Positions 1 through 39,240 of a stretch of DNA of 39,240 nt are shown here, piece after piece. The notes beneath the pieces were generated by a model that was not told where the DNA came from, made no database searches, and worked only from the letters and a program-made list of their open reading frames with translations. This DNA comes from a virus. Its lineage: Duplodnaviria; Heunggongvirae; Uroviricota; Caudoviricetes. The position numbers were made by a program, and so were the translations under genes. Every line of letters starts with the position of its first letter. Position 1 is the stretch's first letter. The stretch lies in IMG/VR virus record IMGVR_UViG_2634166457_000020, positions 1 to 39,240 of that record. One strand, given 5' to 3'.

Positions 1-1251
1 GTGCTTACCGATACAAAATTAAAAAACCTCAAGCCGCAGGACAAACTATACAAAGTCTCCGATCGTGACGGGCTGTATGTAGCTGTGCTTACGTCAGGCA
101 CGGTCTCGTTTCGCTATGACTACCGTATCAACGGTCGCCGCGAAACACTGGTAATCGGGCAGTATGGGCGTGACGGTATCAGCCTAGCAGAAGCGCGAGA
201 AGAACTGATTGCTGCAAAGAAGCTGCTTAAAGCAGGCCAATCGCCGGCTGCGGCTAAACGTGACGGTATCAAAAAGATTCGTGGTGCCGAGACGTTTGCG
301 GTACATACCGACAGTTATATGAAACACGTCATCCTGGCTGACAGTACCCGCGCAATGAAGCAGGCGGTGATCGACCGTGACATACTTCCGGTTCTTGGCA
401 ACAAAATGATGGCTGAAATTACCACATCGATGGTTCGTGATTTGTGTGACCGGATTGTCGAACGCGGTGGCCGGGCAACAGCAGTACAGGCCAGGGAGAT
501 TATCAGCAGCGTATACCGTCACGCCAATGACCGTGGTCATGGTTTGTTTAATCCTGCGGCTGACATTAAACCTTCGTCTATCGCCATATTTAAACCACGA
601 GAGCGAACACTGACACCAGAAGAAATTGGCCTGTTCTTCCGCACGCTGGATGCCATTGGTGCTATGGGCACTATGAAAATGGCTTTAAAGCTGGTGCTTA
701 TCACTATGGTTCGTAAAGGCGAATTCACCAATGCAACGTGGGATGAAATAGATTTTAAAAAATGGACATGGACAATTCCTTCAGACCGCATGAAGGGAAG
801 CCGGGCGCACGTTATTTACCTTCCTAAACAGGCACAGGATATATTGGTTGGGTTGCAGATGTGCGCTGGTGGAAGTGAATATCTGGTTCCTGGTCGTTAC
901 AATTTCCGGAAGCCATTATCTAATGCCGCGCTGAACTCTCTGATCGACAGAACGGTGAAAATAATAAATGAAGATGGTGAGCATATTCAGGACTTCACCG
1001 TACACGATATGCGCCGTACAGCCAGTACGTTGTTGCATGAGGCTGGTTATCCTTCAGACTGGATTGAAAAGGCTCTGGCACATGAGCAGAAAGGTGTGCG
1101 CGCCGTATATAACAAAGCGGAATACGCCAGACAGCGCGCCTACATGTTGCAGCAGTGGGCCGATATGATTGATTCCTGGATTAACGGGGAGCATACGGAT
1201 CTGATTCCGTTCTCCCCGTCGAAGTTTGAGAAGTGGATGGCGGGGGAATAA
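1..1251 (+). CDS. int: Tyrosine-type site-specific integrase (P4-like), 416 aa, GTG start at window position 1
   Basis: Full-length ORF; N-terminal MLTDTKLKNLKP typical of P4-family integrases; C-terminal catalytic region HDMRRTASTLLHEAGY ... LAH ... VYN consistent with the R-H-R-Y tyrosine recombinase signature. Confidence 0.9.
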   Translation: MLTDTKLKNLKPQDKLYKVSDRDGLYVAVLTSGTVSFRYDYRINGRRETLVIGQYGRDGISLAEAREELIAAKKLLKAGQSPAAAKRDGIKKIRGAETFAVHTDSYMKHVILADSTRAMKQAVIDRDILPVLGNKMMAEITTSMVRDLCDRIVERGGRATAVQAREIISSVYRHANDRGHGLFNPAADIKPSSIAIFKPRERTLTPEEIGLFFRTLDAIGAMGTMKMALKLVLITMVRKGEFTNATWDEIDFKKWTWTIPSDRMKGSRAHVIYLPKQAQDILVGLQMCAGGSEYLVPGRYNFRKPLSNAALNSLIDRTVKIINEDGEHIQDFTVHDMRRTASTLLHEAGYPSDWIEKALAHEQKGVRAVYNKAEYARQRAYMLQQWADMIDSWINGEHTDLIPFSPSKFEKWMAGE

Positions 1252-1254
1252 CGT

Positions 1255-1449
1255 TTAATTATTCTGCTGATTTTCTTCCATCTCGTCTTCTGCTGCCAGT
1301 GATTCAATTTTATCTGTGAACATTGCTGACAGTGTTGCAAATTCAGCATCAGTGACAGCGGGAATTGGAACAAACCTGATCCCGCTGTGTGCAAGCATGT
1401 TTGCAGTTTCAAGGCATTTCCTTAAATCTGCTGGTGATGCCCTGTTCAT
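1255..1449 (-). CDS. Small acidic hypothetical protein (64 aa, C-terminal EDEMEENQQNN), last gene of cargo operon
   Basis: Internal Met of the 1255..1569 ORF; its ATG (1449..1447) overlaps the methyltransferase stop (1448..1446) as ATGA, indicating translational coupling; no recognisable domain. Confidence 0.4.
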   Translation of the reverse strand: MNRASPADLRKCLETANMLAHSGIRFVPIPAVTDAEFATLSAMFTDKIESLAAEDEMEENQQNN

Positions 1450-2093
1450 GCTGCACGCTCCCGCCCCTGGTTGTCTGTTGGTGACAGCGGAGCATTGCTG
1501 AATGCATTTGTTAATCTGGCAATATCCAACGCGTATCCAGGGTGTAGTTGCACTGCCGGGTCTTCGCACTGATTACCCCAAACATCGAAGCCATGAGACG
1601 ACTGGCGGGCGAACAGTTCAATGCGAGAAACATCGCCTAACAATTGCACAAGTTTTTCACGCACGACATCTGGTTTTCTTGAATGCTCAAGCCGCGGTGC
1701 GGTAAATGACTGAACGATCCCTGCATTAATGCGCGTAGGTAGTTTTCCCTTTACCGCAAACAGGCAATCTTCACTATTGGCGCGAGTCATGTGTCCCATA
1801 CCCATAACCAGTTTATCTGGTTGTCGACTACCACATTTTATCCACGTGAATCCCTTCATGGTCATCAGACGGAATCCCCAGGCTTCAACAACTTTTAGTG
1901 CTTCGAGTGGTTGTGTTGGCACCCACCACATTGCCAACAGACAGTTTTCATCGGACAAATCCCACACAGGAAGGCGGCAGATATCCAGCACACTCATAAC
2001 CGGATATTTAAAACCAGCGCCGCGATTACCATCTGCGGCTTTGTCCCGGTATACCCAGGGTGGATCTGCATAGATTAGCGTGTATTTTTTCAT
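1446..2093 (-). CDS. MT-A70 family (beta-class) N6-adenine DNA methyltransferase, 215 aa
   Basis: N-terminal catalytic motif IYADPPWVY (DPPW) characteristic of MT-A70/N6-adenine methyltransferases; start taken at MKKYTLIYADPPW (ATG 2093..2091), which overlaps the upstream gene stop (2092..2090) as ATGA. Confidence 0.8.
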   Translation of the reverse strand: MKKYTLIYADPPWVYRDKAADGNRGAGFKYPVMSVLDICRLPVWDLSDENCLLAMWWVPTQPLEALKVVEAWGFRLMTMKGFTWIKCGSRQPDKLVMGMGHMTRANSEDCLFAVKGKLPTRINAGIVQSFTAPRLEHSRKPDVVREKLVQLLGDVSRIELFARQSSHGFDVWGNQCEDPAVQLHPGYALDIARLTNAFSNAPLSPTDNQGRERAA

Positions 2094-3193
2094 TGTTCTG
2101 CTCCCAGACTTCCTTTGGTAAAAGCTTGTATCAGCCTGTTTGCTGCCGCTTTCTGTGCTGCTACATTGGCAATAACTGATAGTTTTTCCTGGCTTGCTTT
2201 CGTGCAGATCCCAACCCAATTATCCATTAGGAAAAAATTCTCTCTTTCTGCGAAGTCAGTATTTGCACATAATGTTTCAATCATTGAAATTATTTCTTTT
2301 ATTGAGTGATTAACCATCATTTGCTGAACAGCATAACCAAAAGCGTTAATCATCACTGCATGAAACTGGATATATTCTCTTTTGTATTCTGATTGCTTTG
2401 TACCATGGCGAATTGCTTCTAGTTGTGTAAGACATAACCATGATTCCCATACTGACTCGATGTTACCAATTTCTAGTTTTTTTCCATTATGAATACAAAA
2501 TTTTGATGTTGAATCACTTAATGCTTTGAAACTCACCCACATGTTTGACTTTGACGGAACAACGTTGTGCTCGAAGTCAGTGACTTCTGCAAAAGTGTCA
2601 TGTTGCGACAGGAAAGACACCATTTCTTGGGCAACATCGTTTCGTCCGTCATACGCCATATTAATTGCTGCAGATGGTTTTGAAACATTATTATTAATGT
2701 CAGAAAAGAACTGCTGACGCGCCTTCAAAGGAAGGTTATGCGTAAGTATAAGAGGAATCATAATTGTTTCACCATAATTACGGCAGAACTCAGCTAATCC
2801 TGCAGCACGATGCTGTCCATCAAATAATTTTATTTCTGCATCCATAGGAAATCTAGCTAAACCGACATTAGTATTTCCAATCTCATGGAACTCTATTTCT
2901 GAGTTACAATTTCCGACCAATGGTGGAACAATAAATGGTTCCTTTTTCTCGTAAGCGTTGACTAAATATTGATAAAACTTTTTTACCCTGGTTGGATTAA
3001 TTTCACGTTGAGAACGTTCAAGGGTACTTCCCGTATTGTCGGTTGCCAATACTCTCGATAGTGCTCTTGCTGGTACTGTCATCATAAGTATTACAGTGCT
3101 TCCCTGCGTTCCTCGTGATGCGGGAAATTCAAAGAAATAATCGCCTACCTTGCTCATGATATTACCTTTTATATTATTGTTTTGTTTATTCAT
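2090..3193 (-). CDS. DGQHR-domain protein (DndB-like / ParB-like DNA-binding), 367 aa (or 355 aa if start is ATG at 3157)
   Basis: Contains the FDGQHRAAGL motif defining the DGQHR domain family; tight coupling to the downstream methyltransferase. Confidence 0.7.
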   Translation of the reverse strand: MNKQNNNIKGNIMSKVGDYFFEFPASRGTQGSTVILMMTVPARALSRVLATDNTGSTLERSQREINPTRVKKFYQYLVNAYEKKEPFIVPPLVGNCNSEIEFHEIGNTNVGLARFPMDAEIKLFDGQHRAAGLAEFCRNYGETIMIPLILTHNLPLKARQQFFSDINNNVSKPSAAINMAYDGRNDVAQEMVSFLSQHDTFAEVTDFEHNVVPSKSNMWVSFKALSDSTSKFCIHNGKKLEIGNIESVWESWLCLTQLEAIRHGTKQSEYKREYIQFHAVMINAFGYAVQQMMVNHSIKEIISMIETLCANTDFAERENFFLMDNWVGICTKASQEKLSVIANVAAQKAAANRLIQAFTKGSLGAEQ

Positions 3194-3452
3194 AAACCAC
3201 CCCGCAACATCCTATGCCGCTATAGTCGCCACGGCGAAGGCCGTTACCTTTTGTGATACATTGGTCCCTGCGAACCGCGATCCTTGCACGCTCAACATCA
3301 CCAGAAGCAACATCCATACACTGAAGCCAAAGGTGAGCGGCAATGCGGAACTGCCCTTTTTTCTCTCTTTCAATCGCGCGTTTTTCGATCTCTATCGCCG
3401 CAGGAGTAACGGCGACAATCTTTGACGGACTGCGCATTGAAACCTTGTTCAT
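3186..3452 (-). CDS. Small hypothetical protein, first gene of cargo operon (about 83-99 aa; start uncertain: 3485, 3452 or 3437)
   Basis: ORF 3186..3485 on minus strand; its stop overlaps the start region of the DGQHR gene; no recognisable motif. Confidence 0.35.
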   Translation of the reverse strand: MNKVSMRSPSKIVAVTPAAIEIEKRAIEREKKGQFRIAAHLWLQCMDVASGDVERARIAVRRDQCITKGNGLRRGDYSGIGCCGVVYE

Positions 3453-3594
3453 GTGATATTTTTCAAGTCGGCTTAACTTTCTCACTTAATCCAACCCTCT
3501 CTGAAAATTAATGCCAGCAGATAAAGCCATGCTGAAACAGAGGCCAGAAATAAGTACCATCCTGACCATTTGCTCCAGTGCCTTAGCAGCACAC

Positions 3595-3843
3595 TCATGC
3601 AGCGTTGCTCACAGGACGATATACACGTTGCTGAACAGGAGGCTTTTTACCCTGGAACTCTGCCGGGCTTGCTGCCTGACGTTCATCAAGCCAACGCTCA
3701 ACTTCGTCACGGTTCCATGCGCAGCGTTTGTCAGTGATATACCAGCGTTTAGGAAATTCACCTGCGCGCTCCATACGGTCGATAGTGCTCCATGACAGTG
3801 GCACCACCGCCAGGAGTTCCTTCTTACCTAATGCACCTTTCAT
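3595..3843 (-). CDS. alpA: AlpA-family excisionase/transcriptional regulator (Xis-like), 82 aa
   Basis: Sequence LLAVVPLSWSTIDRMERAGEFPKRWYITDKRCAWNRDEVERWL matches the AlpA/Xis winged-helix pattern; sits near int. Confidence 0.7.
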   Translation of the reverse strand: MKGALGKKELLAVVPLSWSTIDRMERAGEFPKRWYITDKRCAWNRDEVERWLDERQAASPAEFQGKKPPVQQRVYRPVSNAA

Positions 3844-3892
3844 AAATACCTCTCTTGGTTGCAGTGCGGCGCGCGTGGCGCCGCGGTGGTGG

Positions 3893-4915
3893 TTACTCGA
3901 ATTCTGGACGCATATCGTTAAGCGTCATCATGAATTTTTGGTGATATTCATCACCGAGCTTTTCAGCCATGGTGTTAATTTCATTTTCAGCGCGCTTGAA
4001 CATCGTTTTTGCATCTTCAGCAGATGGATCCAGGCTATTAAGTATCGCGATGATATATTCTCGAGCTTCTTCTCGTTCTGAATCTGAAATTGGCGATAGG
4101 TGTTGACGCTCATCGTCAACTACGGAATATTCACCAGTGATAACAGCTGCGTTATCTTGGCTAAGTCCAGCTTCAGCGCGCTCATCCATAACAACAGCCT
4201 TCTGCATTTCAATAGAAACAGGAAGATATTTGAACAGTCGGCGAATTACTGTTTTTTTAGCCATCTCATCGAAGTGATCAACCCATGGGCCACTGCTACC
4301 GGCTTTGCTCAGTGCACGAACTTTCTCAACGTCTGCCCGGCTCATAACTTCAAATTGGACTCCGCCATCTTTCAGTCGTGCAACGGCGTAAACGTGCGTT
4401 AATTCTCCGCGGTCACCTGTTTCGCAAGGTAAATGCTCGAGCGTTTCTTCCAGGCCGTATGAGTAGCTGAATTTGTCGTTTGTATGTACGGTACGAGCCG
4501 AGATGCTCAGGATCTGCCCAGAGCGGCGGGCAAGGTCAATCATTCCGCGATAGCCGATAATCAGCTGTGCTTCTGTAGATACGGTTTCCCATCTTCCATT
4601 TACTTTCTGGCGTTTGTCGAACGGTATCAGGTAAGCGTGTCCAAGAGCTCCGCCTGGTTCAAGACCCAATTGGGCACATTGCATAATTGCCCCCAGGAAG
4701 CTGGCTTGGTCGCATGATGCAAGTTTTGGAACCTTTCGGATCTCTGTGGTTGCTATGCGCGCCAGACGGTCTGCTGTCATGTGCTTTGGAAGTGCCAAAG
4801 CCATCTGAGCTTTAATTTTTGGGTCTGCCAGAAGTCCGGCCAGAGTTGTTGGTTTCTCATTATGATGTGCAACTTGGTTACCGGTAGCCGCTGCCTTAAG
4901 TGCATTGATAGACAT
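3893..4915 (-). CDS. recT: RecT-family single-strand annealing recombinase, 340 aa
   Basis: Length and sequence character typical of RecT; immediately downstream of a YqaJ-type exonuclease in the same operon. Confidence 0.8.
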   Translation of the reverse strand: MSINALKAAATGNQVAHHNEKPTTLAGLLADPKIKAQMALALPKHMTADRLARIATTEIRKVPKLASCDQASFLGAIMQCAQLGLEPGGALGHAYLIPFDKRQKVNGRWETVSTEAQLIIGYRGMIDLARRSGQILSISARTVHTNDKFSYSYGLEETLEHLPCETGDRGELTHVYAVARLKDGGVQFEVMSRADVEKVRALSKAGSSGPWVDHFDEMAKKTVIRRLFKYLPVSIEMQKAVVMDERAEAGLSQDNAAVITGEYSVVDDERQHLSPISDSEREEAREYIIAILNSLDPSAEDAKTMFKRAENEINTMAEKLGDEYHQKFMMTLNDMRPEFE

Positions 4916-4924
4916 TTTTTCTCC

Positions 4925-5824
4925 TTACTTCATTCTGAAGACGCGTTGTGTCGTTGTTGTTTTGAATTTTTCGAATAACTCAGGGTGTACTGACTGGAAT
5001 AGCTTCTGGTCGAATCTGTTGCTGATCTGAGATTTCCATGTGCAGAGCGGCTTTCCGTCCAGGGTCAGGACTGAGTGCTCTTGCATGTACATCTTCAGCT
5101 TCTCTTCTGATATAGCTATTTCTTCTTCCAGTGATTTTCTGCGTGACTTCATGTCTCGTAGATCGTTGAATAGTGCGAGTGCCTTTCCGTCAGCCTCGAT
5201 ACTTGTCCCGGCCTCTTTCTCAAACATCAGCGATACATCGCTTACGCTGGTAGCTTCCGGCGGGTTAAGATTTTTCACTCGGTCCCAGAAAGCGATTTCT
5301 TTTTCTAAGATCGCCTGGATAGTTTCTTCATCACGCTCAACCCGATAGATTCGGAAGTCGTCGCCACCGATAAGCACACCGAAAACGCATACCTGTTTGT
5401 TTGTAACCATCAACCCGTGCATGGCCTGGGCCGTGTAATGCACAGGAATTGCATCTGTCTGGATTTCTCCCCATTCTTTGGCTTTGAACGGACTAACTGT
5501 TTTTATCTCAATGTTCTCGCCTGACGCTGCTTCTGCATCGATCTCAGCTGCAATAAAATCGTAATCACGGTGGATATAGCGGTTTCCGCGATGAACGATT
5601 TCCATCCCTGTTTCCTCAGAAAGCAGGTCTATTACGTATGGCTCCATACGCTGGCCACGCGTGAAAACTTTCTGCTTGCTTGGGTCTACTGGTTTGACAC
5701 GTGGCTGGACCTTATCCAGATAAACCTCAAGCGGGGTGCGCCATGGGCTAATTCCAAGAATCCCTGCAACATCGCTTCCTCCGATGTATTTTGTTCTATC
5801 CATGATTCCAGCGTTCCGCATCAT
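4925..5824 (-). CDS. YqaJ-like (lambda-exonuclease-like, PD-(D/E)XK) recombination exonuclease, 299 aa
   Basis: N-terminal RTKYIGGSDVAGILGISPWRTPLEVY matches the YqaJ viral recombinase exonuclease pattern; start ATG (5824..5822) overlaps the upstream gene stop (5823..5821) as ATGA. Confidence 0.75.
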   Translation of the reverse strand: MMRNAGIMDRTKYIGGSDVAGILGISPWRTPLEVYLDKVQPRVKPVDPSKQKVFTRGQRMEPYVIDLLSEETGMEIVHRGNRYIHRDYDFIAAEIDAEAASGENIEIKTVSPFKAKEWGEIQTDAIPVHYTAQAMHGLMVTNKQVCVFGVLIGGDDFRIYRVERDEETIQAILEKEIAFWDRVKNLNPPEATSVSDVSLMFEKEAGTSIEADGKALALFNDLRDMKSRRKSLEEEIAISEEKLKMYMQEHSVLTLDGKPLCTWKSQISNRFDQKLFQSVHPELFEKFKTTTTQRVFRMK

Positions 5825-6120
5825 GCCGCGTCCCTCTGCCCATCAAGCTGATCAGCCAGATCCCAGCGGGCGATAATTGCCATTGCCTCGCGCCGGTAGG
5901 CATCCATTAGTTCTTCGAACTCAGGGCTGTCTTTAGCGGCCTCCAGTACTTCCTGGCGAACGCCTTTAACTGTTACAACGTCGAAAGTTGATGCCAGTTG
6001 ATGAAGCCGGATACTCTCAATCAGTTCAACTTGTCGGTCATATAGCTGTTCTGACAGGCGGTAGTCCTTGTCGAATGCCAGCATGATTTTTTGAAGATTT
6101 TTCTGCTGATTAACGTTCAT
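5821..6120 (-). CDS. Hypothetical early protein (about 99 aa, start MNVNQQ)
   Basis: ORF in the leftward early operon; start chosen at second Met because the upstream small ORF stop lies at 6123-6125. Confidence 0.45.
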   Translation of the reverse strand: MNVNQQKNLQKIMLAFDKDYRLSEQLYDRQVELIESIRLHQLASTFDVVTVKGVRQEVLEAAKDSPEFEELMDAYRREAMAIIARWDLADQLDGQRDAA

Positions 6121-6122
6121 TA

Positions 6123-6275
6123 TCAGCCCTCCCATATCTCGTTATCGTTGGCCACATCGCGAGCTTCTTTGCTGACGAAAGCCCACTTAATGCCTTCCTG
6201 TAAGGTGCGGAACTTCCAGCTCATGAATCCGCATGCAGTAACGCAGTACCAACCGTTGATGATTTTCCACTGCAT
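6123..6275 (-). CDS. Small W/C-rich protein (50 aa, MQWKIINGWYCVTACGF...), first gene of leftward early operon; not in the supplied ORF track
   Basis: Manually translated from the minus strand; GAGG Shine-Dalgarno about 10 nt upstream; directly downstream of operator cluster 6282-6371. Confidence 0.4.
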   Translation of the reverse strand: MQWKIINGWYCVTACGFMSWKFRTLQEGIKWAFVSKEARDVANDNEIWEG

Positions 6276-6281
6276 AACTTG

Positions 6282-6371
6282 TTACCTCGGTCTGTTACCG
6301 TTGAGGTAATAATTATGCGTATCTGGTTTGGTGTCAATAGATATGAGTTAAAAAAATTACCCATTAGGTAA
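6282..6371. promoter_or_regulatory. Leftward operator/promoter cluster (OL-like): TTACC-GTTGA-GGTAA (6295-6309), TTACC-CATTA-GGTAA (6357-6371), extra TTACC half-site 6282-6286
   Basis: Perfect 15-bp inverted repeats between the repressor terminator and the first leftward gene. Confidence 0.6.
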
Positions 6372-6383
6372 TCGAATAGGCAA

Positions 6384-6406
6384 TAAAAAAGCCGCCAGAA
6401 GGCGGC
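6384..6406 (-). terminator. Rho-independent terminator downstream of repressor gene (GCCGCC-AGAA-GGCGGC plus U-tract on minus strand)
   Basis: 6-bp GC stem 6391-6406 preceded on plus strand by A-run 6384-6390. Confidence 0.6.
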
Positions 6407-6428
6407 TTACTTACTGAAAAATATGATT

Positions 6429-7013
6429 TTATTGTTTGTTTTTTTCGTTCTGGTTGATGACAAATTCAATGTAACTTTCGATCTTTGCTTTCTCGGTTTC
6501 GGGTAACAATGCGTAGCGCGAGCGATCATAGTTGATGGTCGCAGGGTCGTGCGGGTGAATCAGTAATTCATAGCCGTGACGCCCGAATGCGGATGCAACA
6601 TTCTCCAGGGTGGAAATGGAAACGCTGACCTCATTGTTTAACAGGCGGCTGATTGTCACCTGGGCGACGCCGGATGCGCGGTGAAGTTTTCCCTGAGTTG
6701 AAAGGTCGCGGCTTTCGCTCATCCAGCGTTCCAGGTTGTGAGCCGCCAGCTGACCAATGTCGCTTGGGCCGACAGGCTGAAAACCTTCCTGAGAAAGCGA
6801 GCGATCGATATCAAGCCAGTTACGGGGTTTATTGGCGGCAGCTTCAATTTTTCGCGCAACCTGGTCGCCGATAACCTTCTTGCCAAGAGCCCAGCGGTTT
6901 ACCAGATTTGCCTGAGTTCCAAGTTTTTCTGCCATCCGCGTCTGAACACCATTGAATTCACGGTCGATCAAGTCGTTGAGATTTTGCCTGCGGACGTCCT
7001 GGATACTTTTCAT
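6429..7013 (-). CDS. Phage repressor-like protein with two tandem XRE-type helix-turn-helix domains, 194 aa; no S24 peptidase domain
   Basis: HTH 1 TRMAEKLGTQANLVNRWALGKK; HTH 2 KLHRASGVAQVTISRLLNNEVSVSISTLENVASAFG; located between two operator clusters and divergent from a Cro-like gene. Confidence 0.65.
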   Translation of the reverse strand: MKSIQDVRRQNLNDLIDREFNGVQTRMAEKLGTQANLVNRWALGKKVIGDQVARKIEAAANKPRNWLDIDRSLSQEGFQPVGPSDIGQLAAHNLERWMSESRDLSTQGKLHRASGVAQVTISRLLNNEVSVSISTLENVASAFGRHGYELLIHPHDPATINYDRSRYALLPETEKAKIESYIEFVINQNEKNKQ

Positions 7014-7068
7014 TTTCTGGAAAATCGCCTCATATATGAATCAGTAGATGATTCAATTTAAAGCAATA

Positions 7069-7131
7069 TTACCCAACAGGTAAATGCACCCCATAGGTAA
7101 CTATCCTTGATTTTTGTTACCTTATGGGTGA
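7069..7131. promoter_or_regulatory. Rightward operator/promoter cluster (OR-like), three sites: TTACC-CAACA-GGTAA (7069-7083), GCACC-CCATA-GGTAA (7086-7100), TTACC-TTATG-GGTGA (7117-7131)
   Basis: Three adjacent 15-bp palindromic sites in the 154-bp divergent region between repressor start (7013) and Cro-like start (7168); candidate -35 TTGATT at 7105-7110. Confidence 0.65.
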
Positions 7132-7167
7132 ATATTTATTATCTGAAATAAATATCAGGCAATAGCT

Positions 7168-7398
7168 ATGAGCGATAACGGACATTTCGATTTCAAAAAG
7201 CACTGGCTTGCACTTACTCCGGATGAGCGTGAAGCCTTCGCACAGGAAGCCGGAACGACGAGTCACTATATCCAGACTCACTTAACAGGTAAGCGCAAAA
7301 TGCCAGGTAAGGTATTGATGAATGGGCTTTTTAAAGCCTGTAAAACAAGACAATGGCTGCGCTCAAAAGCAGAACTGGCATACTTCTTCTACTCATGA
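7168..7398 (+). CDS. Cro-like small DNA-binding regulator (YdaS-like), 76 aa
   Basis: Small protein divergent from the repressor with an HTH-like segment (EREAFAQEAGTTSHYIQTHLTGKRK). Confidence 0.55.
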   Translation: MSDNGHFDFKKHWLALTPDEREAFAQEAGTTSHYIQTHLTGKRKMPGKVLMNGLFKACKTRQWLRSKAELAYFFYS

Positions 7399-7420
7399 TA
7401 TCCAGCCACAACCCTCTGTA

Positions 7421-7442
7421 GACCGCCATCCGGCGGTCTTTT
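7421..7442 (+). terminator. Rho-independent terminator after Cro-like gene (GACCGCC-ATCC-GGCGGTC plus TTTT)
   Basis: 7-bp GC-rich stem followed by T-run. Confidence 0.6.
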
Positions 7443-7512
7443 CATATCTATTCGCACCTTAAAGGTAATAAAAAACCAAATCTGGTTGATCTTTTTTTTG
7501 TGTCAGCACAAA

Positions 7513-7749
7513 ATGACCGTAATCCCAATACTAATAACAGGGCTTACCATGGAAATCATTACACGTATTGATGCCGCAAAGCGCGGACTTAAACGCTACT
7601 ACACCGGAAAACCATGTAAGCACGGACATGACAGTGAACGCTGGGTTTACAACGGACACTGTGTTGAGTGCACCATGGAATCAAACCGTCGTATCAGGGC
7701 AGAGATTAAGCAGATCATGATTAATTCCTCCCCACAACATTCAAGCTGA
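7513..7749 (+). CDS. Small Cys/His-rich (zinc-finger-like) protein at the cII position; start uncertain (7486 TTG, 7513 ATG or 7549 ATG)
   Basis: Motif CKHGHDSERWVYNGHCVEC; preceded by a GCACC-TTAAA-GGTAA site at 7454-7468. Confidence 0.4.
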   Translation: MTVIPILITGLTMEIITRIDAAKRGLKRYYTGKPCKHGHDSERWVYNGHCVECTMESNRRIRAEIKQIMINSSPQHSS

Positions 7750-7764
7750 TAGCGGAGATTAATC

Positions 7765-8580
7765 ATGAGCAGACATGCAACAGATTGGGCCTGGGAGACA
7801 GATCCAGGTAGCTCGTCATTAAAGCTCATACTGCTCTCGATGGCTGACAGAGCCGATGAATATAACCTCTGCTACCCCAGCATAGAACGCCTCGTTAAAG
7901 ACACTTGCCTGAATAAAAAAACCGTGCAGGCCGGACTTATATCGCTCATGAAAATGGGGCTTATTTCAGATACCGGAGAGAGAAAGGGGGCGACGAAAAG
8001 AGTGCGGGTTTTCTCTCTTAATATAACCAAAAAAGGGAACATTAAAGGCAACCTGGAAGGGTGTAATGAACCCGAAAACGGTAATGTTCCCGAAAACGGG
8101 AATATACCCAAAAACGGGATGTTGAATGATCCCAAAAACGGGATGTTGAATGATCCCAAAAACGGGATCCAGAACCAGTCATATAACCAGTCATTTAACC
8201 AAGAGAGGGAGAGCAGGACAAAAAGCGGGGATTCTGTGCCTCATGACCCCGGCGCAAACAACGCCGTGATGAATAACTTTGTTCCTCCTGGTGGGCCAGG
8301 GCAATTAGGCAAATTTGTCATGCATGAACAATGGCAACCATCAGATGACTTTCTTCGGAAAAGCTCATTGCAGGGGATCTACCTGGACAGTCTGCCAACG
8401 GCACAGGAACTTGCAGAGTTCAGAATTTACTGGATGGCTGAGGGTAAGGCATACCATCAGGCACAGTGGGAGCAGAAGCTGGCAAGGAGGCTGCAGATTA
8501 GCAGACAGAAGCAATCAACATTACCTGATAACAACGTTCCGCACTGGAACAGCCCTGAAGCATGGGAGGATTTCTTGTGA
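7765..8580 (+). CDS. Replication initiator, lambda O-like, 271 aa, with repetitive NG-rich linker
   Basis: N-terminal winged-helix-like region, internal repetitive linker encoded by iterons, position immediately upstream of a lambda P homologue. Confidence 0.65.
   Translation: MSRHATDWAWETDPGSSSLKLILLSMADRADEYNLCYPSIERLVKDTCLNKKTVQAGLISLMKMGLISDTGERKGATKRVRVFSLNITKKGNIKGNLEGCNEPENGNVPENGNIPKNGMLNDPKNGMLNDPKNGIQNQSYNQSFNQERESRTKSGDSVPHDPGANNAVMNNFVPPGGPGQLGKFVMHEQWQPSDDFLRKSSLQGIYLDSLPTAQELAEFRIYWMAEGKAYHQAQWEQKLARRLQISRQKQSTLPDNNVPHWNSPEAWEDFL
8071..8196. repeat. Five direct iterons CCC(G/A)AAAACGG(G) at 8071, 8089, 8107, 8131, 8155 plus two AACCAGTCAT repeats; candidate origin of replication inside the O-like gene
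   Basis: Direct repeats at 18-24 bp spacing, including an exact 24-bp tandem duplication (8107-8130 / 8131-8154), followed by a moderately AT-rich segment. Confidence 0.55.
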
Positions 8581-9362
8581 ACAACGTTTTTACCGCGATA
8601 CAAAACCGTGACGGAGAAGCTCTTTCTCGTATGTCAGGTTATGAGCATCAGTACACCAACAATGACAACGTGGTGAACATGTCAGCAGAGAGGCTTGTTG
8701 ATGCCCTTTTCAAACAGTTGAAACAACTGTTTCCGGCGGCAGTGGTAACCAACCTGAAGACGCCAGAGCAGGAAGTTGCTGCAAAACAGCAGTGGATTGC
8801 TGCGTTTGCCGAAGGGGGGATCCGAACCCGTGAACAGGTTTCTGCTGGTATGCGCCACGCCCGCGCCAGTGAATCTCCGTTCTGGCCGTCGCCAGGGCAA
8901 TTTATCAAGTGGTGTAAAGACAGCAAGATGGTTCTTGGCGTCACCATTGACGATGTGATGGCGGAGTTTCACCGGTACAGCAAGGAAAAAAGTTTATATC
9001 CTGGTGGTCCCGAAAGATTCCCGTGGCGGCATCCGGTTATGTACTGGGTCGTATGTGATACCCGCCGTGCAATGTATCAGCGCCAGCTTAGCGAGATTGA
9101 GGTTGAGAAACACGCGCGCAGGCTGCTCGATGATTGGGCGAAAAAGGTGGCTTCCGGACAGCAGATACCCGATCCGGTGATCAGCATACAGGCAAAGCCA
9201 GAGCCCATGAGTACACCTCCGGACACAGGGATAGACGTTTACCATCCACAAGGGCGAAGTTTCGGGTGCATGCCTAACGCCGCCACCCTTAGGGGAATAA
9301 CACCGGCGCAGTGGCTGATGGAGGAATACAGGCGGGGAAAGGCGGTAGGATTTATCAAGTAA
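8562..9362 (+). CDS. Lambda P-like replication protein (helicase loader), about 262-266 aa; start uncertain (ATG 8562 or GTG 8577)
   Basis: Clear similarity to remembered lambda P core: QWIAAFAEGGIRTREQVSAGMRHARASESPFWPSPGQFIKWCKD vs lambda RRQWVLAFRENGITTMEQVNAGMRVARRQNRPFLPSPGQFVAWCRE. Confidence 0.8.
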   Translation: MGGFLVNNVFTAIQNRDGEALSRMSGYEHQYTNNDNVVNMSAERLVDALFKQLKQLFPAAVVTNLKTPEQEVAAKQQWIAAFAEGGIRTREQVSAGMRHARASESPFWPSPGQFIKWCKDSKMVLGVTIDDVMAEFHRYSKEKSLYPGGPERFPWRHPVMYWVVCDTRRAMYQRQLSEIEVEKHARRLLDDWAKKVASGQQIPDPVISIQAKPEPMSTPPDTGIDVYHPQGRSFGCMPNAATLRGITPAQWLMEEYRRGKAVGFIK

Positions 9363-9479
9363 TACCAGCGCGATAGCGCATTTTTTTACGTCTACATAAT
9401 TACCTGTTAGGTAATAAAATGTTCTAAAATCTATTGATTTCGTGTCTTATGTGGTTTTTAATTACCTCAGGGGTAAATC

Positions 9480-9824
9480 ATGAGAAAACAGATGCAGGCT
9501 CTTGGTCGACTCAAAACAGGACAGATGAACAAAACAGAATCTGCGTATTGCCAGCACCTTGAGCAGCGTAAACGTGCAGGGGAAATCGCCTGGTATCGAT
9601 TCGAGGGTATCAAGCTGCGGTTAGCTGATAACACGTTCTATACGCCCGATTTTGCTGTGATGCTCGCCACCGGCGAGATGGAACTGCACGAAGTGAAAGG
9701 TTTCTGGACCGACGACGCCAGGGTGAAAACCAAAGTCGCCGCAGATCAGTATCCGTTCCGAATCATCGGGGTAACGGTTAAACCAAAGAAAGCAGGTGGT
9801 GGCTGGAACATCGAAGAGTTCTGA
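9480..9824 (+). CDS. Hypothetical phage protein, possibly PD-(D/E)XK nuclease-like (DUF1064-like), 114 aa
   Basis: Motifs TPDF ... ELHEVKG suggest a D-(E)xK active site arrangement; low certainty. Confidence 0.45.
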   Translation: MRKQMQALGRLKTGQMNKTESAYCQHLEQRKRAGEIAWYRFEGIKLRLADNTFYTPDFAVMLATGEMELHEVKGFWTDDARVKTKVAADQYPFRIIGVTVKPKKAGGGWNIEEF

Positions 9825-9885
9825 ATCGACGATCTTTTTAGTTATCAATGTTATCAATAAGTTATGTGGATAAACGAGGGTAAAG

Positions 9886-10515
9886 ATGGAAAGTAATATC
9901 AAAGGGTTAGTTTCCGCCGGGCATGAGATGGCTTCGGAACTGAAAGCAGAATGTGGTGCCGTTGATATGCGCAGTGTGGCAAAGCTGATCAGCGATTTGG
10001 CAACGCAACTGGAAGTGCAACTGGTGCGTGCTAATGCGCTGGCCGAAGACCACCAGAGAGCGATTGAGTCAATTAAGCAGGCTGATTCGGCTGTTAAGTT
10101 GGCACACGAGAACTTTTCGGCGCTGGCGGCGGAGAATATAGCACTGAAATCTGCACACCCTCAGCAATTCGGTCAGAAAATGATGGATGCATTGGTTGCA
10201 TTGGTTGCATATGAGGAATGCCAGGACGATGTACCAGAAAGAGGAATGCTTAATGCGTTCTTCATCCTTCGTGACAGTGTTTGCATTGACACTCCTGCTA
10301 CTGGCGCTTTCCTGGCGGAAGTGCGGGCGCAGGGGGTGGATGCTGCTATAGGAGCTGCAAAAAATCTGGTGGCCCAAGAATATGAGTATAAGGATTTCAA
10401 AGCGGCGCAGAGTGATTGCTGTATGCACCCTGGTTCAGACCTGGTAGGGAAGGTTGAAATGACTGAGTGGTTAGTTGACTTTGCTGCCCAGCTTCGCAAA
10501 GGAGGCAACCAGTGA
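9886..10515 (+). CDS. Hypothetical protein, 209 aa
   Basis: ORF with coding character in the nin-like region; no recognisable motif. Confidence 0.45.
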   Translation: MESNIKGLVSAGHEMASELKAECGAVDMRSVAKLISDLATQLEVQLVRANALAEDHQRAIESIKQADSAVKLAHENFSALAAENIALKSAHPQQFGQKMMDALVALVAYEECQDDVPERGMLNAFFILRDSVCIDTPATGAFLAEVRAQGVDAAIGAAKNLVAQEYEYKDFKAAQSDCCMHPGSDLVGKVEMTEWLVDFAAQLRKGGNQ

Positions 10516-11096
10516 GCGAAATTAATTACCAGGCACTGCGTGAGGCAGCACAGAACGCGAAAGATTTAGGTGAGATTAAGAATTACAAGCGAGGTGAGCA
10601 AGCTGTTGCCGAATTTGAGTCCTTAATAACGCCACACATTGTGCTGGCGCTTCTGGATGAACGGGAAAGGAACCAGCAATACATCAAACGCCACGACCAG
10701 GAGAACGAGGATATTGCGCTTACGGTAGGGAAGCTGCTAATCGAAAACGGCCGGCTTGTTGCCGATACGCTACGCCACTTAGCTGATAACGAAATCGACT
10801 CTGATTATTTTGCTATCACCTCAACGAATGAGAACGGTACTGAAATTGATCATGAGATGGCTATTACCGATTACGCACTGCAAGCTGCCGGAACTGTAGA
10901 CGAATTGGTTGCGGCGTTGGAATCCGCAGAGAAGCGCATTGCAGAACTGGAAGCACGGGAAATACTGCTCCCGGAACGTAGCAGCATGCTTCATCGAACA
11001 GATTTTCACGATGATTACCAAACGGTAATGGCATACAAAGTTTCTGAAGTCATCGATGCAATCCGCGCTACTGGCATTCGCATCAAAGGAGAGTGA
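10512..11096 (+). CDS. Ead/Ea22-like protein, 194 aa
   Basis: N-terminal NYQALREAAQNA and C-terminal coiled segment ESAEKRIAELEARE resemble Ead/Ea22-like lambdoid early proteins. Confidence 0.5.
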   Translation: MSEINYQALREAAQNAKDLGEIKNYKRGEQAVAEFESLITPHIVLALLDERERNQQYIKRHDQENEDIALTVGKLLIENGRLVADTLRHLADNEIDSDYFAITSTNENGTEIDHEMAITDYALQAAGTVDELVAALESAEKRIAELEAREILLPERSSMLHRTDFHDDYQTVMAYKVSEVIDAIRATGIRIKGE

Positions 11097-11097
11097 T

Positions 11098-11613
11098 ATG
11101 GCGTTAACACACCGCGAACTCTGTCAGATTGCGTACAATTTTCTTAAGCGCAATGGGTTCAAGGTTTGCTTTCATGACCGCTTTGTTGCTGTAACCAGCA
11201 CTGGAGAACAGCCAGATGCTATGGGATTCAGAAATTCAGCATCATGCCTGATAGAGGCGAAGTGTTCTCGTGCTGACTTGTTGGCAGATAGAAAAAAGCG
11301 TTTCCGTAAAAATCCCTCTCTTGGCATGGGCGACTGGCGATTCTTTATTAGTGAGCCGGGAATTATTTCAGTTGAGGATTTACCTCCCGGCTGGGGATTA
11401 CTTCACGTTGTTAACGGAAGAGTACGGAAAGTACATGGATGGCCCAAGGGGAATTGCTGTTGGGGTAACCATGAAGACAAACCTTTTATTGGGAATAAGC
11501 AGGTTGAATGCGATTACATGTTATCTGCATTAAGGCGCATGGAGTTGAGAGGGCACCTTAATGAAATATATGACGGTGTAATTGTTAATAAGAAAGAAGG
11601 AAACGCGGCATGA
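11098..11613 (+). CDS. Hypothetical protein, 171 aa (start at MALTHREL with AGGAG-like SD)
   Basis: ORF 11056..11613 trimmed to the ATG preceded by aaaggagag; no confident domain. Confidence 0.45.
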   Translation: MALTHRELCQIAYNFLKRNGFKVCFHDRFVAVTSTGEQPDAMGFRNSASCLIEAKCSRADLLADRKKRFRKNPSLGMGDWRFFISEPGIISVEDLPPGWGLLHVVNGRVRKVHGWPKGNCCWGNHEDKPFIGNKQVECDYMLSALRRMELRGHLNEIYDGVIVNKKEGNAA

Positions 11614-12197
11614 TCACTATTACCAAAGAGCGACTGCTGACAATCAAGCAGTGGCGCGAAACATACGGACCGGGTAGCAACGTTGTACTGCCAGCAGAAG
11701 AAGCGGAAGAACTGGCACGGATTGCACTGGCATCGCTGGAACGCGAACAGATTCGCCACGAGCATGCCAAATGGTCTGACTCCACATTTGGCTGCGTTGG
11801 CCCCATTGGTCCGCTGAAACATCTCTCAAAAGAGGCACTGGAAGCCGCAGCCGAACCAGACGATCTTAGCGAGTGGGCTGATATGCAGTTTCTGTTGTGG
11901 GATGCACAGCGCCGTGCTGGCATCAGCGATGCTGAAATTACCGCTGCTATGGAAGATAAATTGAAGATCAACATGGAGCGCCAGTGGCCTGAGCCAAAAG
12001 ATGGTGAGCCTCGCTTGCACATTAAAGAACCCGGCAACTCTCCGGTAATTCCGGATGGTTGGGTTATGGTGCCGAAGGAACCAACTCAGGCCATGATTAA
12101 AGCGTGGCTATCAGAGATTGCTAACTTTCGCGGTCATGCTGCTGGTTACAGGGCTGCTATTGAGGCAGCACCACAACTGGAGGTTAACCGTGGCTAA
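11610..12197 (+). CDS. DUF550-like phage protein, 195 aa
   Basis: Sequence HEHAKWSDSTFG ... SEWADMQFLLWDAQRRAGI resembles the DUF550 family common in lambdoid prophages. Confidence 0.45.
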   Translation: MITITKERLLTIKQWRETYGPGSNVVLPAEEAEELARIALASLEREQIRHEHAKWSDSTFGCVGPIGPLKHLSKEALEAAAEPDDLSEWADMQFLLWDAQRRAGISDAEITAAMEDKLKINMERQWPEPKDGEPRLHIKEPGNSPVIPDGWVMVPKEPTQAMIKAWLSEIANFRGHAAGYRAAIEAAPQLEVNRG

Positions 12198-12471
12198 CCT
12201 GCAACTTGCCGTCAAAGGTGAATACTTCGATGCCATGATTCGCGGGGAGAAAACAGAAGAATATCGCCTGTGTAATGACTACTGGAATAAGCGAATTATG
12301 TTCAGGGAGTATGACCGCCTGATTATCACAAAGGGATACCCGAAGCGCGACGATTCCAGCCGCAGAATTGATATTCCGTATGGCGGATATGAAATCAAAA
12401 CAATCACACATCCGCACTTCGGCGATAAACCGGTAAAGGTGTTCGCGATAAAGGTGAATATTGATGGCTAA
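12190..12471 (+). CDS. Hypothetical small protein, about 93 aa (GTG start with GGAGG SD)
   Basis: ORF 12118..12471 trimmed to GTG at 12190 preceded by ggagg. Confidence 0.4.
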   Translation: MANLQLAVKGEYFDAMIRGEKTEEYRLCNDYWNKRIMFREYDRLIITKGYPKRDDSSRRIDIPYGGYEIKTITHPHFGDKPVKVFAIKVNIDG

Positions 12472-12802
12472 ATCAGCAGCAGAGCGCAAAGCCGCTCAGA
12501 GAGCCAGACAAGCTGAATCCGGTGTGCGTAAGCTGGAAATTATGCTTGATGCTCAGGAAATTGAAATGCTGGAGCGTAACTGTGCCACGCGTCGCCCCGG
12601 GCGTGCGCCTTACGAATTTGGTGAGTATATAGCGTTACTGATCCGCCAGGATGATGCACGCGTGCGTGGGCGTATGAAATCGATCAGCAGAAAACGTTGC
12701 GGTAAGTGCGGAGAGAGAGTTCCTGTGAATTCATGCCCGTGTAATGGTGACTCGCAATGCTGGGTGACTAAAGGCTGGCATGAAACGAAATTAATAGTGT
12801 GA
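12464..12802 (+). CDS. Putative DNA-binding regulator: ribbon-helix-helix-like N-terminus plus C-terminal zinc ribbon, 112 aa
   Basis: RKLEIMLDAQEIEMLE resembles an RHH strand-helix; C-terminal CGKCGERVPVNSCPCNG is a four-Cys zinc-ribbon pattern; stop abuts palindrome AGTGTGACATGTCAC. Confidence 0.45.
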   Translation: MAKSAAERKAAQRARQAESGVRKLEIMLDAQEIEMLERNCATRRPGRAPYEFGEYIALLIRQDDARVRGRMKSISRKRCGKCGERVPVNSCPCNGDSQCWVTKGWHETKLIV

Positions 12803-12819
12803 CATGTCACGAAGGTGTT

Positions 12820-13032
12820 ATGCCAAAAATACGCTACGACCTTGAAGATATGAGAGATAACTCAGCAAATTTTCCGAAAGAGGTTAAATTTCTTATGAAT
12901 AAGTATGGTTGCGCCAGGAGGGATATAGTTATCGACAGTCAGCACCCTTGCGGTGAGGATGTAATTTTCATTCGCGGTAAATGGGAAGGGTATCTTGACG
13001 AGAGTTTTTACGATGAATTTGATGGACTTTGA
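12820..13032 (+). CDS. Hypothetical small protein, 70 aa
   Basis: ORF between the palindrome at 12796-12810 and the terminator at 13038-13063. Confidence 0.35.
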   Translation: MPKIRYDLEDMRDNSANFPKEVKFLMNKYGCARRDIVIDSQHPCGEDVIFIRGKWEGYLDESFYDEFDGL

Positions 13033-13037
13033 ATACT

Positions 13038-13063
13038 GCCGCCAACTATGGCGGCTTTATTTT
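13038..13063 (+). terminator. Rho-independent terminator upstream of terminase genes (GCCGCC-AACTAT-GGCGGC plus TTTATTTT)
   Basis: 6-bp GC stem followed by T-rich tract. Confidence 0.6.
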
Positions 13064-13097
13064 GCATGGTACTATTACCACAACGGTAACTATTACC

Positions 13098-13703
13098 ATG
13101 GTGGTTATGATGCCTGCTGAACCTAAAACCTATAAACGCAAATCAACGCAATTTAAGCCACTAACAGCAATGCAGGAGGCTTATTGCCAGTCATACATCA
13201 AAACGCCTGAAAACCAGACTCAGGCTGCGATTAACGCAGGATTCTCCCCAAATACAGCGGCAGTTAAAGCCAGTGTCATGATGCGCGATGAACGCATTCA
13301 GAAACGGATTGCCGAGTTGATGGAGGAGCGCAACAAACGAATGCGCGTCAGTGCTGATTACGTTCTCATGCGCCTGGTGGAGATCGACCAGATGGACGTG
13401 ATCGACATCCTCAACGACGATGGGAGCCTTAAACCAATCCGTGAGTGGCCGAAAATCTGGCGCACTACGCTTAGTGGCTTTGATCTGTCGTCGACCATCA
13501 TGAACATGAACGAGGATTCGATAGAGACAATCCTCAAAAAAATTAAATGGCCTGACAAGGTGAAGAACCTTGAGCTGATTGGTAAGCATGTTGATGTCAA
13601 CGCGTTCAAAGAACGTCTGGATGTTAATGTGAATGTGACAATTGCTGATCGCATAGCAGCAGCCAGGAAGCGACTCAAAGAACGTCAGGATGGTAATCAG
13701 TGA
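13098..13703 (+). CDS. Terminase small subunit, about 201 aa; start uncertain (13098, 13107 or 13110)
   Basis: Sequence YCQSYIKTPENQTQAAINAGFSPNTAAVKASVMMRDERIQKRIAEL resembles the HTH-type terminase small subunit family; stop overlaps the large subunit start (GTGA). Confidence 0.7.
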   Translation: MVVMMPAEPKTYKRKSTQFKPLTAMQEAYCQSYIKTPENQTQAAINAGFSPNTAAVKASVMMRDERIQKRIAELMEERNKRMRVSADYVLMRLVEIDQMDVIDILNDDGSLKPIREWPKIWRTTLSGFDLSSTIMNMNEDSIETILKKIKWPDKVKNLELIGKHVDVNAFKERLDVNVNVTIADRIAAARKRLKERQDGNQ

Positions 13704-15175
13704 CAGATACAGCGTTATCTCCTGAAGAGCAGTTGATCGAGGATATTGCAGGGTTCACTCACGATCCGCTTGGCTATGCCCTCTATGCGTTCCCGTGGGG
13801 GGAAGAAGGGACTGAACTGGCACATGCTACCGGCCCACGTCAGTGGCAGGCTGATGCGTTCCGAGAGATACGTGATCACCTGCAGAATCCAGCGACGCGC
13901 TATCAGCCGCTTATGCTGGCACGCGCTTCTGGTCACGGTATTGGTAAATCCGCATTCATCTCAATGCTGATCAACTGGGGCATGTCCACTTGCGAGGATT
14001 GTAAGGTCGTGGTGACCGCCAACACCGACAACCAGCTACGAACGAAGACCTGGCCGGAAATTATCAAGTGGTCGAACCTTGCTATCACGAAAGACTGGTT
14101 TACCTGTACCGCTACCGCGATGTACAGCAATGATCCTGGGCACGACAAGCGGTGGCGAGCTGACGCAATCCCCTGGTCTGAGCACAACACTGAGGCATTC
14201 GCCGGACTACACAACGAGCGCAAACGCATCATCGTGGTATTCGATGAAGCGTCGAACATTGCGGATCTGGTGTGGGAAGTTGCTGAGGGTGCGCTTACGG
14301 ACGAAGACACTGAGATTATCTGGGTGGCGTTCGGAAACCCTACACGTAACACCGGGCGTTTCCGCGAATGTTTCCGCAAATATAAACACCGCTGGAAAAC
14401 TGCGCAGATTGACAGCCGGACGGTGGAAGGCACTAACAAACAGCAGTTGCAGAAATGGGTTGATGACTACGGGGAAGACAGCGACTTCGTTAAAATCCGT
14501 GTGCGCGGCATATTCCCGGATGCATCTGAATTGCAGTTTATCCCTACCGGACTTACTGACGAGGCAATGAAACGGGTGGTCACCGCTGCGCAGGTTGCAC
14601 ATGCTCCGGTGATAATCGGCGTTGACCCGGCATACTCAGGCGTTGATGACGCTGTGATATACCTGCGGCAGGGGCTGCACAGTAAGGTGCTGTGGACTGG
14701 CAACAAGACCACTGACGATCTGATTATGGCGAAGCGTATCGCTGACTTTGAAGACCAGTACCAGGCTGACGCAGTGTTCATCGACTTCGGTTACGGAACT
14801 GGTCTGAAGTCAATCGGTGACGGCTGGGGTCGTACATGGCAACTTGTTCCGTTCGGTGGCGCGTCTACTGACCCGCAGATGCTCAACAAGCGTGGGGAGA
14901 TGTTCAACTCATGTAAGACATGGCTGAGGCTGGGCGGCATGCTGGATGACCAGGAAACTGCAGACGACCTGTCGGCGGCAGAGTACAAAGTTCGAGTGGA
15001 CGGTAAAATCGTTATCGAACCGAAGGAAGATATCAAAGAGCGACTTGGGCGTTCGCCGGGTAAAGGCGATGCGCTGCTGCTGACGTTTGCTTTCCCGGTG
15101 TCGAAGCGCCTGCGACTTCCCGGGCAGCAGAACCAGCAAGGCAAGGCGCTTACCGAGTACGATCCATATGCTTAG
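13700..15175 (+). CDS. Terminase large subunit, 491 aa
   Basis: Walker A-like LARASGHGIGKSAF, Walker B-like IIVVFDEASNI, C-terminal nuclease-like region; typical size and position. Confidence 0.9.
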   Translation: MTDTALSPEEQLIEDIAGFTHDPLGYALYAFPWGEEGTELAHATGPRQWQADAFREIRDHLQNPATRYQPLMLARASGHGIGKSAFISMLINWGMSTCEDCKVVVTANTDNQLRTKTWPEIIKWSNLAITKDWFTCTATAMYSNDPGHDKRWRADAIPWSEHNTEAFAGLHNERKRIIVVFDEASNIADLVWEVAEGALTDEDTEIIWVAFGNPTRNTGRFRECFRKYKHRWKTAQIDSRTVEGTNKQQLQKWVDDYGEDSDFVKIRVRGIFPDASELQFIPTGLTDEAMKRVVTAAQVAHAPVIIGVDPAYSGVDDAVIYLRQGLHSKVLWTGNKTTDDLIMAKRIADFEDQYQADAVFIDFGYGTGLKSIGDGWGRTWQLVPFGGASTDPQMLNKRGEMFNSCKTWLRLGGMLDDQETADDLSAAEYKVRVDGKIVIEPKEDIKERLGRSPGKGDALLLTFAFPVSKRLRLPGQQNQQGKALTEYDPYA

Positions 15176-15768
15176 TCTTTATTTTTATCCTCGAAACCTG
15201 ATAATCCAGATAGAACACCAAAGTTATTAAAAACGTCTGGCTTACCAGATTTTAATCCGGATAAGTTGTGTTGCTCCAAAAAGTTGCTAATTGTTTGGCC
15301 GTTGCCAAGTGCAAGACTTTTTATTTGAGATTTTTCAGGGTATTTGAGTTTGTATTCGTCGAAATCATTTTGGAGGGTCTTATATGCCTCATTCATTCTT
15401 CCCAGAGTTTCCGATATCTCTTTTAATGAATGATTTAGAGCTGCTAACTGAGCACTGGCGGATCTCAATTCGTCATCTTTAGCTTTCAACTCGGCAGTCA
15501 ATTCCCCCATACTATTCTTTGATCGAATAATCTCTTCTTTCATCTCTTGGATGTCTTTTTCCGCGCCAGTCTTAACTTTGTCGTATGTAACATCTTTTTT
15601 AGCCAATAACCTCTGCAGTCTGGTTTCACGCTGGATTTTTCTTGCCTTCAGGTGATTATCGATTGAGTCATTATTATCAAGAGGCTTTGCTTGCCATACG
15701 TTAATGATATTGTTTACCCATGGTAATAGGCAGCAGATAGCAATTACAGATAAGCATGGATAAAACAT
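15172..15768 (-). CDS. Moron-encoded membrane-anchored coiled-coil protein, 198 aa
   Basis: N-terminal hydrophobic anchor LSVIAICCLLPW then long K/E-rich heptad-like region; AT-rich, antisense to the late operon; stop overlaps terminase stop (TTAG). Confidence 0.55.
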   Translation of the reverse strand: MFYPCLSVIAICCLLPWVNNIINVWQAKPLDNNDSIDNHLKARKIQRETRLQRLLAKKDVTYDKVKTGAEKDIQEMKEEIIRSKNSMGELTAELKAKDDELRSASAQLAALNHSLKEISETLGRMNEAYKTLQNDFDEYKLKYPEKSQIKSLALGNGQTISNFLEQHNLSGLKSGKPDVFNNFGVLSGLSGFEDKNKD

Positions 15769-15777
15769 AACAGTTTT

Positions 15778-15990
15778 TCATGTGCTGTTATCTGAGATAT
15801 ATGAAATTTTATCTATTATGTTTGATTTGCTAAAAAATAGATAAAGAATTGATTTCCAGTTGAAGGCGCACCAGGACATAACAAAAGCACCAAGCACAGG
15901 GTTTTTGGCTCGATTCACGGCAGTATTGGCAGTAGATAAAAACAGCTCTTTGAAGGATTCAAACATGCTAATTACCTTGAAGTTTTTCAT
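15778..15990 (-). CDS. Moron-encoded small membrane protein, about 70 aa
   Basis: Start at MKNFKV (ATG 15990..15988) with AAGG SD; hydrophobic segment PVLGAFVMSWCAFNW; 9 bp upstream of the 198-aa gene. Confidence 0.45.
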   Translation of the reverse strand: MKNFKVISMFESFKELFLSTANTAVNRAKNPVLGAFVMSWCAFNWKSILYLFFSKSNIIDKISYISDNST

Positions 15991-16025
15991 GATTATACCT
16001 TTAAGGTAATTTGCGGTCATCAAGC

Positions 16026-16049
16026 AAAAAAATGCCCGGCGAACCGGGC
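16026..16049 (-). terminator. Rho-independent terminator on minus strand (GCCCGG-CGAA-CCGGGC plus U-tract), downstream of the tRNA
   Basis: 6-bp GC stem 16034-16049 with A-run 16026-16032 on plus strand. Confidence 0.6.
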
Positions 16050-16212
16050 GAACTGGAAGCAATGAGTTATGCCTTCCGTGGCTGTACTGGTTTACAGCAT
16101 GAAGTCATCGCAATGGCGTCCTGCTGTAAAAAGGGCGGTGATAGTCCTTCAAGGGAAACCATCACCGCCAAGCCCCTGGAACTTCTGGCATCACGGTCCT
16201 TAGGCGTGATTC

Positions 16213-16289
16213 TGGCGTGGCATGCAGGATTCGAACCTGCGACCAACCGCTTAGAAGGCGGTTGCTCTGTCCAACTGAGCTAATGCCAC
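16213..16289 (-). tRNA. tRNA-Arg (anticodon UCU, reads AGA), 77 nt including encoded CCA
   Basis: Manually folded cloverleaf: acceptor GUGGCAU/AUGCCAC, D-stem GCUC/GAGC, anticodon stem ACCGC/GCGGU with loop CUUCUAA, T-stem GCAGG/CCUGC with loop UUCGAAU, discriminator G, CCA. Confidence 0.85.
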
Positions 16290-16716
16290 AACGCTGAGAG
16301 CACTTAGCCTGTTAAGGCACCACACTTTGTCGCGGCTCCATAAATGCTCTCATCGTTGTACCCTCGTCTCTTCCGAGGCGTCACACCGAATCGCCGGGAT
16401 GGTGAATCCCCGTGCGCGGAATAAAACCGCTCGACTTGCACATTCCGGCTACCTGGTTCGTTTGCCCGAGCAAGGGAGGGTGCCCCTTAAACGTATCCAG
16501 ACCGCTATCGTCGCATGTGCCATACGCCGTACTGCTCAAAATAAAAGCTCACTCCACCTGTTCAATTTAACGACAAGCCAGTCAGGTTAGTAACCGGAAT
16601 GAACCCTTTAGTTACCTGAAGGGTAATAATTCGCGCGTTAAATGTCAACTGTCTACGATAAATAAATCATATGTGGTTAAATTGGTAATGATTTAATTGC
16701 GTACGGAGTCATTGAT

Positions 16717-16923
16717 ATGTGCATGGGTAGCTCACCATCAGTGCCTGCAACACCAGAAGTTCAGGCAGCACCACAGGAGCAGGATGCCGCCGTTGTTGAT
16801 GCCCGCGACGAAGAAACTCGTCGCCGTCGCGCTGCTGCTGGTCGTAGTTCTACGCTGCTTACCGGTTCTCAGGGCGACACATCAACCGCTAATACCAGCG
16901 GTAAAACGCTGCTTGGTCAGTAA
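16717..16923 (+). CDS. Small hypothetical protein, 68 aa, first gene of structural operon
   Basis: ATG preceded by CGGAGTCATTGA, the same initiation context as the portal gene. Confidence 0.45.
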   Translation: MCMGSSPSVPATPEVQAAPQEQDAAVVDARDEETRRRRAAAGRSSTLLTGSQGDTSTANTSGKTLLGQ

Positions 16924-16937
16924 CCGGAGTCATTGAA

Positions 16938-18617
16938 ATGGCGGAAACAACTAAAGAGCGATTGAACAAACAGTTCGCACAACTTGAAAGCGAGCGTCAG
17001 TCGTTCGAGCCGCACTGGCGCGAGTTGAGTGATTACATCAACCCGCGTGGTTCCCGCTTTCTGACTTCTGAGGTCAACCGTAACGATCGACGCAATACAC
17101 GCATTATTGATTCGACCGGGACTATGGCGGCGCGCACTCTCGCCAGCGGCATGATGTCAGGCATCACAAGCCCCGCGCGTCCGTGGTTTCGCTTGGCTAC
17201 GCCAGATCCTGAAATGATGGATTATGGCCCTGTTAAGTTGTGGCTTGAGGCGGTGCAGAACCGCATGAACGATATGTTCAATAAGTCGAATCTCTACCAG
17301 TCTCTTCCGCAGTTATACGGAAGCCTCGGCACATACAGCACCGGTGCAATGGCGGTACTGGAGGATGACGAGGACATCATTCGCACAATGCCATTCCCGA
17401 TAGGCAGTTACTACCTGGCTAACTCACCTCGTGGCAGTGTGGACACCTGTTTTCGCAAGTTCTCTATGACTGTTCGTCAGCTTGTTCAGGAGTTCGGGCT
17501 AAATAACGTCAGCGAATCCGTAAAAAGCATGTGGGAAAGCGGCACCTACGAGAAGTGGATTGAAGTGATGCATTCGGTTTACCCGAACATTGACCGCGAT
17601 ACATCGAAGCTGGATAGCAAGAACAAGCCATTCAAATCGGTTTATTACGAGGTTGGTGGCGATAACGACAAGTTGTTGCGTGAGTCCGGATTCGATGAGT
17701 TTCCAATTATGGCTCCGCGCTGGGAAGTTAACGGCGAAGATGTTTATGGATCATCATGCCCGGGTATGCTGGCGCTTGGACCTGTTAAGGCATTGCAGCT
17801 TCTCCAGAAGCGCAAGTCGCAGTTGATTGATAAAGCCACCAATCCGCCGATGGTTGCTCCGACTTCCCTCAAGAATCAGCGCGCCTCCCTTCTTCCTGGC
17901 GACATCACGTATATCGATCAGATTACTGGTCAGGATGGTTTCAGGCCTGCTTATCTGGTTAACCCCAGTACAGCAGATCTGGTAGCAGACATTCAGGACA
18001 CTCGCCAAATCATTAACAGCGCCTACTTTGTCGATCTGTTCATGATGTTGCAGAACATCAATACCCGCTCGATGCCTGTTGAAGCAGTGATCGAAATGAA
18101 AGAAGAAAAGCTTCTGATGTTGGGGCCGGTTCTGGAGCGTCTGAACGACGAATGTCTTAATCCTCTCATTGACCGCGCTTTCTCGATGATGGTGCGTAAA
18201 AACATGCTGCCGCCACCGCCTGACGCGATGGAAGGCATGCCCCTGAAGGTCGAATACATTTCCGTCATGGCTCAGGCGCAGAAGTCTATCGGCCTGTCCA
18301 GTCTGGCGTCCACGGTTAACTTCATTGGTCAACTTGCGCAAGCGAAACCAGAAGCTCTCGACAAACTCAATGTTGATCAGGCGATCGATGCATTCGCTGA
18401 TATGTCCGGAGTGTCTCCAACCGTCATTGTTCCGCAGGAACAGGTTGAGCAGGCTCGCCAGCAACGGGCACAGCAGCAACAGCAGCAACAAATGATGGCG
18501 ATGGGAATGGCGGCGGCACAGGGCGCCAAGACGCTAAGCGAAGCTAAAACTTCGGATCCGAGTGTTTTGTCAGCTATGGCGAATGCAGTTAGTGGTCAGG
18601 GTGGGCAATCACAATGA
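16938..18617 (+). CDS. Portal (head-tail connector) protein, 559 aa
   Basis: Size, position after terminase, N-terminal ERQSFEPHWRELSDYINP and Q-rich C-terminal tail typical of podovirus portal proteins. Confidence 0.8.
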   Translation: MAETTKERLNKQFAQLESERQSFEPHWRELSDYINPRGSRFLTSEVNRNDRRNTRIIDSTGTMAARTLASGMMSGITSPARPWFRLATPDPEMMDYGPVKLWLEAVQNRMNDMFNKSNLYQSLPQLYGSLGTYSTGAMAVLEDDEDIIRTMPFPIGSYYLANSPRGSVDTCFRKFSMTVRQLVQEFGLNNVSESVKSMWESGTYEKWIEVMHSVYPNIDRDTSKLDSKNKPFKSVYYEVGGDNDKLLRESGFDEFPIMAPRWEVNGEDVYGSSCPGMLALGPVKALQLLQKRKSQLIDKATNPPMVAPTSLKNQRASLLPGDITYIDQITGQDGFRPAYLVNPSTADLVADIQDTRQIINSAYFVDLFMMLQNINTRSMPVEAVIEMKEEKLLMLGPVLERLNDECLNPLIDRAFSMMVRKNMLPPPPDAMEGMPLKVEYISVMAQAQKSIGLSSLASTVNFIGQLAQAKPEALDKLNVDQAIDAFADMSGVSPTVIVPQEQVEQARQQRAQQQQQQQMMAMGMAAAQGAKTLSEAKTSDPSVLSAMANAVSGQGGQSQ

Positions 18618-18910
18618 CAGATTACGAAGACGATCAACTGAAAGAAGAAAACGCCCGTAAGCAACGTGACATGGCGCAGCGTGAAATTGATGACATTCGC
18701 TTTGTCATGAGCAGTGAACAGGGGCGTCGCGTTGTCTGGTCGGTGCTGGAGAAAGGCCGTGTGTTTTCCGCTATCTCACCGATGGACGCTATGGCAATGG
18801 CATTTAATGAGGGGCAACGCAATCTGGCGCTGGAACTGTTTCAGCGCGTTATGGCGCATTGCCCTGAACAGTATTTGAAGATGGCCAAAGAGGCCAGTGA
18901 ACAGGAGTGA
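18614..18910 (+). CDS. Hypothetical head-assembly protein, 98 aa
   Basis: ATGA overlap with portal stop; position between portal and scaffold. Confidence 0.45.
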   Translation: MTDYEDDQLKEENARKQRDMAQREIDDIRFVMSSEQGRRVVWSVLEKGRVFSAISPMDAMAMAFNEGQRNLALELFQRVMAHCPEQYLKMAKEASEQE

Positions 18911-18912
18911 TC

Positions 18913-19608
18913 ATGAATTTATTTGAGCGTTTGCTGTATCGCCGTCTTTGCAATGAGCAACCAGTCGATGGTGGAGCAGCTCCGGCTGCGTCAGAACCGT
19001 CAGCGCCTGCAGGTGATAACCCTGCTCCAGTTGGTGATCCATCACAACAAGAAGGTGATAAGCCGCAACCTGTTGCTGATGGCGATAAACCTGCTGATGA
19101 CAAAAAGCCTGAAAGCGATAAGCAGGGTGAAAAAAAGGACGGCGATAAACCGGATGGTGCGCCGGAGAAGTACGAGTTTCAGGCTGCCGAAGGCGTAGAG
19201 CTGGATACAGAAGCGTTAAAGGAATTCGAGCCGGTGGCGCGAGAACTTAACCTGACCAACGAGCAAGCGCAAAAGCTGGTTGATGCTTATCCGAAGATTC
19301 TGGCAGGTGTGCAGCAGCGCCAGGCAGAAGCCTGGCAGAAAACAACCGAGCAGTGGGCTGCTGATGTAAAAGCTGACAAAGAAATCGGTGGCGACAAGTT
19401 AATTTCTAACCTCAGCGCCGCACAGCGTGCGCTTGACCAGTTCGGGACACCTGAGCTCAAAGAATATCTGAACACCACCGGACTGGGTAATCACCCTGAT
19501 CTGGTCAAAACGTTCGTGAAAATCGGAAAGGCGATGTCTGAAGATGGCATGGTCACCGGTGGTAATGAAGGCCAGCGTAGTGCGGCCGAAGTGCTCTATG
19601 GCAAATAA
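18913..19608 (+). CDS. Putative scaffolding protein, about 231 aa
   Basis: Acidic, Pro/Ala-rich N-terminal region and helical C-terminal region, located between portal and major capsid gene. Confidence 0.55.
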   Translation: MNLFERLLYRRLCNEQPVDGGAAPAASEPSAPAGDNPAPVGDPSQQEGDKPQPVADGDKPADDKKPESDKQGEKKDGDKPDGAPEKYEFQAAEGVELDTEALKEFEPVARELNLTNEQAQKLVDAYPKILAGVQQRQAEAWQKTTEQWAADVKADKEIGGDKLISNLSAAQRALDQFGTPELKEYLNTTGLGNHPDLVKTFVKIGKAMSEDGMVTGGNEGQRSAAEVLYGK

Positions 19609-19622
19609 GAGAGGAAATGACA

Positions 19623-20609
19623 ATGGCTGTTAAAGGCTTAACTGCGCTAACGCTGGCTGACTGGGGTAAGCGCGTCGATCCAAACGGGAAAGTCGATAAG
19701 ATTATCGAGCTTCTCGGTCAAACTAACCCGATCCTTCAGGATATGCCTTTTGTCGAAGGGAACCTTCCTACCGGACACCGAACCACCATTCGTTCTGGTT
19801 TACCTTCAGCTACCTGGCGTTTGCTGAACTATGGCGTACAGCCAAGCAAATCAACCACAGTGCAGGTGACCGATTCCGTTGGCATGTTGGAAACCTATGC
19901 TGAAGTCGATAAGTCACTGGCTGATCTGAACGGTAATACCGCCGAATTCCGCCTGTCTGAAGACCGTGCATTTATTGAAGCGATGAATCAGCAGATGGCG
20001 CAGACACTGTTTTATGGTGATTCCAGCGTTAACCCTCAGCAGTTTATGGGACTGTCCTCCCGCTATTCCAGCCTGTCTGCGGGTAATGCTCAGAACATCA
20101 TTGATGCTGGTGGCACGGGTACAGATAACACCTCAATCTGGTTAGTGGTGTGGGGCGAAAACACCGTGCATGGCATCTTCCCGAAAGGGCAGAAGGCTGG
20201 CATCCAGATGGAAGATAAAGGCCAGGTGACACTGGAAGATGCTAATGGCGGCAAGTACGAAGGCTACCGTACCCATTACAAATGGGACAACGGACTTGCT
20301 CTGCGTGACTGGCGTTATGTTGTTCGCATTGCAAACATCGATGTCAGCAATCTTTCAGAACCTTCCTCTGCCGCAAATATTGCGAAGTTGATGGTTAAAG
20401 CACTGCATCGCATTCCAAACCGTGGCATGGGTCGCCCGGTGTTCTACATGAACCGCACTGTAGGCCAGGCTCTTGATCTGCAATCTCTGGAGAAAACATC
20501 TCTGGCGATCAGCGTAAAAGAGACAGAAGGCGAGTGGTGGACTTCATTCCGTGGTGTACCAATCCGTGAAACTGATGCGCTTCTGGAAACAGAAGCCCGC
20601 GTGGTGTAA
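19623..20609 (+). CDS. Major capsid protein, about 328 aa
   Basis: Size and position; strong SD AAGAGAGGA with ATG at 19623; followed by a stem-loop. Confidence 0.7.
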   Translation: MAVKGLTALTLADWGKRVDPNGKVDKIIELLGQTNPILQDMPFVEGNLPTGHRTTIRSGLPSATWRLLNYGVQPSKSTTVQVTDSVGMLETYAEVDKSLADLNGNTAEFRLSEDRAFIEAMNQQMAQTLFYGDSSVNPQQFMGLSSRYSSLSAGNAQNIIDAGGTGTDNTSIWLVVWGENTVHGIFPKGQKAGIQMEDKGQVTLEDANGGKYEGYRTHYKWDNGLALRDWRYVVRIANIDVSNLSEPSSAANIAKLMVKALHRIPNRGMGRPVFYMNRTVGQALDLQSLEKTSLAISVKETEGEWWTSFRGVPIRETDALLETEARVV

Positions 20610-20660
20610 CGCCTGTTATTAACCTGTGGGCCGTAACAGACCCACTAATGGAGAAAGAAG

Positions 20661-21098
20661 ATGATCACCGACAAACTGTTGATGTTCTCCGAAGCTCAGG
20701 CGGTTACGAATACCGCGGCTTCTACTGACGTAATCGATCTCGGTCCAATTGACGGAAAACGTCGTGATATCGGCGTGGGTTACCCGCTTGAGTTTTGGGC
20801 GCTGGTTAACACAGCCGCCGCAGCAAGCGGTGATGCAACTGTAAACATCCAGTTGCAGACGAGTGAGAATAACAGCTCATGGACCACTATTTATGATAGT
20901 GGCGCATTGGCAAAGACCGCCCTGACAGCAGGTAAACGAGTTGTTTCTGCAAAGGTGCCTGCCGGTGTTCAGCGATATCTGCGTGTTAACTACTCCGTCG
21001 CAACTGGCCCACTAACGGCTGGCGAATTCACTGCGGGTATCAGTCTTGATGTTGATGCCAATACGCCGTATCCGATCCGCTCAAAAGTAACTGGTTAA
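20661..21098 (+). CDS. Hypothetical capsid-associated protein (possible decoration protein), 145 aa
   Basis: Position immediately after the capsid gene; strong SD. Confidence 0.45.
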   Translation: MITDKLLMFSEAQAVTNTAASTDVIDLGPIDGKRRDIGVGYPLEFWALVNTAAAASGDATVNIQLQTSENNSSWTTIYDSGALAKTALTAGKRVVSAKVPAGVQRYLRVNYSVATGPLTAGEFTAGISLDVDANTPYPIRSKVTG

Positions 21099-21108
21099 GG
21101 TGATATCG

Positions 21109-21444
21109 ATGTCAGGTGAGAAACCAAGATACCGCGTTCTGCGCCTCTCTCATATCCATAACACTCTGTGGCCGGAGGGGGCAGAAATCGAATACGAAGG
21201 TGAGCCTGGTAGCGCACTGGAACCTGTTAACGATGCAGCCAGACAGGCAAAAGCAAAAGTTGCAGGAAAGGTGTCAATGGCAGCAACCAGCACCAAAATC
21301 ATCAACGATGTGTCAGATGATGGTGAACTGGATAAGCTCCGTGAAGAGTACGAATTGCTCTTTAACGAGAAGCCACACCATAACGCTAAAGCCGAAACGC
21401 TCCGCGAGAAGATCGCAGATAAGCGTAAAGAACTGGGCGTGTAA
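21109..21444 (+). CDS. Hypothetical virion protein, about 111 aa
   Basis: ORF with SD TAAGG; in structural operon. Confidence 0.45.
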   Translation: MSGEKPRYRVLRLSHIHNTLWPEGAEIEYEGEPGSALEPVNDAARQAKAKVAGKVSMAATSTKIINDVSDDGELDKLREEYELLFNEKPHHNAKAETLREKIADKRKELGV

Positions 21445-21461
21445 GCCTCGCGAATCCGACA

Positions 21462-21483
21462 AGGGGCTTCGGCCCCTTTATTG
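21462..21483 (+). terminator. Stable UUCG-tetraloop hairpin (AGGGGC-UUCG-GCCCCU) plus UUUAUU; candidate partial terminator or RNA-stability element inside the structural operon
   Basis: Perfect 6-bp GC-rich stem with UUCG loop and T-rich tail between genes ending 21444 and starting 21495. Confidence 0.5.
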
Positions 21484-21494
21484 CAGGAGTGTAT

Positions 21495-21818
21495 ATGGAA
21501 CTCGTAAACCTCAAAACCGGCACTGACAGCTACCAGGATGAGAGCGGAGAAACCAGAACTCGTGATGAATACCCGTGGGGGCTGTGCATCACTCTTAATA
21601 ACGACACATTGAATAAGCTGAAGGCGCAACCTCCGGGCGTCGGAACAGAAGTGATGATAACTGCAAAGGCTGTTATTCGAGGCCTGTCTGCCAGAGAAAC
21701 TGACGATGGTGTTAATCGCAGCGCCGATCTGCAGATCACTGATATGGCGATCGCTCCTGTTTCCGGGGATGTAGAAAAATCAGCGGCTGAAACTCTGTAC
21801 GGCAATGGGGGTGAGTAA
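21495..21818 (+). CDS. Hypothetical virion protein, about 107 aa
   Basis: ATG at 21495 with AGGAG SD; stop overlaps next start (TAATG). Confidence 0.45.
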   Translation: MELVNLKTGTDSYQDESGETRTRDEYPWGLCITLNNDTLNKLKAQPPGVGTEVMITAKAVIRGLSARETDDGVNRSADLQITDMAIAPVSGDVEKSAAETLYGNGGE

Positions 21819-22423
21819 TGGCCTCTGTAGTAGAGATCTGCAATCGTGCGCTGTCCAATATTGGCAATAGCCGCAGCATTAACAGCCTGACGGAAGCCAG
21901 CAAGGAAGCGGGGGAATGTTCGCTGCACTTTGAGGCCTGCCGTGATGCTGTGCTTTCTGATTTTGACTGGAACTTTGCTACCAAACGCGTGGCGCTTGCA
22001 GATACGAGCAATCCACCGCCTGACTGGGAATATGCGTACCAGTACCCGTCCGATTGTCTGCGCATTACTGAAATTATGCTTCCTGGTGTACGCAATCCAA
22101 CAGCAGCAATGCGCGTTCAGTACGAAGTTGGTGCAGACACCAACGGAACAGGAAAGTTGATCTACACAGACCAGCCGCAGGCATGGCTCAAGTATGTCTC
22201 TCGCGTTTCAGATGTGAACATGTTTGATGCCATTTTTATGGAGGCGTTGGCCTGGCGTCTTGCGGCAGCTATTAACATGGCGCTGACTGGGAATGCAGAC
22301 CTCGGTACGTTTGCCCTCAATATGTACAATCGCGTGATTCTTAGTGCTGGCTCGCATAGCCAGAATGAATCACAGGAACCACAGCCACCGGTTGACGAGT
22401 TTACCATTGCGAGGTTGTCCTGA
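21818..22423 (+). CDS. Tail adaptor/gatekeeper protein (T7 gp11-like), 201 aa
   Basis: Size about 200 aa immediately upstream of an about 820 aa protein, matching the T7 gp11/gp12 arrangement; assignment by position and size. Confidence 0.5.
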   Translation: MASVVEICNRALSNIGNSRSINSLTEASKEAGECSLHFEACRDAVLSDFDWNFATKRVALADTSNPPPDWEYAYQYPSDCLRITEIMLPGVRNPTAAMRVQYEVGADTNGTGKLIYTDQPQAWLKYVSRVSDVNMFDAIFMEALAWRLAAAINMALTGNADLGTFALNMYNRVILSAGSHSQNESQEPQPPVDEFTIARLS

Positions 22424-24894
22424 TGGCTATCAGTTGGATCCAGCCCAGCTTTGCCGGTGGTGAGATTGGACCGTCGTTGTACGGTCGTATCGACATGGCG
22501 AAGTACCAGGTGGCATTGCGCAAGTGCGATAACTTTATCGTGCGGCAGTATGGCGGCGTTGAGAATCGACCTGGTACGCGTTTTGTCGGTGCCGCCAAAT
22601 ACCCAAATCGGAAATGCCGCCTGATCCCGTTCCAGTTCTCGACGGTTCAGACTTATGCTCTGGAGTTCGGACACCAGTACATGCGCGTTATCAAAGATGG
22701 TGCGTTGGTGCTGAACAGCAGCAATGTTATTTATGAAATTGCCACGCCATATACTGAAGCCGATCTGTTCCGAATTAAATTCACGCAAAGCGCAGACGTG
22801 CTTACGCTGGTTCACCCGGCATACCCGCCGAAAGAGTTGCGCCGCTACGCGCATGACAACTGGCAACTGGTTGATGTGGTAACGAAGAACGGGCCATTTG
22901 AAGATATCAATATTGACGAGTCAGTGACGGTTTATGCCAGCGCCAGCACCGGGACAATTACGTTAACGGCAAGCGCCTCTATTTTTGGCGCGGAGCAGGT
23001 AGGCAAATTGTTCTATCTGGAACAGCCTGCAGTGGATTCAGTGCCGGTATGGGAAACCAGTAAGAGTACGTCGATTGGCGATATTCGCCGTGCAGACAGT
23101 AATTACTATCGCGCCGTTACAGCAGGCAAAACAGGCACTTTGCGCCCTTCGCATACAGAAGGCACATCATGGGATGGCTGGGGCGGATCCGGTGATGATG
23201 ATACTGGCATTGAGTGGGAGTATCTGCACAGTGGGTTTGGCATTGCCCGTATCACTGCTGTAAACGGCACTACTGCAACTGCCGAGGTGATTTCCTATAT
23301 CCCTTCGCAGGTCGTTGGCGAGGATAATGCCAGCTATAAATGGGCTAAATATGCCTGGAACAGTGTTAATGGTTATCCTGGCACTGTTGTTTATTATCAA
23401 CAACGTCTTTACTTCGCCGCATCGACTGCGTTCCCTCAGACTATCTGGGCCAGCCGTACCGGGGATTATAAGGATTTTGGCAAAAGCAATCCTACGCAGG
23501 ATGACGACAGAATTATCTACACCTATGCCGGGCGTCAGGTTAATGAGATCCGCCACCTGATTGATGTCGGCTCGCTGGTGGCACTGACTTCCGGAGGTGA
23601 GTACGTCATCACCGGCGACCAGAACAAAGTGTTAACCCCATCATCATTTGCATTCAGCTCTCAGGGATCAAATGGCTCGAGCAATGTCCCACCAATTGCC
23701 GTGGCGAATATTGCTCTGTTCGTCCAGGATAAAGGCAGTGTTGTCCGTGATCTGGCCTACTCATTCGATGTTGACGGCTATCAGGGGAACGACCTGACCA
23801 TCCTTGCCAATCATCTTTTTCAGAAGCACAGCATTGTTGACTGGTGCTTCTCTATTGTCCCTTACTCCAGCGCCTTCTGCATTCGTGATGACGGTAAATT
23901 ACTGGTGATGACCTATTTGCGTGATCAGCAGGTTTTTGCATGGGCACCACAATCCAGTACCGGAAAATATGAAAGCACATGCAGTATCAGCGAAGGAAAT
24001 GAAGATGCGGTGTATTTCGTCATTAACCGAACCGTTAACGGGCAAACAGTGAGATACATCGAGCGACTGTCCAGCCGTTTATTTACCAGCGATGAAGATG
24101 CTTTCTTTGTTGATTCTGGCCTTAGCTATGATGGAAGAAATACGTCTGACAGAACGATGACCATCACTGGTGGTTCTGGCGAATGGGATTACCGCGCGGA
24201 ATATCCAATCAGTGTTTCTGGTGGCGCGTACTTCACCAGTAGTGATGTCGGTGCGCAACTACAGTTCCCTTATACCGGAACTGATCCTGATACTGGCGAT
24301 GAAGTGTCAAAAGAATTACGTTGCGACATTATTTCTGTAACCAGCAATACCGCAGTAGTGGTTCGTGCTAACAGGAACGTCCCGCCATCCCTCAGGAATG
24401 TGGCCACCACGAACTGGCAGATGGCGCGCCGGACATTTGGAGGCCTGTCTCATCTTGAAGGCCAGACCGTAAACATTCTCTCTGATGCGAACGTGGAACC
24501 ACAGAAAGTGGTTTCCGGAGGTGCCGTCACGCTGGAATCTCCGGGGGCTGTAGTGCACATCGGCCTGCCAATAACTGCTGAATTCGAAACACTGGATATC
24601 AACATTAACGGACAGGAAACGCTGCTGGACAAAAAACAGGTGATCCCGTCCGTTACTCTGGTTGTGAATGCCAGTCGCGGCATCTGGGCGACTACGCCCG
24701 GCGGTAAATGGTACGAATATCCACAGCGTGAATTCGAGTTCTATGATGATCCTGTTGATGACGCTACCGGAAAAGTAGAAGTGAAACTGGACAGTAACTG
24801 GGGCAAAAACGGACGTGTAAAAATCCGTCAGCTTGACCCGTTGCCGCTGTCTGTTCTTGCCGTTATTCCTCGCCTTACTGTTGGGGGATTCTGA
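22423..24894 (+). CDS. Tail nozzle/tubular protein (T7 gp12-like), 823 aa
   Basis: Large protein after the adaptor-like gene; translationally coupled. Confidence 0.5.
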   Translation: MAISWIQPSFAGGEIGPSLYGRIDMAKYQVALRKCDNFIVRQYGGVENRPGTRFVGAAKYPNRKCRLIPFQFSTVQTYALEFGHQYMRVIKDGALVLNSSNVIYEIATPYTEADLFRIKFTQSADVLTLVHPAYPPKELRRYAHDNWQLVDVVTKNGPFEDINIDESVTVYASASTGTITLTASASIFGAEQVGKLFYLEQPAVDSVPVWETSKSTSIGDIRRADSNYYRAVTAGKTGTLRPSHTEGTSWDGWGGSGDDDTGIEWEYLHSGFGIARITAVNGTTATAEVISYIPSQVVGEDNASYKWAKYAWNSVNGYPGTVVYYQQRLYFAASTAFPQTIWASRTGDYKDFGKSNPTQDDDRIIYTYAGRQVNEIRHLIDVGSLVALTSGGEYVITGDQNKVLTPSSFAFSSQGSNGSSNVPPIAVANIALFVQDKGSVVRDLAYSFDVDGYQGNDLTILANHLFQKHSIVDWCFSIVPYSSAFCIRDDGKLLVMTYLRDQQVFAWAPQSSTGKYESTCSISEGNEDAVYFVINRTVNGQTVRYIERLSSRLFTSDEDAFFVDSGLSYDGRNTSDRTMTITGGSGEWDYRAEYPISVSGGAYFTSSDVGAQLQFPYTGTDPDTGDEVSKELRCDIISVTSNTAVVVRANRNVPPSLRNVATTNWQMARRTFGGLSHLEGQTVNILSDANVEPQKVVSGGAVTLESPGAVVHIGLPITAEFETLDININGQETLLDKKQVIPSVTLVVNASRGIWATTPGGKWYEYPQREFEFYDDPVDDATGKVEVKLDSNWGKNGRVKIRQLDPLPLSVLAVIPRLTVGGF

Positions 24895-25358
24895 TGATCG
24901 ATGTTCAAATTATTCCCGCTACCGAAGAGCATCTTCAGATGATTTTGCCGGATGTTCGTCAGGCTGATATTGACGAACTGTATGCGGTATCGCTGATGAC
25001 TACCGAAGATGCGCTGCGTGTTGGTCTTCGCACTGCGACTATGGCCTGGTCAGGATTTGCGAACGGAGAACTGGTAACCATGTTTGGCGTATCTCCGGCG
25101 TCAATGATCGGTGGCAATGGTACGCCCTGGCTGGTAGGAACCAGCCGTATTGAAAAATATCAGAAGACATTTCTTCGCCACTGCCGCCCTGTATTGCAGC
25201 AGATGCTGGCAGTTTATCCGCGCCTGGAAAACTACGTCGACGAGCGAAACCATGTTGCCAAAGCATGGCTGCACTGGCTTGGATTCAGGCTTGAAGAAGC
25301 CGCGCCTTATGGTGCTCTTGGTCTTAATTTCCACAGATTTCACATGGAGAGAAAATAA
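24894..25358 (+). CDS. Hypothetical virion protein, 154 aa
   Basis: Translationally coupled ORF in structural operon. Confidence 0.45.
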   Translation: MIDVQIIPATEEHLQMILPDVRQADIDELYAVSLMTTEDALRVGLRTATMAWSGFANGELVTMFGVSPASMIGGNGTPWLVGTSRIEKYQKTFLRHCRPVLQQMLAVYPRLENYVDERNHVAKAWLHWLGFRLEEAAPYGALGLNFHRFHMERK

Positions 25359-25897
25359 TGTGTAACCCAGCCATCGCTTTGGTTGCCGTCACAGTGGCAT
25401 CCACAGCAGCGTCAATGTACAGCCAGAGCAAGCAGGCAAAATACCAGTCAGCCATAGCAGATCGGAATGCTGAAATTGCTGAAGCTCAGGCACAGGATTC
25501 AATCAATCGTGGGAATATTGAAGCGGATCAGCGTCGTCGTGAAATGCGTCAACGCTCAGGCACTGCGGCGGCTACTATGGGGGCTACCGGTGCGGAATTA
25601 AGTAGCGGAACAGCTCTTGACGTTTTTGCGGATAATGCTCAGTTCGGCACTCTTGATGCGTTAACGACAGTGAATAATGCTCAGCGTGAGGCATATGGGT
25701 ATCAGGTTCAGGGAATGAATGCTCAGGCACAGGGGGCTGCTGCTCAGTCGGCTGCTAAATCATCGATGACCAGCACTTTGTTAACGGCACCACTAAAAGC
25801 ATACGGTGCATACCAGATGGGCGGCGGAACGTGGAGCCCGTTCTCTCAGAAGGCTGCGCCGATTTCTGCTGCTGTTGGCACTCCAACCGGTCGATAA
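25358..25897 (+). CDS. Internal virion protein (small, N-terminal hydrophobic segment), 179 aa
   Basis: Ala/Gln-rich with hydrophobic N-terminus AIALVAVTVASTAAS; position before the large internal proteins. Confidence 0.45.
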   Translation: MCNPAIALVAVTVASTAASMYSQSKQAKYQSAIADRNAEIAEAQAQDSINRGNIEADQRRREMRQRSGTAAATMGATGAELSSGTALDVFADNAQFGTLDALTTVNNAQREAYGYQVQGMNAQAQGAAAQSAAKSSMTSTLLTAPLKAYGAYQMGGGTWSPFSQKAAPISAAVGTPTGR

Positions 25898-25909
25898 GGG
25901 GATAATAAG

Positions 25910-28423
25910 ATGCCAGTTGTACCAACAACATCGGGCCGTCAGGTTCAGAGCAGAGGGATTTCGACGCAGGGATTCTCATCGTTTCAGACACCAAATGTCG
26001 GTGATGTACTTGGCGATGTTGCAGAGCAATATGCAGGTATTATTGCGCAGGCAAAACAGCGTGCGAATGTTGCTATGGCTCAGGATGCTTCTCTTAGCTT
26101 AAGCCAGATAAGCAGCGATCTGCTGAATAACCCTGAAACAGGTTTGCTTAACCTGAAAGGGAAAAATGCTATTGGAAAAGGTCAGGAGTATACGCAGCAG
26201 TTTGATGCTCAGATCGAACAACTGGCTATGTCGCTGCCGGATGAACAGGCTCGTAATGCTTTCATGCAGCAGGCGCAGCAGCAGCGTATTCAGTTCACTA
26301 CGCAGGCCGGGCGGCACGAGATAGGGCAAATAAATGCCTACGAAGAAGGCCAGTTTCAGGCGACGCTGCTGAACAATGGTAAAAATGCCGCAGCATTGTA
26401 TGGCGACAACGCCGCATACGTATTGGCTAATAAGCAAACTTTCCAGCAAATTGAGGATTACGGCATTGCGCATGGCTGGAGCGACGAGCAAATACAGGCC
26501 AAGAAAATCGAGTTTAAAGAGAAGGTTGCTGATGCCGCATTGTCCCAGTGGTCGGCAAACAATGCGACCGCATTCATCCAAAGTAATGGTGAGTTAAGTG
26601 ATACTGCTGCTGGATCTCGCCGTGCTGTAGCAGATAGTGGCTATTCCGATCGTGCTCGAGGTATACGCAACAATAACCCCGGCAATCTTGAATACAGCAA
26701 AACTAATCCGTGGGTAGGCCAGACCGGTGATGATGGCCGATTTGCTAAATTTGAAACGCCTGAACACGGGATTCGTGCATTAGGGCGAAACCTGATGTCG
26801 TATCAGCGGCAGGGTATTGATACCGTCAACGAGATAATTAATCGCTGGGCACCGCCTACTGATAAAAATGACACAATGTCGTATATCAAAGCCGTGTGCG
26901 AACAACTTGGCGTTTCTGCTGATGAGCCTCTCGATGCATCTAATCCGGATACCCTGAAGGCGCTTTGTGCAGCCATTATCCATCATGAGAACGGTAGCCA
27001 GCCATACAGTGATCAGCAGTTAACTGCTGGTGTCAACGCAGCACTTGGTTTATCAACAATTCCAACCAACACCAAACGCTATACCGGTAATGCAGCATTC
27101 GATGCGGCATCTCCTGAGGCTCAGGCAAGTTTTATGCGACAGGCGGATCAACTGCGTCGGCAGCAGCAGGCCGAATATAAAACGATGATTGACAGCCAGG
27201 TTAGAGATGCGACAGCTGCGTATATGCGTGGGGTTGAATTTCCTAACCCACCTGGTGAGGCTGATTTTATTGCAGCTTATGGAGTCAGAGAAGGAAACCT
27301 GCGATATACCGAGTTCAGAAATACGCAGATCGCCGGACAGTATATAGGCTCTTTCCGCAACATGCCGACAAGCAGCATTACAGCATATGTTGAGCAATTG
27401 CGCCCGGATACTGGTGAGACAGGGGAGGGGTATGCGGCTCGCGCAGCTCTTTATGACAACGTTGTTTCGGCTGCAAATCAGGTGATAAAGCAGCGGCAGT
27501 CTGATCCTGTGCAGTTCTCTCTTGCCTCTGGACAGGCAAAGCCTATCGACATGAGCAATAAGGATAACTTTGGACAGAGCGTTGCCTTGCGTGCCGCTCA
27601 GGTCAGTGACCTTGCTAAGTCATATGGCACTCCACTGACGTTCTTTTCCAAAGACGAGGCCAATCAGATCGGTGTTTTTTTTCGTGATGCTCCAGTTTCC
27701 CAACAGGCAGCATATCTCGATACCATCAGGCAGAGCACTGGTGGTGGGCAGGTGTATATGTCAGCACTACAGCAGATCAGTGCCAACGCTCCATCTGCTG
27801 CCGTTGCCGGGATATTAATGGATAAACCTGGTGGTATTTTGGCAGAAAAAAACTGGTTTAATCCGGATGTTTCTGTGTCTCCTGAAACCGCTGCGCAGAC
27901 AATTCTTGCTGGCGCGGCGGCTCGTAAAGGTACTGATGACGCGAAAGGTATTCCGATGCCTAAAGATACTGATCTTCGCCTTGAGTTTTCTGACATGGTG
28001 AAGGATGCATTTGCTGGTGACGCTCAGGGGGCATCAATGGCATACGAGATCGCAAAGGACTATTACGCTGGTGTGATGGAGAAAAAAGGCGTGGTATCAG
28101 GCGAAATTGACAATGATGTCTGGAAACAGGCTGTTAACGTAGCTACAGGTGGCGTGCATGACTATAACGGAATGGGGAATGTCCTTTTGCCGTGGGGAAT
28201 GTCTGCAGAGCAATTCGATAAGCAGGTTAATCAGGCTTGGAATGAACAAGTTGTCGGCGCCGGGATAAAAACACCGCCTGGTCAGTATGGTTTGCAAAGT
28301 TACGGCGATAGTCAGTACCTGGTGAAACTTGGTACTGGTTATCTGCTGAAAGATGATGGTTCTCCCGTTGTTCTTGATCTGACACAGAAGCGTCAGAGAT
28401 TCTCCGGAGATATTCCGCAATGA
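25910..28423 (+). CDS. Internal virion/ejection protein, 837 aa
   Basis: Large protein in the internal-core position; contains conserved-looking segment GIRNNNPGNLEYSKTNPWVGQ ... HHENGSQPY. Confidence 0.55.
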   Translation: MPVVPTTSGRQVQSRGISTQGFSSFQTPNVGDVLGDVAEQYAGIIAQAKQRANVAMAQDASLSLSQISSDLLNNPETGLLNLKGKNAIGKGQEYTQQFDAQIEQLAMSLPDEQARNAFMQQAQQQRIQFTTQAGRHEIGQINAYEEGQFQATLLNNGKNAAALYGDNAAYVLANKQTFQQIEDYGIAHGWSDEQIQAKKIEFKEKVADAALSQWSANNATAFIQSNGELSDTAAGSRRAVADSGYSDRARGIRNNNPGNLEYSKTNPWVGQTGDDGRFAKFETPEHGIRALGRNLMSYQRQGIDTVNEIINRWAPPTDKNDTMSYIKAVCEQLGVSADEPLDASNPDTLKALCAAIIHHENGSQPYSDQQLTAGVNAALGLSTIPTNTKRYTGNAAFDAASPEAQASFMRQADQLRRQQQAEYKTMIDSQVRDATAAYMRGVEFPNPPGEADFIAAYGVREGNLRYTEFRNTQIAGQYIGSFRNMPTSSITAYVEQLRPDTGETGEGYAARAALYDNVVSAANQVIKQRQSDPVQFSLASGQAKPIDMSNKDNFGQSVALRAAQVSDLAKSYGTPLTFFSKDEANQIGVFFRDAPVSQQAAYLDTIRQSTGGGQVYMSALQQISANAPSAAVAGILMDKPGGILAEKNWFNPDVSVSPETAAQTILAGAAARKGTDDAKGIPMPKDTDLRLEFSDMVKDAFAGDAQGASMAYEIAKDYYAGVMEKKGVVSGEIDNDVWKQAVNVATGGVHDYNGMGNVLLPWGMSAEQFDKQVNQAWNEQVVGAGIKTPPGQYGLQSYGDSQYLVKLGTGYLLKDDGSPVVLDLTQKRQRFSGDIPQ

Positions 28424-30222
28424 GTTACTTTGGCCTTAATCCAGTAAACCAGAATCAGCAGATTGACGAAGCAGCATCAAATCCAGCTGGCTTTAACAGC
28501 GATGTCGGTTTTTTCGACAATGCTGTAGGAGCGGCATTGTCTGGTTTGTACTCCGGTCTGGTGGCAAAGCCAGATCAGTTGCTATGGGCAGGGATGGATA
28601 AAATCGTATCCCCGATTGCTCAGTTTGTTAACGAAAACACCTCGCTCAATGACACTTCAGTTTCATACATTGCCGAGCAGAGAAAACTAGCAGAGCAGCA
28701 GGTTAAGCGGCTGACGCCTGATGCCGCGACAACCGGCACCGCCGGGCAGGTTCTTTATGGGTTGTTCGATATGGGCGCGCAGGCTGTTGTCGGTACAATG
28801 CTCGGTGGTCCGGTCGGAGGTGCAGCGGCGGTAACTTCGCTACAGGGTTTTTCTGAGTTTGAACGGCTGACAGCACAGGGTGTTGATTTCAGGACGGCGC
28901 AGGAAGCGGGATTAGTGCAGGGTATTACTGCTGGTGCCGGAACACTGATCCCTATGAGCCTTGGGTTACGTGCTGGTGGTGCGCTGGCGGAAGGTGTGGC
29001 GGCTCAGCTTGCGCGGACGGGTGAAAGTTCAGTGCGACGCGCCGCAGCAACAGCAGTACGTGCAACGCCAGATATTGCCTATGCCGCAGGTACAAACATT
29101 GCGTTCGGTATGGCACAGCGTGGGCTTACTGCAAAAACGCTTCGTGATGGTGGCTATAGCGAAATGGCTAACCAGTATGATGTGTTGGATCGACAGGCAA
29201 TTGCTATTGATGCTGTTCTTGGGGTGGCGTTTGGTGGTGTCGGCAGATTTATTAACTCTCGCGGCGAGTCTACAAGCGCACCAAATTTTTCACCAGTTGA
29301 TATCGATGCTGCACTGGCGGCGAATGCCGCTCATCATGCTGAAATTGATATTGCTCCCGGCGTGCCGATCAACGTGCTTTCGCGTAATTCGCACATTCAG
29401 GCTCTGCTAAAAGCCATGTCTGATGTTAGCCAGGGGAGACCTGTAGACGTTGCCAGCATTGTTGAGTCTGCATCTTTCAGTGAAATTCCTGGACGCAAGA
29501 GTCTGCTGTCTCAGGCAGTTAATGAGGCTCTGTCATCTGTAGATGATGGAGTAACGGCGCGCGCTATAGAAAATCGGTTGCTTGAAGAACAGGCCGCGCA
29601 GCTTTTGCCGCGTGGCGATAGACAGGTTTACCAGTCTGAAATCGCTAATAGCCAACGAATTATTGAAAATCTCACTGAACAGCGCGCACAAATTCTTGCA
29701 GAAGATCCAGCCGGTAGCGGTAAGGCTTTATCTAGTGCTCGATCAGATAAACAGGCCAGACTTCGCGATATTGACCAACGAATCCGGCAGGCACAAGAAC
29801 GCCTGGAATTTTCTCGTAACGCGTTGGCACCGCATGAGCCTGGCGGTCAGTTTTTTGAAGCTCGAGCAGAACTGGCTCGGAGACAGCAGGCAGAAAGTGA
29901 GCTTAATGCTCAGGCTGTTTCATTCTATAAAACAGCAGAGGTCAGGACGCCAGACGAAGTAGCTCCTTTTGAGCCTGATAAAATATTGCAACAGGCAGAA
30001 CAAAAAATGATGTCAGATCAGGCAGGAGATATTGATCTGCGCATAGCTGAAGACTCGCTGCTTGAATCACCTGACATGATAATCACCGTGCTGGATGATG
30101 ATGGTAATCCACAATCGCGCAGTGCGCGTGAAGTACTGGATGAAGCGAACAGGGAAAGTGAGCAGGCAATACAGGATTCCAGCCTGTTTGATGTCGCTGT
30201 GGCGTGTTTCTTGAGAGGTTAA
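28420..30222 (+). CDS. Internal virion/ejection protein, 600 aa
   Basis: ATGA coupling to upstream gene; Gly/Ala-rich N-terminal region and coiled C-terminal region. Confidence 0.5.
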   Translation: MSYFGLNPVNQNQQIDEAASNPAGFNSDVGFFDNAVGAALSGLYSGLVAKPDQLLWAGMDKIVSPIAQFVNENTSLNDTSVSYIAEQRKLAEQQVKRLTPDAATTGTAGQVLYGLFDMGAQAVVGTMLGGPVGGAAAVTSLQGFSEFERLTAQGVDFRTAQEAGLVQGITAGAGTLIPMSLGLRAGGALAEGVAAQLARTGESSVRRAAATAVRATPDIAYAAGTNIAFGMAQRGLTAKTLRDGGYSEMANQYDVLDRQAIAIDAVLGVAFGGVGRFINSRGESTSAPNFSPVDIDAALAANAAHHAEIDIAPGVPINVLSRNSHIQALLKAMSDVSQGRPVDVASIVESASFSEIPGRKSLLSQAVNEALSSVDDGVTARAIENRLLEEQAAQLLPRGDRQVYQSEIANSQRIIENLTEQRAQILAEDPAGSGKALSSARSDKQARLRDIDQRIRQAQERLEFSRNALAPHEPGGQFFEARAELARRQQAESELNAQAVSFYKTAEVRTPDEVAPFEPDKILQQAEQKMMSDQAGDIDLRIAEDSLLESPDMIITVLDDDGNPQSRSAREVLDEANRESEQAIQDSSLFDVAVACFLRG

Positions 30223-30227
30223 ATTAA

Positions 30228-32702
30228 ATGAGACAGGAATGTATACAAGCGGTTCAGCAGGCGGCGCAGCGCATGTTAACGGCGCGAGAAATACAGAACA
30301 TTGAAGACCGCATTTATCGAAATATGCGCTCCATTGCTCGTGATGACCCGATGTCGTGGCGACAACTTTCCGAATCAGAGCGGTTGTATCGTGCAGCACA
30401 ATTGGCATCTGAAGAATTACAGCGAGAAGCGGCATTAAAGAAACGTCGTGTGACCCTCACTATAGCCGCACGTCAGAGATTGGATAAATTTATCAATAGC
30501 TATCAAGGGGCTGATGGGAAACTTGGCGCTCTTAACCGTACTATTGCTTTTAATGCAGACGGTAAATCTAATTTCCTCTCTGTTGAATCCAGAACAAAAG
30601 CCACCCGTGATTATGCATTGAGTCAATTGCAGGAGGCATTCGAAGCAGTTGATCCTCGCTTTTTTGGTCTGTTTGAAGATGAAGCGGGCGTACGTGACCT
30701 GGTATATGAAATGCGGGGGCAAAATACTGGCAATGCAAAAGCAAGAAAAGGTGCTAAGGCGTGGAGAGAAGTTACAGAGCTGCTGCGCCGCCGGTTTAAT
30801 GATGCTGGTGGGGACATTGGCTATCTCGAAAACTGGGGGATCCCTCAACATCATTCTATGGAAAAGGTTGGGGCGGTATCAAAGGATAAGTGGGTTAGCG
30901 ATGTTATAGGTAAGCTGGATCGCAAATATTATACCCGAGCCGATGGACAACTGATGAACGATGCCGAGTTGTCTGCATTTCTTGGAGAGGCTTATAACAC
31001 GATCGCTACTGGTGGGCTGAATAAGCTTACTGATACCGGAATGCGAATTTCCGGCGCACGTGCTAACCGTGGTAATGCATCACGACAGATACATTTCAAA
31101 GATGCAGATTCCTATCTCCAATATCAACAACTTTATGGCGATCGCTCTCTATGGGAAATCATGGTCGGTCACCTGGAAGGTATCAGTAAAGATATTGCTC
31201 TGGTGGAAACATATGGCCCAAACCCCGATCATGTTTTCCGCTCCCTTCTTGATCAGGTGAAGGCAGAAACGGCAACAGCTAACCCGAGTAAAACTGGTAG
31301 CGTCGAGCGCCTGGCGAACAACACAGAGAACCTGTACAACTTTATTTCCGGAAAGACACAGCCTGTAGCGAATCCGCACATCGCGAGATGGTCTGACAAT
31401 ATCCGCAACTGGCTGGTTGCCAGCCGACTAGGATCCGCGTTGCTGTCATCGTTTTCTGATCTCGGAACCATGTATCTGTCTGCGAAGGTGTTAAACCTTC
31501 CAATGAACCAGTTATTCCGCAACCAGCTTGAAGCTATGGACCCAACTAACCGTACTGAGCTTGCGCGGGCGCGCCGCGCTGGTCTGGCGATGGAGTCTCT
31601 ACTTGGCAGCGTTAACCGCTGGGCGATGGATAATATGGGGCCTTCTGTGTCTCGTTGGGCGGCAACGGCGGTAATGCGTGCCAGTGGGCTTACAGCATGG
31701 TCAGATGCGCACAAGCGCGCCTATGGCGTAACCATGATGGGAAGCTTGGGAGAAGTAGTGTCACGGACACCAGACCTTCGTAGCCTCGATGACTCTGATT
31801 TTCGTATCCTGAAAAGCAAAGGGATTACTGACATAGACTGGAGCGTATGGAAGCTGGCGCAACAGGAGGACTGGGGGAACGGTAATAATACGATGCTGAC
31901 ACCGGAAAGCATTATGCGTATCCCTGATTCAGCAGTTAAACATCTTGGTGAGCCTGAACGCGTGAAATTTGAGGCAATGCGTAAACTGCTCGGTGCCGTA
32001 ACTGAAGAAGTTGATATGGCTGTTATTACACCTGGAGCACGTGAGCAACTGATAACCGGTTCTGGTATTCAGCGTGGAACATGGAAAGGTGAATTAACGA
32101 GAAGTGTTTTCCTGTTTAAATCGTTCCCTATCTCGGTTGTTATGCGTCACTGGTCACGCGCTATGGGTATGCCGTCTGCTGGTGGGCGTGCGGCATATAT
32201 TGCGACGTTTATTGCCAGTACGACCATTCTTGGCGCTTTGTCGCAGCAACTTAACGACCTTGCGTCTGGTCGTAATCCTCGAGAGATGATAGGAGAAGAT
32301 GCCGCAAAATTCTGGCTTGGTGCTCTACTGAAAGGTGGTGGTCTTGGCCTTTACGGTGACTTTTTATTGTCAGATCACACTAGGTACGGAAGCGGTGCGC
32401 TGGCATCAATGCTTGGTCCGGTAGCCGGTCTGGTTGATGACGTAGTGAAGATAGCTCAGGGCATACCACTAAATGCTGTGGAAGGGAAAAACGAGCAGAC
32501 TGGTGGTGATCTGGTGAAACTTGGGAAAGGGCTGATGCCAGGTGCGAATCTCTGGTACTTGAAGGCAGCTCTTGATCACATGATCTTTAACCAGATGCAG
32601 GAGTATTTTTCACCAGGCTATTTGCGAAAAATGGAACAACGTTCGAAGAAAGAGTTTAACCAGACATACTGGTGGCGACCACAGGATGTCACTCCGCAAT
32701 AA
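30228..32702 (+). CDS. Internal virion/ejection protein, 824 aa
   Basis: Last large gene of the internal-core block before the tailspike. Confidence 0.5.
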   Translation: MRQECIQAVQQAAQRMLTAREIQNIEDRIYRNMRSIARDDPMSWRQLSESERLYRAAQLASEELQREAALKKRRVTLTIAARQRLDKFINSYQGADGKLGALNRTIAFNADGKSNFLSVESRTKATRDYALSQLQEAFEAVDPRFFGLFEDEAGVRDLVYEMRGQNTGNAKARKGAKAWREVTELLRRRFNDAGGDIGYLENWGIPQHHSMEKVGAVSKDKWVSDVIGKLDRKYYTRADGQLMNDAELSAFLGEAYNTIATGGLNKLTDTGMRISGARANRGNASRQIHFKDADSYLQYQQLYGDRSLWEIMVGHLEGISKDIALVETYGPNPDHVFRSLLDQVKAETATANPSKTGSVERLANNTENLYNFISGKTQPVANPHIARWSDNIRNWLVASRLGSALLSSFSDLGTMYLSAKVLNLPMNQLFRNQLEAMDPTNRTELARARRAGLAMESLLGSVNRWAMDNMGPSVSRWAATAVMRASGLTAWSDAHKRAYGVTMMGSLGEVVSRTPDLRSLDDSDFRILKSKGITDIDWSVWKLAQQEDWGNGNNTMLTPESIMRIPDSAVKHLGEPERVKFEAMRKLLGAVTEEVDMAVITPGAREQLITGSGIQRGTWKGELTRSVFLFKSFPISVVMRHWSRAMGMPSAGGRAAYIATFIASTTILGALSQQLNDLASGRNPREMIGEDAAKFWLGALLKGGGLGLYGDFLLSDHTRYGSGALASMLGPVAGLVDDVVKIAQGIPLNAVEGKNEQTGGDLVKLGKGLMPGANLWYLKAALDHMIFNQMQEYFSPGYLRKMEQRSKKEFNQTYWWRPQDVTPQ

Positions 32703-32711
32703 GGATGAGAA

Positions 32712-32852
32712 ATGCTTACTTTTATTCTTGTTGTATTTGCGCTTGTTGCCCTTGGCGTTATGAACCGTAAATGTATCATTGAAGACGGTGAATTTGCTGT
32801 CGCAGTTGTTTTTATATTATCTGGTTTAGCGGGGTACATAGGTTTGTCATAG
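32712..32852 (+). CDS. Small hydrophobic peptide, 46 aa; not in ORF track
   Basis: ATG at 32712 preceded by AAGGATGAG SD; single predicted transmembrane helix; followed by palindrome and terminator. Confidence 0.3.
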   Translation: MLTFILVVFALVALGVMNRKCIIEDGEFAVAVVFILSGLAGYIGLS

Positions 32853-32872
32853 CTTGAGTGTGACATGTCACA

Positions 32873-32897
32873 GGCCGCTTTCGCGGCCTTTAATTTT
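32873..32897 (+). terminator. Rho-independent terminator ending the late structural operon (GGCCGC-TTTC-GCGGCC plus TTTAATTTT)
   Basis: 6-bp GC stem followed by T-rich tract; lies between convergent genes. Confidence 0.65.
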
Positions 32898-33153
32898 ACC
32901 GGATTTGTTTTCGTAATTGTTCGGCACAATAGTCGAGATGCGTTTGCAGATCCCGCATAGACATCTGTGAGTTGGTTACGTAGTTGATCAGTGCAGTCAG
33001 TTCGGCAAGTGGGCCATCGACATTGAATCCATCTTTATCGAGATCCCGGAGTAATTTCATCAAGTGCGATCCCTCCACTAGTGATCTGACGCCTCCAGGT
33101 GTGTGAATCCTTTCGGTAAATCCGTCTTCCAGTGGATAGTGATACTGCTGCAT
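32896..33153 (-). CDS. Hypothetical antisense small protein, about 85 aa (start MQQYHYPLEDGF)
   Basis: Internal Met of ORF 32896..33387 chosen because the upstream part overlaps the tailspike promoter region and the ATG at 33153 has a GGAGAAG SD. Confidence 0.35.
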   Translation of the reverse strand: MQQYHYPLEDGFTERIHTPGGVRSLVEGSHLMKLLRDLDKDGFNVDGPLAELTALINYVTNSQMSMRDLQTHLDYCAEQLRKQIR

Positions 33154-33349
33154 CTTATCTTCTCCATGCAATAACTGTATGAATATACAGTACCAAATAA
33201 TTTGTTTGCTATCCAGCACGTTTTGTAAATCACCTGAAAGGTAATATCTGTTCGTATCGATGATGTTTCTATCCCATATATGGTTTTTAAGGTAATAAAA
33301 TGGCCGGATATGCGGCGCAACGGGTGCTGCGACTATCTGGAGATTTAAC

Positions 33350-36106
33350 ATGACGGTCTCAACCGAAGTTGACCACAACGAATACATTGGTAACGGTGTT
33401 ACAACGACATTCCCTTATACATTCAGGATTTTCCAGAGATCAGATCTGGTAGTACATGTGGTTGACCTTGATGAAAATATCGCTGTGCTGGCGCTTGATA
33501 CTGATTACACAGTTACCGGGGCTGGTGGATACAACGGTGGTAATGTGATATTGACTACGGCACTGGCCAGCGGATACCAGATTTCCATATCGCGAGAACT
33601 CCCGGTTACGCAGGAAACTGATCTGCGCAATCAAGGGAAGTTCTTTGCTGAGGTGCATGAGGATGCATTTGATAAGCTAACGATGTTGATTCAGCAGGTT
33701 AGAAGTTGGTTTAGCCTAGCGCTGCGCAAACCGTCATTCGTGGCAAGCTATTACGATGCTTTAAATAATTACATCAGAAATTTGCGTGATCCACTACATC
33801 CACAGGATGCAGCCACTAAAAACTATGCTGACTCATTAAATGCTGAAAATACATCACATACAGATTTGTTATTTAGTAGAACTTTGCGTACAGCAGAAGG
33901 TATTCCACAATTACCATCTGCAGAGTTCCGCAAAAATAAAATTGTTGGTATGGATAATGACGGTAACCCGATCATGTTGTTACCGGAATCTGGTTCTGCC
34001 TCTGATGTTCTGCTGGAGTTGGCAAAACCAACTGGTGCCAGTTATATCGGTACGAAGTATGGTAGTCTTGATGAGTACATAGACAATACTCCAAGCCTGT
34101 TAGCCACAAAGTATATGGATGAAATTGAGATGGCAGCACTGGAGTCAGGTGACTTGTCAGTAAACCATCAGCCAAAGGTCCAGCAGGTAATGGATGAAGC
34201 CCATAACAGGAAATGCTCAGTGTATTTCCCGCCAGGTACATACTGCTTTGATACCGCTGTTAACGTCTGGTCTTACGTCCGTTCTGTTTGGGGTGACGGT
34301 AGTGCAATTATTACTCGTCGGTATCGCACGTTTTTTGTTGATGGCTCAACGACAGATATTGATCCGGCGCGTGATACACGTAAATTATTCCGATTGTTAA
34401 ATGGGGCATTGGGGTATATATCAGTGCATGGTATTACGTTTGATGGTAATGCCAGATCTATCGAGGTGTCGGAATCCGGTACGAGCGGTACGACAGGAAT
34501 TCCAGACCAAACATATTATCAGGACCTGGAGCCTGGTGGCACCTCTCCTTATGTCCATGGGCCTGATGGTAACATCCCTGTTCATGGGGAAAGCTATTAC
34601 AACCACGCAAAGAAACTGTCTGGAACAGATGTGTATGATTGTGTGTTTCGTGATGCTCCAGGCGGATGTATTGTTGGTAACTTCAGAAATCTTAGGGTCT
34701 CCTCAAACTCATTTTTGGGTTGGTATGATCACGCAATTTACGCAGCAGGAAGTGCTTTCGCTGATCAGGGTAATGGAATTTTGGTTGGTGATATTACGGT
34801 CACTGGGAATACCTTCAGGAACAGAATAAACACTCGTGGTAATGGGGCTGTTAAAGGAAGGTTTGGTTTTGACCGTTATACAGTTACTGGCAATACATTT
34901 GATGTTGTTGATTATTGTATGGCGTTTGATACTGGTCACGGGATGGTCGGAAGTGTTTACGCCATGCAGCCATGGGGGCAGATCACTGTAACTGGTAATA
35001 CATGCACCTGTGATAGTTATTGGATGATGATAGGTAACAACAGAGGTGTTAAGTGGTTTGATAACGGATGGATGTCTGCTATCAATATTTCTAACAACAC
35101 AGTCCAATCTAAGGATAGGATCCTGTTACTTGGAGTTAGCGGCAGTAATGATTATTTGATGGATGCATATCAAGTAAATATATCCAATAACACTTTTTCT
35201 GCACCTAACTTCTTATCGCTTTACACTCATTTAACTAACTGCGATTGGCGCATAGAAAGTAACAACATAACAATTACTAACACAGGGATGATTATAGGTG
35301 TAGACCAGGCTGAGGTTTCAAACTCAGTTCTTAGGCTTACAAATAATATAATGGGACGTGTATTAACGACCTCTACTGGCAATCTTCATCTCAGCAATTT
35401 CGAGCGCGTTATCATGAAAGGTAATGAGATTCGAAATCTGTCTATGAGTTTTGGTAGCTACGTTACTGACCTAACTATTGAAGGAAATGAATTCAGGTAC
35501 TCTTCTGCACTTCCTTCAAAACCATTTGGCTTTATGTACTCATCTGCTGGCAATGGATTCAACAGAATTAAATTATGTAAAAATAAAATCGTGGGTAGTC
35601 CAATAAGATTTTCCGTGAAATGCTCATCTGATTGTGTTCTTGACATGAGTGATAATAGCATTTACGGAATTACTGATTACTTCCTTGAGTTGAATGCAAC
35701 TGGTTACACTCCTAAAACCATGAGGGTTAACAACAATCTGGTGATAGGTGGTGCGCTAATAGCTGATCTTCCTGCTGGAGTATCTCTTGGTAGCACCTCA
35801 AGTTATATGGAGTTGATGAACAACACCTTACGATCAACTTCTCCAGGGACACAGCAGTCATGTACCATTCTGCGTGATGGAGGCGCTCAATCTTGGCTTA
35901 GCCATTATCAAACTATTCGGTGTGTAAAAAACACATTCCGCGATGTCACTAACATATTGAAAATAGATGGCTCTGCTTCTTCTGGGGTTTCTACAACTAA
36001 TAAGTTCTGGTTCGGCGAGAATCAGACATACAATTCAACGTTGACATGTAACTATCCTTCAATAAACAAGTCAAACACAGATGTCACACAGACTTTAAGT
36101 GTATAG
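33350..36106 (+). CDS. Tailspike/tail fiber protein with conserved N-terminal virion-attachment domain and beta-helix-like repeats, 918 aa
   Basis: N-terminal region EYIGNGVTTTFPYTFRIF typical of tail fiber/tailspike anchor domains; repetitive TVTGNTF-type segments suggest a right-handed beta-helix. Confidence 0.8.
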   Translation: MTVSTEVDHNEYIGNGVTTTFPYTFRIFQRSDLVVHVVDLDENIAVLALDTDYTVTGAGGYNGGNVILTTALASGYQISISRELPVTQETDLRNQGKFFAEVHEDAFDKLTMLIQQVRSWFSLALRKPSFVASYYDALNNYIRNLRDPLHPQDAATKNYADSLNAENTSHTDLLFSRTLRTAEGIPQLPSAEFRKNKIVGMDNDGNPIMLLPESGSASDVLLELAKPTGASYIGTKYGSLDEYIDNTPSLLATKYMDEIEMAALESGDLSVNHQPKVQQVMDEAHNRKCSVYFPPGTYCFDTAVNVWSYVRSVWGDGSAIITRRYRTFFVDGSTTDIDPARDTRKLFRLLNGALGYISVHGITFDGNARSIEVSESGTSGTTGIPDQTYYQDLEPGGTSPYVHGPDGNIPVHGESYYNHAKKLSGTDVYDCVFRDAPGGCIVGNFRNLRVSSNSFLGWYDHAIYAAGSAFADQGNGILVGDITVTGNTFRNRINTRGNGAVKGRFGFDRYTVTGNTFDVVDYCMAFDTGHGMVGSVYAMQPWGQITVTGNTCTCDSYWMMIGNNRGVKWFDNGWMSAINISNNTVQSKDRILLLGVSGSNDYLMDAYQVNISNNTFSAPNFLSLYTHLTNCDWRIESNNITITNTGMIIGVDQAEVSNSVLRLTNNIMGRVLTTSTGNLHLSNFERVIMKGNEIRNLSMSFGSYVTDLTIEGNEFRYSSALPSKPFGFMYSSAGNGFNRIKLCKNKIVGSPIRFSVKCSSDCVLDMSDNSIYGITDYFLELNATGYTPKTMRVNNNLVIGGALIADLPAGVSLGSTSSYMELMNNTLRSTSPGTQQSCTILRDGGAQSWLSHYQTIRCVKNTFRDVTNILKIDGSASSGVSTTNKFWFGENQTYNSTLTCNYPSINKSNTDVTQTLSV

Positions 36107-36107
36107 T

Positions 36108-36136
36108 AAAAAGGCGGCAATGCCGCCTTTGTTTTA
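36108..36136. terminator. Bidirectional rho-independent terminator between tailspike (+) and acyltransferase (-): GGCGGC-AAT-GCCGCC flanked by A-run and T-run
   Basis: 6-bp stem 36113-36127 with AAAAA upstream and TTTGTTTTATTTT downstream. Confidence 0.65.
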
Positions 36137-37252
36137 TTTTATCTTGTATCTTTTTTCAATTTTATTATACAGGATGGCGGAAAGTATAATTGCTAATGTT
36201 ATCGCCCCAAACTGCATCAATATAAAATATCTGGCTGATGTTTGCTCTAGGTTGATAAATTTGCTGTAAGAATTGAATGTAATGTTAAGCGATAACTGAT
36301 GTACTAAATACAAACTGTAACTTATAATACCAATATTCGATATGCTTCTTTTAGAAAAAATAGACGGTCTGGATGCGATAAATGCCATGAAAAATACTGA
36401 TGTCGCGCAGAACATTTCGAATTCATATACTTTAAAATCACCAAAAATCGAATATATAAAGAGCAATGGCATTACGATCCACAAAGCATGTTTCAAATAA
36501 TTATTTGCAGGTTGCTTTATGTACGAAGCAATAAATCCTGTCAGGAAGTATGTCCACATTATTTGTTCGTTCTGATATCCAAGATATATGATTATCAGAG
36601 CTAAAGGTATTAAAGATATTCTTAACGGTTTAATAGCAAATGCACAGGCAAGAAATGGAACTGCTGCATAATATTTCCATTCGTAAGGTAACGTCCATGT
36701 AACAATATTAAGACTCCAGTCCCATATTGATCCGACCCTGATCCCACCCCCCCAGAAACCAAACCCATAAACACTACGAATGACTGTCATTACCTCATCA
36801 ATAGTTTTTATTTGCCCGTATCTCTGGAACATGAAAATTGCAAAAACTATTGTGGAAACAACAACGTATGCAGGAAGTAATCTATAAATCCTTTTCTGGA
36901 AAAAAGAGATATCGAAAATTCCCTTTTTTATAGTAGATGAAAATAAAAAACCTGTTAAGCAAAAGAATATGGATACTCCAAACGCACCCATTTTTTCAAA
37001 TGCGTACGCTGGCTGAATATTCATGTATGGTGATTTTAATCCTATAGCGGCAATTACAGTGTATGAGTGGTTAACGAAAACTAATAGACACGCAACTCCA
37101 CGCAAGCCCTCAAGGCTAAGGTCGTTATGGCTGCCAATTGGCGATATGTCTACAAACTTGTTTAGAACATAGCAAACACATACAGCAAATGTTACAAAAG
37201 AAAATGCATATACTGAATTATGTATACTAAGTAAGGGGAGTAAATTATCCAT
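36134..37252 (-). CDS. Acyltransferase family 3 integral membrane protein (probable O-antigen/surface polysaccharide O-acetyltransferase), 372 aa
   Basis: Motif LEGLRGVACLLVFVNH and many transmembrane segments typical of acyltransferase-3 proteins; AT-rich; adjacent to the tailspike. Confidence 0.75.
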   Translation of the reverse strand: MDNLLPLLSIHNSVYAFSFVTFAVCVCYVLNKFVDISPIGSHNDLSLEGLRGVACLLVFVNHSYTVIAAIGLKSPYMNIQPAYAFEKMGAFGVSIFFCLTGFLFSSTIKKGIFDISFFQKRIYRLLPAYVVVSTIVFAIFMFQRYGQIKTIDEVMTVIRSVYGFGFWGGGIRVGSIWDWSLNIVTWTLPYEWKYYAAVPFLACAFAIKPLRISLIPLALIIIYLGYQNEQIMWTYFLTGFIASYIKQPANNYLKHALWIVMPLLFIYSIFGDFKVYEFEMFCATSVFFMAFIASRPSIFSKRSISNIGIISYSLYLVHQLSLNITFNSYSKFINLEQTSARYFILMQFGAITLAIILSAILYNKIEKRYKIK

Positions 37253-37436
37253 TTAATCCTTGGCTCATTATCTTTAGTTTAATAAACAAAATTTTATTGA
37301 TGAATTTCGCAAGTGTATCACCCAAAAGGTAATTTTGGTAGGAGTTATTCTGGGTAATTCAAATCATATGTGGTTTATTGTGTATGATATGATCACCAAC
37401 TAAGGGGGTCTTTATGCACGGTAACAGGTGGTTTTT

Positions 37437-37841
37437 ATGTCAGTTCAGCTAACCAGTGAGTCTTTAAATCAGTGGCTTAGCGTGAGTTCTCTTGCTGCAG
37501 TGATAGCAGGTGTCCCTCCAGAGGTGGCTTTGGGAGCTTTGGCGGGGGCGGTAATTTTTGTTACCTCCGCCATCGAATACCCCATTCATCGCCGTGTTCT
37601 CCTGTCGATGCTCAGTTTCCTCTGCGGCCTTCTATTTTACAAACCAACAGCATCCATCCTTATCGGTATCGCTAGCCTGATACCTACCATCACGCAGGAC
37701 TCTTTCGAGAAAGGGATCGTCTTCTCTGCTGGCGCATTTGTGTCGGCAATTGTCGCTGTGCGAATTGGCATCTGGCTCTATCACCGTTCCGATAATCCAC
37801 GCGAGTTAATTCCGGGGAGAAAAGACGATGGTAACTCATGA
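37437..37841 (+). CDS. Putative holin (multi-pass membrane protein), about 134 aa
   Basis: 3-4 predicted transmembrane segments; first gene of cluster ending in endolysin and spanins; ATG 37437 with AGGTGG SD. Confidence 0.5.
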   Translation: MSVQLTSESLNQWLSVSSLAAVIAGVPPEVALGALAGAVIFVTSAIEYPIHRRVLLSMLSFLCGLLFYKPTASILIGIASLIPTITQDSFEKGIVFSAGAFVSAIVAVRIGIWLYHRSDNPRELIPGRKDDGNS

Positions 37842-38136
37842 TTTTTTTTTGCTTATCACCAATGCAGCTATCTGTACTGGCATAGCAGTTCGCGTTGTCA
37901 CTTTCCAGCGTAACGGATCTCAACACCGAAGATGGGGGGGCTGGCTGGCTTATTTCCTGATTGTTGCTACGGCCAGTATTCCTGTTCGTGTCGTCTATGC
38001 AATCTGGTTACGCACGCCAATAGCTGTGGATTTATCTGAGGTCATTATCAATGCTGTCATGCTTGCTGCGGTTATTAAAACTCGCGGTAACGTCGTACAG
38101 ATTTTCAAAATAACGAGGTCTAAACATGGAGATTAA
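37828..38136 (+). CDS. Second small membrane protein of lysis cassette (holin or antiholin candidate), 102 aa
   Basis: 2-3 predicted transmembrane segments; overlaps neighbours on both sides. Confidence 0.45.
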
Positions 38137-38755
38137 ACAATTCCAGCGAGCTGCTGGTGTTAGCGAGGCGCTGGCCGCACGCTGGTTCTCGCATATAACT
38201 TCTGCGATGAAAGAGTTTGGTATCAGCAAACCCGAAGATCAGGCAATGTTTATTGCTCAGGTCGGGCATGAGTCTGGGGGCTTCACCCGGTTGCAGGAGA
38301 ATTTTAACTACAGCGTCACCGGACTGGCTAACTTTGTTCGGACAGGACGTCTCACTCAGGGACAAGCCAACGCATTGGGGCGTCGCGCAGGTGAACCACC
38401 ATTGCCACTTGAGCGACAGCGCGCAATCGCCAATTTGGTGTACAGCAAACGTATGGGGAACAATGCTCCTTGTGATGGCTGGAATTACCGTGGGCGCGGA
38501 CTTATCCAGATTACCGGTTTGAATAACTATCGTGACTGCGGAAACGGCATGAAAGTTGATCTGCTGGAGAATCCTGAACTGTTGGCGCAGGACGAATATG
38601 CGGCTCGTAGCGCGGCGTGGTTCTTCTCCAGCAAAGGCTGCATGAAGTATACCGGAGATATTGCACGTGTAACTCTGATTATCAATGGTGGCAGGAATGG
38701 CATCGACGACCGGCGTGCGCGGTACGTCACTGCCAGTAAGGTGCTGGCGGTATGA
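38126..38755 (+). CDS. Endolysin, glycoside hydrolase family 19 (chitinase-like lysozyme), 209 aa
   Basis: Motifs [12 protein letters not shown] and [16 protein letters not shown] typical of GH19-type phage endolysins. Confidence 0.8.
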
Positions 38756-39240
38756 TCCTGGCATTCGTAAAAGCATACCGGAAACAGTTGTTTATCGTGG
38801 CGATGCTTGTTGTTCTGGTCATATCCTTAGTTGTTGCCTGGAATGTACATGGCGGTCGTCAGTACGACGCTGGGTATGCGCAGGCGAAGGAAGATCAGAA
38901 ACAGGCTGATGATAAGTTAAGGTCACAGCGTGAGCAGGAGAAAACACAAATTGAACGTGAAGCACAATTCCGTATCGATGCGGCGCGTGCTGATGCTGAG
39001 TATGCTAATACCGCTGCTGACAGCATGCGCGCCGAGCTTGACAAAACCAAGCGACTCGCCGAACACTATACCGGATCTTTCCCCCCAGGCACGCCAGCCA
39101 GCAAGGTCATCGGTGTGCTCGCCGACATGCTTGAAGAAAGCAACCGAGTTTACAATGCAACAGCAGTTGAGGCTGAAAAGTATCGTATTGCAGGGGAAAT
39201 CTGCGAGCAGCAATACGACTCATTGAAGAAGCAAAAATAG
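38752..39240 (+). CDS. Rz-like inner-membrane spanin (i-spanin), 162 aa
   Basis: N-terminal transmembrane helix [18 protein letters not shown] followed by coiled-coil region; ATGA overlap with endolysin stop; contains an embedded +1 frame lipoprotein ORF. Confidence 0.7.
38978..39226 (+). CDS. Rz1-like outer-membrane lipoprotein spanin (o-spanin) embedded in Rz, about 82 aa
   Basis: Signal peptide with lipobox LLTAC followed by proline-rich mature region; entirely inside the Rz gene in +1 frame. Confidence 0.55.
   Translation: MRRVLMLSMLIPLLTACAPSLTKPSDSPNTIPDLSPQARQPARSSVCSPTCLKKATEFTMQQQLRLKSIVLQGKSASSNTTH

Follow-up and report, generated by a model that had tools for sequence, protein, structure and literature searches.

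Phages of the phiV10, epsilon15 and SPC32H type serve as a model for the Rep-Ant antirepression switch and are used in reporter and biocontrol applications, and the timing of their late genes is not described. Operators of the repressor Rep are already annotated in the GenBank record of epsilon15. In lambda, a single operator class is read by CI and Cro at OR and OL, and the late genes share one promoter under Q antitermination control. Phage P1 has many separate transcription units and dispersed operators of its repressor C1, and its 11 late promoters carry a conserved 9-bp inverted repeat 4–9 nt upstream of the −10 hexamer, the '−22 box' (AAGTTACTT or ATGTGACTT), which is bound by Lpa. Phi29 p4 and Mu Mor/C are dual-function switch proteins.

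The window analyzed here, meaning the whole stretch of 39,240 nucleotides, belongs to a temperate podophage of the phiV10/epsilon15-like group (Uetakevirus), whose genome consists of several terminator-bounded transcription units, each headed by a compact control module. The immunity repressor gene rep (6429..7013, − strand) encodes an N-terminal helix-turn-helix (HTH) and a second, HTH_3-like domain; its product matches PDB 5D50 (E = 4e-42) and is, by sequence comparison, a homologue of the tetrameric SPC32H Rep. A Cro-like homologue of gp39 (7168..7398, + strand), a 76-aa HTH protein, is encoded by the first gene past OR, which a terminator follows, and a gp49-like regulator (phrog_536) is encoded at 12464..12802 (+ strand). 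The divergent rep and cro-like genes, separated by three operators, and the leftward early promoter (PL) with its flanking operators resemble the lambdoid OR/OL arrangement. However, unlike lambda, the window phage has two classes of sites and equips every late unit with a promoter and sites of its own, and no match to a Q family came from the ten ORFs scanned. In its many separate transcription units and dispersed repressor operators, the layout is similar to that of P1.

The initial annotation had drawn attention to an identical 15-mer, AAATCATATGTGGTT, on the + strand at 16664-16678 and 37361-37375, 39 and 62 bp before the head and lysis operons, with related cores upstream of two other operons. 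All of these were found as described, the cores being TATGTGGTT at 9448-9456 and TATATGGTT at 33277-33285, with the downstream ATG codons of the head and lysis units at 16717 and 37437. The motif is real and conserved, but its palindromy had been missed: TATGTGGTT is the better-conserved right arm of a palindromic site of 14–16 bp, (A)AACCATATATGGTT(T), hereafter M, a putative regulator-binding site of which the 15-mer motif represents the strong arm. M is separate from the Rep operators and is unannotated in the epsilon15 records. Perfect or near-perfect palindromes include AACCATATATGGTT at the lysis and PL sites of Tyrion, AAACCATAAATGGTTT at the lysis site of phiv142-3 and AACCAAATCTGGTT at position 7474 of the window.

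In the window, M is distributed over PL, gene 40, nin, head, tail and lysis, and in relatives ant is added. The head-operon site (16664..16679, + strand, AAATCATATGTGGTTA) and the lysis-cassette site (37361..37376, + strand, AAATCATATGTGGTTT) both include the 15-mer. At the former, 17 relatives all keep the right arm TATRTGGTTA unchanged, and the left arm varies; the latter is perfectly palindromic in Tyrion and phiv142-3 and is kept without the upstream operator in phiv142-3 and a Klebsiella phage. The tailspike site (33271..33286, + strand, ATCCCATATATGGTTT) lies ahead of the tailspike gene in a region, CATATAnGGTT-N5-GGTAATAgAAT, that is conserved in seven genomes. The nin site (9442..9457, + strand, GTGTCTTATGTGGTTT), whose left arm is degenerate, lies within the spacer of the nin-operon promoter, and the PL site (6314..6329, + strand, TATGCGTATCTGGTTT) within the spacer of the leftward early promoter; the PL site is a near-perfect palindrome in Tyrion and missing from epsilon15. 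The gene-40 site (7473..7488, + strand, AAACCAAATCTGGTTG) is located between the terminator of the cro-like gene and gene 40, and its final TT opens the −35 hexamer of the replication-operon promoter. The + strand carries the strong arm in every copy, and at the rightward promoters this arm is the promoter-proximal one. The presence of M at PL, before the replication genes and before ant in relatives means that the motif is not late-specific. Thus, of the earlier proposal of a promoter or activator element for middle/late transcription, the conserved cis-regulatory element heading transcription units is retained and the middle/late specificity is not.

The second class of sites, the palindromes TYACC-N5-GGTAA, occurs 11 times in the window against 0.05 expected, and these are the Rep repressor operators (O, ATTACC-N5-GGTAAT). 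They had been noted earlier as neighbors of the 15-mer; the adjacency holds, every copy lying 32–43 bp downstream of such a palindrome, but the palindromes are a separate element and correspond to the annotated repressor operators. Single O sites are found upstream of the head M (16612..16626, TTACCTGAAGGGTAA; its epsilon15 orthologue is annotated as protein_bind 'repressor'), upstream of the lysis M (37318..37332, TCACCCAAAAGGTAA), and, at the tailspike, between its promoter and a divergently transcribed LexA-box gene (33230..33244, TCACCTGAAAGGTAA). Pairs of O sites 62 bp apart flank the nin promoter (9400..9476; operators 9400-9414 and 9462-9476) and PL (6295..6371; operators 6295-6309 and 6357-6371), and the 62-bp spacing at nin is kept in all relatives. 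A degenerate operator (7454..7468, GCACCTTAAAGGTAA) lies 5 bp upstream of the gene-40 M. The OR region between rep and the cro-like gene (7069..7131; operators at 7069, 7086 and 7117) and the two adjacent operators directly ahead of terS (13075..13107) contain two or three O sites and no strong M site.

The two classes are alike in occurring in the same genomes and promoter regions, in being palindromic with an ACC...GGT core, and in being helically phased: across 19 genomes, the O-M center distances are only 19.5–21.5, 40.5–43.5 or 52.5 bp, that is, two, four or five helical turns. In the nin promoter spacer of relatives from Buttiauxella, Pseudescherichia and Pantoea, an O site is found where the window phage has M. 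However, the O dyad is (A)TTACC-N5-GGTAA(T) with a free center, whereas M is AACCA-N4-TGGTT with a conserved central ATAT. The ACC and GGT cores of M are 6 rather than 5 bp apart and its flanks are T/A-swapped (AA/TT, not TT/AA). These differences and the conserved AT center are not what a simple weak-operator idea would predict and count against the operator reading favored below. M is also absent from OR and terS.

The identity of two 15-mers is in itself not beyond chance, because further exact direct repeats, two of 15–16 nt and several of 14 nt, are present, mostly in coding DNA, and near-matches to the 15-mer (at most three mismatches) are not enriched in the window. These observations are what a chance repeat without function would predict. 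However, the motif as a class exceeds chance by its placement and conservation. The pattern TATNTGGTT has nine matches in the window, all on the + strand as had been claimed for the repeat, and is over-represented in non-coding DNA, with five of the nine in 5.8% of the window (binomial P = 7e-5; estimates of the intergenic concentration range from about 1e-5 to 1e-4). A weight matrix built solely from the relatives' sites recovers five intergenic promoter regions as its top five distinct window matches and gives four window sites scoring at least 15, against 0.27 in shuffled sequences. The motif search in related phages suggested earlier showed that 19 related genomes retain M at the orthologous loci even as the intergenic DNA on either side has diverged, and this conservation effectively refutes the chance reading.

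The presence of M co-varies with the immunity type. M was found in 19 of 19 genomes carrying O-type operators, co-occurring like O with the cognate Rep, and is lost in the heteroimmune prophages of Proteus, Providencia and Morganella, in which Rep and the Cro-like protein show identities of 33–36% and 34–43%, respectively. At the same promoter regions these prophages carry motifs of their own, TAACC-N5-GGTTA and TTGTTTAT (11 copies in Providencia), which also cover the −10/+1 region of the head promoter.

The initial annotation had remarked that the element does not look like a canonical sigma-70 promoter. A strict scan (−35 and −10 each with at least 4/6 matches, A2 and T6 in the −10, 16–18 bp apart) indeed called no promoter at any of the four sites, but conserved sigma-70-like hexamers surround the motif. 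We infer a nin promoter (9434..9462, + strand, TTGATT-17-TTTAAT, read by eye), whose hexamers and 17-bp spacing are conserved in seven genomes, a tailspike promoter (33273..33301, + strand, CCCATA-17-TAAAAT, reading TTCATA-17-TAGAAT in relatives) and a replication-operon promoter ahead of gene 40 (7486..7514, + strand, TTGATC-17-CAAAAT), which is conserved even in the heteroimmune Proteus, Morganella and Providencia prophages. The hexamers of these three promoters are weaker but conserved across genomes; at head and lysis only a −10-like hexamer is seen. The offset of M varies: at nin and PL it directly adjoins the candidate −10, at the tailspike a gap of 10 nt separates it from the −10 downstream, and at gene 40 it runs into the −35. 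M overlies the putative core promoters of most transcription units, beside the annotated repressor operators.

The explanation to which we lean, while granting it somewhat less than an even chance, is that M may serve as an auxiliary operator through which Rep or the Cro-like gp39, both encoded in the immunity region, closes these promoters. M, lying on the core promoter (in the −35/−10 spacer or over the −35) at every definable lytic promoter except PR and terS, would have a dimeric HTH protein from that region as its ligand. This would most likely be tetrameric Rep, employing a second pair of its DNA-binding domains and cooperating with O two, four or five turns away; the Cro-like gp39 would be the alternative. 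Binding would occlude RNA polymerase, so that the head, tail, lysis, nin, replication and early-left units stay shut. We infer the binding protein and the sign of control from several lines of evidence. The varying offset of M from the promoter hexamers fits a repressor operator, since repressors tolerate such variation and core promoter elements do not. In phiv142-3, the lysis promoter lacks O and carries a perfect M inside GTAACA-17-TATCAT; as a holin/endolysin promoter must be silent in the lysogen, this M counts for repression. It is reported that overexpression of Rep in the 98%-identical phage ZX5 reduced holin and endolysin mRNA by more than 99.9% (PMC9782041). The two HTH-like domains of Rep and its tetrameric homologue speak for Rep as the binder, and the interchangeability of O and M at the nin spacer, the helical phasing, the palindromy, the distribution of M over the promoters and the link to immunity type all argue for an auxiliary operator. 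However, the head M, in which the right arm alone is conserved (17 genomes), is odd for a symmetric dimer, and the strong arm, on the + strand and promoter-proximal, resembles a directional promoter element. Some upstream O sites may serve divergent leftward promoters, such as that of the gene with the LexA box at 33175-33190, and this would weaken the argument from O-M cooperation. Further counting against repression, late genes are positively controlled in well-studied phages (PMC10695390), and the quality of M is inversely related to that of the −35: the best copies accompany the poorest −35 hexamers, and consensus −35 hexamers go with the poorest M or none, as expected if M substitutes for the −35.

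This last relation is the main attraction of a possible but more doubtful reading, in which M is a positive-control box that replaces a missing −35 and is bound by an early lytic phage activator recruiting sigma-70 RNA polymerase; at PL and nin, which have a good −35, the same protein would bind the spacer and shut off early transcription. The most economical candidate is the Cro-like gp39, the sole gene between PR and its terminator, and M at every lytic promoter but PR would be expected if the first PR product were a general activator. The failure of the strict scan at four sites, the head and lysis promoters without a −35, and the orientation of the strong arm at all rightward promoters are consistent with activation, and so is the centering of M near −40.5 or −41.5, the classical class II position, at gene 40 and ant. 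P1 offers a precedent in combining scattered C1 operators with late promoters whose −22 box is, like M at the head and lysis sites, a short inverted repeat a few bases upstream of the −10, at a variable gap, without a −35 and at head, packaging and lysis units. However, the P1 box is unrelated to M in sequence and late-specific, whereas M is found at early promoters too and is not confined to about −22; the P1 geometry suits head, lysis and, loosely, tailspike, but not gene 40 (M over the −35) or PL and nin (good −35). Using P1 Lpa, tblastn against the window gave nothing better than E = 2, so that a homologue is absent from the window, and Lpa showed no similarity to the gp49-like protein. 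The latter is made unlikely as an M-binder by a 66%-identical homologue in Pectobacterium phage ZF40, where M sites are absent. Common geometry is also lacking, with M centered at about −19.5, −29.5 and −40.5 from the best-supported −10 hexamers, O occupies the spacer position of M in some relatives, and usable hexamers are present anyway at the tailspike and at phiv142-3 lysis. The activator suggested earlier thus has its precedent in P1, but the variable offset suits a repressor operator at least equally. A bolder version, to which we give roughly one chance in four, holds that the Cro-like protein is not a Cro but a lytic master switch acting via M or, as a variant, that the two HTH domains of Rep read O and M. 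If true, the Cro-like protein would switch on all −35-less promoters (replication, head, tail, lysis and ant) and, from the spacers of PL and nin, dampen these two, by analogy a P1/Lpa-like or phi29 p4-like positive cascade within a lambda-like immunity region. If M binds an activator, the likeness to phi29 p4 and Mu Mor/C is that one site type activates −35-less promoters and represses from a spacer; however, site sequence and geometry are unrelated, and a homologous protein was not identified.

It is unlikely that M is simply intrinsic to sigma-70 promoters, as spacer, −35-proximal or initiation-region sequence that this phage lineage favors and has inherited by duplication of promoter cassettes, without a dedicated protein. 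Parts of M do double as hexamers (TGG-TTGATC giving the gene-40 −35, TTCATA the tailspike −35), AATCAT and AACCAT lie 17 bp past (A/G)TGTCA or TTGACA at the head and phiv142-3 lysis sites, and heteroimmune Proteus prophages likewise show TGGTT beside a −10 or −35. However, M falls in differing promoter sub-regions from site to site, its best-preserved copies are palindromic, the head left arm is without the essential −11 A in many genomes, and the motif is lost along with the immunity type; similarity between paralogous sites ends at the motif edges, which argues against a recent duplication. A site for a host protein (IHF, Fis, CRP or DnaA) exploited at phage promoters is very improbable. By eye, TGTGGTTAA of the head site agrees at 8/9 positions with the reverse complement of the DnaA box TGTGNATAA, and predicted IHF sites are annotated near two operators in the epsilon15 record, but these lie away from M, and the other M copies match the DnaA box poorly. 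On inspection, M is unlike WATCAANNNNTTR, TGTGA-N6-TCACA and the Fis pattern; in the head and lysis copies, AATCATATGTGGT departs from the IHF consensus WATCAANNNNTTR at its A/R position and its TTR. M is also absent in the Proteus, Morganella and Providencia relatives, whose hosts share these global regulators. We attach equally little probability to a function at the RNA level, with M forming a hairpin in the 5′ leader of late transcripts or an RNase III site there. A predicted RNase III site of epsilon15 (24755-24817) begins within the lysis M and reaches the start codon, and the leader downstream of M is highly conserved, but the head left arm varies with no compensating change in the invariant right arm, and at nin, PL and gene 40 M lies upstream of any plausible start site. 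Rfam models at gathering score detected only a tRNA-Arg in the whole window, with no family at M.

For phages of the phiV10, epsilon15 and SPC32H type, a second conserved class of sites on nearly every promoter is a handle for choosing mutation targets, DNA for binding assays and promoters for reporter insertion. M is a useful but fairly ordinary addition that refines a known regulatory system rather than a new kind of system, and it could reveal whether the late genes obey direct repression alone or a further activator.

Across the head region, identity of the window to Escherichia phages phiv142-3, TL-2011b, and phiV10 is about 98%, and to Enterobacter phage Tyrion and the Salmonella epsilon15/SPN1S group it is 76–83%; on the basis of these identities, it is classified in Uetakevirus as a phiV10/epsilon15-like temperate podophage. 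The gene order, derived from the ORFs and the annotation of relatives, begins with the integrase and the leftward early genes, followed by rep (6429–7013, minus strand), a cro-like gene (7168–7398, plus strand) with a terminator 3′ of it, and, after this terminator, gene 40 (7549–7749) and the replication genes, including a primosomal/replication gene (7765–8580). The nin-like operon (9480–13032) comes next, with the gene of a gp49-like regulator (phrog_536; 12464–12802) just upstream of terS, followed by terS and terL, leftward morons with a tRNA-Arg(tct) (16213–16289, minus strand), the head-to-tail operon, which starts at 16717, and then a short divergent region, the tailspike gene at 33350, a leftward gene for O-antigen modification, and the lysis cassette, which starts at 37437. 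Within gene 7765–8580, the 24-nt sequence GAATnnnCCCAAAAACGGGATGTT occurs four times at 8019–8171, with three of the copies in strict tandem; they look like origin iterons inside an initiator gene, comparable to those of lambda O. Ahead of gene 9886–10515, a short gap contains TATGTGGATAA (9863–9871), which includes a perfect DnaA-box reverse complement, TGTGGATAA, and is also conserved in phiv142-3. Between the tRNA-Arg and the head promoter lies a GC-rich, partly conserved non-coding stretch (16330–16600), and the epsilon15 record has a predicted RNase III site at the equivalent place.

The two identical 15-mers and two related cores reported in the initial annotation, upstream of the nin, head, tailspike, and lysis units, are all present where it had placed them. 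Taken alone, the exact 15-mer pair is unremarkable, since the window holds two further exact direct repeats of 15–16 nt and several of 14 nt, and allowing up to three mismatches to the 15-mer reveals no enrichment. The motif class itself is not random in the window, and a chance repeat is an unlikely source of it. TATNTGGTT occurs nine times, each time on the plus strand, and five of these copies fall within the non-coding 5.8% of the window (P = 7e-5). When the window was scanned with a weight matrix built from the relatives' sites alone, the top five distinct matches were five intergenic promoter regions, and four sites scored at least 15, versus 0.27 in shuffles. Another 15-mer, AGTGTGACATGTCAC, also forms an exact pair: one copy coincides with the end of the gp49-like gene, at its stop (12796–12810), and the other is just past the last structural-operon gene, directly before a terminator hairpin (32857–32871). 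It includes a perfect palindrome, GTGACATGTCAC, which phiv142-3, PAT1, and Tyrion also have at their gp49 junction, and it may mark a junction between modules or serve in recombination.

Orthologous regions were aligned from seven phages and then from BUCT711 and eleven prophages of other Enterobacterales (19 genomes). In this alignment, TATGTGGTT is the right arm and centre of an AT-centred palindrome, here called M, with the consensus (A)AACCATATATGGTT(T). Perfect or near-perfect copies include AACCATATATGGTT in Tyrion at lysis and at the leftward early promoter PL, AAACCATAAATGGTTT in phiv142-3 at lysis, and AACCAAATCTGGTT at window position 7474. The matrix scan placed six M sites in the window: one in the spacer of PL (6314), one past the cro terminator and ahead of gene 40 (7473), and one each at the nin (9442), head (16664), tailspike (33271), and lysis (37361) units. 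Relatives have an extra site upstream of the antirepressor gene. Because M also occurs at PL, before gene 40, and, in relatives, before the antirepressor gene, it is not specific to late operons. The same scan gave no strong M upstream of terS or at OR, the three-operator region between rep and the cro-like gene, where two or three repressor operators are found instead. Since the likeness among paralogous copies ends at the motif edges, and the head and lysis copies of epsilon15 have just CATATGTGGTT in common, the 15-mer identity is a lineage accident on top of an 11–14 bp functional core. IMG/VR was also scanned for the perfect 14-mer AACCATATATGGTT, and 80 loci were inspected: a few Uetakevirus loci had copies at lysis or gene-40 promoters, seven others had a second, weaker matrix match and no operators and looked like chance, and no other clear phage group with multiple M copies was seen among the 80. 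M is unannotated in the GenBank and RefSeq records of epsilon15 and is not mentioned in the ZX5 and phiV10 papers; it is a real and conserved regulatory palindrome within a known repressor-operator system.

The operators of that system (O, TYACC-N5-GGTAA) number 11 in the window versus 0.05 expected, and allowing one or two mismatches adds five further sites, including the third OR site and one upstream of gene 40. Three sites lie between rep and the cro-like gene, two flank PL (6295–6371), two flank the nin promoter (9400–9476), two lie upstream of terS, one lies upstream of each of the head, tailspike, and lysis units, and one lies on a moron promoter. They are already known repressor operators: in both the GenBank and the RefSeq record of epsilon15, the corresponding orthologous 17-mers are marked as sites bound by the repressor. 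The window Rep matches the solved SPC32H repressor (E = 4e-42); Rep also has a second, HTH_3/LacI-like domain. At both PL and nin, the two operators of the pair have a centre-to-centre spacing of 62 bp (63 in one case) in all relatives examined (L002–L006), about six helical turns, as would be expected for looping by a tetrameric repressor. Compared with the epsilon15/SPC32H Rep operator, M has its ACC/GGT cores 1 bp wider apart, its flanks A/T-swapped, and a conserved ATAT centre where that of O is free. These differences, and the retention of the lysis M in phiv142-3 and a Klebsiella phage without any O site there, indicate that M is an element separate from O. In the 19 genomes, the centre distances of all O–M pairs within 90 bp are 19.5–21.5, 40.5–43.5, or 52.5 bp, which correspond to two, four, or five helical turns. 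As many pairs are orthologous and represent about seven independent promoter classes, this helical phasing is suggestive but not proof.

Some upstream O sites may instead serve divergent leftward promoters, as the O at 33230 abuts a leftward promoter bearing a canonical LexA box. This box, CTGTATGAATATACAG (33175–33190), lies just upstream of a leftward gene (32896–33153; phrog_450) with weak similarity to an anti-repressor C-terminus, with the operator 40 bp further. SPC32H reportedly uses a LexA-controlled antirepressor logic that matches this arrangement, and the likeness suggests SOS-controlled antirepression here. Near the morons, the best sigma-70 match of its region (ATGACC-17-TATAAT, 15992–16020, minus strand) is overlapped by an operator-like sequence, ATACCTTTAAGGTAA (15995–16009), and points at a minus-strand moron (15172–15768) that encodes a 198-aa protein of unassigned function (phrog_4780) and is missing from phiv142-3.

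A strict sigma-70 consensus scan called PL (TTGACA-17-AATTAT, abutting an operator) and PR, the rightward promoter of the cro-like gene, and no promoter at the nin, head, tailspike, or lysis site. The description of these sites as not canonical sigma-70 therefore stands at this stringency; the hexamers deduced separately from conservation, however, support weaker sigma-70-type promoters at the M-bearing units. The putative nin promoter reads TTGATT/TTGAAA/TTGATA-17-TTTAAT/TTAAAT/ATAAAT, with M as the last nine spacer positions and O over the start site. At the tailspike (TTCATA-17-TAGAAT; CCCATA-17-TAAAAT in the window, the −10 at 33296), M would cover the −35, and at gene 40 (TTGATC-17-CAAAAT, kept even in Proteus, Morganella, and Providencia prophages), it would lie just upstream of the −35 and overlap it. 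The head (TAAATT, at 16678, or AATGAT) and lysis (TATTGT, at 37376, or TATGAT, at 37383) units show −10-like hexamers only, with M immediately or 7–8 nt upstream. With these assignments, M would always overlap the core promoter, at a sub-position that differs among sites; a single fixed geometry was rejected, as M centred at −19.5, −29.5, or −41.5 each fails some promoter. Ahead of the head promoter, a TTGACA-N11-(AATTAT)-operator arrangement (16626–16648) is conserved in five genomes, with a spacer shorter than a normal promoter would allow. At the lysis cassette, the annotated start of the first gene (37437) is overlapped in another frame by a conserved mini-ORF of 12 codons (ATGCACGGTAAC...TAA, 37414–37452) that has a strong Shine-Dalgarno sequence (AAGGGGG). 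The Shine-Dalgarno sequence and ATG of this mini-ORF are kept in 7/7 aligned relatives, and it may encode a leader peptide or couple translation to that of the holin-like gene.

Several proteins were considered as binders of M. The gp49-like regulator occupies a position like that of lpa in P1 and shows no similarity to Lpa, of which the window has no homologue; it is an unlikely binder, as a 66%-identical homologue occurs in Pectobacterium phage ZF40 with a Q gene and without M or O sites. The product of gene 40 was set aside as a specific partner, given its homologues across unrelated Vibrio, Xanthomonas, and Pseudomonas phages. Both the Cro-like protein and Rep are restricted to the clade in which M occurs; the recognition helix of the former (TTSHYIQTHL) hardly varies among the genomes with M, and the N-terminal helix of Rep (NLVNRW) likewise hardly varies among those with O. 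Phylogenetic profiling gave no discrimination between the two, because they share one clade and the 80 IMG/VR loci recovered with the portal protein are all nearly identical. Checked by eye against the consensus sequences, neither sigma-32, sigma-54, and extended −10 promoters nor CRP, Fis, IHF, and DnaA sites fit all M copies.

We tentatively favour M as an auxiliary operator for Rep or the Cro-like protein, which, once bound, would occlude the promoters. This reading draws on four features of M: it sits at varying positions on the core promoters, it is phased with O, it co-varies with immunity type, and it is interchangeable with O, the nin promoter of Buttiauxella, Pseudescherichia, and Pantoea having O in the spacer where the window has M. 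It also draws on the phiv142-3 lysis promoter, which must stay silent in the lysogen; its hexamers are usable, its spacer contains a perfect M, and it has no O site. Overexpressing Rep in the 98%-identical phage ZX5 lowered the holin and endolysin mRNA levels by more than 99.9% (PMC9782041), a result compatible with an auxiliary operator without being specific to it. The main rival, which we regard as somewhat less likely, is a more specific version of the idea in the initial annotation: M would be a box replacing the −35, at which an early phage protein recruits the polymerase. Such a box is supported by the head and lysis promoters, which lack −35 hexamers, by M being better where the −35 is poorer, by the strong arm always being the promoter-proximal one, and by the presence of M at every lytic promoter except PR. 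P1 offers a precedent, combining scattered repressor operators with a conserved inverted repeat that precedes the −10 by 4–9 nt in every late promoter (PMC10695390; P1 record). However, no one geometry is consistent across sites, and no activator was found among the candidates examined. The observation of the initial annotation is thus confirmed, and its promoter or activator reading is supported in part, as a conserved regulatory element, with the operator preferred to the activator box. An RNA element is unlikely, an Rfam search of the window giving tRNA only.

The heteroimmune Proteus, Providencia, and Morganella prophages retain the gene order, with Rep at 33–36% and Cro-like proteins at 34–43% identity. 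Neither canonical O nor M was found in them, and they have TAACC-N5-GGTTA palindromes instead. The Providencia (L098) and Morganella (L102) loci carry a second repeated motif, the 8-mer TTGTTTAT, with 11 copies in 21.6 kb in Providencia versus about 0.7 expected; three of the copies, in 10-bp tandem, separate rep from the cro-like gene (L098, 1243–1349). The palindromes and the 8-mer occupy the same regulatory regions, including positions over or just past the head promoter −10, and together they form a parallel two-motif regulatory code. M as intrinsic promoter sequence or as a host-factor site is unlikely: the two-motif code changes along with the immunity module, which argues that M would be read by an immunity-region protein and not by a host factor or RNA polymerase alone.

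Follow-up and report, generated by a model that had tools for sequence, protein, structure and literature searches.

The stretch of DNA analysed here (the window; 39,240 nucleotides) is a phiV10/epsilon15-like (Uetakevirus) prophage. In the interval between its virion protein genes and its tailspike gene, the late structural operon very probably ends next to an SOS-induction module and a tailspike control region. Our evidence comes from the sequence: homology, where the motifs lie, how far they are conserved and by how much they exceed expectation; a literature search for transcriptome data on Uetakeviruses returned none. All features listed in the original prediction were recovered on re-reading the sequence, together with a key feature that it had overlooked, a perfect LexA box. 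The interval and its flanking genes comprise:

30228-32702, plus strand: gene for an 824-aa virion/internal protein, epsilon15 gp17-like, with which the large genes of the late operon end (phrog_684; ortholog of phiV10p20)
32701-32709, plus strand: AAGGATGAG, with the Shine-Dalgarno sequence for the 46-aa gene (read from the sequence)
32712-32852, plus strand: 46-aa gene, ortholog of phiV10p21 and SPC32H_019 (ORF list; phrog_7892)
32860-32871, no strand: GTGACATGTCAC, a perfect 12-bp palindrome and boundary element found across the genus
32872-32898, plus strand: rho-independent terminator of the late structural operon (terminator scan, RNA fold)
32896-33153, minus strand: ant, orthologous to SPC32H ant, for a predicted antirepressor of 85 aa (phrog_450; PDB 5D50 chain E)
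33160-33165, minus strand: ant Shine-Dalgarno sequence GGAGAA, 8 nt from the ATG (sequence)
33173-33192, no strand: LexA (SOS) box AACTGTATGAATATACAGTA, core CTGT-N8-ACAG at 33175-33190 (pattern search)
33187-33215, minus strand: putative ant promoter (PWM scan, TG-extended, score 7.75)
33230-33244, no strand: operator-like palindrome TCACC-TGAAA-GGTAA (TCACCTGAAAGGTAA; motif search)
33275-33301, plus strand: tailspike promoter-like module CATATATGGTTTTTAAGGTAATAAAAT (block conservation, motif recurrence)
33312-33330, plus strand: GC-rich hairpin GCGGCGC-AACGG-GTGCTGC, in the presumed tailspike leader (consensus fold)
33350-36106, plus strand: tailspike gene, 918 aa (phrog_1640; relatives' annotation)

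A small membrane protein gene and a terminator close the late operon

The 824-aa protein matches phrog_684 ('virion structural protein') with E=0. The TAA stop codon of its gene overlaps the Shine-Dalgarno sequence of the 46-aa gene, TAAGGA(TGAG), which lies 6 nt 5' of the ATG and is kept in phiV10, PAS61 and SPC32H, and the small gene is likely to be translationally coupled to the virion protein gene. Its product contains two hydrophobic segments, is annotated in relatives as 'putative integral membrane protein' and matches phrog_7892 (E=1.8e-30). Only 26 clusters represent it, all enterobacterial and all labelled 'hypothetical'; Pfam and NCBIfam hold no family for either the 46-aa or the 85-aa protein. 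Length and reading frame are the same in four phages (78-92% DNA identity), and substitutions relative to these phages fall mostly at the third codon position and never at the second.

The ORF is very short and lacks a Pfam or NCBIfam family, and in an E15-like phage and in Tyrion unrelated sequence stands in its place, as might be expected if the ORF had arisen by chance in the 3' trailer of that operon and were no functional gene. The replacing sequences, however, encode small membrane proteins too, and the identical length, the kept frame with its third-position-biased changes, the PHROG match and the conserved Shine-Dalgarno sequence coupled to the upstream stop all speak against chance, which we regard as very improbable. 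The 46-aa gene of the original prediction is therefore upheld by its phrog_7892 match and the lack of second-position changes and is, as judged from this conservation, a real gene for a conserved two-helix membrane protein of a narrow enterobacterial family. From its position alone, one might guess that the protein acts in the exclusion of superinfecting phages or in DNA ejection.

The palindrome GTGACATGTCAC that follows is invariant in six phages, even where the gene upstream is replaced by an unrelated one; a second exact copy lies at 12799-12810, and copies in relatives sit at module boundaries. A CRP site was considered and ruled out, because the spacing is TGTGA-N4-TCACA rather than N6. 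Immediately downstream, a GC-rich hairpin, AGGCCGC-TTTC-GCGGCCT (32872-32889; a 7-bp stem with 6 GC pairs and the loop TTTC), precedes a T-tract, TTAATTTT, which is interrupted and overlaps the ant stop codon. The 61-nt segment folds with -20.2 kcal/mol (z=-2.96), the stem is invariant across phages while the loop varies, and the phiV10 annotation also has a terminator here. Palindrome and terminator, both part of the original prediction, are borne out as genus-wide invariant elements. This conserved intrinsic terminator would stop late transcription after the 46-aa gene, which would be the last, coupled gene of the late operon and encode a small two-helix inner-membrane protein.

The antisense gene encodes an antirepressor ortholog under a LexA box

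The 85-aa ORF runs from an ATG at 33153 to a stop at 32896 and is nested in a 163-aa ORF reaching 33387; we take the 85-aa start as the real one on account of the orthologs, the conserved Shine-Dalgarno sequence (invariant in seven phages) and frame-breaking indels upstream. Residues 2-83 align with residues 3-84 of the 'Anti-repressor protein' in PDB entry 5D50 (chain E; E=1.6e-45), and the protein matches phrog_450 with E=5.1e-47. It is ~85% identical to the crystallised antirepressor of SPC32H (85 versus 86 aa), and its gene occupies the position of the annotated SPC32H ant. The ant sequence is found at the same position in phiV10, PAS61, SPC32H, an E15-like phage, TL-2011b, Tyrion (where the annotated ORF is shorter) and BUCT711, and relatives are encoded at 300 IMG/VR loci. 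Homology search, suggested in the original prediction, thus yielded an Ant ortholog for the 85-aa product and a PHROG family for the 46-aa product, both without a Pfam or NCBIfam counterpart.

The predicted target of Ant is encoded elsewhere in the window:

6429-7013, minus strand: rep, 194-aa prophage repressor (PDB 5D50 chain A)

Rep aligns over its full length with PDB 5D50 chain A, 'Repressor' (E=4e-42). It is 100% identical to phiV10 Rep and only ~42% identical to SPC32H Rep, and the predicted recognition-helix segment, NLVNRW, is the same in the window and SPC32H proteins. Pfam searches of Rep returned HTH domains only, and the Peptidase_S24 (autocleavage) domain is absent by the same search. 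Tetrameric Ant disrupts Rep tetramers, according to a review (PMC9638917). Because Rep is just ~42% identical to its SPC32H counterpart, we infer the Ant-Rep pairing in the present phage from orthology.

The LexA box has a perfect core, CTGTATGAATATACAG, 21 nt upstream of the ant ATG, and matches TACTGTATATATATACAGTA at 17 of 20 positions; the pattern CTGT-N8-ACAG occurs three times in the window, against 0.49 matches expected. CTGTAT...ATACAGTA of the box is invariant in seven phages, and the box lies 21-22 nt upstream of the ant ATG in 70 of 78 IMG/VR loci. Over a 2.2-kb region, SPC32H and SPC32N differ at two bases only, one of them a G->T change in the CTGT of the homologous box, which agrees with what Kim & Ryu reportedly described in 2013. 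At the level of sequence, the box is of the gamma-proteobacterial type, with an AT-rich core and a position over a promoter. This putative promoter consists of a -35 element, TGGATA (33215-33210), a 17-nt spacer and an extended -10 element, TGgTACTGT (33195-33187), and its CTATCCAGCA block and TGnTACTGT are kept in 7/7 phages. As a transcription unit, ant has this conserved promoter, and the hairpin downstream of it (the late-operon terminator on the opposite strand) is not followed by a U-run on the ant strand.

The ant -10 element and predicted start fall inside the LexA box, and ant is therefore predicted to be off in the lysogen. Host LexA bound to the box would hold ant off; upon DNA damage, LexA self-cleavage would lead to Ant being made; and Ant would then bind the non-cleavable Rep and strip Rep tetramers from their operators, resulting in lytic growth. 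A review likewise has Ant production following LexA cleavage and Ant inhibiting the repressor (PMC7380047). By orthology with SPC32H, this LexA-Ant-Rep mechanism is expected to operate in the present phage, and Ant is by the same analogy the predicted SOS induction trigger of the prophage.

The original prediction had regarded the 85-aa gene as a candidate moron of unknown function. A moron, transcribed from the prophage to the advantage of the host under a promoter and terminator of its own, would fit a lone antisense gene within the late region that has its own promoter-like sequence, lacks a Pfam or NCBIfam family and carries the label 'hypothetical protein' from the NCBI pipeline in all listed E. 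coli genomes. Yet the protein is an Ant homolog by its identity to a crystallised antirepressor, a gene with a LexA box across its promoter should be silent in the lysogen, the cognate Rep is present in the genome, and instead of the sporadic distribution of a moron, ant occurs in every Uetakevirus examined. For these reasons we discard the moron assignment as having almost no probability left, and the 85-aa gene is predicted to be a core gene of the lysis-lysogeny switch, repressed as long as the phage is a prophage.

The tailspike is preceded by a conserved promoter-like module

Residues 1-238 of the tailspike match phrog_1640, 'tail protein' (E=1.9e-145). The protein combines a conserved N-terminal head-binding domain with a pectate-lyase-like body, for which the Pfam model Pect-lyase_RHGA_epim stays below its curated cutoff (23.1 versus 27 bits, E=7.3e-5).

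Upstream of the gene, TATATGGTT at 33277-33285, the second element pointed out in the original prediction, belongs to a CATATRTGGTT family that precedes the portal, tailspike and lysis operons. The module includes a candidate -10 element, TAAAAT (33296-33301), and no recognisable -35 element; its blocks, CATAT..GGTT.TT..GGTAATA.AAT, are kept in BUCT711, a phage of Klebsiella, as well as in the seven phages compared. The shorter form ATRTGGTT also occurs 48-59 bp downstream of a TTACC-N5-GGTAA-type palindrome at 9449, 16671 and 37368, always on the plus strand. Its offsets to candidate -10 hexamers are inconsistent (15, 16 and 18 nt) and fix neither a -10 element nor a start. A reverse complement of ATRTGGTT in the spacer of P_L was dropped from consideration, the module alignment showing P_L without the motif. 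Written out, the motifs of the tailspike module are CATATATGGTT and the candidate -10 TAAAAT.

In the presumed leader, a consensus fold of five sequences keeps the GCGC core of the GC-rich hairpin; covariation is weak, since a single pair shows a double change. Rfam searches, run with a relaxed threshold on the region and also on the entire window, returned no regulatory RNA, only chance matches and a tRNA.

The original prediction held that the tailspike is transcribed from its own regulated promoter. What stands of this claim is a separate, back-to-back control region with conserved promoter-like blocks; a good sigma-70 promoter could not be predicted, as a simple consensus scan upstream of the tailspike finds none and PWM scores (4.1-5.7) lie below the background median of 6.4. 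These scores would suit a tailspike without a promoter of its own, reached by late transcription that reads through the terminator and ant, with the intergenic blocks serving ant or roles at the DNA level; so would the interrupted T-tract, and in P22 the tailspike gene (gene 9) is indeed expressed by read-through of immI, the antirepressor region. Against such read-through, the terminator stem is invariant genus-wide, the phiV10 annotation contains no Q-type antiterminator, and the CATATRTGGTT...GGTAATA.AAT block is closer to the tailspike, with over 60 bp separating it from the ant promoter; moreover, this block and the palindrome upstream of it recur before the portal and lysis operons, each time after a terminator. 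We consider read-through possible but doubtful. Given the conserved terminator, ant's own promoter and blocks of the type found at the portal and lysis operons, the tailspike plausibly has an independent, regulated promoter; it would be weak, without a -35 element and probably activator-dependent.

A palindrome repeated across the genome is a candidate Rep operator

The palindrome at 33230 belongs to a TTACC-N5-GGTAA motif with 12 sites in the window, including those at 9400 and 37318, placed at nearly every transcription-unit start; matches to the motif family are over-represented (33 versus 2.6 expected). Three sites lie in the immunity switch:

7069-7131, no strand: three TTACC-N5-GGTAA sites (7069, 7086, 7117) in the rep-cro intergenic switch (site list)

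Palindromes occupy the same positions in phiV10, SPC32H, Tyrion and BUCT711, with equivalent rep-cro triplets in the latter three, and in phiV10, 12 of 14 sites fall into the 6.5% of the genome that is non-coding (P=4.5e-13). A palindrome is found upstream of ant in 75 of 78 IMG/VR loci. Pairs of sites 62 bp apart flank P_L and P_mid, promoters with a good -35 element, and cover their start sites, and one rep-cro palindrome falls in the spacer and -10 element of the rightward promoter. Multiple copies between rep and cro and overlap with early promoters, as proposed for an operator, are thus found in the window and likewise in four other genomes. As the sites lie at nearly every transcription-unit start and three of them in the rep-cro switch, TTACC-N5-GGTAA is probably the operator of Rep, and possibly also of Cro; it is on the strength of the three like sites in the switch that we call the 33230 site an operator. 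In phage ZX5, overexpression of an identical Rep lowered the transcript levels of holin and endolysin by over 99.9% (PMC9782041).

Measured from its centre, the 33230 palindrome is ~57 bp away from the predicted ant start and ~70 bp from the candidate tailspike start, on the upstream side of each; simple repression from such positions would be unusual, and an activator could use them just as well. The palindrome might accordingly be the site of another regulator than Rep, such as the Cro-like 76-aa protein alone or a p55-like/PerC-like activator, which would switch on each operon, the tailspike included, from about -70. Several candidate regulators are encoded in the genome, among them a p55-like protein of 113 aa (12461-12802) and the left operon's PerC-like and AlpA-like proteins; the late-type promoters lack a -35 element and have a single site at about -70 (about -80 at portal), and the distances of 48, 49, 50 and 59 bp to ATRTGGTT suggest the helical phasing of a class I activator. 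Three sites crowding the rep-cro switch, one of them over the spacer and -10 element of the rightward promoter, and pairs bracketing P_L and P_mid across their start sites are, by contrast, the layout of a repressor, and the Rep tetramer has been proposed to loop DNA, with which the 62-bp pairs would fit (PMC9986798). We therefore think a regulator other than Rep unlikely. Co-variation of Rep and palindrome was sought in more distant phages, where BUCT711, with a Rep 45% identical, has the same palindrome; because all five genomes share one palindrome, the test gives no information on the binder.

Taking Rep as the probable binder, the palindrome between the ant promoter and the tailspike would act as a Rep (possibly Cro) operator, and the tailspike promoter, being of the portal/lysis-operon type, would be silenced together with those promoters in the lysogen. 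As a tentative extension, tetrameric Rep may directly silence every transcription unit of the prophage through about 12 operators, with the 62-bp pairs looping P_L and P_mid and single sites acting at the CATATRTGGTT promoters that lack a -35 element. If so, the site between ant and the tailspike ties expression of antirepressor and receptor-binding protein to one immunity protein.

Significance

At least part of the region is present in 532 of 5426 complete E. coli genomes, and the full interval in 54. In about one in ten complete E. coli genomes, then, ant, the predicted induction trigger of this prophage type, is labelled "hypothetical protein" in RefSeq; its correct name would explain the response of O-antigen-modifying phiV10-like prophages to DNA-damaging antibiotics. 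phiV10 and SPC32H are in use as reporter and biocontrol phages, and the location of ant, the LexA box and a probable operator directly upstream of an exchangeable tailspike matters for tailspike swaps and for strictly lytic derivatives. While the ant/LexA finding is largely already known, the multi-operator layout is the sole part that may be new: if true and undescribed, it would give epsilon15-like podoviruses a multi-operator immunity architecture resembling those of P1 C1 and L5 gp71. Operators and late-promoter motifs, if confirmed, would make a simple, testable regulatory map for the whole genus.

Comparison with known systems

The closest counterpart is the Ant-Rep switch of SPC32H (PDB 5D50 and 5D4Z). 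In both phages, ant is antisense to the two genes that flank it, one for a small membrane protein and one for the tailspike, and the LexA box overlapping its promoter is equally far from the ATG; the window also encodes an orthologous Rep with two HTH domains and no cleavage domain. The window differs in being a phiV10-type E. coli prophage, known from its sequence, in which Ant is ~85% but Rep only ~42% identical to the SPC32H protein.

Tum of coliphage 186 and the antirepressors of Gifsy and Fels-2 share the logic of a LexA-repressed small protein that inactivates a non-cleavable repressor (PMC7380047). They belong to other phage types (Myo- and Siphoviridae-like) and have no detectable sequence relationship to Ant in profile and structure-database searches. 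Sequence similarity does extend to Bro-N/KilAC-type antirepressors, which include phiV10p23 and Tyrion gp20: the C-terminal 78 residues of Tyrion gp20 align with the whole of Ant (40% identity, E=4e-20), as do positions 177-225 of phrog_1760, also of this type, with Ant. The window Ant has no Bro-N domain, and the ~1-kb Bro-N insert of phiV10 and Tyrion is absent from the window.

Dispersed operators of P1 C1 and the 'stoperators' of L5 gp71 place one short motif at many transcription units. The window likewise repeats one motif, at 12 sites; here the sites are symmetric 15-bp palindromes, often in 62-bp pairs, with a putative binder, and we offer the likeness as a lead only.

In P22, immI (mnt-arc-ant) lies between gene 16/sieA and the tailspike gene 9. 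P22 Ant, of ~300 aa, is unrelated in sequence and co-directional with the late genes, has Mnt and Arc in place of LexA as its regulators and is not needed for SOS induction. Neither mnt nor arc adjoins ant in the window, where 32853-33349 leaves no room for either and ant is the only conserved gene between terminator and tailspike. The overall arrangement is nevertheless alike: as in the window, the P22 antirepressor gene comes after the ejection-protein genes, which a gene for a small membrane protein follows, and ahead of the tailspike gene, and an O-antigen modification gene lies beyond the tailspike.

Features of the interval and relatives of the window

Sequence, ORF and terminator scans recovered all features originally predicted for the interval preceding the tailspike gene, at the following coordinates:

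32712–32852, plus strand: 46-aa ORF (ORF scan), with AAGGATGAG upstream, overlapping the TAA stop of the gene for an 824-aa virion protein
32860–32871: 12-bp palindrome GTGACATGTCAC (sequence)
32872–32889: hairpin AGGCCGC-TTTC-GCGGCCT, TTAATTTT next downstream (sequence, terminator scan)
32896, minus strand: end of the antisense ORF (ORF scan)
33230–33244: operator-like element TCACCTGAAAGGTAA (sequence)
33277–33285: second intergenic element TATATGGTT (sequence)

The longest mechanical antisense ORF comprises 163 aa (32896–33387). Sequence comparison places the real start at 33153, giving 85 aa, since a conserved GGAG lies 8 nt upstream, orthologs have lengths of 85–86 aa and the DNA further upstream shows single-base indels between phages.

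A megablast search with positions 32000–34000 matched 30 phage records, headed by Escherichia phages PAS61, phiV10 and O157 typing phages 9 and 10 (90–92% identity) and followed by Salmonella phages SPN1S, SPC32H and related phages (~78%). The window and all matched phages fall into the genus Uetakevirus, which comprises epsilon15-like temperate podoviruses, and the gene order in the window, mapped with the phiV10 annotation as a guide, is that of a prophage, running from integrase to lysis genes.

An ortholog of the SPC32H antirepressor gene behind a LexA box

The 85-aa gene had been proposed to be a moron of unknown function. A PDB sequence search with its product, as suggested in the original prediction, returned a single match, aligned end to end: 5D50 chain E, 'Anti-repressor protein' (86 aa, E=1.6e-45), which is Ant of Salmonella phage SPC32H. 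In SPC32H, ant occupies the identical position, on the opposite strand, between a 46-aa 'putative integral membrane protein' gene and the tailspike. In PHROGs, the 85-aa product matched phrog_450 (E=5e-47) and, more weakly, a 232-aa antirepressor family in its C-terminal part. Judged by these similarities, the 85-aa gene is ant. Close orthology therefore gives it a known function; moreover, ant was found in every Uetakevirus examined and, by prediction, is silent in the lysogen, and the moron label has to be dropped. The gene does appear to be transcribed as a separate unit, in antisense orientation to the late genes. Part of the region is carried by 532 of the 5426 complete E. coli RefSeq genomes, and the whole interval by 54; in the E. 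coli RefSeq records among the matches listed, neither ant nor the 46-aa gene has a name other than 'hypothetical protein', which for ant is an annotation gap, as the structure of a homolog has been solved.

A perfect LexA box, CTGTATGAATATACAG, overlooked in the original prediction, lies at 33175–33190, 21 nt upstream of the ant ATG; CTGT-N8-ACAG has three matches in the window, compared with 0.49 expected. A seven-phage alignment has variable flanks but keeps unchanged the ant SD, both halves of the box (CTGTAT/ATACAGTA), the ant-strand motif TGnTACTGT, a putative extended −10, and an CTATCCAGCA block, which provides a putative −35 (TGGATA) with a 17-nt spacer. In a position weight matrix ranking, this promoter was the second-best minus-strand candidate in the scanned interval and the best upstream of ant. 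Of 78 IMG/VR loci in which the ant start could be recognised, 70 have the box 21–22 nt from the ATG. Among the remaining loci are L048, a natural variant with CTGC for CTGT, and L061, in which a rearrangement has removed the left box half and the ant promoter. Both variants may be constitutive or non-inducible. In phage BUCT711 (locus L091, ~17010–17030), the ant ortholog is preceded by ATGTATATATATACAG, with ATGT instead of CTGT as the left box half, and LexA control may be weaker or altered there. A second CTGT-N8-ACAG match in the window, CTGTACTGGTTTACAG at 16082–16097, has a less AT-rich core and is a candidate LexA site only; it is located near a tRNA-Arg gene (anticodon TCT; 16213–16289, minus strand) in the variable stretch that separates the terminase genes from the portal gene, and SPC32H has a tRNA-Arg in the equivalent place.

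SPC32H and SPC32N differ by only two bases in the 2.2-kb region compared (record positions 19960 and 20147), one being a G→T exchange that alters the CTGT of the ant LexA box, the other a change within the tailspike gene. The exchange in the box agrees with a finding that Kim and Ryu are said to have made in 2013, namely that a LexA-box mutation renders Ant constitutive. As reviewed, LexA self-cleavage leads to synthesis of Ant, which inhibits the repressor (PMC7380047), with tetrameric Ant binding two Rep dimers and breaking the Rep tetramer (PMC9638917).

The predicted partner of Ant is also present in the window. The 194-aa product of the repressor gene (rep; 6429–7013, minus strand) aligned in full with 5D50 chain A, 'Repressor' (E=4e-42). 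Identity is 100% with phiV10 Rep and ~42% with SPC32H Rep, and the NLVNRW segment in the N-terminal helix-turn-helix is the same as in the latter. The domains that Pfam detected in this Rep were all helix-turn-helix, with no S24 autocleavage domain among them, in keeping with a repressor that relies on an antirepressor for induction. An identical Rep occurs in phage ZX5, where its overexpression cut holin and endolysin transcripts by >99.9%; a Bro-N protein was taken as the antirepressor in that study, and the small Ant was not mentioned (PMC9782041).

Candidate operators and late promoters across the prophage

A search for TTACC-N5-GGTAA with at most one mismatch gave 33 strand-matches, compared with 2.6 expected, representing 12 distinct sites.

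Positions of TTACC-N5-GGTAA palindrome sites in the window
6295, 6357: downstream of rep, around P_L, the leftward early promoter
7069, 7086, 7117: rep-cro region (two sites, or three if 7086, a strand-specific one-mismatch match, is included)
9400, 9462: after the replication-gene terminator
13075, 13093: terS start
15995
16612: before the portal operon
33230: before the tailspike
37318: before the lysis cassette

The palindromes mark nearly all transcription-unit starts of the prophage, with a matching layout in phiV10, SPC32H, Tyrion and Klebsiella phage BUCT711; in phiV10, 12 of 14 sites fall within the non-coding 6.5% of the genome (P=4.5e-13). At P_L and the post-replication promoter, two sites 62 bp apart are placed around a good −35 (TTGACA or TTGATT), the downstream site covering the start region, and in the rep-cro region one site lies within the spacer and −10 of the rightward promoter. 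The arrangement at these promoters reads as a repressor layout, and the pairing suits a DNA-looping tetramer, as has been proposed for Rep (PMC9986798). Together with the shared NLVNRW segment, these features suggest that TTACC-N5-GGTAA is probably the operator of Rep, and perhaps of Cro too. Co-variation of operator and repressor was uninformative as a test, all genomes compared sharing the motif.

At terS (region 13029–13111), the start annotated in phiV10 is upstream of the 13075 and 13093 sites, which are themselves 3' of a terminator, while SPC32H terS is annotated to begin 3' of the palindrome site; the true start in the window is thus probably the ATG at 13108 or 13111. Hand reading of the ~210 bp between the p55-like regulator gene and its terminator (~12821–13032, plus strand; absent in SPC32H) gave a candidate small ORF with an ATG at ~12821, the translation of which contains four stop codons.

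The tailspike had been predicted to be transcribed from its own regulated promoter. The element ATRTGGTT occurs five times in the window, always on the plus strand, and four copies (9449, 16671, 33278 and 37368) lie 48–59 bp downstream of a palindrome, forming plus-strand modules that precede two operons (DUF1064 and portal) as well as the tailspike and the lysis genes. Within the tailspike region, seven phages and BUCT711 have kept the blocks CATAT..GGTT.TT..GGTAATA.AAT, while the flanks have diverged. Three late-type modules contain a plausible −10 (TAAAAT/TAGAAT, AATGAT, TATGAT), no conserved −35 was found in these three, and each comes 3' of a terminator. They look like activator-dependent promoters, and (C)ATRTGGTT with a nearby −10 and without a −35 may define a distinct promoter class before four rightward operons. 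The modules, the block conservation and the preceding terminators favour a separate regulated tailspike promoter, to which we lean, if only modestly, over transcription of the tailspike by read-through, as in P22, a reading we consider rather unlikely. Promoter scans gave nothing above background, leaving the tailspike promoter plausible only, and the leader hairpin showed little covariation; literature searches found no transcript data for Uetakeviruses. The original interpretation was thus half right, in proposing a separate control region, and half wrong, in the moron label.

The 46-aa gene, terminator and 12-bp palindrome

The 46-aa product, for which a homology search had also been proposed, matched phrog_7892 (E=1.8e-30), and its orthologs in phiV10 and SPC32H carry the annotation of a two-helix membrane protein. 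Relative to its counterparts in phiV10, PAS61 and SPC32H, the gene has kept length and frame, with no substitutions at the second codon position and 9–13 at the third, as expected of a translated hydrophobic protein. Among 5.8 billion proteins it is represented by 26 clusters, all at least 74% identical, from Escherichia, Salmonella or Citrobacter only and all named 'hypothetical'. In an E15-like phage and Tyrion, the slot is filled by unrelated small proteins, also with hydrophobic segments. In P22, the membrane exclusion protein SieA is encoded directly 3' of the ejection-protein genes, and by analogy of position we tentatively suggest, with low confidence, that the 46-aa protein could act in superinfection exclusion or DNA ejection.

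The terminator stem is invariant in six phages, with a varying loop (TTTC, AGAA, AATA) and a stable fold. No U residues follow the hairpin on the ant strand; it is therefore a late-operon terminator and for ant at best a weak one. The 12-bp palindrome GTGACATGTCAC is invariant too, even where the upstream gene differs, and recurs exactly at 12799–12810, overlapping the stop codon of the gene for the p55-like regulator. In relatives, copies after the terminase terminator, after a gp18-like gene and at the p55 end always adjoin slots of variable genes, so that the palindrome might be described as a 'module boundary element'.

Comparison with known systems

The central feature of the interval, the Ant switch, is already known, and the genome-wide layout of operators and late promoters might be the sole new part. 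In phiV10 and probably most IMG/VR relatives, a Bro-N gene forms a ~1-kb insert between ant and the terminator (2419–3410 of the phiV10 locus, where phiV10p23 is truncated; 464–1168 of the Tyrion locus), whereas the window is compact here. A TTACC-N5-GGTAA site of its own lies upstream of the insert. The 12-bp palindrome is missing from the 400 bp next to the ant stop in 67 of the 78 IMG/VR loci, most of which may therefore have a similar insert. The small Ant itself corresponds to the domain found at the C-terminus of Bro-N antirepressors, Tyrion gp20 being one example (40% identity over 78 residues, E=4e-20). The module in the window and the Ant-Rep-LexA switch of SPC32H are orthologous. The position of the module recalls P22 immI, from which it differs in sequence and control, and with 186 Tum and the Gifsy antirepressors it shares the logic only.

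Follow-up and report, generated by a model that had tools for sequence, protein, structure and literature searches.

An acyltransferase-3 gene inherited together with a tailspike receptor-binding part in an Escherichia coli prophage probably encodes an O-antigen-modifying conversion enzyme

The window (the whole stretch of 39,240 nucleotides analysed here) is a temperate E. coli prophage of the phiV10/epsilon15 type (Uetakevirus) that encodes an integrase and an HTH repressor; in it, a minus-strand gene for a membrane acyltransferase of the acyltransferase-3 (AT3) family converges with the tailspike gene. We consider it probable that the product is an O-acyltransferase of a surface polysaccharide, most likely the O-antigen, carried as lysogenic-conversion cargo that masks the tailspike receptor. 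The earlier note had already proposed a phage-borne accessory gene of this kind, and the proposal agrees with the genomic slot, the homology to Sf6 Oac, the AT3 motifs, the co-inheritance with the tailspike and a related copy linked to gtrABC. What is new is a cassette of receptor recognition and putative masking that is shared between prophages of differing backbone. The features concerned are as follows.

33350..36106, plus strand: tailspike, from the list of open reading frames
33350..34069, plus strand: N-terminal particle-binding part of the tailspike, about 240 residues, the Uetakevirus backbone portion
34070..36106, plus strand: receptor-binding/enzymatic part of the tailspike, about 678 residues (from about 241 to 918), with a weak pectate-lyase-like match; co-inherited with the AT3 gene
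36110..36130, both strands: bidirectional intrinsic terminator common to the tailspike and AT3 transcripts, with U-tracts to about 36100 and about 36140
36134..37252, minus strand: AT3-only membrane acyltransferase gene, 372 residues, ATG start, assigned from the reading frame, Pfam, PHROG, motifs and an AlphaFold model
34100..37250, no strand assigned: core of the mobile cassette (receptor-binding part, terminator and AT3 reading frame), delimited by sliding identity, segment identities and a tblastn table

The reading frame coincides exactly with the coordinates in the earlier note (36134-37252; 372 residues from an ATG), and its description there as an AT-rich gene for a multi-pass AT3 protein was borne out in each respect. 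The GC content of the gene is 34.2%, whereas the lysis genes reach 50.4% and the window as a whole averages 48.0%. The protein matches Pfam PF01757 (Acyl_transf_3; E 5e-24, 85.4 bits, cut-off 31) over residues 45-358, corresponding to profile positions 2-325 of 326, as well as PHROG 3333 'O-acetyltransferase' (1.5e-35); no NCBIfam equivalog or PADLOC model matched it. Ten hydropathy peaks and the 10-11 long helices of the AlphaFold model (pLDDT 82) mark a multi-pass membrane protein, and the model has a polytopic arrangement of about 10 helices with the fold of transmembrane acyl-CoA:sugar acyltransferases. Structure comparison found no bacterial AT3 structure; the eukaryotic acyltransferases HGSNAT and GWT1 share 13-14% identity with the protein, but are larger and use other acceptors. 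The 372 residues contain a single AT3 domain, with no second Pfam domain and no fused SGNH domain, as in the Sf6 Oac type of 330-380 residues. The two-domain AT3-SGNH type (OafA/OafB/OatA) is ruled out, given that the protein ends 14 residues past the AT3 domain.

Along the protein we recognized the motifs R51-x10-H62, V93SIFFCLT100GF, R121IYR124, W186TLPYEW192, H318 and E366. The R/K-X10-H motif of the first core transmembrane helix, as defined in PMC9558356, is present as R51-GVACLLVFVN-H62, and both end residues are invariant in 20 members of the clade. The RXXR motif of the first cytoplasmic loop appears as R121-IY-R124, followed by LLP, with R121, R124 and P127 likewise invariant, and this region aligns with KRARRIFPA of Sf6 Oac. 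The segment V93-SIFFCL-T100-GF agrees with V-X-X-F-F-X-(I/V/L)-S-G-(F/W/Y) at all positions but the serine, which is replaced by Thr100. This threonine is invariant in 20 clade members; a Ser-to-Leu change in the FFxxSG motif inactivates Lag1 (PMC9558356). An extra N-terminal helix, residues 10-30, is typical of the same clade, which is small and found almost only in prophage cargo positions.

The convergence of the AT3 and tailspike genes, and the bidirectional terminator between them, were likewise found as previously described: the stop codons lie 27 nt apart, and the hairpin at 36110-36130 has a GGCGGC-AAT-GCCGCC core with T-runs on both strands. Folded as RNA, the plus-strand hairpin reaches -15.5 kcal/mol and the minus-strand one -14.4, and none of 200 shuffles was as stable on either strand. 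The terminator scan flagged the plus strand alone, since the scan prolongs the stem into the A/T run. The terminator is 100% identical in all Salmonella copies and is kept in gtr-linked copies of the AT3 gene. PHROG tail families match residues 1-240 of the tailspike only, and this N-terminal part is 76-88% identical to its counterparts in phiV10, PAS61 and TL-2011b; in their C-terminal parts, these three tailspikes show no relation to that of the window.

There is clear sequence evidence, spanning different phage types in E. coli, Salmonella and Citrobacter, that the AT3 gene, the terminator and the receptor-binding part are passed on jointly as a single cassette. Over its length of about 3.2 kb, E. 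coli and Salmonella prophages are 95-100% identical, although their backbones share only 76-86% identity; against the Salmonella copies, the block of high identity runs from about 33900 to about 37400. Further copies of the cassette sit on other phage backbones. A 92%-identical AT3 variant (P0026) adjoins gtrA-gtrB-gtrC, by the tail-fibre genes of prophages with a Mu-like baseplate, and retains a relic of the tailspike 3' end; thus the AT3 gene can also travel without the receptor-binding part. In another locus (P0020), a separate GDSL gene adjoins the AT3 gene. A tblastn search of 50,697 phage records with the AT3 protein gave a best identity of 28%, so there is no close annotated relative among them; Sf101 OacB was weakly matched (8e-7) and phiV10 was not retrieved. 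Megablast of 35000-37440 found no cassette in 5,426 complete E. coli genomes, the match being confined to the holin edge. The named Salmonella carriers include serovar Lattenkamp, verified as 45:z35:1,5 (O:45), and serovar Apapa, presumably 45:m,t:-. Carrier assemblies comprise E. coli GCA_001186315.2, Salmonella GCA_030906925.1, GCA_023803015.1, GCA_006643685.1 and GCA_021188795.1, E. fergusonii ATCC 35469 and Citrobacter hosts, the identity of the receptor-binding part among carriers being 87-100%. No counterpart of Salmonella O45 was found in a review of E. coli O-antigens.

From these observations we infer a putative course of events. The AT3 gene would encode a functional single-domain membrane O-acyltransferase, most likely an O-acetyltransferase, carried as conversion cargo by this temperate phage. 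Expressed in the lysogen, the enzyme would take cytoplasmic acyl-CoA and acylate a sugar of a cell-surface polysaccharide, most likely the O-antigen and presumably the very polymer that the adjacent tailspike binds and cleaves. The acylated receptor would then be a poor substrate for the tailspike, leading to superinfection exclusion and an altered serotype. The cassette as a whole would move between phage backbones, and among E. coli, Salmonella (including O:45 serovars) and their relatives.

It is unlikely that the enzyme acylates another envelope glycan instead, such as a capsule or K-antigen, enterobacterial common antigen (as the AT3-only WecH), colanic acid or periplasmic glucans (as OpgC), with a tailspike that targets the same glycan or is functionally unrelated. 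AT3 domains do act on many acceptors (PMC9558356), and one related phage record calls its slot gene 'yiaH'. The nearest phage relatives of the window tailspike, Kuttervirus spikes (Vi01 'tail spike 3'), share just 54% identity. Furthermore, the occurrence of the cassette in several genera would also fit a glycan common to those genera. Against these points, the Uetakevirus spikes so far studied are O-antigen specific (PMC10408124), the gtrABC genes beside the 92%-identical copy form an O-antigen glucosylation operon, and, so far as their serogroups could be checked, the named Salmonella carriers all belong to one O group. In addition, the nearest characterised homologue, Sf6 Oac, is an O-antigen acetylase, and no NCBIfam model of the WecH or OpgC type matched the protein. 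The O-antigen remains the preferred acceptor.

In the region upstream of the gene, which may bear on its expression in the lysogen, and at related sites, the following features were delineated.

37253..37436, no strand assigned: divergent intergenic spacer between the AT3 gene (minus) and the holin-like gene (plus)
37291..37319, minus strand: hand-read candidate AT3 promoter, -35 GATACA (3/6), 17-nt spacer, -10 TAAAAT (5/6)
37318..37332, no strand assigned: operator-like palindrome with the sequence TCACC-CAAAA-GGTAA, a single instance of the dispersed motif TTACC-N5-GGTAA
37355..37436, plus strand: backbone block 5' of the holin-like gene, CCAYATRTGG...TTTATTGTGTATGAT..., conserved in all Uetakeviruses compared
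33230..33244, no strand assigned: a further operator-like palindrome (TCACC-TGAAA-GGTAA), 5' of the tailspike gene
6429..7013, minus strand: HTH_3 protein, candidate prophage repressor for the palindromes, with sites clustered at 6295, 6357, 7069, 7086 and 7117

The earlier note had assigned to the AT3 gene a promoter region of its own at 37253-37436, carrying the TCACC-CAAAA-GGTAA site. The segment is truly intergenic, with the holin-like gene probably starting at the ATG at 37437 (134 residues), but the promoter was not supported, as a consensus sigma-70 scan of the spacer found none on the AT3 strand. The candidate read by hand scores 8/12, under the scan threshold, and its -10 element is TAAGAT in the Salmonella copies; as a hypothesis only, it would place the transcription start at about 37284 and the operator centre near -41. 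The palindrome at 37318-37332 is real and not a product of chance, yet it is not specific to the AT3 gene, as it belongs to a genome-wide set of operator-like palindromes of the phage backbone: with at most one mismatch allowed, TTACC-N5-GGTAA gives 27 strand-matches in the window where 1.6 would be expected, a count that none of the shuffles attained. The epsilon15 record labels the corresponding motif 'repressor', and the palindrome at 33230, which together with that at 37318 brackets the tailspike/AT3 pair, occupies a position equivalent to an annotated epsilon15 repressor site (L025:645-661). For the HTH_3 candidate, the repressor role has been described in the Uetakevirus ZX5 (PMC9782041). 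Two other readings of the TCACC site were rejected. As an RNA hairpin or attenuator it gave z-scores of -1.1 and +0.1. As a part of the AT3 cassette it fails because phiV10 and epsilon15 have it, equally spaced from the holin-like gene, in front of unrelated cargo; the gtr-linked AT3 copies also lack it.

An operator-like site over the candidate -35 element could mean repression in lysogens. In that case, the O-antigen acyltransferase would be turned off by the prophage repressor and made only at infection or induction, shielding progeny from lysing cells and debris or blocking co-infecting phages without stable seroconversion. Situated 66 nt upstream of the AT3 start codon, the palindrome covers part of the sole plausible -35 region. 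Moreover, with at most one mismatch, the site in the slot spacer is confined to loci with minus-strand cargo (the window, L004, phiV10, epsilon15 and L010), being absent from four phages with plus-strand or no cargo and also from the minus-strand Proteus locus L009. We nevertheless give such lytic-phase expression a low probability. Operators with their centre near -41 can serve activation just as well as repression, lambda CI at PRM being an example. The palindrome keeps a constant 115-120 nt from the holin-like gene, so that it may instead serve the lysis side. In epsilon15, the genes that follow this site are classical examples of lysogenic conversion, and phiV10 oac has the same operator 40 nt upstream, yet LPS O-acetylation is described as blocking infection of the phiV10 lysogen in its record and in later work (PMC11854483).

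That the AT3 gene is an inactive or decaying passenger dragged along by the tailspike, with no present function, is highly improbable: although the 90% cluster contains truncated and split versions (e.g., 184 and 211 residues on one contig, and forms of 306-336 residues), the consensus scan found no promoter and threonine replaces the consensus serine of the FFxxSG motif, the window copy is full length, the gene is under purifying selection (dN/dS 0.04-0.18 at divergences up to a dS of about 1.2 or more), the catalytic-motif residues are all invariant in 20 members down to 27% identity, and at least five different phage backbones have kept the gene.

Returning to a conversion enzyme acting on the O-antigen, we advance a joint reading with slightly more doubt than confidence. 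The locus may be a 'recognise, then mask' cassette, complete in itself, that is directed at a single O-antigen, probably of the Salmonella O:45 type together with its relatives in E. coli, E. fergusonii and Citrobacter, and that is swapped whole between genera and onto at least four different tailspike anchors or phage backbones. Its landing place in Uetakeviruses would be a slot that provides the expression signals of the recipient phage, namely a leftward promoter associated with a repressor operator, and the prophage repressor may thereby turn on the masking gene.

The slot between the tailspike and holin-like genes holds oac in phiV10 and conversion genes in epsilon15. The phiV10 Oac, from an E. 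coli O157 phage, shares genus, slot and minus strand with the window gene, as well as the distance from palindrome to holin-like gene, and its part in O-antigen acetylation and immunity is experimentally supported (phiV10 record; PMC9558356). However, orthology with phiV10 Oac (YP_512280) was rejected, the best BLASTP segment comprising 20 residues (E 0.008) and hhalign giving a probability of 15%, and the C-terminal part of the phiV10 tailspike is unrelated to that of the window; it is a positional analogue only. The epsilon15 conversion module of Salmonella, an O-antigen-ligase-family gene (23271-24449) plus an inhibitor of the alpha-polymerase, is likewise on the minus strand in the same slot, past the terminator that follows the tailspike, with a perfect TTACCATATGGGTAA site just as far from the holin-like gene. 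Its biochemistry differs, in that a replacement polymerase and an inhibitor operate without an acyltransferase. The AT3 genes of PAS61 (618 residues, AT3 plus SGNH) and TL-2011b (368 residues), both annotated as O-antigen acetylases, also occupy this slot directly 3' of the tailspike. Unlike the window gene, they lie on the plus strand with no operator-like site in the spacer; their similarity to the window protein is weak (E 6e-10 and 1e-7, respectively), and PAS61 carries the fused SGNH domain. The gtr-linked Shigella acyltransferases, such as OacD of SfII, resemble the P0026 variant by context only, whereas the window copy is linked to a tailspike rather than to gtr genes as in Shigella serotype-converting phages. 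The oacD gene itself lies beside gtr genes. Its location on the SfII genome is documented in PMC9558356.

The closest parallel in layout is Sf6, a temperate phage as in the window but of another genus (Lederbergvirus, infecting Shigella), in which a plus-strand tailspike gene, a terminator and a minus-strand oac with its own upstream promoter region follow in the identical order. The hhalign comparison (probability 98.7%, E 2.8e-16, 300 columns) points to the window protein as a distant homologue of Sf6 Oac (OacA), which is also AT3-only and of comparable size (333 versus 372 residues); the alignment covers the R-x10-H, FFxxSG, RxxR, WTLPxE and C-terminal EKR motifs. Identity is just about 24%, however, and the window protein differs by an N-terminal extension of about 40 residues with the extra helix, by threonine in place of serine in the FFxxSG motif and by a conserved H318 that Sf6 Oac lacks. 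On its other side the window gene adjoins the lysis cassette, in contrast to the integrase in Sf6. Acetylation by Sf6 Oac blocks the endorhamnosidase tailspike of Sf6 itself (PMC9558356). That a temperate phage carries an enzyme modifying the receptor of its own tailspike has been established since Sf6 and phiV10, and the window locus does not change this general picture. To these systems it adds an uncharacterised AT3 clade, marked by the additional N-terminal helix and by a threonine fixed in place of serine within a motif of the catalytic region. It also adds a connection to Salmonella O:45-type antigens that can be put to the test, and sequence evidence that recognition and masking of a receptor are inherited together across phage types and host genera. 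Such co-inheritance bears on O-serogroup prediction from prophage tailspikes, phage-typing and phage-therapy host range, because lysogens may display a modified antigen, and the operator-like site offers a simple system for learning how conversion genes are wired into prophage repression.

The anatomy of the locus, given its ORF positions, domain matches and hairpin, is as the earlier note had described it.

33350..36106, plus strand: tailspike, 918 aa, the upstream neighbour of the acyltransferase-3 (AT3) gene
36110-36130, both strands: GC hairpin with flanking A- and T-runs, between the tailspike and AT3 stop codons
36134..37252, minus strand: AT3 gene, ATG start, 372 aa

The AT3 open reading frame lies exactly where it had been placed and is AT-rich as claimed: its GC content is 34.2%, compared with 48.0% in the window as a whole and 50.4% in the lysis genes downstream. 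Its product matches Pfam Acyl_transf_3 over residues 45-358 (85.4 bits, cut-off 31, E 5e-24) and PHROG 3333 'O-acetyltransferase' (1.5e-35), which confirms the acyltransferase-3 identity. Tailspike residues 1 to ~240 match many phage tail families; beyond them, the sole match is pectate-lyase-like and weak. A gap of 27 nt separates the two stop codons, and the hairpin within it folds as RNA at -15.5 kcal/mol on the plus strand and -14.4 on the minus strand, with 0 of 200 shuffles as stable on either strand. Thus, the proposed bidirectional terminator common to the convergent genes holds, and it insulates the AT3 gene from late transcription. Residues 1-44 of the AT3 protein (37121-37252) form a clade-specific N-terminal extension ahead of the AT3 core, kept in 19 of 20 clade members and lacking in Sf6 Oac. 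Its extra helix (residues 10-30) is confidently predicted and may alter the topology of the N-terminus. Several natural AT3 copies in the P0001 cluster of relatives (members P0030-P0038) are truncated or split: one E. coli contig, for example, has pieces of 184 + 211 aa, and lengths of 306-336 aa occur in E. coli and Salmonella. Such forms could reflect gene decay, an on/off switch or an artefact of assembly.

DNA similarity assigns the region to the phiV10/epsilon15 group, genus Uetakevirus, with the following landmarks.

1-1251: tyrosine integrase, at the window start
6429-7013, minus strand: HTH_3 protein, at the position of the Uetakevirus repressor
Window end: two-holin, endolysin and Rz cassette

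An identical AT3 protein (KNA41342.1) and 100%-identical DNA occur on an E. coli scaffold (GCA_001186315.2), where the prophage adjoins pdeF-yfgG-yfgH-yfgI and the flank is 99.6% identical to E. coli chromosomes. Given the integrase, the HTH_3 protein and this chromosomal flank, the window is a temperate prophage of E. coli. At 1446-3193 (minus strand), just past the integrase, a gene for a Type II DNA methyltransferase (PADLOC MTase_II, 7.6e-77) adjoins one for a DndB-like protein (Pfam PF14072, 2.2e-46; PADLOC DndB, 1.5e-37); the pair is possibly a second cargo module or one for anti-defence. Just past the window's right end, two GmrSD-like genes (as a pair at L015:4435-7516 and again at L014:4299-7516; Pfam GmrSD_N/GmrSD_C; PADLOC HEC-06/Orf5/SspE-like) lie between Rz and yfgI at the end of the source E. 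coli prophage; one of the two appears split in contig L015, and they are missing in E. coli relatives such as L010.

The AT3 gene occupies the position between the tailspike and the holin-like gene, a slot known for conversion genes. Its occupant in phiV10 is oac, on the minus strand as in the window, and annotated in the record as 'acetylates the host O-antigen; functions in superinfection immunity'. Epsilon15 has serotype-conversion genes in the slot, and PAS61 and TL-2011b have AT3 genes there, but on the plus strand; no acyltransferase was found in the slot of ZX5 and EC.W1-9. Sf6, a Lederbergvirus, shows the identical layout of tailspike (plus), terminator, oac (minus) and putative oac promoter, and the Oac proteins of Sf6 and phiV10 are summarised alike in an AT3 review (PMC9558356).

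AT3 relatives in a large protein database number only 24. Thirteen clade members, the window protein included, were traced to contigs, and all except P0020 lie in prophage cargo positions. AT3 is convergent with the tailspike in the Uetakevirus slot of the window, the Salmonella prophages (99.5%), Proteus terrae (55%) and E. coli (43%, 40%), with a 904-aa tailspike belonging to another podophage at locus L019 (89%), and with Tail_spike_N-type spikes on other backbones at locus L020 (70%) and in Citrobacter (43%). P0018 (32%) adjoins a phage integrase. For the most distant member, P0020 (30%), a separate GDSL/SGNH gene lies ahead of the AT3 gene (L038:1602-3673, L039:558-2629), so the two parts that are fused in AT3-SGNH proteins are encoded apart here.

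The AT3 gene is co-inherited with the receptor-binding, C-terminal part of the tailspike (RBD). Segment comparison of the window with the Salmonella prophages gave 76-86% identity for backbone genes and ~80% for the tailspike N-terminal part; a high-identity block extends from ~33900 to ~37400, with 97% for the RBD, 100% for the terminator, 99% for the AT3 gene and 95% for the spacer.

Identity by locus (AT3; tailspike N-terminal part; RBD)
Salmonella copies: 99.5%; 87%; 98%
L019: 89%; 41%; 94%
L020: 70%; none; 87%

At loci with AT3 at most 55% identical, the RBD is always unrelated, even where the tailspike N-terminal part is 78% identical. To the 90% cluster of the RBD, E. coli and Citrobacter also contribute 811-aa proteins that carry a P22-type head-binding domain, and S. 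enterica subsp. houtenae contributes a protein of 904 aa; accession numbers of several are consecutive with those of a 375-aa AT3 variant, which implies adjacency. Given these identities and this cluster, the RBD, terminator and AT3 gene behave as a single mobile cassette grafted on different anchors. It was not found among 5,426 complete E. coli genomes. Across its full length, the RBD (34100-36103) also shares 54% identity with 'tail spike 3' of Salmonella Kuttervirus Vi01 and with a spike of E. coli phage KEP4, a further instance of temperate podophages and virulent Ackermannviridae having an RBD in common.

We propose a putative model for the AT3 protein. In the lysogen, it would take an acyl group, probably acetyl, from acyl-CoA in the cytoplasm and attach it to a sugar within the O-antigen repeat. 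Acylation would change the serotype, the cognate tailspike would act poorly on the modified polysaccharide, and related phages would thereby be excluded. We consider this course of events quite probable. The earlier suggestion that the gene alters host surface polysaccharide is supported, as far as sequence analysis reaches, by the homology to Sf6 Oac, the slot and the co-inheritance with the RBD.

The gtr-linked copies provide an independent link of AT3 to O-antigen. The gene for this 375-aa variant, 92% identical (E. fergusonii ATCC 35469 CAQ88173.1 and E. coli; 67 contigs), immediately follows gtrA-gtrB-gtrC-type genes and adjoins a tail-fibre assembly gene in prophages with Mu-like baseplates. 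Together, gtrA, gtrB and gtrC make up the standard operon for glucosylation of the O-antigen. The stretch homologous to the window is 35997-37247; it takes in the AT3 ORF, the hairpin of the terminator and ~110 nt from the 3' end of the tailspike gene, and ends at the AT3 start codon. Given the relic tailspike end and hairpin, these copies descend from the tailspike-linked cassette, captured without its upstream region. Source names of the 372-aa Salmonella form include serovars Apapa, which we take to be 45:m,t:-, and Lattenkamp, 45:z35:1,5. The carrier serovars point to an O:45-type antigen as common receptor and acceptor. A different glycan as the acceptor seems unlikely; the gtr linkage and the carrier serovars both concern the O-antigen.

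Upstream of the AT3 gene, the earlier note had placed its own promoter region with a TCACC site. The site is present, but a sigma-70 scan of 37253-37436 on the AT3 strand found no promoter. The palindrome TTACC-N5-GGTAA has 27 strand-matches with at most one mismatch in the window, against 1.6 expected, and 15-bp copies lie at the following positions, listed with one candidate promoter.

Starts 6295, 6357, 7069, 7086, 7117, 7278, 7454: around the HTH repressor gene
Starts 9400, 9462, 13075, 13093, 16612: ahead of other gene blocks
Start 33230: upstream of the tailspike
37318-37332: AT3/holin-like spacer, TCACC-CAAAA-GGTAA
37319-37291, minus (AT3) strand: weak candidate promoter, GATACA, 17 nt, TAAAAT, read by hand

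Of the 12 best sites, at least 7 fall between genes even in an over-inclusive ORF map which leaves just 4.4% of the window non-coding, and in the epsilon15 record the counterpart of the site ahead of the tailspike is labelled a repressor binding site. The palindromes look like a genome-wide operator set for many transcription units. No significant RNA structure was found in the spacer site region. With at most one mismatch, the spacer site is present in the window, the Salmonella copy, phiV10, epsilon15 and L010, at a fixed 115-120 nt from the ATG of the holin-like gene; all carriers have minus-strand cargo in the slot, and the cargo genes are mutually unrelated. It was not found in PAS61, TL-2011b, ZX5, EC.W1-9 or the Proteus locus (best match at least 3 mismatches), nor upstream of the gtr-linked AT3 copies. 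The fixed distance, the unrelated cargos and the absence from gtr-linked copies show that the site belongs to the slot's backbone and not to the cassette.

The palindrome centre lies near -41 of the candidate promoter, which would fit repression or activation alike. Repressor-controlled expression of AT3 mainly in the lytic phase has, in our estimate, a small chance of being correct. LPS O-acetylation is reported to stop phiV10 from infecting a phiV10 lysogen (PMC11854483), a phenotype that makes the spacer-site arrangement compatible with an effect in the lysogen. In ZX5, over-expressed repressor cut holin and endolysin transcripts by >99.9% (PMC9782041), so the spacer site could also serve the lysis side. 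An ~85-nt block upstream of the holin-like gene (37355-37436), conserved in all Uetakeviruses compared, opens with the palindrome CCAYATRTGG and holds a -10-like TATGAT/TATAAT; an RNase III site is annotated in its epsilon15 equivalent, and the block may be a lysis-cassette promoter or processing region. The holin-like ORF (37428-37841) has its mechanical start at GTG 37428 (137 aa); since relatives are called at 134 aa, the true start is likely ATG 37437.

Decay of the AT3 gene is highly improbable; it is intact and selected, and encodes an AT3-only acyltransferase related to Sf6 Oac.

In summary, acylation of the O-antigen in the lysogen would be a kind of system already well known from Sf6 and phiV10, to which this locus adds co-transfer at the level of the cassette across backbones and genera, the O:45 lead, Thr100 and the N-terminal helix as clade-specific features, and the identification of the slot site as a putative operator-like element of the backbone.
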